Below, one piece after another: positions 1 to 38,391 of a stretch of 38,391 nt of DNA. This stretch comes from Vulcanimicrobiota bacterium. GTDB taxonomy: Bacteria > Vulcanimicrobiota > SpSt-956 > JAKJGF01. A model generated the notes under the pieces. It searched no databases. It was not told where the DNA came from and saw nothing but the letters and a program-made list of their open reading frames with translations. Each line of letters opens with the position of its first letter. The stretch's first letter is position 1. Location: assembly GCA_040217665.1 (NCBI GenBank), contig JBEHWP010000003.1, positions 1-38,391 on the forward strand. Direction: 5' to 3'. The position numbers were made by a program, and so were the translations under genes.

Positions 1-1474
1 GTCCGGTGTCCGTATATCTTCCTGTAAGTATAAGCTGGCTTCCTCTGAAGAGATCGGGAAGATCCCTGGGATACATATCCTTAATTTTGATTTTACCGAA
101 ATTGAGAGACAAATCGGATAACACAGGATGACTTATTTTGGTAAAAAAGGAAGAAATTTCCACTTCCATTTCCTCACCGGCTTTCAGATAGGACGTATAA
201 CCCTGATTCTGTTCTGCCATAAGATCCAGGAGCAATGTATTCACATCTGTTCCAACACCAAAGGAGAAAATTCTCACTTTTGTTTTATTTTCTGCAGAGA
301 TATGTTTAAGAATTACATTTGTATCGGTTTCTCCCTGTGTGGGAAGACCGTCTGTAAGAAATACAATATAATGAGGTCTTTTTTCATCTGCAAATTGTTT
401 TAAACTTACGTGAAAAGCTTCATCAATATTGGTTCCTCCGAGAGGTTTCAGAGTATCTACAAATGTTTTGGCTTTTTTTATATTTTCCTCTGTTCCCTCC
501 ACAAGTTTATTACTGTAAAAATCTGTAACAGAATTAAAGGTGACAACATTAAACCTGTCTTTACCGTTAAGATTTGAGAGACAGAATTTAAGTGCTTTCT
601 GTGCATATGTAATCTTATCTTCATCATACATGCTACCTGAAGTATCTATGACGAAGATAATATCTTTAGGTAAAATCTTTGTTTTATCCAGTTCCTGTCC
701 CGGAGAAGCAATGAGGAGGAAAAATCCCTGATTGTCTCCCCTGTCTTTATAAGTCAACAGATTAAGGCCGAAATCCTCTTCAGAGACACCGTAATAAAGG
801 ATAAAATCTTTATCGCCTTTATAACTCGTATCTTCAAAACCTGCTTTTACAGATTTATCGCCGTCTTTCTTAATTGACATGTTATGAGTGGGTGAATAAA
901 AGGATTTAACAGGTATTGAAGAAGAGAGTTCTACACCTATAGTAAGTTCTTTTACAGGCCAATCAGAGGTTTTCTTTGCCAGGGGAAGTTTAAATTTACA
1001 GAGTCCCAGGTCAGAAGATAATACCTGAGAATAAGTGATTGAAATTTTTGTCTCTCCTCTGGCAGGAATGGGATATATCCTTGCCCGGAACATACCTGAA
1101 CCGATATTTTCCAGAAGTCCCGGATCTTTAAGCTGTCTTACAATACTTTCGTATATAGAAGCTGCTTCATCCTTATCCATTATTTTTCCTTCTACCTTCT
1201 TGCCATTTATAAGCATGGAAAAATTGGATATAGATGCATCTGCCGGCATGGGGAAAATAAGGGTTGCTTCCATATCAGAAGAAGAATTATTTTTAAGTTT
1301 TTCTTCTATTGTCACCCTGGCAGCCTGATCCTTGATTTTAATATCTACTCTTTCATATTCTATAACAAAGGATCTGTCGCCTGCAGGAACCCTTTCCACT
1401 ATGTATTCCTGGGACATAACACCGGTAAGGGATAACAGTAAAAACAATAAAACAAGTAAAAACTTAGAGAACAT
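1..1474 (-). CDS. Exported VIT (vault protein inter-alpha-trypsin) + von Willebrand factor A domain protein, 3' end runs off the window
   Basis: Absent from the ORF track because it is open to the window edge. Manual translation from ATG 1474 (AAGGAG at 1485-1490): signal peptide MFSKFLLVLLFLLLSLTGVMS; VIT-like EATLIFPMPADASISNFSMLINGKKVEGKIMDKDEAASIYESIVRQLKDPGLLE; vWA MIDAS-like DIIFVIDTSGSM and IVFLTDGLPT. Confidence 0.88.
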   Translation of the reverse strand, partial: MFSKFLLVLLFLLLSLTGVMSQEYIVERVPAGDRSFVIEYERVDIKIKDQAARVTIEEKLKNNSSSDMEATLIFPMPADASISNFSMLINGKKVEGKIMDKDEAASIYESIVRQLKDPGLLENIGSGMFRARIYPIPARGETKISITYSQVLSSDLGLCKFKLPLAKKTSDWPVKELTIGVELSSSIPVKSFYSPTHNMSIKKDGDKSVKAGFEDTSYKGDKDFILYYGVSEEDFGLNLLTYKDRGDNQGFFLLIASPGQELDKTKILPKDIIFVIDTSGSMYDEDKITYAQKALKFCLSNLNGKDRFNVVTFNSVTDFYSNKLVEGTEENIKKAKTFVDTLKPLGGTNIDEAFHVSLKQFADEKRPHYIVFLTDGLPTQGETDTNVILKHISAENKTKVRIFSFGVGTDVNTLLLDLMAEQNQGYTSYLKAGEEMEVEISSFFTKISHPVLSDLSLNFGKIKIKDMYPRDLPDLFRGSQLILTGRYTDTG

Positions 1475-1494
1475 CTGAACCACGCTCCTTAATA

Positions 1495-1576
1495 ATCAGT
1501 GATCAGTAATCAGTAAGCAGTGCTCAATGAATATAATATATCTAACTGATCACAGGTCACTGCTCACTGATTACTG
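1495..1576. repeat. Heptamer fold-back element: (ATCAGTG/ATCAGTA)n left arm, AT-rich spacer, (CACTGAT)n right arm
   Basis: ATCAGTG ATCAGTA ATCAGTA AGCAGTG ... AACTGAT CACAGGT CACTGCT CACTGAT TACTG; the arms are imperfect reverse complements. Confidence 0.85.
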
Positions 1577-1582
1577 TACATA

Positions 1583-1766
1583 AGTTCCCCCACCGTGCCG
1601 TGTGCAGATCACTTTGAATCCTGACGTAAATCAGGTGGGAACCACTATAAGTAGCTTAAGGATCCCTCACCATGGAGGTATTCACAACACTACTGGAATT
1701 AAGTTCCCTTCAAAAAATTGTCGGATCAAATATATAACCCGCAAACACAAACAAAGCAGGGGAATA
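1583..1766 (-). ncRNA. ssrS: 6S RNA
   Basis: About 184 nt directly downstream of aspS, the known synteny of Bacillus 6S-1. On the minus strand the ends pair (TTCCCC/GGGGAA, TGCGGGTTA/TGATCTGCA), GGGAACT/GGTTCCC closes the apical stem, and the 3' side has the 6S-typical CACCTG..CAGGATTCAAAG..ACGGCAC. Exact ends approximate. Confidence 0.85.
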
Positions 1767-1820
1767 TTTATTTCGTCTATTAAATTTTAGTCGTCTAGTT
1801 TAAAAAAATTTCTCAAAAGA

Positions 1821-1849
1821 ATAATAGCATATTTTTCATTTAATTGCAA
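1821..1849 (-). promoter_or_regulatory. Sigma70-type promoter for 6S RNA
   Basis: Minus strand TTGCAA-17 bp-TATTAT with extended -10 TGn. Confidence 0.65.
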
Positions 1850-1861
1850 TGAAAAAGATTA

Positions 1862-3619
1862 TCAGACAACTTTTATATTTAACTCTTTAAGCTGTCTTTC
1901 TGATACCTCAACAGGTGCTCCCGTAAGAGGGCATGCTGCGGTCTGAGTCTTTGGAAAAGCTATTACATCTCTTATGCTTTTTTCTCCTGCCATAAGCATT
2001 ACAAGTCTGTCAAGTCCTGGAGCTATACCTCCATGAGGAGGAGCACCGTATTCAAGAGCTTTCAGGAGAAATCCGAATTTATATTCTGCTTCTTCTGCAG
2101 TAAGACCCATAATCTTAAAGATCTTTTCCTGTATATCTTTCCTGTGGATACGTATGCTTCCGCTGCCAAGTTCTGTACCGTTAAGTACAAGGTCATAAGA
2201 ACTGGCTCTCACTTTAAGAGGTTCAGAATCCAGATATTCTATATCTTCCGTAAGAGGACATGTGAAAGCATGATGTTCTGCATCTATTTTCTTTTCTTCT
2301 TCATTATAAGAGAAAAGCGGGAAATCTATGACCCAGAGAAAACTGAATTCTCCTTCTTTAATAAGCCCCAGTTCCTGGGCAAGAGAAATTCTTATTTCTC
2401 CGAGTACACGGCTTGCCACTTCTTTTTTATCTGAAACAATGAGTATTACATCATTATCGGAAACAGAAAATCTTGACTTTAAATTTTCTATATCCTCCGG
2501 TGTTAAAAATTTCTTTATAGAAGATTTAATATCGCCGCCTGCAAAGGAAACCCACGACAATGCCTTTGCTCCCAGTTCTTTAGCCTTTTCATTCAATTCA
2601 TCAAACTTCTTCCTGGAAGCAGATGAGAAATTCTCCACTTTTATGCCTCTTACAACACCGCCACACTGAATATTCTCTTTGAAAGCATTGAACTGTGAAT
2701 CTTTAAATATGTCAGAAAGCTCTTCTATTTTCATGCCATAGCGAAGATCAGGTTTATCAATACCATACCAGTCAATGGCATCTCTGTGTTTCAGTCTGAG
2801 AAAAGGTACGGGAATATCAACATGAAGTACATCTTTAAAAATACGTCCCATAAGACCTTCTGTTATATTAAGAACATCTTCCCTTTCCACAAAGGACATT
2901 TCCATATCTATCTGAGTAAATTCAGGCTGACGGTCTGCCCTCTGGTCTTCATCTCTGAAACATCTGGCTATCTGATAATATTTTTCAAATCCCGATACCA
3001 TAAGCAATTGTTTAAATAATTGCGGAGACTGAGGGAGTGCATAGAATTTACCCCGGTGAATCCTGCTCGGTACCAGATAATCTCTGGCGCCCTCAGGAGT
3101 ACTGTTAATAAACACAGGTGTTTCTATTTCAAGAAAACCGTTTTCTTCAAGATAATTACGGGCACTCCTCGTAACAGATGCTCTGAGCTTAATATTTGAT
3201 TGCATCCTTTGAGTTCTGAGATCGAGATAACGATATTTAAGACGGGTCATTTCATCTACACGACTATCTCCGGAAATATTAATGGGAGGTGTGGGACATG
3301 TATTTAATATGATAAGTTCTACGGCCAGAATATCTACTTCACCTGTCGGAAGTTTTGTGTTTATCGTTCCTTCAGGCCTTGCACATACCTCGCCTGTAAC
3401 AGATATAACATATTCCGATTTGAGTTCTCCCGCTTTTTCATGGAGTTCTTTATATTTTTCAGGATTGAACACTACCTGTGTTATTCCTTCTCTGTCACGG
3501 AGATCTATGAAAATAAGGCCTCCTAAATCTCTTCTTCTGTGTACCCATCCCATAAGAGTAACTGATTTACCTGTATCTGCAAGTCTCAGTTCACCACAGT
3601 TATGAGTTCTTTTTTTCAA
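1862..3619 (-). CDS. aspS: Aspartate--tRNA ligase (AspRS)
   Basis: RRRDLGGLIFIDLRD, ALPQSPQLFKQLLM, RCFRDEDQRADRQPEFTQIDME, GAPPHGGIAPGLDR. Start moved to TTG 3619 (AAGGGGTGG upstream); the ORF-track extension to 3682 reads through a heptamer repeat. Confidence 0.97.
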   Translation of the reverse strand: MKKRTHNCGELRLADTGKSVTLMGWVHRRRDLGGLIFIDLRDREGITQVVFNPEKYKELHEKAGELKSEYVISVTGEVCARPEGTINTKLPTGEVDILAVELIILNTCPTPPINISGDSRVDEMTRLKYRYLDLRTQRMQSNIKLRASVTRSARNYLEENGFLEIETPVFINSTPEGARDYLVPSRIHRGKFYALPQSPQLFKQLLMVSGFEKYYQIARCFRDEDQRADRQPEFTQIDMEMSFVEREDVLNITEGLMGRIFKDVLHVDIPVPFLRLKHRDAIDWYGIDKPDLRYGMKIEELSDIFKDSQFNAFKENIQCGGVVRGIKVENFSSASRKKFDELNEKAKELGAKALSWVSFAGGDIKSSIKKFLTPEDIENLKSRFSVSDNDVILIVSDKKEVASRVLGEIRISLAQELGLIKEGEFSFLWVIDFPLFSYNEEEKKIDAEHHAFTCPLTEDIEYLDSEPLKVRASSYDLVLNGTELGSGSIRIHRKDIQEKIFKIMGLTAEEAEYKFGFLLKALEYGAPPHGGIAPGLDRLVMLMAGEKSIRDVIAFPKTQTAACPLTGAPVEVSERQLKELNIKVV

Positions 3620-3642
3620 AAATACCACCCCTTTAAAATGAT

Positions 3643-3665
3643 CGTGACGCGTGACGCGTGACGCG
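3643..3665. repeat. Heptamer array (CGTGACG)x3
   Basis: CGTGACG CGTGACG CGTGACG CG just upstream of the aspS RBS. Confidence 0.9.
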
Positions 3666-3783
3666 AGGATTACATGCGCCATATAGAAGTGAAGAAAATC
3701 ATCTTCTTGGCTTAATAATGACAGAAATAATTCGTATAATAAGAAATAATTCCTTTATTTTTTAGTAATTTTATTTTTAAATT

Positions 3784-3818
3784 AGGTTTTGCGTTTCTGG
3801 TTTCAGGTTTTGGGTTAT
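3784..3818. repeat. Degenerate heptamer array (NNGTTTY)x5
   Basis: AGGTTTT GCGTTTC TGGTTTC AGGTTTT GGGTTAT. Confidence 0.6.
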
Positions 3819-3827
3819 CGTCATCGT

Positions 3828-5558
3828 TTAAATATTAATAATCAATATACCTGCTGAAGTAAGTGATTGTATGGCAATAATAAGACCGAGAATAAATATA
3901 AAGAGATAGGAAAAGGCTGCTACTCTGTTTAAAAAATTCTTTTTCGGATAATATTTTTCGAGCATCTTACCGGCAGTAACCATTACTATGCCAATGGCAA
4001 TAAGAACTGCAGCCAGGCCGAAACTGAAAGCCACTATTACAAGTAATCCGAGAATTATTCTATTGAGGGCAACGGCACTTAACAGAACTACCAGTGCATC
4101 AGGGCATGGCACTATACCACCGCTTACGCCGAGAGCAATAAGACTCAGAAGGGTAATTTTTTCCGGCAATTTGTGCACATGATATTTCCCACCATGATAG
4201 TGTCCGCCTGCTTCGTCAACATGGCCCTGTTCATGGTTTCTATGTTCATGGTCATGTTTATGGCTATGGTCATGACTGTGGTCGTGCTCATGTTTATGGC
4301 TATGGTCATGACTGTGGTCGTGCTCATGTCCATGACTGTGAGCTTGACTGTGTTCATGAGTGTGTTCATGGTCATGTTTATGGCTATGGTCATGACTGTG
4401 GTCGTGCTCATGTCCATGACTGTAATCTTGACTGTGTTCATGAGTGTGTTCATGGTCATGTTTATGGCTATGGTCATGACTGTGGTCGTGCTCATGTCCA
4501 TGACTGTGGTCATGCTCGTGCCCATGGTCGTAACTGTGGCCATGTTCAGTTGATGCAACAGCCTCCTTATGTCTTATTATAAAAAGCCATATGCCTATTA
4601 TAGAAATAAGGATTCCTGAAGAAAAACCTATCCAGGGATATAATTTTTCCGGCATAACGTATTTAAATGCAAAGAGGCATATTACTCCCAGCAATATAAC
4701 ACTTATTGTATGGGTAAAAGTAACTATGATACCAAGCAGTATGGCATGCTTTATAGTTCCCCTGCTACCTATAAGATAGGCTCCGACAATGGTTTTACCA
4801 TGTCCCGGAGCAAACGCATGGAGAGCACCGAGAATTACAGCAATACCAAGAGCTACAAGGACAACACTTAAATTTAAATTTTCTTTTGTAATAAGTCCGA
4901 CAAGGCCATTGTCTCCCTGAGTTTCAGGAATATTCGGTTCGGAAAATTCATGGATATTACCTCCGACAGAACCTTTCACAGAAGAAAAAACTATATCTGC
5001 CTTTGTACAGACTGCATTTTTTATATTTTTGGGTTTTTCAGGAGCACTTAATATGGTAACAGAATCTTCACCTTTAACCATTATTTCCTTCCATCCGGGA
5101 GTGGACGTAAAATTATCATCATGAAAATATAGTTTATTTTCACCTTTTTTCAAAAGCCCTTCAGATACAGATGCCTCGAAAAGATAATTCACTTTTAATG
5201 TGGAAAGTTCACCTGTTCCTGTATTTACTATAACGTTAGAATCTATGGTTTTAATATTTAACGATTGCTCATTCAGTTTCATTGTAATATTTTCGAGAAC
5301 TTTTTCTGTTGCCTGTTCCAGATAGATTTTTTTTTCTTCATCTGTATAAATAAAATCCTGATTTTTATCCATAATTTTAAGCTGACTGAAGGCAGAAGCT
5401 TCAGGAAGACGAAGCAGATATTGCAGGGTAATTCTGTCTGCGGAAATAGAAATCTGGCTTACAGCATCAATCCTGAGATAACCGAAGGGATGGGATAAAA
5501 CTCCGGACGGAAAGATAAATAAGAAACATATTACCAGAGAAATAATTTTTTTTAACAT
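3828..5558 (-). CDS. Nickel/cobalt transporter, RcnA/NicO (HoxN-like) family, with N-terminal exported domain and very long His-rich loop
   Basis: LGALHAFAPGHGKT, TFTHTISV and SGGIVPCPDALVVLL motifs; hydrophobic TM segments; signal peptide followed by HP; about 50 His in the loop. Confidence 0.88.
   Translation of the reverse strand: MLKKIISLVICFLFIFPSGVLSHPFGYLRIDAVSQISISADRITLQYLLRLPEASAFSQLKIMDKNQDFIYTDEEKKIYLEQATEKVLENITMKLNEQSLNIKTIDSNVIVNTGTGELSTLKVNYLFEASVSEGLLKKGENKLYFHDDNFTSTPGWKEIMVKGEDSVTILSAPEKPKNIKNAVCTKADIVFSSVKGSVGGNIHEFSEPNIPETQGDNGLVGLITKENLNLSVVLVALGIAVILGALHAFAPGHGKTIVGAYLIGSRGTIKHAILLGIIVTFTHTISVILLGVICLFAFKYVMPEKLYPWIGFSSGILISIIGIWLFIIRHKEAVASTEHGHSYDHGHEHDHSHGHEHDHSHDHSHKHDHEHTHEHSQDYSHGHEHDHSHDHSHKHDHEHTHEHSQAHSHGHEHDHSHDHSHKHEHDHSHDHSHKHDHEHRNHEQGHVDEAGGHYHGGKYHVHKLPEKITLLSLIALGVSGGIVPCPDALVVLLSAVALNRIILGLLVIVAFSFGLAAVLIAIGIVMVTAGKMLEKYYPKKNFLNRVAAFSYLFIFILGLIIAIQSLTSAGILIINI
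4244..4543 (-). repeat. Coding tandem repeat for the His-rich loop (84-bp unit with a nested 36-bp duplication)
   Basis: 28-aa unit SHGHEHDHSHDHSHKHDHEHTHEHSQ(DY/AH) in about 2.6 copies, plus a repeated HEHDHSHDHSHK. Confidence 0.9.
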
Positions 5559-5593
5559 AGTGCCTCCCTAAACATTTTATATTTTATAAATAT

Positions 5594-5653
5594 AGTGAGT
5601 AGTGAGTAATAAGTAAATCACTGTCTTCACCACTCACTACTCACCAATCACTA
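5594..5653. repeat. Heptamer fold-back element (AGTGAGT)n ... (ACTCACT)n
   Basis: AGTGAGT AGTGAGT AATAAGT ... TCACCAC TCACTAC TCACCAA TCACTA, abutting the stop of the TolB-like gene. Confidence 0.85.
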
Positions 5654-6595
5654 TTAATAAATAGATGGAGTCCAATCATCACTGCTACTGGAGAAAGCTT
5701 TTTCTATATTCTTTCCCCCTGAATCCATAATAAAAATTTGCCAGTTAGGCCCCTGAAGATCAGAACAGAAAACTATTTTTTTCCTGTCCCTGGAAAAATG
5801 GGGACAATGAGAACCAAATCCCCCTTTTGTGAGATGTCTGATGCCGGTACCATCTGATTTCATGGTAAACAGGTCATAATCTCCGTCTCTGTCAGAAGCC
5901 CATATGATATTATTACCATCAGGTGAAACAATAGCCTGAATATTATGGTAATGAACAGTCGTATTGGTAAGATGAACCTGTTTTGAGCCATCTACGTTCA
6001 TAACAAATAAATCTGCATTTCCATCTCTGTAGGAAGTCCAGAGTATTTTTTTTCCGTCAGGAAAAAAGGACGGATCCCTGTCTCTTGTAACTTCTACAGT
6101 GGGAGGCATAGGGCTGTCATAAGACAGAGGTTGTTCCTTAACAGGTTTATCAAAAGTAAGTCTCTTCTGATTGGAACCGTCGGAGTTCATTGTATAAACC
6201 TCTTCATTTTTATCCCTTGTAGAAATAAAGACTGTCTTTTTTCCGTCACCGGAAAAGGAAGGCATCTTGTTAGTACCGCTGCTGGACGTAAGTTGCTTTT
6301 TATCCGAACCGTCGACATTCATTATAAAAATCTGTGCTCTGCCATCTCTGGAGTAAGCTGTATAAATTAATTTTTTACCGTCTCCTGACACACATGGTTC
6401 TGTATCCACACAGGGGTTTGCAGATGTAAGATTCTTCGGTTCACCTCTGGAAGGATAAAAACATGAATATATATCAAGGTTTCCCTTCCGATCAGATGCG
6501 AAGTAAATACTATAAGTATTTGTCCCCTCTGCAAGGAAAGTGCAGAGTAAAATTGATACAAAAGTCAAAATGGTCCAGAAGAAATGTCTCTTCAT
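5654..6595 (-). CDS. Exported TolB-like (PD40) beta-propeller protein
   Basis: Signal peptide; repeated P-S-F-x-x-D-G-K-K and S-x-R-D-G-x-x-(D/E/Q)-(I/L)-(F/Y)-x-M-N-x-D-G-S blades. Confidence 0.88.
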   Translation of the reverse strand: MKRHFFWTILTFVSILLCTFLAEGTNTYSIYFASDRKGNLDIYSCFYPSRGEPKNLTSANPCVDTEPCVSGDGKKLIYTAYSRDGRAQIFIMNVDGSDKKQLTSSSGTNKMPSFSGDGKKTVFISTRDKNEEVYTMNSDGSNQKRLTFDKPVKEQPLSYDSPMPPTVEVTRDRDPSFFPDGKKILWTSYRDGNADLFVMNVDGSKQVHLTNTTVHYHNIQAIVSPDGNNIIWASDRDGDYDLFTMKSDGTGIRHLTKGGFGSHCPHFSRDRKKIVFCSDLQGPNWQIFIMDSGGKNIEKAFSSSSDDWTPSIY

Positions 6596-9237
6596 TCGGT
6601 AACAATCCTTTCTCCCGCTCCCTGTTTAATATCTTTAACTTCTTTTATGTAATCGGCGATTAAATCTCTGATAACTCCGCTTTTCTGAAGAAGTTTACCA
6701 CCGGTAAAAAGAGTATAACCTTCTCCGCCTTCTGCAAGAAAACTGCTTGTTGCAACCTTATACAGAAGACTGTCTGAAACAGGTCTGTCACCTATGGTTA
6801 ATTTTATAATCTTCTCGCCAGAAGGAGAGTCCTTTTTATAAAGGATTTTCATACCGCTTACCTGAAGTATATCTTCAGAAGCAAGAGACTGTTCCATAAG
6901 GGCTTTAATATCTTTACCTGTCATTTCAAGAACAGTCATATTGAAATCGTAAGGTATAACAGTATAAAGGTGGCTGAAGGTAATATCGCCTTTAAACAAA
7001 TCATTACGGAGATTTCTGCCATTATAAAAAGCCACGTCTGCCCCTGATTTTTTTAGCATAACATCTGTTATAAAATCTCCGAGAACAGATTCTTTGTCTC
7101 TCAATCTTGGGAAATAATTATCTGCTGTTCCGAGGACTTCAGAATATTTCGCAGGTAATCTGTCATTGAATCCGTCAAGCAGGTTCCGGATATCTTTATC
7201 TCCTTCCTGGATAAGGGCGGGAGAAATCTGTTTCATTTCGTAAGAATAGTTTACTGACGGAACATCTTTCATAAATCCCATATTGATATGACCTAAAAAT
7301 CTTCCTTTAGTACCTGCTTCAAGGATCAAAATATCATTTACATTTAAAGGATCTGCTGAAGCAGAATAAGATCTAACATCTCCGCCTATTATAAAGACCG
7401 GTTTTTTATGCTTACCTGGAATTATATTCTCAAAATCACTGGCTATAAGCATATTATCATAAAACCTTTGATTGGCCATTATTACAATTGCATCACTGCT
7501 ACTTTCAAGAGCGGAATAATATTTGGCAAGAGTCACCTTCGGGTCTGTAAAGGATAAACCTTTTACATATTCTCCCGGAATGAGTTTCGGTGTTTCACTA
7601 TCGACAAGTCCGAGAACAGCCATCTTAAAACCATTGTTATCTATAATTATATAAGGTTTAAGTCCCGGGAAAAGATTATCTGTTCCCTGAACTATTACGT
7701 TTGCACCGAGTACAGGAAAAGTCGCTTTTTTTATCAATTTACCAAGCTGTTCCTGTCCTACAAGAAAATCCTGTTCTCCCAGGACTGCTGCCTTTACCCC
7801 TGCCGCATTAAGACAGTCTATTACAGCTTCCCCTTTTGTAGCATCACACAGAGGAGTTCCATAGAGAAAATTTCCGCCGCACAGGAGGAGATTATTTTTT
7901 GTAGAAGCACTTAATTTCTTATAAGTAGAAACAAGATAGGAAAAACCTCCTGCTTCTGCAAAACTTGTATTCTCTTTTCTTTGTTTTTCAGGAAGGAATG
8001 TATAGGCATTCGGGCCGCCAGTTACAAAAGGATTAAGGTATCCGAGCAGATCGGTAAAGAAATAAACATTTATATCCGCCTGATTACGGGATACAGATAC
8101 ATCCTTTTTTTCTTTAATATAAACTACAGTTATTCGTGCAATATCATAGCCCTCTACAGAAACTGTATCTCCGACTCTGAGGAAGTCCAGCGGGATAGCC
8201 TTTCTGGCAGGATCACTTTTGTCTACGATTTTACAGGACATGAGATTTAACAACAACTGTTTTTTCTTGTTATTCTCTATAATGGCAGTTTTTTTAGCTT
8301 TATTTATGTCTACAATTTTACCTTCCCCTAAAGTCTTAATTTCATCACTCGATGAATCTGTTCTGGCCAGACTGTCCAGTATAACAGGTAAGGCTTCCTC
8401 TACAAAAACCGCACCGGCTATATAGGTTCTTCCCGGCATAGGCTGTGTAATACTGTAGATCATTACAGCTTTTCCCTTGAGAGAATTCAATCCTTTAAAG
8501 CTCTGTGGTACAAGCATAACAGTCCTGTTATTCGCAAGAACCTTCTCTTTACCTATTTTGAAGGTGAATTTTTCTTTCAAAACTTCTGTGACAACACCTC
8601 TCAGAACCATAGGACCATGGGAAGTTACAAAAAGGTCATTTACATAGGACAGAGGATCCAGAAAATAAGCAGGTTCAATAATCTCTGGTTCATGTTCGAC
8701 AAAACCGGGGAAAGAAGCTTTTGCATAGAATTTATCACCGGAACGAAAAGCAGAGAGCGGTACCGGTTTAAGATCCTTCATAACTCTGGTACCGGAGGTA
8801 ATATTAAGTTCTTTCTTTCCATCGTTCGTAATAACTGTAACTTTATTTCCTTTTATTTCATGAACTGTTCCTGAATACTCTACAGCGACTCCCTGTCCTG
8901 TAGCCAGTAAAAAAGCAGTCTGTTCATCAAAAACTCCTACTGCTATAATCTCATCGAGAGTATTATTTTCTGTAGAAACAAGGATCGCGTCACCTACTTT
9001 AAAATCATTGAACTTCACTGTAACCATGTTTTTCGAAAAACTGGTTTTTGAGTTAGTAAGAATAGTTTTGTCAACCTTATTTCTTGTTGAAATTATAAAG
9101 GATTTATTATCTGTATTTATTTCTTCTATAGTACCTGATACAGAAGAAAGCCCTCTGTTCTGTTCCTGGGCTAATAGATTATTACATATGGAAAAAGACA
9201 GAATTAGAATAAGACTTATAGTAATAATTTTACTCAC
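6592..9237 (-). CDS. Exported protein: four OB-fold-like (DUF5666-like) repeats + degenerate metallophosphatase domain + 5'-nucleotidase C-terminal domain
   Basis: Repeats VSGTIEEIN, YSGTVHEIK, LRGVVTEVL, GEGKIVDIN; UshA-like FPVLGANV, ESVLGDFITDVM, LQVSG, YKVATSSFLAEGGEGY. Start probably GTG 9237 after AAAGGGTG; 4-bp overlap with the next gene. Confidence 0.8.
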   Translation of the reverse strand: MSKIITISLILILSFSICNNLLAQEQNRGLSSVSGTIEEINTDNKSFIISTRNKVDKTILTNSKTSFSKNMVTVKFNDFKVGDAILVSTENNTLDEIIAVGVFDEQTAFLLATGQGVAVEYSGTVHEIKGNKVTVITNDGKKELNITSGTRVMKDLKPVPLSAFRSGDKFYAKASFPGFVEHEPEIIEPAYFLDPLSYVNDLFVTSHGPMVLRGVVTEVLKEKFTFKIGKEKVLANNRTVMLVPQSFKGLNSLKGKAVMIYSITQPMPGRTYIAGAVFVEEALPVILDSLARTDSSSDEIKTLGEGKIVDINKAKKTAIIENNKKKQLLLNLMSCKIVDKSDPARKAIPLDFLRVGDTVSVEGYDIARITVVYIKEKKDVSVSRNQADINVYFFTDLLGYLNPFVTGGPNAYTFLPEKQRKENTSFAEAGGFSYLVSTYKKLSASTKNNLLLCGGNFLYGTPLCDATKGEAVIDCLNAAGVKAAVLGEQDFLVGQEQLGKLIKKATFPVLGANVIVQGTDNLFPGLKPYIIIDNNGFKMAVLGLVDSETPKLIPGEYVKGLSFTDPKVTLAKYYSALESSSDAIVIMANQRFYDNMLIASDFENIIPGKHKKPVFIIGGDVRSYSASADPLNVNDILILEAGTKGRFLGHINMGFMKDVPSVNYSYEMKQISPALIQEGDKDIRNLLDGFNDRLPAKYSEVLGTADNYFPRLRDKESVLGDFITDVMLKKSGADVAFYNGRNLRNDLFKGDITFSHLYTVIPYDFNMTVLEMTGKDIKALMEQSLASEDILQVSGMKILYKKDSPSGEKIIKLTIGDRPVSDSLLYKVATSSFLAEGGEGYTLFTGGKLLQKSGVIRDLIADYIKEVKDIKQGAGERIVTE

Positions 9238-9294
9238 AATAACACCCTTTCTTTTAAACATTATTTAAAAACAGAGTTAATCTATAAAACAGAC

Positions 9295-9320
9295 TAAGGA
9301 ATAGCTTTCGCTATTCCTTA
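9295..9320 (-). terminator. Perfect 11-bp stem-loop (terminator or mRNA-stabilising hairpin)
   Basis: Minus strand TAAGGAATAGC-GAAA-GCTATTCCTTA followed by GTCTGTTTT. Confidence 0.7.
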
Positions 9321-9346
9321 TCTATCACTAATAACGGATTAAATTA

Positions 9347-10411
9347 TCAACAGCAACAACTCGGCGTTACTTTCGGGGTAATTGTTTCATTCAAAATAGA
9401 TGGTGTAAAGTTAATTTCTTTTACCTTGTTGGTACTGGTATCGAGGTACTGAATTGAAAAACCTGTTGCAAATGTAGAACCAAGGTTATTGGTTTTAGCA
9501 TTTACAGTAGAGGTTGTCATTTTATATGTAATGCCACCCATATCGGAGCCACCTCTGATATCCATATAATAATTGGCATTATTACTCGGTAAATCACCGG
9601 TTTTATTGGATGAACTTAGTCCGTCCATCATATTCTTGGCAGTATTTACATCGGTCTTATAAGTAAACCACACAGGGTCACCTCTCAGAGCAGTAACGGT
9701 TCCGCCTTTATTTTCCACATAGATATTGAAATATGACTGATCGGTAGCCTGTCCATTACCACCACCATTTCCGCTTCCACGGCTCTTCAGAACTACTGTA
9801 GTTCCGTCCGGTTGTTTTACGGAATATTCTATCCCCTGATAGGTATAAGTATTACCGGCAGGATCAGCTATGGAATAACTGTATACTTTCTTGGTAATTT
9901 CATAGGGCCCGACATTAACTACTTCTGAAGAACCATATACATTCTGTCCCGGAACTGTAGGAGCAGGGACTGCAACAGGTGCATTGCCCGGATTGGGATT
10001 GGAATTAGGATCTGCTACCCATGCTGCATAAGCTGTATCCCAGGCAGATTTCTGCTCAAGATAATTGTTATATTCTGTTTCTTTCTGATAATAATCATTC
10101 CATACATTCTGTATGTCTGAACTTGTATTAGCACTGGTAGATATATTGAATGGATCATGGTCGGCCAGACGTTTACCTGTTCTGAGATCGGAAAAATACA
10201 TATGAGCCCATGAATTATTCACTACCCATTCGCTTCCGTTCCATACCATAGCTCCATTGAGATTTGTCAGATGACCTGCATCTTTTATTACTTTTCCTGC
10301 ATCTTCAGTATCTTTTTCAACTGTAATAACAGTGGTTCCGGCAAAAGATACTGACATAACCATGCACATTAAAAGCGCCACTATACTGAGAGTCAATAAA
10401 GTCTTTTTCAT
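9347..10411 (-). CDS. Exported hypothetical protein ending in Cys-Cys-Cys
   Basis: 354-aa ORF; signal peptide MKKTLLTLSIVALLMCMVMSVSFA; N/G/T/S-rich; Pro/Ala linker; C-terminus VTPSCCC; GGAG RBS. Confidence 0.85.
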   Translation of the reverse strand: MKKTLLTLSIVALLMCMVMSVSFAGTTVITVEKDTEDAGKVIKDAGHLTNLNGAMVWNGSEWVVNNSWAHMYFSDLRTGKRLADHDPFNISTSANTSSDIQNVWNDYYQKETEYNNYLEQKSAWDTAYAAWVADPNSNPNPGNAPVAVPAPTVPGQNVYGSSEVVNVGPYEITKKVYSYSIADPAGNTYTYQGIEYSVKQPDGTTVVLKSRGSGNGGGNGQATDQSYFNIYVENKGGTVTALRGDPVWFTYKTDVNTAKNMMDGLSSSNKTGDLPSNNANYYMDIRGGSDMGGITYKMTTSTVNAKTNNLGSTFATGFSIQYLDTSTNKVKEINFTPSILNETITPKVTPSCCC

Positions 10412-10513
10412 ATTTTTTCTCCAGTTTTATCCGGATTTTACGCCTCCTTTCAATATTTGAACATACTAAAAAATTAAGTTGATATCCCCCCCACCTCCTG
10501 CAATAAAAATGAT

Positions 10514-10590
10514 TTATAACACTTTATAATAAACTATACTACTGTAATAATTATAACACTTTTTTTTTCTATGTTGTTACAAAAGTGTTA
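10514..10590. promoter_or_regulatory. Candidate operator/promoter: TAACACTTT motif x3 (two direct, one inverted) overlapping an extended -10
   Basis: TTATAACACTTT at 10514-10525 and 10551-10562, AAAAGTGTTA at 10581-10590; minus-strand TGTTATAAT. Confidence 0.35.
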
Positions 10591-10729
10591 AAAAAATATG
10601 AAAATTTTGTAATATTATTTAATATCGTAGTACTTTTTTAAAAATTTGTAATACTTATAATAGGAAATCTTTTCTATCCAGAGCACCACGCAGAGATTTA
10701 ACTGGTGTCATGTCTACCACTATCAGCAC

Positions 10730-10752
10730 TAAGAGCCTATCCGGAAAGTAAT
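10730..10752. mobile_element. Putative solo IS5-like terminal inverted repeat
   Basis: TAA|GAGCCTATCCGGAAAGTAAT, 16/20 identical to the reverse complement of 14927-14946. Confidence 0.4.
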
Positions 10753-10777
10753 ATTTATTTTCCCATCCCTGGAAGAC

Positions 10778-13231
10778 CTAAAGCCATCCGTTATTTAACT
10801 GACGTAAAGCCTCGTAGATTGCAACAGCAACAGAGCTGGAGAGATTAAAACTTCTGGCCTCACCCCACATGGGTATGGAGAGGCACGAATCTTCATGTTC
10901 CTTCAGCATAGATGACGGAAGTCCCGGTGTTTCAGGGCCAAATACAAGGAAATCTCCTTTTTTATAAGAAACTGCAGTATAGGGTTTTACCACATTGCTG
11001 GAAAAATAGAAAAACCGTCCTTCCGGAAAATCAGCATAAAGTTCTTCCATAGAAGGATAGTAAAACATATTAACAAGATGCCAGTAATCAAGGCCTGCCC
11101 GTTTCAGGGATCTATCGCGAAAAGAAAACCCGAGATTACCAACAAGATAGAGCTTTGAACCGGTTCCCGCGCAGAGACGGGCTATATTACCGGTATTGGG
11201 AGGTATTTTCGGTTCATATAATACTATATTGATATACTGTTCCGGATAATAACTTTCAGGCATTTTATTACACAGTTCCATAACACTTCTCCATTCCGAT
11301 TGTTTTTTTTCTTCTCCCTTACCGGCAGGTATCATTTCATCATAAGAATATTCTTTATCTTCACTCATATCTGCCGATTCTTCTACAAAAACCTCTCTTT
11401 TTTCAGGGGAATATTTTTTACCTGTTTCAGCATAAGGGTTCTGTCGTTTTTTCTCAAGTTTTTCCATGGTTTTTACTGCAGTTCTCCTGATACCGGAATT
11501 TATGTCGTGAAGCAGCAGAGCCAGATGTTCCATTATCAGATCATCAGCCGGAAAATCTCTGAGAACTCCCGCTGCAGTTCTTCTTACTGAACTGTTTTCA
11601 TCTTTAAGATAATTCACTATAATTTCTGCTCCTGTACCAAGTTTTCCCAGTAATTTTAAAGCACATGCTCTTACCTGCGGATCTTTACTCGTCAGGGCAG
11701 ATAAAATCACAGGTTTTGTTCCTTCTCCAAGAGACATGATGAACGTTTCAACAGAATCCTTTATAATGGAATAGCTGTCACCGAGTCCTTTAACAAGAAC
11801 ATCTGTGCCGGTATTACCGAGTGATAAAAGACTCTTATAATCTCTTCCAGCAAAATAATAATCTGCTTTTAAACATATATCTTCTGTATCCCATCCCATG
11901 TTATGAAGTGCCATAGCAGCAGAAAAACGGACATAATTATGTTTATCTTTCAGGGCAGGTAATATAACGAAAGAAGCTCCCATGCCCATATTCCCTGCTG
12001 CTCTTACGGCAAGTTTTCTGATATAGCTCCTTTTATGGTCTATAAAATCTTTCAATCCTTCCAGTGCTCTCGTATCTGCAAGTTTTCCCAGTGCTTTTAT
12101 TACTTCCGAACATACGGCCCAGTCTTCATCATAAAGAGTCTTTAAAAGTGCAGGAACAGCTTCTTCTGCCCCGATGTTTCCGAGAGCTCTTGCAGAAAGA
12201 AACCTCACCTGCGGTCTATCACTTTCAAGAGAAGAAATAAAAACAGAAAAAGCCCTTTTATCCTCTATGGAATACAGAGCTTCAACTATAGAATCTTCAA
12301 ACTCTTCTTTTCTTTTTCCGTATAAACCTATGAGAAAAGGTACAGATTCAGGCTTCTTTATAGCACCGAGTGCTTTTACTGCAAGTCTCTTAATCTCGAG
12401 ATTTTTGTCATTTTTTATAATATCCATAAGAGCTTCTATAGAAGCACTGCTGGAAAGTTCTCCAAGGGCCCTGACTGCAGCCAGACGCAATTCCGGTTCA
12501 TTTTCTTTCAGTTTATAACATAATGTATCTACAGCTCTTTCATCTCCGATTTTTCCCAGAGCTTCAACTACCTTTATTTGCAATTCCAGATCTGCTTCTT
12601 TCAGAAGCTCCATAAGAGGAATAAAAGCTCTCCTGTCGCCTATATTTCCTAAAGCTTCGGCTGCTCTTATATTAACCCTCAGATTATTGAGTTTCAATAC
12701 GTCTATAAGAGGAACAACTGCCCTATTATCTCCTATAATCCCCAGGGAATGGGCTGATTTACAGGCGAGATCCCAGTTTTTAGGAATATAATTGAGATGT
12801 TCTATAAAAAGATGAAATGCTTCTTCACCGAGTTTAATCAATTCACCAAAATTACCACGTGCAAAATAATATCTCAACTTTTCCTCAAAACTGAAAGGTT
12901 TCCAGTCAAAAGCTGTGAGCACTTCTGCAGCCATAGTGTAAACCTTCCTCTCAGGATCACTTAAAGCTTTTACAAGTTCTCCCGTAGCAGATTTTTCCTG
13001 AAGCTGTCCTATAGACCATATGGCATCACATCTGACATACCAGTCACTATCATTCACGGCTTCAATAAAAATAGAAAGTGATGAACCTTTAAAATATGCT
13101 ATCAGCAAATCTGCTGCCCTGTGCCTTACTGCAAGATTTCTATGTCTCAAAGCAGATTTCAATAATTCCATATTTTCACCTGTAAAATCCAGAGACACAA
13201 ATTCATGAGGAACAATATTCTGTATATTCAT
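10778..13231 (-). CDS. trmL: HEAT (PBS-lyase-type) repeat protein fused to a C-terminal TrmL-type tRNA 2'-O-methyltransferase (SPOUT) domain
   Basis: Many VR..AA.ALG.IG repeats; C-terminal IVLYEPKIPPNTGNIARLC, LKRAGLDYW, FGPETPGLP, IPM..ARSFNLSSSVAVAIYEALRQ. Confidence 0.88.
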   Translation of the reverse strand: MNIQNIVPHEFVSLDFTGENMELLKSALRHRNLAVRHRAADLLIAYFKGSSLSIFIEAVNDSDWYVRCDAIWSIGQLQEKSATGELVKALSDPERKVYTMAAEVLTAFDWKPFSFEEKLRYYFARGNFGELIKLGEEAFHLFIEHLNYIPKNWDLACKSAHSLGIIGDNRAVVPLIDVLKLNNLRVNIRAAEALGNIGDRRAFIPLMELLKEADLELQIKVVEALGKIGDERAVDTLCYKLKENEPELRLAAVRALGELSSSASIEALMDIIKNDKNLEIKRLAVKALGAIKKPESVPFLIGLYGKRKEEFEDSIVEALYSIEDKRAFSVFISSLESDRPQVRFLSARALGNIGAEEAVPALLKTLYDEDWAVCSEVIKALGKLADTRALEGLKDFIDHKRSYIRKLAVRAAGNMGMGASFVILPALKDKHNYVRFSAAMALHNMGWDTEDICLKADYYFAGRDYKSLLSLGNTGTDVLVKGLGDSYSIIKDSVETFIMSLGEGTKPVILSALTSKDPQVRACALKLLGKLGTGAEIIVNYLKDENSSVRRTAAGVLRDFPADDLIMEHLALLLHDINSGIRRTAVKTMEKLEKKRQNPYAETGKKYSPEKREVFVEESADMSEDKEYSYDEMIPAGKGEEKKQSEWRSVMELCNKMPESYYPEQYINIVLYEPKIPPNTGNIARLCAGTGSKLYLVGNLGFSFRDRSLKRAGLDYWHLVNMFYYPSMEELYADFPEGRFFYFSSNVVKPYTAVSYKKGDFLVFGPETPGLPSSMLKEHEDSCLSIPMWGEARSFNLSSSVAVAIYEALRQLNNGWL

Positions 13232-13251
13232 AAATAATTCAGTCCTTATTT

Positions 13252-13374
13252 CGTGACCCGTAACGTGTGACGGGTATACTATAATGCGTGATACGTAATG
13301 CGTAACTAATCTCAGGGCGTTTAATTAAACGCACATGCTCACCATTTACGCCTCACTTTTCACTTTTCACTCTT
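13252..13374. repeat. Mosaic element: (CGTGACG/CGTAATG)n + palindrome GCGTTTAATTAAACGC + (TCACTTT)n
   Basis: 21-mer TCAGGGCGTTTAATTAAACGC (13312-13332) is identical to 24502-24522. Confidence 0.85.
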
Positions 13375-13386
13375 CCCATATAAATA

Positions 13387-14598
13387 TTACCCATTATTGA
13401 TACTTTCCAGAATTAATTTCACTGCTCTGTCAGCAGCTCCTGGAAAATACAATTTTTTCAATTCTTCCGACATAATCTTAAATTTTTCACTGTCTTTTAA
13501 CAATTGAAGAGTTTTTGCTGTTACTTTTTCGGGAGTGATGAATTCAGTCATTTCAGGAACAATCTCCCTTCCTGCAAGAATATTCGGTAAAGCAGTGAAA
13601 CCGAACGTTTTCACAAGTTGTAATATCAACCTGCCTTTCAGATAGGAACCGAATGGTATTAAATCCAGAAGTCCGACAAAACCACAGTAAGGTATTAAAT
13701 CAGGTCTGTTCATTGGTGTTATTACGATCATAGGCTTTCCGAGAACTGCTGCCTCTGAAGATTTTGTTCCGGGAATAGTAATGACAAAATCTGCTCTGGC
13801 TATAGCTCCCGTACCTCCCTGATATAATAAGACTCTTACACCGGAAGAAGTCTCAAGATAACTACCTTCTTTCTGAAATTTCGCATCACTTCCTGTAAAA
13901 CCCCGTGCAACGGGAGAAGATAAAATTTTCAAAAAAACTTCCATTGAAATAAAAGGGGAAAGAGAAAGAATAAAAGAAGCTGAAGGAATTTCAATAGAAA
14001 TAAGTTCTGCAATCTTCATAAAAAATTTCACAAGACACTTCAACTCATGGGAGCGGCTTCCTGGCATGAAACAGATAACAGGATGTCCGGAAACCATGTC
14101 TTTATGTTCTTTCTCATCTTTCAGTTCATCCAGAACCGCATCTGCTACAAATTCTCCTATAACTTCAATTTTTTCTTCTTTTATACCATGTTCCAGCATA
14201 ATCTCTTTAAATTTTTTCTGCGGTACCAGATATTTAATAAAATAAGAATCCCATATTTTATTGGCCCATTTATAAGCAATAGCTTTTATATTAAATCTCC
14301 GGGCCATAAGAGCAGAGTGAAACAGATCTCCTCCCAGATGAACTATAATATGAGGAGGGAATTTTTCAAAAACCTTTAACTTTTTATATAAAAACATAAC
14401 ATATAAATATTCTTTCCCTGTAACAACACCGTCTATAAAAGACATTTCAGAGGCAACTCTTTTTTCCTGGCCGCTGGAAAAAACACATGGAAGGAGTACA
14501 AGTATAATATTATTACCGGTTTCTTTAAGTCTTCTCGCGAGAGGTCTGGCCCATCCGTAAAGTTCACCGGGGCTGTTTGCAGTAATAATTATGTTCAT
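13387..14598 (-). CDS. lpxB: Lipid-A-disaccharide synthase-like glycosyltransferase
   Basis: CFMPGSRSHE, GTKSSEAAVLGKPMIV and ALPNILAGREIVPE motifs; divergent N-terminus (ANSPGE). Confidence 0.72.
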   Translation of the reverse strand: MNIIITANSPGELYGWARPLARRLKETGNNIILVLLPCVFSSGQEKRVASEMSFIDGVVTGKEYLYVMFLYKKLKVFEKFPPHIIVHLGGDLFHSALMARRFNIKAIAYKWANKIWDSYFIKYLVPQKKFKEIMLEHGIKEEKIEVIGEFVADAVLDELKDEKEHKDMVSGHPVICFMPGSRSHELKCLVKFFMKIAELISIEIPSASFILSLSPFISMEVFLKILSSPVARGFTGSDAKFQKEGSYLETSSGVRVLLYQGGTGAIARADFVITIPGTKSSEAAVLGKPMIVITPMNRPDLIPYCGFVGLLDLIPFGSYLKGRLILQLVKTFGFTALPNILAGREIVPEMTEFITPEKVTAKTLQLLKDSEKFKIMSEELKKLYFPGAADRAVKLILESINNG

Positions 14599-14657
14599 AA
14601 AATACGTAACGCGTTATGACTCATTCACTACTGACGTAAGCATAAATAATACATAAC

Positions 14658-14721
14658 TGCTCTCGTAACGCATGACGGGACTAAGACCTATATTTCATGC
14701 TTATAGTCAGCTCAATAATTA
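14658..14721. repeat. Dispersed 64-bp intergenic repeat, copy 1
   Basis: 55/64 identical to 34883-34953 by manual alignment, with one 7-bp indel. Confidence 0.85.
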
Positions 14722-14902
14722 TAAATTGTTATGACTTGACTTTGGCCATTTTATTCAGGACTTAAATCAAAGTCTTATTGGTGAGTCTAATTGTCCACAG
14801 TCGAATTATGAATAATATAAATTATAATTTCTCTAATCAGGACTCTATTCCTTCTATAAAAAAGAGAGGATTTTTTTGTATTATGAAGAAATTTTAATAT
14901 AG

Positions 14903-14949
14903 TAAGAACCCACCGGAAGTTATTTGATGACTTTTTGAATAGGCTCTAA
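14903..14949. mobile_element. Putative 41-bp MITE remnant flanked by TAA
   Basis: TAA|GAACCCACCGGAAGTTAT-TTG-ATGACTTTTTGAATAGGCTC|TAA; imperfect inverted ends related to 10733-10752. Confidence 0.4.
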
Positions 14950-14989
14950 GAAACCACTCACTATTCATTCAAACAGAAAGGAATGTTTT

Positions 14990-15922
14990 ATGAAAAAACT
15001 GACTTATTTTTTACTTACAGTAATCATGTTCCTATCATTCACATCCAACGCCTTCTCTGCAAGAACAAATGCAGATAAATTTATTAAAGACCTGGGAAGC
15101 AGTGATACGGAAAAAATCAAAATAGCACAGGAACAGTTAATTTTACTGGGTAAAGACGGAATACCTGAGCTTATAAAAGCTCTTGATAATGAAAATGCTC
15201 AAATAAGGGGTTATGTTGCCGTAACACTCGGTATGATGAAGGCAAAAGATGCTGTAGATAAACTTGTTCTAACACTCAAAGACTCTTCTTCAAGCGTAAG
15301 GGTAAGTGCCATATGGGCTCTTGGAGAAATAAGGGATGACAGAGCAATAAAACCGGTGGAAGATATTTATAAAAATTCTTCAGGTCTTGAAAAATTATCA
15401 TCTACAGTATCACTCATACATCTTGGACAGCCTGAAAAAATTACCGTCTTAATAGAATTCCTTATGAATGAAAACGGCTATGTAAGAAGGACTGCGGCAA
15501 ATGCTCTGGGAGAACTCAGAGGTGAACCTCAGGGAGATTATGAAGGTGTAAAAAAACTTGTAGATACAATGGTTAACGCCGGTACAGTAGAAGAAGATAT
15601 TAAAACGGCAGGGAAAATGCTCCTTGACAAAAAACTCCGTGCCCTCTATCCTCTCATAGAAACCCTTAACGATAGTAATGAACAAAAAAGAGCAGTAGCC
15701 GCTTTATACCTGGCCCGGTTAGATAATGAAGTATCCATAATACCTCTCGGTATAACCTTAAAAAAGGATACTTCCCCTTATGTGCGTTCCACTGTGGCAG
15801 ATGCATTGAAGAAAATGAATGATGCAAGAGCTCTGCCCTATCTGAAAGATGCTCTGAAAAAAGAAAGTGACGGTAAAGCCAGGACAGCTATTGAAGAGGC
15901 AATAAAGAAGATTAAGAAATAA
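14990..15922 (+). CDS. Exported HEAT-repeat protein
   Basis: Signal peptide MKKLTYFLLTVIMFLSFTSNAFS; VRVSAIWALGEI and VRRTAANALGEL repeats; GAAAGGA RBS. Confidence 0.88.
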   Translation: MKKLTYFLLTVIMFLSFTSNAFSARTNADKFIKDLGSSDTEKIKIAQEQLILLGKDGIPELIKALDNENAQIRGYVAVTLGMMKAKDAVDKLVLTLKDSSSSVRVSAIWALGEIRDDRAIKPVEDIYKNSSGLEKLSSTVSLIHLGQPEKITVLIEFLMNENGYVRRTAANALGELRGEPQGDYEGVKKLVDTMVNAGTVEEDIKTAGKMLLDKKLRALYPLIETLNDSNEQKRAVAALYLARLDNEVSIIPLGITLKKDTSPYVRSTVADALKKMNDARALPYLKDALKKESDGKARTAIEEAIKKIKK

Positions 15923-15927
15923 TAGTC

Positions 15928-15965
15928 GTAATGCGTGACGCGTCTCACGCCGCGTCACGCGTTAC
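15928..15965. repeat. Heptamer-built hairpin between convergent genes (possible bidirectional terminator)
   Basis: GTAATGCGTGACGCG-8 nt-CGCGTCACGCGTTAC, a 15-bp stem; includes the iorB stop codon. Confidence 0.8.
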
Positions 15966-16504
15966 AAATTAAGTCCCCGTCGAAAAGCGTGAAGATTCTT
16001 CTCTATTACCCGGGGATTACCGGTTTTACTTATAGCTCTCTCAACAGAATCTGCAGGGAAACTCTCTTCTGTAGCAATAAAACGTCCCAGAAGAACAAGG
16101 TTGGCAGAAGGTAGAGATTGAAGTTCAGCAGCAATAGATGTGGCATTAATTAATACAGAAGTTACATTACGTTTCACAAGTATTTCTTTAAATGGCTCAG
16201 GGGGAAATTTTTCACCTGCTGTATCAATATAAATATGTCCTCCATACCTGATAAAAGAAAGATTTCGACAGGCTTCACTTTCTTCAAGAGCAAATATAAC
16301 AGACGCTCTCCCCTGCCTTACAAGAGGGCCTGAGAAATCGCCGATCCTGAGATGTGATACCACACTCCCTCCTCTCTGGCTCATACCATGCACTTCAGAG
16401 CCGATAAAAGGAAGATTGTTTTCTTTTGCAATAAAAGCAAGAACTTTTGTTAAAAAAAGTACCCCCTGCCCTCCAAGACCTGTAATGATAAATTCATGTT
16501 CCAT
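15962..16504 (-). CDS. iorB: Indolepyruvate:ferredoxin oxidoreductase beta subunit
   Basis: ITGLGGQGVL, SEVHGMSQRGGSVVSHLRIG, ANLVLLG; follows iorA. Confidence 0.92.
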   Translation of the reverse strand: MEHEFIITGLGGQGVLFLTKVLAFIAKENNLPFIGSEVHGMSQRGGSVVSHLRIGDFSGPLVRQGRASVIFALEESEACRNLSFIRYGGHIYIDTAGEKFPPEPFKEILVKRNVTSVLINATSIAAELQSLPSANLVLLGRFIATEESFPADSVERAISKTGNPRVIEKNLHAFRRGLNL

Positions 16505-16559
16505 AAAAATCTCCTTTACCAGTTAGCAGTTATAATATATAAAGTAATGTTCGCTATAA

Positions 16560-18425
16560 CTACTGTTCACCGTTCACTGTCCCGATCGCTCCGAAAGGAC
16601 ATATATTTATATCTGCACAGACTCCGCAATCTATGCAAATTTTTCTATTTATGTCAACCCTGCCTTCCTTGAAGATAAGAGCAGGACATTCAAAAGCTCT
16701 GATACAGTATCTGCATCCTGTGCAGTTATCCTTTATATAAACCTTCTTTTGTGAAGGTTTTCTCTTATTTTTCGTATAAAGAACACACGGGTGTTTTGCT
16801 ATTATAACAGCAATCCCTCCGTCTGCCTTCATGGTATATTCTCCCGCCTCTTTAATGACAGAAATAAACCCGGAAAGTTCATATGGATCCAATTCCTTTA
16901 TATATGTTACTCCACATCCCTTTACAAGATCAATCAGTGGAACTTTATTTCCTTCAGTTCCGTCAGGCAGTTCTCCTGTTCCCGCAGTGGGTTGCATACC
17001 TGTCATGGCAGTTATACTGTTATCCAGTATGACAAGAATAAACCTTGCTTTATTGTACACACCGTTCAACAGCCCGGCTGTTCCTGAATGATAAAAGGTA
17101 GAATCTCCTACGGTGGCAATAACAGTTTTTTTAATTTCATCCTGATGGCAGGCCTGATAGAAGCCTGTTGCCATAGTAATTGATGCTCCCATATCAAGGA
17201 CAGTATCTACGGCACCAAGGTTTATACCCAGAGTATAACAGCCAATATCACCGGTAAATATGGCTTCAGGAAATGCTTTCTTTATGGCATAAAAAGCTGC
17301 TCTGTGACCGCAACCGGGACATAGAGTCGGTATGTGAACAGGTAATTTCATAGATTCCATAGAAGATTTAATGGAAGTAATGAAATCAGTATCATCTTCC
17401 AGGTCTTTATTCCAGACAGATTTTATAGAAGAATATATGATCTCCGGTGTGAGTTCTCCTTCTCCGGGAATATGTCCTGTAGAACGGCCGAGAATTTTTT
17501 CCCGGGTCTTTATCTGCATTTCTATAACAGGTTCCGTATCTTCTATTATAAGAACTTTTTTACATCTGATACAGAAATCAGAAACTGTTCGAGCCGGGAA
17601 CGGATAGGGCACACAGAGTTTAAGTACCGGTATAACAGTATCCAGAGACAGTTCCCGTAAAATATCTTTTAATATGGCATAAGAAACGCCGGAAGATATT
17701 ATACCCAGTTCAAAAGCATTTCCATCCAGACTCACAGAGGTTAAATCGTTATCATGCAAAACGTCTTCAGCGATACAGACAAGTTTTTCATTCAACTCTC
17801 TGTGAAGTTTATATCTATATGCAGGAGTGGCAGCCCATCTGGAAGGATCTTTTTTAAAAGCAGCTTTTCTTTCACAATTCTTTACAGGGCCTGTTTTAAT
17901 ACTGGCCAGGCCATGACAGACCCTTGTAGTGGAACGGACTATAACAGGTATCTCATATTTTTCCGACACAGCAAAAGCTTTGCCTATCACATCATGTGCC
18001 TCCTGAGGATGGGACGGATCAAAAACAGGCACATGGGCAAACATGGCAAAAAAGCGACTGTCCTGTTCAGTTTGAGATGAATGGGGCCCGGGATCATCAC
18101 AGGAAACTATAATCATGCCCCCCTTAACACCTGTATAGGCAGAACTCATAAGAGAATCAGAAGCCACATTTAGTCCTACCTGTTTCATAATTACACAGGA
18201 ACGTTTTCCTGTAAGGCTTGCAGCATAGGCATTATCAAAAGCAACCTTTTCATTTACAGACCATTCAATATAAGTGTTTAAACCGAACGTTTTCTTATAT
18301 CTTACCACTTCAGGAAGTATTTCAGAACTCGGTGTGCCAGGATAAGAATAAACCATATGACAGCCATTTTCTATAAGGCCCCTTGCTATTGCTCCGTTAC
18401 CAAGTAAAATTTCCTGTTCTGACAT
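16560..18425 (-). CDS. iorA: Indolepyruvate:ferredoxin oxidoreductase alpha subunit
   Basis: YPGTPSSE, EWSVNEKVA, DDPGPHSSQTEQDSR, LCPGCGHR, GDIGCYTLG, GDSTFYHSG; C-terminal ferredoxin-type Cys motifs. Confidence 0.95.
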   Translation of the reverse strand: MSEQEILLGNGAIARGLIENGCHMVYSYPGTPSSEILPEVVRYKKTFGLNTYIEWSVNEKVAFDNAYAASLTGKRSCVIMKQVGLNVASDSLMSSAYTGVKGGMIIVSCDDPGPHSSQTEQDSRFFAMFAHVPVFDPSHPQEAHDVIGKAFAVSEKYEIPVIVRSTTRVCHGLASIKTGPVKNCERKAAFKKDPSRWAATPAYRYKLHRELNEKLVCIAEDVLHDNDLTSVSLDGNAFELGIISSGVSYAILKDILRELSLDTVIPVLKLCVPYPFPARTVSDFCIRCKKVLIIEDTEPVIEMQIKTREKILGRSTGHIPGEGELTPEIIYSSIKSVWNKDLEDDTDFITSIKSSMESMKLPVHIPTLCPGCGHRAAFYAIKKAFPEAIFTGDIGCYTLGINLGAVDTVLDMGASITMATGFYQACHQDEIKKTVIATVGDSTFYHSGTAGLLNGVYNKARFILVILDNSITAMTGMQPTAGTGELPDGTEGNKVPLIDLVKGCGVTYIKELDPYELSGFISVIKEAGEYTMKADGGIAVIIAKHPCVLYTKNKRKPSQKKVYIKDNCTGCRYCIRAFECPALIFKEGRVDINRKICIDCGVCADINICPFGAIGTVNGEQ

Positions 18426-18428
18426 ATG

Positions 18429-18905
18429 CTAAAACACATCGGATCCGCCTGTATCAGGCATGAGGAATCCGTCTCTTTCTTCATATCTTTCATAAGAAAT
18501 TACGTCACCGGTTTTCTTATCGATTCTGGCTTCTTCAATATCCCTGTAACATGGAAATTCCTGGTACATATCATCTTTTCTGTAACTCAATATTCCTTCT
18601 TCTTTATTATCTCTGTAACTGTAATTTACACCCACTCCGTCAGGCTTATCATAGTTAACGGTTATAAACATGTCGTTCGTATGTTTTGTTGCAGGATCAA
18701 ACTGCACTTTCCCTGTATATTTTTTCATTTTTTCCGTTCCTCCGAGATCGGAAAAATTTAATTCTACAACACCTCTTGCACTGTTTAAATCCACCTTATC
18801 GTCAATATCAAAAGGCTGAACTTTTTCACTTACTGCCTGAAACTCGGCAACAAGTTTTTTCGCCGCCTGAAAATTTGTATTGACTCCTGTTTTTCCTATA
18901 TCCAT
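18429..18905 (-). CDS. Hypothetical protein
   Basis: 158-aa ORF, strong RBS TAAGGAGA, 3 bp upstream of iorA; no family recognised. Confidence 0.75.
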   Translation of the reverse strand: MDIGKTGVNTNFQAAKKLVAEFQAVSEKVQPFDIDDKVDLNSARGVVELNFSDLGGTEKMKKYTGKVQFDPATKHTNDMFITVNYDKPDGVGVNYSYRDNKEEGILSYRKDDMYQEFPCYRDIEEARIDKKTGDVISYERYEERDGFLMPDTGGSDVF

Positions 18906-19008
18906 TTTAACATCTCCTTATTTCGTACATCTTCTGCTATTATCAGCAGACTTTACTTAGGATTGCAAGAAAAATAACTCCGGCAAATTATTAGAACGAT
19001 TGTATCCT

Positions 19009-19038
19009 CGCGTCACGCATTACGCATTACGCATCACG
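19009..19038. repeat. Heptamer array (CATTACG)-type x4
   Basis: CG CGTCACG CATTACG CATTACG CATCACG. Confidence 0.85.
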
Positions 19039-19130
19039 ATATAAACTTTAACTATGATGTAGTTATTTCCTGACTGATCCTTAGTATACCACAAATATTT
19101 TATAAAAAATTGTCAGGATATTCACAAATT

Positions 19131-19628
19131 TTAGCTGAAATTAAATTTTCGAGAAATCTCTTCTGCCATAAAGGTAGTTGATTTACCAGGTACAAGCTCC
19201 ACTATAACCACTTTGCCTCCGTAACTTTCCACAATAGTTCTTTCAGGCAGTTCTTTTTCTTTATAATCTCCGCCTTTGACATGAATATCGGGCATCAAAT
19301 GTTCAATCAATCTGTCAGGCCTTGCTTCGGAAAATATAACAATATAATCTACAAATACCAGAGCAGAAAGAACTTCTGCTCTTTCCATCTCTGTAACAAA
19401 AGGTCTTCCCTCTCCCTTCAGATTACGGACAGACTCATCACTGTTCAGACCTATAACAAGAAAATCTCCCAGACATCGAGCTTTTTCCAGATATCTCAAA
19501 TGACCTACATGAATAAGATCAAAACAACCATTGGTAAATACAAGTTTTTCTCTTCTACTTTTTCTGCTCTGAACAACAGAAAGTAAATCTGAAAGAGAAA
19601 AAAGCTTATTTTTTAAAATAGAAAGCAT
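19131..19628 (-). CDS. rfaE2: D-glycero-beta-D-manno-heptose 1-phosphate adenylyltransferase (RfaE domain II / HldC)
   Basis: VFTNGCFDLIHVGHLRYL, GLNSDESV, HVKGGDY, GKSTT; start moved to ATG 19628. Confidence 0.92.
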   Translation of the reverse strand: MLSILKNKLFSLSDLLSVVQSRKSRREKLVFTNGCFDLIHVGHLRYLEKARCLGDFLVIGLNSDESVRNLKGEGRPFVTEMERAEVLSALVFVDYIVIFSEARPDRLIEHLMPDIHVKGGDYKEKELPERTIVESYGGKVVIVELVPGKSTTFMAEEISRKFNFS

Positions 19629-19752
19629 ATGTTTTGGTGAGGCGTTGTAAAAAAATAACCATATAATATTTACAATCGTGACGGGAGGACAACAACCATA
19701 ATTTGCCAGAGTTATTTTCTTACAGTCACCGAGCAGTGTTTTAGAGTTAATT

Positions 19753-19771
19753 TCACTCACTACTCACTACT
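19753..19771. repeat. Short heptamer array (ACTCACT)
   Basis: TC ACTCACT ACTCACT ACT, next to the stop of the JAB gene. Confidence 0.7.
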
Positions 19772-19772
19772 A

Positions 19773-21836
19773 TTACTCCTCAATCCTTTCTTCTTCAGAC
19801 ATTTCTTCATTGCCGTAATATTTATATTTATGAGCTTTCAGGAGACCGCTCTTTGTCCTTCTTACAGGGTATGATGCTTCATCAGGATCACGAATAACCT
19901 GCTTCTGTTCCATCCTCCAGTTTCTCCCGCCAAGTATCTGTATAGTATCATTATAAAAAGAATCATATTCAGGATCGTGTTCTCTGCCGGAAAAACCTTC
20001 TGTATGACTTATAAAATTACCGGTTTCGGAAGACATCTTTGAATAGTTTTTTGCAATATATTCTTTTTCTATGTCATTTTTTGTTACTACCGGTCCCGGC
20101 GGCACAGGAGCGACCCTTCTGGAACCATCAGAACGGGGCGGCACAGGAGCGACCCTTCTGGAACCATCAGAACGAGGAGTTTTTACAAAAGAAGGTGGTC
20201 TTTTTCTCTTCTCTTCTTCTCTCCTGGAAGAAGCAAAAGAAGGACTTTCTTTTCTTAAAAGTGCCGGTATTTCCCGAATCGGTTCCGCTCTTTCATAAGG
20301 AGACGGATCTTCATGTTCTTCGTCATCAAGCATGACGTCTTCCTCGGAAGAATCAAATTCTATATATAAAGAATCACCTGCTTCATCAGGGGAAGATTTT
20401 TTTCTCCTGTCTTCAGACAAATAATCTCCTGATGAATAGTCGTCTGAATTGTCTGAGGTCTGAGAGGTAAAATCTCTCATACTTCCACGAAATGCTTCGG
20501 ATAAATCCTGTCTTCTCTCAGGGGATTTTCTGACAATTCCCCGTCCATAATTCCTTGATACTGAAGTTCCCTGTTCTATACGGGGATTTTCCGGAAGACT
20601 ACTGCGAGAATAAGGTTCAGCTTCATTAAATCTCATATCATAAGGTAATGAACCGGCTCTATATGGAATACCGGGAGGACTTATCGTATCCCGTACCGTT
20701 GATGGTACATGTTCACTTCCTCCTGGAGGAATTTCGCTTCTCGGAGAAACACGAAGCCCTCTTTTTTTAGGCACTGACTGAATATTAGACATTTTATTAC
20801 CGGGTCTGGCTCTGATACCTTTTAAAAGAGAAGAACTTCCACGCTCTTCAGATACTGGCGGAAACATTTCTTCTGAAGGCCCATAATTTCTGTCATCTGA
20901 AAAGTTTCTTACATCACCTGCAGTTCCTTTTGTGTAAAATGCTTCGGACGGGGGCACTTCCGGCTTTTCATACCTTCGAACAGCATTAAATAATATATCA
21001 TCTTCTTCTGTTTGAGGTATAAAATCACCGTATTGATTTTCTTCTTCCTCCATATTAACTTCTGTAGGAGGCAGCTGTTCTCTGGCACTTCTTATTGAAG
21101 CAAGTCTTCTGTGATATTTTTCTCGCAATTTATCTGTAGGTGAAATACTTTCTGCAAGCTGTCTCGGTTTATAAGCATAATATCCGGAACTCTTTTCTAT
21201 AGACTTATCTTTCCAGTAAAAAAAAGCTATATTTTTATAGGTTTCTCTCAGAGGATCTATTTCCATCACAGGATCGAGTATAAGAGCTACATTGGCACTT
21301 TCACGATAAAATGTTTCATGTATTAATTCATCATTTTCAGAAAAGAATATGCCCTTATCGGGATGGGTATGGTACCAGCCAATTACAATCTGATTGGGAT
21401 ATGTTTTAATAGATACCTGTTCCATATCTGCAATTACTCTATTTACAACACGAAGGCTCATTTCTTCGTTAAAAGAAGAGGCAGAGGGAAAAGCATTGTG
21501 TATTTCCACATATTCTTCGTTTTTCTCAGGATCTCTGTAAAGTCCTCCCAGGAGAATGCCTCCCACACCCTGTGGCATACCTTCTTTGGCATGTTTCCAT
21601 ATTGTTTTCAGGGCATGTTCAATAATAAATATTTTATATTCATATTCATCCGGCTGCTCTCCCCTGAGTTCACAGAAAAAATCAGGAGAGTCAAGAAGCA
21701 TTTCCTTTGATTTCACTATAAGGTCTTTCGACCTATCTCTTGAATAATCAGTGGAGGTACTGTATTTTTTTTCAGATCTGGATACTGTTTCAACATTGCT
21801 GGATATATCTTTTTTAGATCTTCTAAAACCTAACAT
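19773..21836 (-). CDS. JAB/MPN (Mov34) domain protein with a long low-complexity C-terminal region
   Basis: VGGILLG ... IGWYHTHPDKGIFFSENDELIH ... VALILDP; the remaining about 450 aa are S/P/E/R-rich. Confidence 0.85.
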   Translation of the reverse strand: MLGFRRSKKDISSNVETVSRSEKKYSTSTDYSRDRSKDLIVKSKEMLLDSPDFFCELRGEQPDEYEYKIFIIEHALKTIWKHAKEGMPQGVGGILLGGLYRDPEKNEEYVEIHNAFPSASSFNEEMSLRVVNRVIADMEQVSIKTYPNQIVIGWYHTHPDKGIFFSENDELIHETFYRESANVALILDPVMEIDPLRETYKNIAFFYWKDKSIEKSSGYYAYKPRQLAESISPTDKLREKYHRRLASIRSAREQLPPTEVNMEEEENQYGDFIPQTEEDDILFNAVRRYEKPEVPPSEAFYTKGTAGDVRNFSDDRNYGPSEEMFPPVSEERGSSSLLKGIRARPGNKMSNIQSVPKKRGLRVSPRSEIPPGGSEHVPSTVRDTISPPGIPYRAGSLPYDMRFNEAEPYSRSSLPENPRIEQGTSVSRNYGRGIVRKSPERRQDLSEAFRGSMRDFTSQTSDNSDDYSSGDYLSEDRRKKSSPDEAGDSLYIEFDSSEEDVMLDDEEHEDPSPYERAEPIREIPALLRKESPSFASSRREEEKRKRPPSFVKTPRSDGSRRVAPVPPRSDGSRRVAPVPPGPVVTKNDIEKEYIAKNYSKMSSETGNFISHTEGFSGREHDPEYDSFYNDTIQILGGRNWRMEQKQVIRDPDEASYPVRRTKSGLLKAHKYKYYGNEEMSEEERIEE
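20098..20174 (-). repeat. 39-bp in-frame tandem duplication (PRSDGSRRVAPVP x2)
   Basis: GGCGGCACAGGAGCGACCCTTCTGGAACCATCAGAACG occurs at 20098 and 20137. Confidence 0.95.
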
Positions 21837-21854
21837 ATATTACCCCTGTATGTT

Positions 21855-21884
21855 CGTGACACGTGACGCGTGACGCGTAACGCG
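21855..21884. repeat. Heptamer array (CGTGACG)x4
   Basis: CGTGACA CGTGACG CGTGACG CGTAACG CG. Confidence 0.88.
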
Positions 21885-21931
21885 ATGATTCAGTTAACTA
21901 TAAAATTATAAATGAAATATCGAATTTTGGC

Positions 21932-22013
21932 AAGTGAATTAAAAGTGAAAAGTGAAGGGGGAAGAATGAGTAGTGAGTCGTGGGGGTGAACCGTGTTCGC
22001 CCGGTTCCGGTGA
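21932..22013. repeat. Mosaic element: (AGTGAAA/AGTGAGT)n + REP-like hairpin; inverted copy of 31266-31332
   Basis: GAAAAGTGAAGGGGGAAGAATGAGTAGTGAGT is 29/32 and GTGTTCGCCCGGTTCCGGTGA is 19/21 identical to the reverse complement of 31266-31332. Confidence 0.85.
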
Positions 22014-22044
22014 AAACAGGCATCATGGAACCACCCGTTATACA

Positions 22045-23295
22045 TCATGGTACCAATCCCTCACCGTCTTCTGACAAAAACATCTCAGAAAGTTTCAAAT
22101 TTTTTATAATACTATTCCTTACCTTTACATATTCTTCTTCATCATACTGACAGTTAAAAGGATCGAGAAAGAGGTGAAAAATCTCTCTGTCACTTCTTTT
22201 CCTCTGCGATTGAATAAATTCCCTCTTTTCAAATAAATAATCCAGATCTTCCATCAGATCTTCAAGAGCAATAAAAGGCCCCATAGAGGGCCTGGTGGTA
22301 AGAACATAGTGTCTTGTAATAAGCCGTTCCAACCAGTAAGGAAGAATATTATATTTCCTCCTTAATATATATGAGAAACCTTCATGTTTTATATTCAGTA
22401 TAAAATCTTTGATAATGTCATAAAACCCGGGACTTTTCTTATATATAAAATCTTTACCTGCAATCCAGTCGCTTCTGTCCAGTTTCGAATGGATAAGCAT
22501 TTTTTTTATCCTCAACAGTAGTACTGCAGGAAGCAATTTTGCCAGATATTTATCTTCATAATTTTTTATCATACTGTAAAAACAATTTCTTTCACCGAGA
22601 AAAATCTTTTGTTCCAGTGAAAATATGGCACTTCCCGTTTTTTGATGATGATGATAAACAATTGAATCAGGAACGAGTAAAACTCTATAGCCTGTAATCC
22701 ATAAACGCCATCCCAGATCAACATCTTCAAAATAAGCAAAATATTTCGGATCAAAACCTCCCAGTCTAATAAAAATATCTCTTTTTATTAACATAGCTCC
22801 GCCACAGGCAAATAGCACGGGAGGGTATGGTTCTTCAGAAGGTGGTAAAGAAGATACTTCAAAACCACGGCCGTCAAAAGCAAGACCCCCTCCTCCGAAC
22901 TGAACTTTTTCTCCATGCCAGTTTAAAATTTTAGAGCCCACACATATAACATCATCAGGAGAATTTGTTATAGCCTCAATCAGTTTCAAGAGCCAGTCAG
23001 GCCTTACTCTCATATCATTATTTAAAAAAGCCAGATATTCTCCTTTCGCCATTGCAGCAGCCGTATTATTTGGTTCTGCAAAACCAAGATTTTTTTTATT
23101 TTCTATTATTTTAACGTCACGAAAATTTTCTTTCATAAAAATAACAGACCCGTCAGAAGAGCCGTTATCTACCATAATAAATTCAATAGACTCTGAAGGA
23201 TAGGTCAATTTTTTGAGGGACGTAAAGCAATCTTTAAGTAAAGAAAGACCATTGTAATTGATTACTATTATTGATACAGAAGGATGGTCACACAA
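22045..23295 (-). CDS. Glycosyltransferase family 2
   Basis: VSIIVINYNG, VDNGSSDGS, NLGFA, FLNNDM, YFEDVDLGWRL; TTG start after GGAGGAGG. Confidence 0.92.
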   Translation of the reverse strand: MCDHPSVSIIVINYNGLSLLKDCFTSLKKLTYPSESIEFIMVDNGSSDGSVIFMKENFRDVKIIENKKNLGFAEPNNTAAAMAKGEYLAFLNNDMRVRPDWLLKLIEAITNSPDDVICVGSKILNWHGEKVQFGGGGLAFDGRGFEVSSLPPSEEPYPPVLFACGGAMLIKRDIFIRLGGFDPKYFAYFEDVDLGWRLWITGYRVLLVPDSIVYHHHQKTGSAIFSLEQKIFLGERNCFYSMIKNYEDKYLAKLLPAVLLLRIKKMLIHSKLDRSDWIAGKDFIYKKSPGFYDIIKDFILNIKHEGFSYILRRKYNILPYWLERLITRHYVLTTRPSMGPFIALEDLMEDLDYLFEKREFIQSQRKRSDREIFHLFLDPFNCQYDEEEYVKVRNSIIKNLKLSEMFLSEDGEGLVP

Positions 23296-23297
23296 TT

Positions 23298-24449
23298 TTA
23301 TTTCCTCCTCCTGAAATAGCCGAATAATTCCTGGCCAAGATAATTAATCTCATCCAGAAAGGGCTGCATAAAATAATTTATCCCTCTGTTACAGGATTTA
23401 AAAGCAGAATAAAAATTACGTACTCTGAAATGGCAGAGGGCCTGAATAAAATGAATTTTAACATGGCAGGGATATTCACCGAGATATATGCGTAAAAGTT
23501 CTGCTGTTTCAGCATAATTCTCCTGTTTTATGAAATCGTCAAGTTTATTGAGAATATATTTATCCATAAGATATTTACGTACCATATCAGAATAAACTTT
23601 CATTTTCAACCTGTTGGACGATATATTGGTTTTATCAGTTCTCACCCTGTATTCACCTGTAATATGCTTTACATGAGAAAATTTAAACTTCTGTGCCATA
23701 TGAGCCCATAATTCCCAGTCCATAACAACAGGAAGTTTTTCGTTAAAATAACCTGTAACCTTCAGGCAATCTCTCCTGTGCATCAGTGCTAACGGTGCCA
23801 GAATATGATTCCTGACTAAAAACATTGCTGGTACAACATCTCTGGAATATATTTCCTTTGATGTGGTAACATATACTCCATCTCTTTTTTCCTGTCTTAC
23901 ACAGTAAGTATCACTGTAAGCCACATGGAGTTTCTCTTTTTCCAGACACGTAACCAGTGTTTCAAGATGGTCAGGATAATAAAAATCATCATCATCAAGA
24001 TAAGAGATATATTTACTTCCTGAGGCCCACAGACCTGTATTGAGTGCCCCTGAAAGTCCTTTATGAGGAATCTTGAAATATTCTATCCGCTCATCATGGA
24101 ATTTCCTCAGAATATCTTCTACGTCAATATTTCCTCCGTCATTTATAACAAGAATTGAAAAATCTTTAAAGGTCTGATTTAAAACACTCTGTACACTTTC
24201 TGCTATAAAATCCTTCCTGTTATATGTCGGCATAATAACAGAAACCATCGGCATAGACGACCTGGAAGAAACTATTTTCCCGTATCTCTTTCTTACAGCA
24301 GTTCTTCTGATTTCGTCTATCATTTTTTCAATAGAAGAAATTTCTGAATTACCTGTATCGAGCTTCAGGAAAGGTTCCGGAAGATTCAGAGTTTTCTCAC
24401 TTTCTAGAAGCCATAATTCATATTGTTTTTCTAAAGTTTGCCTATCCAT
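23298..24449 (-). CDS. Glycosyltransferase family 2
   Basis: VSVIMPTYNR, VINDGG, YLDDDD, DWELW; start moved to ATG 24449 because the ORF-track extension crosses a repeat. Confidence 0.9.
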   Translation of the reverse strand: MDRQTLEKQYELWLLESEKTLNLPEPFLKLDTGNSEISSIEKMIDEIRRTAVRKRYGKIVSSRSSMPMVSVIMPTYNRKDFIAESVQSVLNQTFKDFSILVINDGGNIDVEDILRKFHDERIEYFKIPHKGLSGALNTGLWASGSKYISYLDDDDFYYPDHLETLVTCLEKEKLHVAYSDTYCVRQEKRDGVYVTTSKEIYSRDVVPAMFLVRNHILAPLALMHRRDCLKVTGYFNEKLPVVMDWELWAHMAQKFKFSHVKHITGEYRVRTDKTNISSNRLKMKVYSDMVRKYLMDKYILNKLDDFIKQENYAETAELLRIYLGEYPCHVKIHFIQALCHFRVRNFYSAFKSCNRGINYFMQPFLDEINYLGQELFGYFRRRK

Positions 24450-24460
24450 AAAATAAAAAT

Positions 24461-24540
24461 CGTGATGCGTGATGCGTAATGCGTAATAATTATTTAACCA
24501 ATCAGGGCGTTTAATTAAACGCCACTCACCCTTCACTACT
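24461..24540. repeat. Mosaic element: (CGTGATG/CGTAATG)n + palindrome GGCGTTTAATTAAACGCC + (TCACCCT/TCACTAC)
   Basis: Perfect 18-bp palindrome at 24506-24523; the right arm overlaps the GT9 stop codon. Confidence 0.85.
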
Positions 24541-25572
24541 TTTCTTCAAAAGAATTCTGACAGGATTAACTATATCCTCCTCTGTAAGCTCTGCCAGGCA
24601 GGTAAATTTTTTGCACTTTTCTTTTATACATTTCTCTTTACATGAAGTATCTTTTCTCACTATAATATGATCGCATTTATATGGTTTCCATCTGGGAGGC
24701 AAATCGCTTTTCAGAGCAAAAATAGCTACAGTAGGAGTTTTACAGGCAGCAGCTATATGCATGGGGCCACTGTCCATGGAGATAAACACATTACACCTTT
24801 TTATAAGAGCAATCAATTCTTTAAGAGACAATTTACCTGCCATATTTAAAGCTTTTGTTTTCATAGAAGCTTCTATGCTGGAAACAAAGTCTATTTCATT
24901 AACTCCTCCTGTAATAACCAGTTTTGCCTCTGTTTCTCTCTGTACGGCATCGGCAATGGCAGCAAATTTTTCACAAGGCCAGTCAGACAGTGAAAGGCCT
25001 CTTCCTGGATGAAAACCGACAAGCACATCTTTTTCCTGTATGTCATGGTTCTCCAATAAATCGGAAATTCTTTCTCTAAAAAATTTATTTACAGGAAGAC
25101 ACAGTTCAGGCTCTGTCATACCTGCCCCTGCTTCTCTGGCAAAATCCATAAAACAGTCAACACAGTGGCTTTTTCTGTCTTCCAGTACAGTTCTGAGGCG
25201 GACTTTTTTTGTATAAAGAAAACTGTAAAGAAGGCGAAAATCCTGACCTATTCTTACAGGAATTCCGGAAAGATAAATCATCCAGGCAAATCTGGCAGTG
25301 CTCCAGAGCACAATGGCAATATCAAAATTATAAGATTTTATTTTATTAAGGAGATAAAAAAAAGGAGCCCTCTCTTTATCATTATCAGGAGCTTTATCCG
25401 GAATAATTTCATCTATATAAGGATTTTCACTCAATATATCCGCTGCATAAGGACTTACGAGCATAGCAAGGAATTTTAAAGATAATTCTTCTCTGAGGGA
25501 TTTAAGAACAGGAGTGGCAAGGATAACATCACCTATACCGCCATGGGCAAGTATGACAAGTGCTCTTTTCAT
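24526..25572 (-). CDS. Glycosyltransferase family 9 (LPS heptosyltransferase, WaaF/WaaQ-like)
   Basis: GGIGDVILATP, NPYIDEII, FHPG, AGKLSLKEL, DSGPMHIAAA. Confidence 0.92.
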   Translation of the reverse strand: MKRALVILAHGGIGDVILATPVLKSLREELSLKFLAMLVSPYAADILSENPYIDEIIPDKAPDNDKERAPFFYLLNKIKSYNFDIAIVLWSTARFAWMIYLSGIPVRIGQDFRLLYSFLYTKKVRLRTVLEDRKSHCVDCFMDFAREAGAGMTEPELCLPVNKFFRERISDLLENHDIQEKDVLVGFHPGRGLSLSDWPCEKFAAIADAVQRETEAKLVITGGVNEIDFVSSIEASMKTKALNMAGKLSLKELIALIKRCNVFISMDSGPMHIAAACKTPTVAIFALKSDLPPRWKPYKCDHIIVRKDTSCKEKCIKEKCKKFTCLAELTEEDIVNPVRILLKKSSEG

Positions 25573-27305
25573 TTAAGGACTCCCGATGCCTGAAACTGTA
25601 TCCAGCATAATCTGGCATATATGCCATTTTGCTTTATTAATTCTTCATGTGTTCCTGTTTCTTTGATTTCTCCGTCTTCTATAACGACTATTTTATCTGC
25701 ATTATAAATTGTAGACAGTCTGTGTGCTATTACAAAACATGTTCTGTCTTTCATTAATTTGGCAAGAGCTTCCTGTATGAGATTTTCCGATTCACTGTCA
25801 AGAGATGAAGTGGCTTCATCAAGTATTAATATCCTTGGATTTCTGAGTATAACCCTTGCAATGGCAATCCTCTGTCTCTGACCTCCAGAGAGTTTTACTC
25901 CTCTTTCACCTACGACGGTATTATAACCGTCAGGAAAAGAAGCAATAAAGTCATGAGCATTTGCCATAAGTGCAGCTTCTTCAATTTCCTCAGATTTAGC
26001 TCCCAGTCTTCCATAGGCAATATTTTCGTAGATAGTTCCGTTAAATAAAATACTGTCCTGCGGTACGACACCTATCTGTTTTCTTAAAGAATAAAGGTTG
26101 TAATCCATTATATCATAACCATCTATAAAAATCTTACCGGAAACGGGATTGTAAAACCTCATAAGCAGATTTATAAAGGTACTTTTCCCTGAGCCGCTGG
26201 GGCCTACAAGAGCAACTAAACTACCTGGTTTAACGGAAAGATTGATATTTTTCAGTACTTCTTCCTGTTCATTATATTTAAAATAAACATCTTTAAATTC
26301 CACTGTACCATTTATGGAAGGAAGGTCTTTCAGAACTTTACTGTCACCTGATTCGCATGGTACATCAAGCAGTTCCACTATTCTCTCTGCCGAGATCAAC
26401 CCTTTTCGCAGGTCACTGTATGTTACAGTAAGGCGATTGAGAGGAGCACAGGCAAGACCGAGATAACTCCAGAAAACAAAAATATCTCCTGCACTGATTT
26501 TTCCTGTTATGACTTCATATCCTCCGTACCAGACAACACATGCAACACCTATGGTTGTAATAAATTCTACTACAGGCGTTTGAGTTGCAGTAAGCTGTTC
26601 TGATTTCAGTGTATAACGGAGATTCTTTTTATTTGCATTATTAAATCTTTCCAGTTCATAAGGTTCCCTGCAAAAGGCCTTTACTATTCTTATGCCTGAA
26701 ATTATTTCCTGCATCATAGATGTAAGGTCAGAGAGGTTTTGCTGAAGAAGCTTAGTTACAGAAGCAATCTTTTTGCCAAATTTACCTGTAATAAGAGCAA
26801 TCATCGGTGCAAGAAGCATAGTTACAATGGTCAGAGTCCAGTCTTTATAGATCATCCATCCAAAAGCAAATACAAGCATAACAGTATCATTGACCAGTGT
26901 GATAACAACATTTGTAATGACATGCTGAAGGATTAATACATCAGTAGTCACACGGGTCATAAGATCACCTGTTTTACTGCTTTCATAAAAACTTACAGGC
27001 AATTTTCCGAGATGTGAAAAAATCTTATCCCGCAGATCCCTTATTATGCTCTGTCCGGCAAAACACATCAAATATCTTTGAAAATAAGAAGAAATTCCTT
27101 TTGCCAGCATGGCACCTATAATCATAAATACAACCAGGTTAAGAGAATTCAAATCTTTTTTATCCAGCACATTTGTTACTACATATTTGAGCAGGAACGG
27201 CTGAACAAGGGTGCTCAGGTTGGCAAGGCCTGTAGCAATAGTGGCTATAAGCAATATAAACCAGTAGGGTTTCAGATAATTGAGGAAAAATAAATATCTT
27301 CTCAT
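25569..27305 (-). CDS. msbA: ABC exporter, fused TMD-NBD (MsbA-like lipid A/core flippase)
   Basis: TM-rich N-terminal half; Walker A GPSGSGKST, signature LSGGQRQR, Walker B ILILDEATS; overlaps the LPS heptosyltransferase gene. Substrate inferred from context. Confidence 0.8.
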   Translation of the reverse strand: MRRYLFFLNYLKPYWFILLIATIATGLANLSTLVQPFLLKYVVTNVLDKKDLNSLNLVVFMIIGAMLAKGISSYFQRYLMCFAGQSIIRDLRDKIFSHLGKLPVSFYESSKTGDLMTRVTTDVLILQHVITNVVITLVNDTVMLVFAFGWMIYKDWTLTIVTMLLAPMIALITGKFGKKIASVTKLLQQNLSDLTSMMQEIISGIRIVKAFCREPYELERFNNANKKNLRYTLKSEQLTATQTPVVEFITTIGVACVVWYGGYEVITGKISAGDIFVFWSYLGLACAPLNRLTVTYSDLRKGLISAERIVELLDVPCESGDSKVLKDLPSINGTVEFKDVYFKYNEQEEVLKNINLSVKPGSLVALVGPSGSGKSTFINLLMRFYNPVSGKIFIDGYDIMDYNLYSLRKQIGVVPQDSILFNGTIYENIAYGRLGAKSEEIEEAALMANAHDFIASFPDGYNTVVGERGVKLSGGQRQRIAIARVILRNPRILILDEATSSLDSESENLIQEALAKLMKDRTCFVIAHRLSTIYNADKIVVIEDGEIKETGTHEELIKQNGIYARLCWIQFQASGVLK

Positions 27306-27331
27306 AAAATAAAAAATATCTCTTCATTAAT

Positions 27332-27372
27332 CGTGACGCGTCACGCGTGACGCGTGACGCGTGACGCGTTAC
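27332..27372. repeat. Heptamer array (CGTGACG)x6 with internally inverted units
   Basis: CGTGACG CGTCACG CGTGACG CGTGACG CGTGACG CGTTAC. Confidence 0.9.
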
Positions 27373-27408
27373 AATGACTTCAAATAATCTGTACGAGGAG
27401 CTTATAGA

Positions 27409-27897
27409 TTATGCAGGGTCAATTAGAAACAGAATATCACCGCTCTGAACAACTTCTTCATTTTCCCTCAGGCACTTAACTACAGTTCCTGACACTTCTG
27501 CCGTTATTTCATTCATAAGCTTCATGGCTTCTACAATACATAGAGTTTGCCCTGCAGATACTTTATCTCCTATCTCAACAAAAGGAGGAGCACCGGGCCA
27601 GGGAGCTTTGTAAAAAACTCCTACAAGAGGTGAAAGGACTTTATAATAGAGGCTGTGCTCTTCTTCTACTTTACTTTCCTGAACCGGAGGCATCACTTTT
27701 TCAGCCTTCTGCACAGTCTGAATTACAGGAGGAGATTCATAAACTGCACCGGCAGGAAGAACAAAAGAAGGGCCATCTTTTTTTCTGTCTCTTCTTATTT
27801 CTATTTTTACTCCATCATATTCTATAACTAATTCAGATATATCACATCTGTCAGATACTTCAATCAATCCCTGTATGGCATTAAAATCCAGATTCAT
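27409..27897 (-). CDS. accB: Acetyl-CoA carboxylase biotin carboxyl carrier protein
   Basis: SPLVGVFY, PFVEIGDKV, biotinylation motif EAMKLMNEI. Confidence 0.95.
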   Translation of the reverse strand: MNLDFNAIQGLIEVSDRCDISELVIEYDGVKIEIRRDRKKDGPSFVLPAGAVYESPPVIQTVQKAEKVMPPVQESKVEEEHSLYYKVLSPLVGVFYKAPWPGAPPFVEIGDKVSAGQTLCIVEAMKLMNEITAEVSGTVVKCLRENEEVVQSGDILFLIDPA

Positions 27898-27913
27898 AAT
27901 TCACCAAACCTTT

Positions 27914-28016
27914 TCAGTGATCAGTGATCAGTGATCAGTGATCAGTTATATTAGTGAGCAGTGAGTAATAATAAGTAAATAATATTCTATAAACTCATTA
28001 TTCACGACTCACTGAT
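27914..28016. repeat. Heptamer fold-back element (TCAGTGA)x5 + (AGTGAGY) ... (ACTCACT)
   Basis: TCAGTGA x4, TCAGTTA, then AGTGAGC AGTGAGT; right arm ACTCATT ATTCACG ACTCACT GAT. Confidence 0.88.
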
Positions 28017-28038
28017 TTTATCTTTCGAAAACATATTT

Positions 28039-29313
28039 TTACCCGAAATGGCAACCGCTCCGCTTCTTCAGTAACTCTATTAAATCATCTATTTTTACCG
28101 AAATCTGATCGCCTTTTTTCATATCTCTTACTATAACTTCTTTCTGTTCAAGTTCCCTGTCGCCTATTATTATAGCAAGAGGAATATTCATCTTATTTAC
28201 AAGATTTAACTGTCCCTTAAGTCCTCTGTCACTTACGGACAGTTCTGCTGAAATAAACTGTTCTTCTCTTATTTTTGTAACAAGTTCAACACCGTATAAA
28301 GATGCTTCTTTACCGAGAGGAATGACCATGAGACCGGTTTCCTGTAGCGGGCCAAAAGATAATCCCTGTTTTTCCATAACCATAATAACCCTTTCAAGTC
28401 CTGCTGCAACACCGACACCGGGAGCGGGCTTTCCTCCAAGAACTTCCATAAGATTATCATATCTTCCGCCGCCGCATAAAGAGCTCTGAGCACCGAGATC
28501 CTGAGAAACAACTTCAAATACTGTTTTTGTATAATAATCAAGACCTCTCACAAGGGTATGCTCAATATTATAGGATATATTAATTTTATCCAGACAGGTC
28601 GTAACGGTGTTAAAATGATCCTTACATGGCTGACAGATTGTCTCAAGAGTGGAAGGACATTTAGCGGCAATCTCTCTGCAACCTTCATTTTTACAATCAA
28701 GTATTCTGAAAGGATTCCTTTCAAAACGGCTCCTGCAATTATCACAGAGTGAAGCCAGATTATTTCTGCAAAATTCTATTATCTTTTCTCTGGAATCAGG
28801 TCTGCACAGGGCACAACCTATACTGTTAAGACTTACAGATAATCCTTTAAGCCCGAGCTTCTTATAAAATCTAAAAATTAAATCTATAACTTCCACATCC
28901 AGAAGAGGGCTGTCAGAGCCTATTACTTCTATTCCAAGTTGATGGGCCTGACGATATCTTCCATGTTGAGGCCTTTCATACCTGAAAATAGGACCTGCAT
29001 AAAATAATTTCAAAGGAGGAAAAAGGGACATATTATGTTCAATAACAGAACGCATAACAGGAGCAGTCCATTCAGGTCTGAGAGTAAGACTCCTTCCTTT
29101 TTTATCCAGAAAGGTGTACATTTCTTTTTCTACAATATCAGTTGTTTCACCGATACCACGGCTAAAAAGTTCCGTATGTTCAAAAACTGGTGTCCTGATT
29201 TCTTTGTAGCCGTATAAAAAAGAGAATTTCCTGAATAAATCTTCTATATATTGCCACTTTTCCACAGTTCCAGGCAGTATGTCAACAGTTCCTCTTGGTA
29301 CTTTACAGAGCAT
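28039..29313 (-). CDS. hisS: Histidine--tRNA ligase
   Basis: PRGTVD, IVEKEMYTF, LRPEWTAP, FRYERPQ, LVRGLDYY, GGGRYD. Confidence 0.97.
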   Translation of the reverse strand: MLCKVPRGTVDILPGTVEKWQYIEDLFRKFSFLYGYKEIRTPVFEHTELFSRGIGETTDIVEKEMYTFLDKKGRSLTLRPEWTAPVMRSVIEHNMSLFPPLKLFYAGPIFRYERPQHGRYRQAHQLGIEVIGSDSPLLDVEVIDLIFRFYKKLGLKGLSVSLNSIGCALCRPDSREKIIEFCRNNLASLCDNCRSRFERNPFRILDCKNEGCREIAAKCPSTLETICQPCKDHFNTVTTCLDKINISYNIEHTLVRGLDYYTKTVFEVVSQDLGAQSSLCGGGRYDNLMEVLGGKPAPGVGVAAGLERVIMVMEKQGLSFGPLQETGLMVIPLGKEASLYGVELVTKIREEQFISAELSVSDRGLKGQLNLVNKMNIPLAIIIGDRELEQKEVIVRDMKKGDQISVKIDDLIELLKKRSGCHFG

Positions 29314-29380
29314 TTTTTATAAACCTCTCAATATTTTTTTGCTGACCTGAGCATGAGCATATATAGTATATTTAAGTTGT

Positions 29381-29450
29381 CGTGACGCGTAACATGTAAC
29401 GCGTGACGGGTTTAATCCCTGAGCATCACACGTTACGCTTTACACATTAC
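29381..29450. repeat. Heptamer fold-back element in the hisS leader
   Basis: CGTGACG CGTAACA TGTAACG CGTGACG, centre GGGTTTAATCCC, then CATCACA CGTTACG CTTTACA CATTAC. Confidence 0.85.
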
Positions 29451-29520
29451 CAGGTTATTATTTATGGATAGCTATAAACCTGACTATAATAAAAACTCAT
29501 CTCAATAAAAACATTATCAA

Positions 29521-29549
29521 ATTATACAGGATTTTTTTTATTATTGCAA
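29521..29549 (-). promoter_or_regulatory. Sigma70-type promoter for hisS
   Basis: Minus strand TTGCAA-17 bp-TATAAT. Confidence 0.7.
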
Positions 29550-29558
29550 TTAATAAAT

Positions 29559-29587
29559 AAAAAATCGCTCTGATTTCTTCAGAGCGA
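29559..29587 (-). terminator. Intrinsic terminator downstream of the aldehyde dehydrogenase gene
   Basis: Minus strand TCGCTCTGA-AGAAA-TCAGAGCGA-TTTTTT. Confidence 0.8.
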
Positions 29588-29722
29588 CAGGTGCAAAATT
29601 AGCCTTTGTAATATATTATTCTTGTTAATTACTCATAAGAATTATACCGGTAAAAATTTAAAAAACTGTTTTTAAATGTAAAAAAATGTAAAATTTTAGC
29701 TCATTTTACAGTCTGACTTTTT

Positions 29723-31150
29723 TCATATACTCATATTTAAAACAAGTAATTTAAGTTCCGTCATTTCTTCTATAGCATACCTGAGCCCTTCTCTTCCGAA
29801 ACCAGATTCCTTTATACCTCCGTAAGGCATGTGATCTGCCCTGAAAGTAGATAAATCATTGATTATTACCCCTCCTGTTTCTATATGTTCAAAAGCGTAA
29901 AAGATTTTCTTTATATCACCGGTAAAAACCCCGCACTGAAGTCCGAAGATTGAATTATTAACCATATCTACTGCTTCCTTAAAATCTTCATAAGCCATAA
30001 TAGATACAAGAGGCGAAAAGGCTTCTTCACAGAATACCTTCATTGAAGGTTTTACCTCTGTAAGAACTGCAGGTTCTACCATATTACCACCTGTCGGCTT
30101 GCCTCCGAGTAACAATCTGGCTCCTCCACTGAGAGCATCTTCTATAAAGCTCATAGCCTTATCCTTTCCTGCAGAATTAACAAGGGGGCCAATATCTGTA
30201 TTTTCATCAAAAGGATCGCCTGTTTTCAGTTTTTTAGTTTCTTCTATAAATTTATCCAGAAAAGTCTGGAAAATCTTATTCTGGACGAAAATCCTCTGAA
30301 CCGATATACACACCTGGCCGGAAAAAGAAAAGCTGCCTGTAACACATCTCTTTACTGCAAAATCAACATCACTGTCATTATGGACTATAACACCTGCATT
30401 GCCTCCCAGTTCAAGAGTCACCTGTTTTTTAGTAGCCAGACTTTTAAGATGCCACCCCACAGGAGGACTTCCTGTAAAAGAAAGAACTTTCACTCTGTGG
30501 TCTGAAGCAAGTTTTTCTGCTATACGGGAAGGACAGCAGAGAGCATTTACTGCACCTTTCGGAAAATCTGTTTCTCCTATTATTCCTGCAAGTTTAAGAG
30601 CAGTCATTGGAGTCTGGGAAGATGGTTTCATAATTACAGAGTTTCCCGCTGCAATTGCAGGAGCAACTTTGTGGGCTACCAGATTAAGAGGGAAATTAAA
30701 GGGGGAAATGGCTGCCACCGGCCCCCTGGGGAATCTCCCTGTTATTGCCTTTCTGCCGGCAGATGCCGGGATAATATCAAGAGGAAAATATTCACCGTTT
30801 ACTCTGGATACTTCTTCAGATGCCAGATTGAAGGTGTTTACGGCTCTGTCCACTTCAACCCGTGAATCCTTTATCGGTTTCCCCGCTTCCAGGGTTATAA
30901 GTTTTGCAAAATCTTCTTTTTCTTCCTTTATTCTACGTGCTATATACTTTAAAATTTCTACTTTCTTATAAACAGGAAGTTTTTTTGTAAGATTAAATGA
31001 ACTGGATGCACAGGCAATGGCTTCTTCCAGTTCCTCATATCCTGCCTGAGATACCTTTCCTGCAACCTCTCCGCTATAAGGATTAATTACATCGAGTTTA
31101 ACAGAAGAATCTACATAGGTACCGTTTATAAAATTTTCAAATTCCAGCAT
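29723..31150 (-). CDS. NAD(P)-dependent aldehyde dehydrogenase (lactaldehyde dehydrogenase/GapN-like)
   Basis: ISPFNFPLNL, KPSSQTP, FTGS, LELGGN, GQVCIS, EEAFSP, PYGGIKESGFGREG; start moved to ATG 31150 (AAAGGAGA). Confidence 0.95.
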   Translation of the reverse strand: MLEFENFINGTYVDSSVKLDVINPYSGEVAGKVSQAGYEELEEAIACASSSFNLTKKLPVYKKVEILKYIARRIKEEKEDFAKLITLEAGKPIKDSRVEVDRAVNTFNLASEEVSRVNGEYFPLDIIPASAGRKAITGRFPRGPVAAISPFNFPLNLVAHKVAPAIAAGNSVIMKPSSQTPMTALKLAGIIGETDFPKGAVNALCCPSRIAEKLASDHRVKVLSFTGSPPVGWHLKSLATKKQVTLELGGNAGVIVHNDSDVDFAVKRCVTGSFSFSGQVCISVQRIFVQNKIFQTFLDKFIEETKKLKTGDPFDENTDIGPLVNSAGKDKAMSFIEDALSGGARLLLGGKPTGGNMVEPAVLTEVKPSMKVFCEEAFSPLVSIMAYEDFKEAVDMVNNSIFGLQCGVFTGDIKKIFYAFEHIETGGVIINDLSTFRADHMPYGGIKESGFGREGLRYAIEEMTELKLLVLNMSI

Positions 31151-31195
31151 AAAATCTCCTTTTTCAATTTTATAGTTACGTTCATAATAAATAGC

Positions 31196-31350
31196 CGTGA
31201 CCCGTGGCAGGTGGTGCGTGATGAGTGATGCGTAATGCGTAATGCGTAATGCGTAATGCGTGGCCTCACCGGTACCGGGCAAACACAGAGGGTCGCCCTT
31301 ACTCACTCTTCATTCTTCACCCTTCACTTTTCTCTACTCACCACTCACCA
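31196..31350. repeat. Longest mosaic element: about 10 GT(G/A)A heptamers + REP-like hairpin + TCAC-arm heptamers
   Basis: Includes (CGTAATG)x4, then TCACCGGTACC GGGCAAACACAGAGGGTCGCCCTTAC, then TCACTCT TCATTCT TCACCCT TCACTTT ... TCACCAC TCACCA. Confidence 0.9.
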
Positions 31351-31356
31351 AAATTA

Positions 31357-33216
31357 TCATAATTCCTGCCATGAATATATTGTGAGTATAGGTTTCACAG
31401 GAATCTTACCTGATCTCTGATTAAAATATTCTTCATAAAGAATGATGGAAGAAGCACCGTTTAACCTGACATCACCATTATGGCCCTGAGGAGAAACACC
31501 TGTCTTCTTCCTGGTGATAACATTGCCTACAATTCTAACAGGCCACCATGCGTAAGTCCCCGGCAAGGTAGTGGTATAAAAATCACCATGCGTAAAAAAT
31601 ACTCCCTGAAGAAAAACATCATTTGCACCTGTATAAAGACTGGGATTATATTTAAAGGTGTCCCAGCTTATTTGCTCTATCCAGTTTGAACATTCGGAAG
31701 GCATGTATTTAAACCAGTATGCAACATCATCAGGTACCGGTTTTAAACCTTTATCTACGAGTTTATAATTTGCAACTCCCTGCAGAATCTGTCTTCCGCT
31801 GATACCGGGGAAGCCTACAAGAGCCTTGGAAATATTACTGTTATTGTACCATGCCGTAGCCGTAGCTGCATCCACCTCCTGAAGTCCTAACATATTGAAT
31901 ACTTCAGCAACTTTCATGATATCCTCCGGTGCTTTCTGATACCACTCGTCCACCATACCGGTCCACTCCCAGCTCCTAAGAACATGACCTATACTTATAT
32001 CACCATCTGTAAATACGGCAACACCGTGTGAGTTTCTCCGGTCTACAGTATACTGATTGACTTCACCTATCTTTAAAGCCATCCCTCTCATATTAGGATC
32101 AGGATTATTGGGGTCTACATAACCGGCAACATATATATTTCCGTAAGAACTATTAAGTATAGTGCCATCTATTTTCAGTATACCATTTACAAATAAACTG
32201 GCATTGTTAATCAAATGAATGTTTCCCTCTATATTCCCCGACATGGTATCACCGGCTACGTAAAGACTGCCATTTACAAAGGTATTATGCTCTACAGTTA
32301 AACGACCTCCATGATAATATGTCCAATTGTCTCCTATATCAGGGTCTACATTGAATGAAGGGCGGCATATACTGTTAGCATCCATGCCTGAAGGTTCTGT
32401 TGGATAAGCTACAGGCGTATAAACAGCAACAGGATCTCCATCTGTTAAATTCGGATCATTGAGGTTCCAGTCTACAAGTCCTATTATATCTATCTGATTC
32501 GGCTCAAGAAATCTCTGATCTATTGTCACGCCGGACGAAGGGGCAGGTATATCTCCGTTGGTGCAGAGAAGACTTCCGTTCAGAATACTATATCTGTTCA
32601 GATTATTATAAGTAATATCTCCATGAGAATAAAGGGTCCCCGGTCCTGGACTCAGGGTATTAATATTTTCAATACCTGTTACCAGAATTCTGTCATCACT
32701 TAAAGATATTGAGCCATCAACACCTGAACCGAAATATGTGTGTTTAACAGTTACTTTAACAGTTCTCTTAAAACCATTGTATTCACCCTGTCCTACAATC
32801 AGGGCAGTTTCTCCGTAAATATCAGTACCTGTAAGAGACGGGTAAAAAGAAGGACCTCCTATTACAGTTCCTTTTTGCGGATTATTGAGATTATCGACAT
32901 AAGCGACTTTACATTTTCCCTTGAGTCCGTTCATACCGGTTATATCTCTGGTAATAAAGGACATGGAAGACGGGGGCCCTGGCATATACCCGGGGCCCCA
33001 CGCAGTAACAGAGGCCCAGTCAGTTTCAAGCTCATATATGCCATACATACAGGCAGAATTCGCAAGGTTAAGAGCCTGAAATCTGGAATTGATATTTCCC
33101 ATAGTTCTTATACTTCCTGTACTCAGAGTAACTATAGATAAAGAAATAATCAGTAAAATTACCATTACACACAGTACGGTAAAAAGAACTATACCATGCT
33201 TCTTAAAATATTTCAT
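31357..33216 (-). CDS. PilX/GspK-like large minor pilin
   Basis: KKHG|IVLFTVLCVMVILL hydrophobic N-terminus lacking E5, QALNLANSA motif, beta-rich C-terminal region; ATG 33216 after AGAGGTG. Confidence 0.7.
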   Translation of the reverse strand: MKYFKKHGIVLFTVLCVMVILLIISLSIVTLSTGSIRTMGNINSRFQALNLANSACMYGIYELETDWASVTAWGPGYMPGPPSSMSFITRDITGMNGLKGKCKVAYVDNLNNPQKGTVIGGPSFYPSLTGTDIYGETALIVGQGEYNGFKRTVKVTVKHTYFGSGVDGSISLSDDRILVTGIENINTLSPGPGTLYSHGDITYNNLNRYSILNGSLLCTNGDIPAPSSGVTIDQRFLEPNQIDIIGLVDWNLNDPNLTDGDPVAVYTPVAYPTEPSGMDANSICRPSFNVDPDIGDNWTYYHGGRLTVEHNTFVNGSLYVAGDTMSGNIEGNIHLINNASLFVNGILKIDGTILNSSYGNIYVAGYVDPNNPDPNMRGMALKIGEVNQYTVDRRNSHGVAVFTDGDISIGHVLRSWEWTGMVDEWYQKAPEDIMKVAEVFNMLGLQEVDAATATAWYNNSNISKALVGFPGISGRQILQGVANYKLVDKGLKPVPDDVAYWFKYMPSECSNWIEQISWDTFKYNPSLYTGANDVFLQGVFFTHGDFYTTTLPGTYAWWPVRIVGNVITRKKTGVSPQGHNGDVRLNGASSIILYEEYFNQRSGKIPVKPILTIYSWQEL

Positions 33217-33434
33217 TAAGTTCACCTCTGATTTACTGGAAATTGTATGTGTCTATACGTTTAAAGATTTCTTAAAAATAGTCTATATATAAATTCTAGT
33301 CTATAAGCTTCAGATAGTCAAGATTTTTTCTTCAACTGATTTTTAATAAAATATATGTTAAACATGATAATAATTTGATATAATAAATTACAGTATTATC
33401 ATTACAAATATATAAGGAATAACTGATAATTACA

Positions 33435-34100
33435 ATGATTATTAAATCAAAAAAAGGTTTATCTTTAATAGAAATTTTAATTTCAATGATAATTCTTCTC
33501 ACAGGTGTGCTGATAACATTCGGTGTTATAGCCCAGGGACTTATGATGATAAAAAAAGGTGAAAATATTACTATAGCTTCAAATCTTGCCATGGCTCAAT
33601 TCGAGGTTTATAAAGAAAATTTTCACATGATTCCTTTTTATCCCGGTATAGCTGATATAAACAACAGTAACTATTATTATCCTGACAGAGGAGATGCAAA
33701 TGATCCGAATCAAACGGGGAAATTTGTCCATCATGAAGCAAATACTTCTGCTCTTCCGGGAGGAGACAGTGCCTATTACGGTGCAAAGGGAGACAGTGCA
33801 AATTTTTACAGCAGAGCCAATCCTAACGGAGACATTACGACTCCTCCTTATTATGATCTCAATCAGGACGGATTTCCCAATGATATAATTGAGCCCTTTA
33901 AACCTGTAAACATAAAAAATGTAATATTTACACCTGTTGTTGAAGTAAAGTCATGGGATAATGGTTATAATATAAATAAAATAAAACATCTGGTTGTTAC
34001 CGTATACTGGAAAGAAAGAGATGCTGCAGGTATGACATCACATTTAAAACATGTTTCTTTTGAAGGATTTATTACAAGAACAAAACCGGATCCCTGGTAA
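33435..34100 (+). CDS. Type IV prepilin-like protein (PilV/GspI-like)
   Basis: KKG|LSLIEILISMIILL prepilin peptidase motif; C-terminal LVVTVYW; TAAGGA upstream. Confidence 0.85.
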   Translation: MIIKSKKGLSLIEILISMIILLTGVLITFGVIAQGLMMIKKGENITIASNLAMAQFEVYKENFHMIPFYPGIADINNSNYYYPDRGDANDPNQTGKFVHHEANTSALPGGDSAYYGAKGDSANFYSRANPNGDITTPPYYDLNQDGFPNDIIEPFKPVNIKNVIFTPVVEVKSWDNGYNINKIKHLVVTVYWKERDAAGMTSHLKHVSFEGFITRTKPDPW

Positions 34101-34102
34101 TG

Positions 34103-34846
34103 TCAATTATTAGCAGGCTTTACATCGGTAGTCAGAACAGTCTGTTCATAGATATCCTTACCGTTTGCATCTGTCCCCTGTTTAACCCTGGCATCGACTG
34201 TAATATGTACCACCGGTATACCTACATTAACAAGAGAAGGATTATATAAATCAAATTCTATACTATAAATCTCTTTTGCTATTTTTCTGTCATCTGTAAT
34301 AGAGCCTGAGGAAACACTGTAGGCAGGAGGGCAACTGAGAGGATAAGATGGTTTAAGGAAATATTCGAGTTTATCCTTCGGAACTGCTTCAGGATATAAA
34401 GAATTTGCCGGGTGACCTGTAACCTGAATTACCCTTCTATAAACCTCTTTTGTTCCCATTTTTTTGAAATAAACTACATATCTGTTCCACTCTAATTTAC
34501 CGTTCTTCATATTTGTATTACCTGATGCATCATCATTATTTCTGGAGGTAGGAAAACAGATTGCATCCCATATTTCATTCGGATCTCCTCCGTTGTCATG
34601 GCTTTTTTTTATTGCTATACCTGGCTCATAACTTTCATTTAATTCCCTGCAGAGTCTGTCAATAGACATCTGTGCTTCCTGCTGTGTTACCAGTTTATTC
34701 CTGGATCTATGAAAAGCTTTTATTCCCTGAACACATATCGTACCTATGGCAGAAAGAAATATACCGAACAGAAATATGACAATCAATAATTCTATAACAG
34801 TAAAAGCTTTTTTATCTTCTTTTACCTGTTTAATATTTATTATCAT
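34103..34846 (-). CDS. Type IV prepilin-like protein (PilW/GspJ-like)
   Basis: KKA|FTVIELLIVIFLF, QQEAQMSIDRLCREL, C-terminal LTTDVKPAN. Confidence 0.85.
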   Translation of the reverse strand: MIINIKQVKEDKKAFTVIELLIVIFLFGIFLSAIGTICVQGIKAFHRSRNKLVTQQEAQMSIDRLCRELNESYEPGIAIKKSHDNGGDPNEIWDAICFPTSRNNDDASGNTNMKNGKLEWNRYVVYFKKMGTKEVYRRVIQVTGHPANSLYPEAVPKDKLEYFLKPSYPLSCPPAYSVSSGSITDDRKIAKEIYSIEFDLYNPSLVNVGIPVVHITVDARVKQGTDANGKDIYEQTVLTTDVKPANN

Positions 34847-34882
34847 TTGAACACCTGTATGTGAAATTATAAATCTAGTGGA

Positions 34883-34953
34883 TGCTCTCGTAACGCTTAA
34901 AGCGTGACGGATATAAGACCTTTACTACATGCTTATGGTCAGGTCAATAATTA
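34883..34953. repeat. Dispersed intergenic repeat, copy 2 (71 bp)
   Basis: Matches 14658-14721 with a 7-bp insertion TTAAAGC. Confidence 0.85.
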
Positions 34954-35127
34954 CATATAAAATACTGTAATATTTATTCCTTCAGAATAAATATATTTTA
35001 TTTTACAGTAAAAGTCAAGCATGTAGATTGCGTTAAAAATCGTAAAAAAACACTTTTTCAGGCATTAGTCCGTGTTATAAAAAGCAAATTTATGATATAA
35101 TTTCATCATTATTCAAATCATAAAGGA

Positions 35128-36288
35128 GTGATTTTTTTGCTTTATCAGGTAATTTTATTTCTATTTATCTATATGCTCTCATGGTGTCCGTCTGTATCAG
35201 CAGATGAAATACACGGAAACACAGTAGCACAGAAAGGGCAATCCACCACCTATAAAGAAAAAGCGGCAAAAGCCCTTGAACATTTTGAAAAAGGTAAGGA
35301 AGCCTATATGGCAAATAATTTTGAAACTGCTGAAATTGAACTCAGGCAGGCTCTTGCCCTTAATTCAAAACTTTCGGAAGGGCACCTCTATCTTGGCAGG
35401 ACCCTTGCAGCAGTGAAAAGATATGATGAAGCAATAGGAGAACTGGAAATATATTCCCGCTCCCATTACAATGAGCCGGAAATTTATACGGAAATAGCCC
35501 TTATATATGAAAAAAAGAGTAATTTCCCGAAAGCTATGACTTATTATAAATATGCCCTGAGTGCCTATCCCGAATTTAATAATATATTTCATAAAGATCT
35601 CGTATCTACCGACAGTGAAATTAATCTTTTAGAACATAAGCTGAAAGATAATGATTATGATAATGAAACAAGAATAAAACTGTTTCTTATTTACGAAAAG
35701 AAGGCAAGATTATCAAAAGCAATATATCATATAAAAAAAATTCTCTCTTCTCTCAACAGGGACTCTGTTCTTAATAAAGACAGAGTATATACGGTGGAAG
35801 ATTACAAAGAAGAAGGTATAAAATCCCTGGAAAAAAAAGAGTTTGATAAATCATTAAACGAGTTTACCTGTGCCCTTCAATTAGATCCGAAAGCTATGGA
35901 ATGTTATTATTATATGGCTGTAGCGTATGAAGCACTGAAAGACTATAAAAATGCTCTTGAATGCTTTAAACTCTATACCTATTATGCCAGTGCTTCTGCA
36001 GAAAATCTTCACGATTGTTACAGAAGAATGGGGGAAATTTATGAAAAACTCGGAAATTACCGGGAAGCTCTTTCCCGATATAAATATTCCCTTAACTGTA
36101 TCCCTGAATATACAGAGATGTTTAAAATAAAAGTAGATATAAGCGATAAAGAAATAAAGAGACTGAAAAGTAAACTTAAGACAGAGCCTGATGACATAGA
36201 AACAATGGTTAAACTCGCTATTATATATGAACAAAAAGGTAAATTTCAGGAAGCTCTTAAGTTTTATAAAGTGCTTATCAAGAAGTAA
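35128..36288 (+). CDS. Exported tetratricopeptide-repeat protein
   Basis: Hydrophobic N-terminus ending VSA; TPR patterns (EGHLYLGRTLAAVKRYDEAI); two homologous halves; exact start uncertain. Confidence 0.87.
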   Translation: MIFLLYQVILFLFIYMLSWCPSVSADEIHGNTVAQKGQSTTYKEKAAKALEHFEKGKEAYMANNFETAEIELRQALALNSKLSEGHLYLGRTLAAVKRYDEAIGELEIYSRSHYNEPEIYTEIALIYEKKSNFPKAMTYYKYALSAYPEFNNIFHKDLVSTDSEINLLEHKLKDNDYDNETRIKLFLIYEKKARLSKAIYHIKKILSSLNRDSVLNKDRVYTVEDYKEEGIKSLEKKEFDKSLNEFTCALQLDPKAMECYYYMAVAYEALKDYKNALECFKLYTYYASASAENLHDCYRRMGEIYEKLGNYREALSRYKYSLNCIPEYTEMFKIKVDISDKEIKRLKSKLKTEPDDIETMVKLAIIYEQKGKFQEALKFYKVLIKK

Positions 36289-36347
36289 TAGAGTAAAAAG
36301 TAAAAAATGAATAAAACGAAATTTTACTCAATACTCATTCTTAAAAA

Positions 36348-38391
36348 TTAAAAATATTTTTTGCACGAATTCTTTTCACTTATAGCACCGGGTTCCAGAA
36401 GAGTGATTAATTCATTGAAGGCTTTTTTCAAAAAGCCTTTTTTCATATATACCCATGCAAGACCATCAATTACATATTCATTATGAGGAGAAGATTTCTT
36501 AAGTTTTTTATAGCAGGAAAGAACCTCTTCAAAATTATCAGGATTATCTCTCAACATATTCTTATACTTTATTACTTTTTTTTGAATCTTACGGAACCTG
36601 TCAGAATTTTCTTTATTTTTATCATAAGAAATGGAAAGGTCTTTTTTTGTGAGAATCTCATCGGACGGAACAATTGCCGGAGCAGGGTGAAGAACTTCTT
36701 CCACCTGACCTGCACTAAATCTTCTGCCGGAAAATATGAGAGATGACGTATCACTTATAGAAACAGACACTTCTTCCTTATAAGTCTCACAGGGAGCCTT
36801 CTTTTTCTTATCACCTAAATGTACCATTTCTAAAGAATCAATTTCACCGGTGCCGGGAACATAAATGGGAACCTTTGTATCTCGAATCCTCAAATTATTC
36901 ATGATACTGTTCAGATAATACAAATCATTTGCAAGTTTACTGTCATTCTCTGCCGACTGCACTTCATAATCAAGTATTTCGAAAAATCTTGCATCCAGCT
37001 TCTGCCTGTTCATTTGAATGGCAGGAATTAAAGCAGTAAAATCTTTTTCCAGCAATTCCTTAATCAAATTGAGATAAATCCTGTCAGCATGTTTATATTC
37101 AAAGCCCTTCTGTTCCGTCAGATCTGCTTCTTCAAGTTCTCTTGTATCTCTATCTTTAAATATAATATCGGAAGAAATACCGCCGGGAAGTGTTTGAGTA
37201 TCATAATCAGATACTTCGGAAGGAGATTTTGAAGAAACTCCAAAAAGATCATATATGTCCGAGTCGTCTATATCTTTTACTTCTTCAGCACTTACAGGAC
37301 TTCTGGATTTAGCTGTTTTGATTTTCTCTATAGATTTATTAAAGACGGATTTCATACCAATGCTAAAAAACCCTTCTTTGTTTCTTGCAGCAATTAAGGA
37401 GTCGAGAGCATCGGGATTTTCCATTTTGCCAAGAGCTATGGCAGCACCTTTTCTTATATTTACATTTTCGCTCTTCAAACAATCAATTAAACTGTGTAAA
37501 GCCTTTTTCTCTTTAAAATTACTTAAACTCTTTATGGCAGCCAGACAGACGTCATTATTCTGGTCTTTAAGCTTCTTAATCAGAGCATATATAGATGTCG
37601 GATCTTTTATTTTACCAAGGGCATAAACACCTGCCTGCCTTAATATAGGATTATTATCCTCAAGGACTATATCTGCCAGAATAGTTGAAGACCGCCTATC
37701 TCCAAGTTCACCAAGTCTATTTATGGCTTCCAGTTTTGATTTATCATCTTTCAACGAACAGAGCTGATTCATCCATAGATCTACTTCACTCAGTCTTTTT
37801 GTTACAAGGAAATGCTGTCTCATTGCCTGTTCCAACGCTATACCCATTTCACCTGCAGATTGAAATCTGTCTCCCGGTTTAAACTGAAGGGATCTGCGAA
37901 TTATATCATCAAGAGCCTCACTGATTCCAGGAACTATATTATTCATGGGCTTATAATTAAAAAGTTCCTGAGTCGTACCTGTTAAAAGATAATAAAGGGT
38001 AGCCCCCAGGGAAAATATATCACTTGTAGGGGCAACTTTACCTATAAATTGTTCCGGCGACATATATCCCATAGTTCCTATCATAGTCCTGGGACTTCCT
38101 CCTGAACCGTCCTGAAGAGCACAGGCAATACCAAAATCAATGAGAACTATTCTATTATCAGAATTGATCATAATATTTGCCGGTTTCAAATCCCTGTAAA
38201 TTATAGTAGGTTCACAGTTATGAAGATACTCAAGGACTTCAGCAACCTGAATGGCCCATTTTACAACATCTTCCTGTGGTAATCCGGGGTTTCCCTGTTC
38301 CTGTATGAGAGTATCCAGATCATATCCATCGATAAAATCCATAAGAATATAATAACGTTCATTGGAAATAAAATAATCTATAACACCTGGA
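36348..38391 (-). CDS. Hanks-type Ser/Thr protein kinase with HEAT repeats and a C-terminal TPR-like segment; 5' end outside the window
   Basis: IIYRDLKPANIM, DFGIA, GTMGYMSPEQ, SDIFSLG; the frame stays open from 38342 to the edge (PGVIDYFISNERYYILM). Confidence 0.92.
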   Translation of the reverse strand, partial: PGVIDYFISNERYYILMDFIDGYDLDTLIQEQGNPGLPQEDVVKWAIQVAEVLEYLHNCEPTIIYRDLKPANIMINSDNRIVLIDFGIACALQDGSGGSPRTMIGTMGYMSPEQFIGKVAPTSDIFSLGATLYYLLTGTTQELFNYKPMNNIVPGISEALDDIIRRSLQFKPGDRFQSAGEMGIALEQAMRQHFLVTKRLSEVDLWMNQLCSLKDDKSKLEAINRLGELGDRRSSTILADIVLEDNNPILRQAGVYALGKIKDPTSIYALIKKLKDQNNDVCLAAIKSLSNFKEKKALHSLIDCLKSENVNIRKGAAIALGKMENPDALDSLIAARNKEGFFSIGMKSVFNKSIEKIKTAKSRSPVSAEEVKDIDDSDIYDLFGVSSKSPSEVSDYDTQTLPGGISSDIIFKDRDTRELEEADLTEQKGFEYKHADRIYLNLIKELLEKDFTALIPAIQMNRQKLDARFFEILDYEVQSAENDSKLANDLYYLNSIMNNLRIRDTKVPIYVPGTGEIDSLEMVHLGDKKKKAPCETYKEEVSVSISDTSSLIFSGRRFSAGQVEEVLHPAPAIVPSDEILTKKDLSISYDKNKENSDRFRKIQKKVIKYKNMLRDNPDNFEEVLSCYKKLKKSSPHNEYVIDGLAWVYMKKGFLKKAFNELITLLEPGAISEKNSCKKYF

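Follow-up and report, generated by a model that had tools for sequence, protein, structure and literature searches.

Polar heptanucleotide arrays anchored to gene ends in a Vulcanimicrobiota genome from anaerobic digesters

Introduction

STRR heptanucleotide repeats occur in cyanobacteria. REP, BIME and REPIN elements, with their RAYT transposases, are imperfect palindromes of 20–40 nt, abundant between genes, that have a conserved tetranucleotide, form inverted pairs in a preferred arrangement and lie after genes. 'Long simple sequence repeats' of 5–11 nt were surveyed by Mrazek in 2007, as summarised in the available part of a later paper (PMC4679880). Direct repeats of the heptamer TAACTGA are found in marine Beggiatoaceae, some Cyanobacteria and Bacteroidetes (MacGregor, 2015; PMC4679880); in the sections of that paper used here, 147 of 170 sets in the one genome concerned are 'forward' just upstream of start codons, and a post-transcriptional role is suspected for the leader-side arrays in sense. 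In Nostoc PCC 7120 contiguous heptamer repeats lie near start codons or promoters, their deletion altered reporter output at two promoters, and the authors propose a binding partner with effects on transcription or translation (bioRxiv 10.1101/2022.06.06.494920, excerpted text).

Here we describe what is almost certainly a lineage-restricted system of about 2,560 short heptanucleotide arrays, polar and anchored to gene ends, in a non-cyanobacterial digester host. Their constant orientation to the gene end makes the old question of the role of heptamer repeats directly testable.

Data and methods

The window is the whole stretch of 38,391 nt analysed (contig JBEHWP010000003.1, positions 1–38,391), for which a preliminary description had been made from the sequence. 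Arrays were called by Tandem Repeats Finder (TRF) at period 7, and its rows were merged into arrays. The assembly is a draft, fragmented into 1,217 contigs and with a contamination of 5.97%. In place of a standard gene finder, genes were called by a program of our own based on ORFs and hexamers, and their starts were refined by Shine-Dalgarno sequences.

Host and census of the arrays

The host is a little-known, non-cyanobacterial bacterium of anaerobic digesters with a genome of 7.06 Mb; its closest database records are metagenome-assembled genomes (MAGs) labelled Vulcanimicrobiota, and its DNA was found in digester and sludge metagenomes, with no RNA run among the data sets that contain the region. 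The arrays are limited to one Vulcanimicrobiota family, where 5 of 5 genomes have them, whereas 36 genomes from elsewhere in the phylum have 0–4 matches each. The cyanobacterial frame of the preliminary description must therefore be given up.

Period 7 accounts for 2,637 of the 8,209 TRF rows of the whole genome. Merged, these give 2,559 arrays totalling 68.7 kb, or 7% of the non-coding DNA. The GT(G/A)A (GTRA) core is present on exactly one strand in 1,912 arrays (75%), on both in 0 and on neither in 647, while the chance of a core in a random heptamer of the same base composition is 0.129; the shared core first seen in the window is thus a property of the genome. Within the window GTRA-N3-GTRA-N3-GTRA has 28 matches, against 0.04 expected, and 0 of 100 shuffles reach 28. 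TRF called window arrays at 1495, 1545, 3643, 5593, 5627, 13353, 19015, 19755, 21855, 21941, 24461, 27332, 27914, 31215, 31303, 31336 and 36283; a pattern search added 13253, 13288, 29382 and 29426; and sites 14605, 14954, 15928 and 16560, read directly, are short (2–3 units) and below the TRF threshold. The two exceptions of the preliminary description were confirmed, a coreless stretch at 3784–3818 and an array with one inverted unit at 27332. The features of the window are as follows (strand in brackets, a point where none applies; leaders and trailers are named by the gene end that they adjoin).

1495–1530 (+): GTRA array, 5.1 units of ATCAGTG (TRF); leader arm, UYAC in the sense of ORF 2–1474 (−), 24 nt upstream of its inferred start; pairs with the next array (z = −5.08)
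1545–1576 (−): GTRA array, 4.6 units (TRF); trailer arm of the 6S RNA, GURA in sense, 6 nt past its 3′ end
1583–1765 (−): 6S RNA gene (Rfam RF00013, 83.1 bits), untranslated, with the GURA trailer
3643–3665 (+): (CGTGACG)3.3 leader, UYAC in sense, 24 nt upstream of the inferred start of ORF 1862–3619 (−), aspartyl-tRNA synthetase-like
3784–3818 (.): period-7 GGTTTTG-type stretch without the GTRA core; direct reading, under the TRF threshold
5593–5608 (+): (TAGTGAG)2.3, GTRA arm on the start side of ORF 3828–5558 (−)
5627–5651 (−): trailer, 3.6 units (TCACCAC on +), GURA in the sense of ORF 5654–6568 (−), 2 nt past its stop; pairs with 5593–5608 (z = −5.65)
13253–13305 (+): two GTRA arrays (13253–13270 and 13288–13305), leader side, UYAC in the sense of ORF 10778–13231 (−)
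13315–13332 (.): GGGCGTTTAATTAAACGC, a GC-rich palindrome separating the two arms, of a centre type that recurs (18 full palindromes in the genome)
13339–13375 (−): trailer, 5 cores, TCACTTT type on +, GURA in sense, 16 nt past the stop of ORF 13387–14598 (−)
14954–14972 (−): weak trace, 2–3 TYAC units on + (direct reading), leader orientation, ~18 nt upstream of the start of ORF 14990–15922 (+)
15927–15943 (+): CGTAATG-CGTGACG-CGT, GTRA arm immediately after the stop of ORF 14990–15922 (+), in a convergent spacer of 39 nt
15944–15965 (−): the other arm (TYAC) in that convergent spacer, GURA in the sense of ORF 15962–16504 (−)
16562–16579 (−): two TTCAC units on +, GTGAAC-GGTGAAC in the sense of ORF 16560–18425 (−), in its last codons, right before the TAG stop
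19013–19038 (−): (ACGCATT)3.4 on +, GURA in the sense of ORF 19131–19760 (−), 93 nt past its stop; missing from the orthologous spacer of relative L001
19755–19771 (−): (ACTCACT)2.4 on +, in sense TAG-TAGTGAGTA, spanning the stop of ORF 19773–21836 (−) and a 12-nt spacer
21855–21884 (+): (CGTGACG)4.3 leader, UYAC in the sense of ORF 19773–21836 (−), 19 nt upstream of its start; kept in L001 and L002
21941–21956 (+): (AAAAGTG)2.3, mid-spacer (TRF), adjoining a hairpin centre element of minority orientation
24461–24487 (+): (CGTGATG/CGTAATG)3.9 leader, UYAC in the sense of ORF 23298–24449 (−), 12 nt upstream of its inferred start; the orthologous spacers of L001–L003 hold other modules
27332–27369 (+): (CGTGACG)5.4, one of its units inverted; UYAC in the sense of minus-strand genes; kept in L001–L003, changes mostly at the central unit base
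27914–27946 (+): (TCAGTGA)4.7, (ACTGATC)n in the sense of ORF 27409–27897 (−), holding both UCAC and CUGA and ending 19 nt before the start; L001 has AGCTGAT in place of the unit
29370–29493 (.): copy of a MITE-like dispersed repeat, ~150 nt, with terminal inverted repeats; inside it GTRA arm 29382–29406 (+), centre GGTTTAATCCCTG, TYAC arm 29426–29450
31215–31261 (+): (TGCGTAA)6.7, leader side, UYAC in the sense of ORF 29723–31150 (−)
31262–31302 (.): centre element, CCGGTACCGG then a GC-rich hairpin
31303–31350 (−): degenerate purine-rich array (TCACTCT, ACTCACC on +), trailer, GURA in sense, 8 nt past the stop of ORF 31357–33216 (−)
36283–36306 (+): weak (AAGTAAA)3.3 trailer, GUAA in sense, across the stop of ORF 35173–36288 (+)

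The fixed arm order noted in the window holds genome-wide. Every two-armed window spacer has the GTRA arm first (1495/1545, 5593/5627, 13253/13339, 15927/15944, 29382/29426 and 31215/31303), and among adjacent core arrays at most 60 nt apart we counted 320 GTRA-TYAC and 4 TYAC-GTRA pairs (binomial p = 3e-89), with 29 and 19 same-strand pairs; with unique flanks only, the count is 218 to 0. More than 200 unit classes obey the rule. Across 4,538 pairs of adjacent units, mismatches affect the core G, T and A in 5.8, 2.2 and 2.5%, against 15–29% at the remaining positions, so these bases are 3–8 times more constant than the rest whatever the context; the profile does not change between trailers (549), leaders (453) and the 558 arrays that lie over 60 nt from the nearest gene. 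This excess is the constraint beyond neutral slippage that had been suspected from the window.

Anchoring to gene ends

Array polarity is tied to gene ends and not to the pairing of arms. The strand read from a gene into the spacer has G-T-R-A every 7 nt, so transcripts carry (GURA-NNN)n trailers and (NNN-UYAC)n leaders. The trailer begins at the stop codon, and the leader ends about 22 nt before the start codon (median gap 22 nt), immediately upstream of the Shine-Dalgarno sequence; a Shine-Dalgarno-like tetramer lies within this gap in 333 of 459 cases. At the final base of the stop codon, 5.6% of genes are covered by GURA in sense and 0.08% by UYAC, and at +10 the figures are 8.5% and 0.63%; upstream of starts UYAC peaks at 6.6% between −30 and −40, versus 0.6% for GURA. 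Counted by array, expected versus opposite orientation is 453 to 45 near starts (about 10:1) and 549 to 107 near stops (about 5:1), or 427 to 37 and 513 to 85 for unique-flank arrays alone. Coverage and counts agree with the mRNA order read earlier from the window, GURA after the stop and UYAC before the ribosome-binding site, and orientation to start and stop codons is strongly non-random genome-wide. Leader arrays are found at 451 and trailer arrays at 503 of 4,816 genes (9–10%). Unit families differ between the two ends: near-stop and near-start occurrences number 88 and 16 for GTGAAAA, 56 and 3 for GTGAAGA, and 52 and 168 for CGTGACG. A two-armed spacer is a trailer and a leader (or two trailers, or two leaders) meeting, with no designed hairpin.

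RNA genes and stop codons

The polarity rule is obeyed by genes of tRNA, tmRNA and 6S RNA in 10 of 11 arrays, a small sample drawn from the surroundings of 51 RNA genes. The array nearest the 3′ end of an RNA gene is GURA in 7 of 8 cases, the exception being the second arm of the tmRNA spacer, and GURA arrays begin 3–7 nt past the 3′ ends of tRNA, tmRNA and 6S RNA. Nearest the 5′ end of tRNA genes UYAC is found in 3 of 3 cases, 7–22 nt before the tRNA, and a fourth array lies 79 nt upstream; some arrays are inside tRNA clusters.

These genes bear on the proposal that the arrays are a trap for read-through or frameshifting, placing TGA or TAA in three frames after genes. The GTRA strand, which is the sense strand of trailers, has 1.02 stop triplets per unit and the TYAC strand 0.05–0.10, confirming the scarcity of stops on the opposite strand; the two strands of CGTRACG differ solely by TRA versus TYA. 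The stop codon is in the core register in 295 of 606 near-stop arrays (1 in 7 expected), TGA is used by 188 of 314 genes whose stop lies inside an array, against 28% overall, and some 120 arrays begin at least 7 nt upstream of the stop, so that the ORF ends within them. When stop-overlapping arrays are excluded, however, the in-register excess is modest (73 of 307, where 44 would be expected). The polarity is also kept by genes whose RNA is never translated, so a stop-codon trap is at most a partial explanation; nor does it account for the 10:1 bias upstream of starts or for a core constraint that is equal in leaders and far from genes. Non-core units, moreover, put the stop-bearing strand in sense upstream of starts (GATAGCT in 15 of 16, TAACTGA in 9 of 9). 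Such units have their own polarity, opposite with respect to stop codons; the TAACTGA class has 14 arrays here and 7.3 copies in relative L002. As a general rule the trap fails, and we consider it very improbable as the reason for the arrays.

The arrays might instead form an oriented lattice in the DNA, where a putative DNA-binding protein or translocase would read the duplex GTRA/TYAC heptads directionally. The heptads could serve as a polar roadblock, be bound by a nucleoid protein, or act in the manner of Chi, with their orientation set relative to breaks at the centre of the spacer; leaders and trailers would then be one motif in two orientations. Their cores are indeed exact reverse complements, polarity is symmetric about the spacer and unaffected by the direction in which flanking genes are transcribed, the core constraint is the same in every context, and three units of 7 bp would make two helical turns. 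Such a reader predicts no difference between stop-side and start-side unit families, yet they differ. Arrays also lie within tRNA clusters and in short operon-like spacers (median gap between arms 17 nt), where a polar block of RNA polymerase would break up transcription units and a promoter would not fit. No candidate protein was found, and we regard this reading as unlikely.

Pairing of the arms

Arms might instead be selected to pair, in RNA or DNA, as a hairpin, terminator or cruciform, with the stem-loop ending or protecting transcripts. Folding between arms is good in some window spacers (z = −5.1, −5.7, −4.2 and −3.1), 115 of 342 arm pairs differ by at most one base per unit, and GC-rich palindromes are frequent between arms. 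In two other window spacers folding is at the level of shuffled sequence (z = −1.4 and −1.9), and the variable triplets of the arms match in 51 of 342 pairs, against 45 ± 5.8 when permuted (340 of 2,000 permutations reach 51). Pairing would work equally well with the arms in reverse order, so a hairpin cannot account for the ratio of 320 to 4. There is no U-run after the central hairpin element in the sense direction, and a canonical hairpin with T-run terminator occurs separately in the 29314–29722 spacer. We rejected the two arms as a hairpin system, since their complementarity is no higher than that of permuted pairs, and selected pairing in any form is highly unlikely.

The CCGGTACCGG centre element has 72 sites genome-wide; of its 41 classified copies in spacers between tandem genes, 39 point the same way as the genes.

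Turnover and mobile elements

We compared 119 orthologous spacers with those of a relative at 95.6% protein identity, a comparison called for by the preliminary description. Arrays are in both genomes in 37, in one only in 29 and in neither in 53; identity is 0.68 in spacers that have arrays and 0.92 in those that lack them. The unit is retained in 18 of 36 leaders and 3 of 29 trailers; turnover is thus rapid, with some leaders kept, and entire modules are gained or lost as insertions or deletions. The polarity rule persists across the family though single arrays turn over: adjacent pairs are GTRA-TYAC in 33 and reversed in 3 cases in a 400-kb sample of relative G002, and 5 and 0 in a 149-kb sample of G004.

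About 16–20% of the arrays lie within MITE-like elements. Two-armed modules could be such palindromic elements or their descendants, with polarity inherited from element structure and the subterminal heptads serving as binding sites for a putative transposase or REP-associated enzyme. At least 26 full copies could be aligned of the ~150-nt family, which is bounded by terminal inverted repeats and carries a two-armed module inside; outer flanks fall in clusters of 5 or more for 291 of 1,871 (sizes 110, 52, 43, 21 and 21); far-from-gene pairs are mostly of clustered-flank families (31 GTRA-TYAC, 3 reversed); and the insertion and deletion of modules between relatives fits mobility. Set against this, outer flanks are unique in 1,491 of 1,871 and polarity is cleanest there (the 218 to 0 above), the rule is common to the more than 200 unit classes, and arrays adjoin stop codons in register and also Shine-Dalgarno sites. 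Y1 transposases (PF01797) occur in 24 of 41 genomes, many of them array-free, with only a weak match in array-rich G002. Inheritance from mobile elements is accordingly a quite improbable source of the rule. Besides the ~150-nt family we observed four further flank clusters.

It is possible, if doubtful, that the arrays are a non-functional satellite, selfish or neutral products of slippage that no factor reads. Polarity would then come from their genesis, by strand-specific 3′-end growth or repair synthesis from both sides toward the spacer middle, or from the purging of orientations harmful to the adjacent gene. Fast turnover (29 of 66 array-bearing orthologous spacers have arrays in one genome only) and the coming and going of entire modules as indels suit a satellite, as does a polarity independent of flanking-gene orientation and present at RNA genes too. 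From either side the GT-rich strand runs 5′ to 3′ toward the spacer centre, and the variable triplets of the arms are unrelated, as independent growth from each side predicts. In CGTRAYG arrays the order of the R bases is random, whereas position 5 is uniform for C or T (same-state values at lag 1 of 0.62 and 0.58, equal to the within-array shuffle, versus 0.898), a pattern not expected from plain duplication. However, slippage inserts units without overwriting their neighbours, so orientation should be indifferent to the adjacent gene, and we know of no bacterial process of end-directed repeat growth. The sharp difference in unit families between the stop and start sides is a further difficulty. 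Biases of about 10:1 and 5:1, with a core constrained far from genes, call for selection or a putative core-dependent enzyme.

A possible transcript-boundary signal

As the most likely of the readings, we tentatively propose that arrays made by slippage are kept as putative orientation-specific signals of transcript boundaries. Replication slippage and homogenisation of units would make and remodel arrays, and MITE-like composite elements would spread part of them. Core and polarity would persist if arrays are read, orientation-specifically, on transcripts of all kinds, with a boundary role in processing, stability or the insulation of neighbouring cistrons. A putative lineage-specific factor would recognise the 4-nt core at 7-nt spacing, and the stops in all three frames past genes would be a useful by-product rather than the cause.

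The excess and constraint of the core, the anchoring to gene ends, the orientation counts and the position of the leaders all favour such a boundary signal; so do polarity at RNA genes, which indicates independence from translation, the difference in unit families between gene ends, and a rule kept across the family, with leader units kept in 18 of 36. The published leader heptamer arrays (PMC4679880) and the Nostoc reporter deletions, as far as the excerpts of those papers go, point the same way. Against a boundary signal, an RNA reader must recognise two sequences, GURA in trailers and UYAC in leaders, whose reverse complementarity has a simpler explanation at the DNA level or in a common origin. 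A functional element would be expected to turn over more slowly, trailers keeping the unit in 3 of 29, and arrays at 9–10% of genes make the signal dispensable for most. Gene starts, too, rest on our own heuristic. No candidate reader emerged: HutP was not found in 41 genomes, and the distribution of cold-shock domains does not follow the array trait.

Comparison with known systems

REP, BIME and REPIN elements resemble these arrays in abundance, intergenic site, tetranucleotide, arranged inverted pairs and position after genes; the present arrays differ in being 7-nt tandem repeats, with arm complementarity at chance and Y1 transposases that do not co-vary. The likeness to MITEs is confined to one family (terminal inverted repeats, ~150 nt, at least 26 dispersed copies, two-armed module), whereas about 80% of the arrays have unique flanks and adjoin gene ends, and those in elements are interior, not at the termini.

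With STRR and long simple sequence repeats, the latter as summarised in the available part of PMC4679880, the arrays share a favoured period of 7 nt, intergenic location, genome-wide occurrence in some lineages only and polymerase slippage as proposed origin. The host here is no cyanobacterium and the units differ; neither a shared core nor gene-end-tied polarity is described for STRR-type repeats in the papers that we searched. The Nostoc repeats are likewise heptamer arrays near start codons, but differ in unit and lineage, and their evidence is reporter deletions rather than genome-wide polarity; the excerpted text (bioRxiv 10.1101/2022.06.06.494920) describes no trailer class.

Closest are the TAACTGA repeats of Beggiatoaceae (PMC4679880, in the sections used), which are also short arrays of 2–6 copies, mostly intergenic and start-oriented, of sporadic phylogeny and with indels in 7-nt steps between close strains. 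The TAACTGA unit itself is present here, leader-sense in 9 of 9 as it is there. Where those sections describe one favoured heptamer, this genome has more than 200 unit classes with a 4-nt core; its dominant class stands at both gene ends on opposite strands, with trailers that begin at the stop codon, a Shine-Dalgarno sequence is usual after the leader array, RNA genes are flanked as well, and the host belongs to another phylum.

Heptamer arrays in the window and genome

We found 28 matches in the window to three GT(G/A)A cores (GTRA, with R for G or A; complement TYAC; GURA and UYAC on RNA) at 7-nt spacing, against 0.04 expected, and 0 of 100 shuffles reached 28. Tandem Repeats Finder (TRF) returned nearly all the coordinates listed for period-7 arrays in the preliminary description, and the weaker sites at 14605, 14954, 15928 and 16560, with 2–3 units each, are visible on direct reading of the sequence. 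As had been said, the 3784–3818 array lacks the core, and the GTRA arm comes first in each two-armed spacer of the window.

The genome amounts to 7.06 Mb in 1,217 contigs (36% G+C). Period 7 accounts for 2,637 of its 8,209 TRF rows, followed by period 9 with 1,076. Merging of overlaps left 2,559 arrays, spread over 234 unit classes (types of 7-nt unit) and dominated by CGTGACG, CGTAACG, GTGAAAA, CGTGATG and CGTAATG. Read cyclically, GT(G/A)A is present on one strand only in 1,912 arrays, on both strands in 0 and on neither in 647; the chance that a random heptamer of the genome's composition carries the core is 0.129. Array length totals 68.7 kb, about 7% of non-coding DNA. Genes were called with our own ORF caller, with Shine-Dalgarno-refined starts; 2,074 of the 2,559 arrays lie outside these calls and the arrays are therefore predominantly intergenic, while 213 of the other 485 fall within the first 150 nt of ORFs over-extended by the caller. 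For spacers of at least 60 nt, arrays occur in 33–50% of most spacer classes, the divergent spacers being poorer (1 of 27 at 60–119 nt, 26% at 120–249 nt).

Two further repeats in the window lie within genes. One is a nest of coding repeats (periods 12, 18, 36, 84 and 120 nt), rich in CATGAC/GTCATG, at 4243–4526 inside ORF 3828–5558 (- strand), which has a NicO nickel-transporter domain; on the coding strand these repeats should yield a predicted repetitive His/Asp-rich loop. A perfect 39-bp tandem duplication (20098–20174; 2.0 copies, 100% match) is in frame, at 13 codons, inside the JAB-domain ORF 19773–21836 (- strand).

Host and distribution

The preliminary description had placed the arrays in a cyanobacterial frame, which does not suit the host: the window's HisRS has three close loci at 97, 93 and 92% identity (next best 49%), and these nearest loci come mainly from MAGs labelled Vulcanimicrobiota, a phylum of Bacillati (NCBI), one record being labelled 'uncultured Synergistia'. 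Metagenomes carrying the window DNA are from anaerobic digesters, sludge and biogas, in eight studies; among RNA runs, none was listed as carrying 21500–31400.

We searched 41 genomes with a four-core pattern. The window's own genome gave 895 + 960 matches, three congeneric genomes 2,389 to 4,060, and the family's only other genus 560, these array-bearing genomes being kin and not independent samples. The trait is confined to one family, since the 36 other genomes of the phylum gave 0–4 matches each.

Polarity at gene ends

The fixed arm order reported for the window extends to the genome: for core-bearing neighbors no more than 60 nt apart, GTRA precedes TYAC in 320 pairs and follows it in 4, with same-strand neighbors numbering 29 and 19. 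Pairs with unique outer flanks give the cleanest form of the rule, 218 to 0, near genes. Single arrays show GTRA on the + strand in the left half of a spacer and on the - strand in the right half, for all four arrangements of flanking genes. Far from genes the polarity is 37:4, mostly from dispersed families (31:3; unique flanks 6:1), so that an intrinsic polarity of the module is weakly evidenced there.

It had also been claimed that an mRNA reads GURA units after its stop codon and UYAC units before the next ribosome binding site, and both parts hold. At the final base of the stop codon a sense GURA array is present in 5.6% of genes, and at +10 in 8.5%, against 0.08% and 0.63% for sense UYAC arrays, while upstream of starts sense UYAC peaks at 6.6% at -30 to -40, against 0.6% for GURA. 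Counting arrays within 40 nt, 453 have the rule orientation and 45 the opposite at starts, and 549 and 107 at stops; in short spacers, the following gene's leader array accounts for many of the 107. The gap between leader array and start codon has a median of 22 nt and contains a Shine-Dalgarno-like tetramer in 333 of 459 cases. Leader arrays were found for 451 and trailer arrays (after the gene end) for 503 of the 4,816 complete genes.

The rule is not limited to protein genes. We examined 49 tRNA and tmRNA genes together with 6S and 16S RNA. At RNA 3′ ends, 7 of the 8 nearest arrays read GURA in sense, beginning 3–7 nt past the RNA, the exception being the second arm in the spacer of tmRNA; at tRNA 5′ ends all 3 nearest arrays read UYAC. 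Two spacers in the tRNA-Lys/Lys/Leu cluster (contig C289) are complete two-armed ones, and the GURA trailer is present at tmRNA and at the 6S RNA of the window, which was the sole match in an Rfam scan of the window, the elements at spacer centers having no family at the gathering score:

1583–1765, - strand, 6S RNA gene (Rfam RF00013, 83.1 bits, full-length), with a two-armed heptamer spacer directly after it

These counts establish the anatomy of the arrays. Other sources of leader polarity were considered and rejected, avoidance of start codons or of structure as a general rule. Compositional background has the wrong sign: GC skew is about +0.1 in array-free leaders and -0.15 to -0.21 in array leaders, so the arrays do not amplify a background trend. 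Avoidance of start codons does not account for CGTAACG, which has no start codon on either strand and is nonetheless found at 60 to 9 near starts. Avoidance of structure is at odds with the commonest leader unit, CGUCACG, which is strongly self-structured (-23.5 kcal/mol for 6 units).

Constraint on the core

Over 4,538 pairs of neighboring units within arrays, the G, T and A of the core differ in 5.8, 2.2 and 2.5%, R in 28.8% (nearly all G<->A) and positions 5–7 in 15–19%. The ground on which selection had been preferred to slippage, a steadier core, thus stands for its G, T and A (2.2–5.8% vs. 15–28.8% at the other positions). This constraint is equal in trailers, leaders and 558 arrays more than 60 nt from genes. 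Hypermutation at R is not borne out: between 20 orthologous arrays of equal length, 12.3% of units disagree at R, which is no faster than position 5 (13.2%) or position 6 (11.3%). That G, T and A show 0% in this comparison is built into the detection pattern and is no evidence. In the 765 CGTRAYG arrays the order of R states is random (same state at lag 1 0.62 and 0.58, equal to a within-array shuffle); position 5, with an overall C/T frequency similar to that of R, is homogeneous (0.898, against 0.50 at random).

Unit usage differs between gene ends. Stop-side units are purine-rich (GTGAAAA at 88 stops and 16 starts, GTGAAGA at 56 and 3, GTGAGTC at 34 and 7), and CGTGACG is more frequent at starts (168 starts, 52 stops).

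Stop codons

The preliminary description observed that each unit holds a stop triplet, and proposed a read-through trap. The asymmetry itself is confirmed, the sense strand of trailers having roughly one stop triplet in each unit against 0.05–0.10 on the opposite strand. Of 606 arrays near stops, 295 have a core that keeps register with the gene's own stop codon; where this codon lies inside the array, TGA is used by 188 of 314 genes, compared with 28% overall. About 120 arrays open at least 7 nt upstream of the stop, and those ORFs therefore end within the array. For arrays that open after the stop the excess in register is modest (73 of 307, about 44 expected). The most frequent unit, CGTRACG, reads alike on both strands apart from its central base.

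As a general rule the stop-codon idea fails, at the RNA genes and with the non-core units. Upstream of starts, the strand of GATAGCT and TAACTGA that bears stops is the sense one (15 of 16 and 9 of 9), a polarity opposite to that of GTRA arrays with respect to stops. The polarity at RNA genes is the decisive argument against stop codons as its cause. That a translation trap alone explains the arrays is thus hardly credible: sense stops in trailer units and the preference for TGA speak for it, but tRNA, tmRNA and 6S genes obey the same rule, and the core is under the same constraint in leaders and far arrays.

Arms, hairpins and terminators

Pairing of the arms as the selected feature does not survive comparison with permuted arms. 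Both arms belong to a common unit class in only 38 of 342 GTRA-TYAC pairs, and their variable triplets are identical in 51 of 342, against 45 ± 5.8 when permuted (340 of 2,000 permutations reach 51); permuted arms match equally well, which speaks against selected complementarity. Leader and trailer of one gene do not pair either, as circularization would have it (6 of 66 match, 7.8 expected). Arm-to-arm folding is seen in some window spacers (z = -5.1, -5.7, -4.2 and -3.1) but not in others (-1.4 and -1.9). The 320:4 bias is not produced by pairing, since the reverse arm order would pair equally well. Past the central hairpin element the sense strand reads GGUACCGGUGAAAACACG, and the U-rich side is on the antisense strand; with no sense U-run and with arm pairing at chance level, it is no intrinsic terminator. 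An explanation by hairpins or terminators, which could point to those window spacers that fold, is therefore extremely improbable, as pairing is at chance and the arm order is left unexplained.

A terminator-like hairpin with a T-run (GTCGCTCTGA...TCAGAGCGAC then TTTTTT) was noted at about 29555–29600 on the - strand, 3′ of the aldehyde dehydrogenase gene in the 409-nt spacer 29314–29722; it is kept in the three aligned orthologous loci of relatives (L001–L003), and the remainder of this spacer is also well conserved. Ordinary intrinsic terminators thus coexist with the arrays. Elsewhere, a palindrome GGGCGTTTAA..TTAAACGCCC (13315–13332) lies between array arms and has 18 full copies in the genome.

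Turnover and mobile composites

We compared a 400-kb sample with a relative of 95.6% flanking-protein identity, using 119 orthologous spacers of at least 40 nt. Arrays are present in both genomes in 37 of these, in one only in 29 and in neither in 53; spacer identity is 0.92 for array-free and 0.68 for array-bearing spacers. The unit is kept in 18 of 36 orthologous leader arrays, while among 29 trailer arrays it is kept in 3 and changed in 14, with the array absent in 12. Comparison of orthologous spacers had been suggested in the preliminary description, and the window alignments show complete replacement of units (ACTGATC to AGCTGAT) as well as gain or loss of whole two-armed modules. The rule itself is family-wide: adjacent pairs in GTRA-TYAC and reverse order number 33 and 3 in a sample of a further array-bearing genome (G002), and 5 and 0 in that of the other genus (G004), whose units are partly different. 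The divergent spacers 33217–33434 and 34847–35172 are array-free, highly conserved in four relatives and contain a TTGACT...TAGAAT-like promoter region; array-bearing spacers, unlike these, evolve fast.

Outer flanks were clustered for 1,871 arrays: 291 (about 16%) fall in clusters of at least 5, 89 in clusters of 2–4, and 1,491 are unique. Two dispersed elements are represented in the window:

29370–29493, strand not given, MITE-like element of about 150 nt enclosing a two-armed module (at least 26 full copies aligned)
31262–31302 and about 21885–21925, strand not given, recurrent element of about 45 nt in the CCGGTACCGG composite (72 CCGGTACCGG sites in the genome)

The MITE-like element, with copies elsewhere in the genome (e.g., C363:5096 and C273:6725), has terminal inverted repeats opening TTATAGTG...TTTCATAAC and outward TATAAT-like hexamers at both ends. 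Four further flank clusters are likely MITE-like as well. That the arrays in general are arms of MITEs, as the at least 26 copies holding a two-armed module might suggest, is very improbable: the MITE features (terminal inverted repeats, defined length, dispersed copies) are found in one family and are absent where flanks are unique (1,491 of 1,871 arrays), and pairs of such arrays give the cleanest rule (218 to 0). REP/BIME elements with a RAYT transposase are rejected, the arms not being complementary beyond chance and PF01797 occurring in 24 of 41 genomes regardless of arrays.

The CCGGTACCGG composite reads in sense as a purine-rich GURA array, a GC hairpin, GGTACCGGTGAAAACACG and then a CAUYACG array. 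In the recurrent element, a GGGGCGACC..GGTCGCCC-type GC hairpin adjoins CCGGTACCGGTGAAAACACG. Of the classified copies in tandem-gene spacers, 39 of 41 point the same way as the genes (17 sites unclassified). The element has no Rfam match at the gathering score and could be a structured RNA of a new type, or a processing site.

In four public DNA runs short-read contigs end or pile up at arrays (21500–31400), with depth spikes at 27127–27457, 29113–29443 and 31099–31400. The arrays are probably a main cause of fragmentation of these MAGs. In practice, they break short-read assemblies and mislead the calling of ORF starts.

Possible origin and function

The rule sorts hypotheses formerly lumped together: the hairpin and the stop-codon trap are disfavored, and a gene-end reader or a directional generator is favored. 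We tentatively propose that slippage makes and remodels the heptamer arrays, and that they would be kept as signals that mark transcript boundaries in an orientation-specific manner, what is read being the 4-nt core repeated every 7 nt; this may well be right, although we stop short of calling it probable. It is the simplest reading because it fits the polarity at both protein and RNA gene ends, the end-specific units and the uniform core. Against it stand the fast turnover of the arrays and the lack of a candidate reader among the Y1/RAYT transposase, HutP and cold-shock domains, none of which tracks the array trait across the phylum genomes. Rho is present and uninformative as to a role for the arrays. 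Cold-shock domains were found in few genomes of the phylum (8 of the 41 searched), and in this genus they occur only within long open frames of 242 and 598 aa, with no small Csp proteins:

C285:4142–4321 of the window's own genome, strand not given, cold-shock domain
C10:18243–18428 of the same genome, strand not given, cold-shock domain

A further difficulty is that the core of leaders is the reverse complement of that of trailers, a relation that a DNA reader or a mechanistic origin explains more directly than an RNA signal does. A purely mechanistic origin with no function is a serious possibility, if on the unlikely side; a DNA-level reader of the arrays, from which reverse-complement cores would likewise follow, seems to us quite improbable.

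The transcript-boundary reading can be extended, in a form that we consider decidedly unlikely as a whole. A candidate lineage-specific factor (protein or RNP) would read GURA as 'end of unit' and UYAC as 'start of unit' on mRNA and on tRNA, tmRNA and 6S precursors; the variable triplet would serve as an address, and trailer RNA fragments would base-pair in trans, beside the Shine-Dalgarno sequence, with leaders whose triplet is the same. If true, this would be a genome-wide post-transcriptional network over about a fifth of genes.

Comparison with known heptamer repeats

STRR heptanucleotide repeats are a feature of cyanobacteria. To our knowledge, heptamer tandem repeats, later also seen in Beggiatoaceae and Bacteroidetes, have been known for decades without agreement on their function. 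The arrays of the window belong to this known kind, bacterial heptanucleotide tandem repeats. They share with STRR-like repeats in the broad sense both the period-7 excess and the intergenic location; they are not cyanobacterial STRRs in the strict sense, since the host is no cyanobacterium. The Nostoc heptamer repeats (bioRxiv 10.1101/2022.06.06.494920), as far as the available part of that source describes them, are of the same broad kind.

The available part of MacGregor (2015) (PMC4679880) cites surveys by Mrazek and colleagues of long simple-sequence repeats with 5–11-nt units, and describes TAACTGA repeats in Beggiatoaceae, Cyanobacteria and Bacteroidetes, those of Beggiatoaceae lying in sense orientation upstream of starts. 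The TAACTGA system has one favored unit, related heptamers being rarely repeated, whereas here TAACTGA is minor (14 of 2,559 arrays, among 234 unit classes), and the present arrays are therefore not that system. A likeness is the forward orientation of TAACTGA upstream of starts, 9 of 9 here (GATAGCT 15 of 16); GTRA arrays are also oriented in leaders but, unlike TAACTGA, show their TYAC strand (453 vs. 45). Phase-variation SSRs sit within a coding region or promoter spacer and, by changing length, switch a specific contingency gene. The arrays here flank about 20% of genes, housekeeping ones (HisRS, AspRS and tRNA) among them, in contrast to contingency loci.

A literature search of main articles, on sources available in part, returned no report of such repeats from the host phylum and no description of a 4-nt core common to hundreds of unit classes, of a trailer class opening at the stop codon, of near-absolute polarity at gene ends, or of polarity at tRNA, tmRNA and 6S RNA genes. 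The rule is the cleanest that we have found for heptamer repeats, combining an invariant core with near-absolute polarity (320 to 4; 218 to 0) and extending to untranslated RNA genes.
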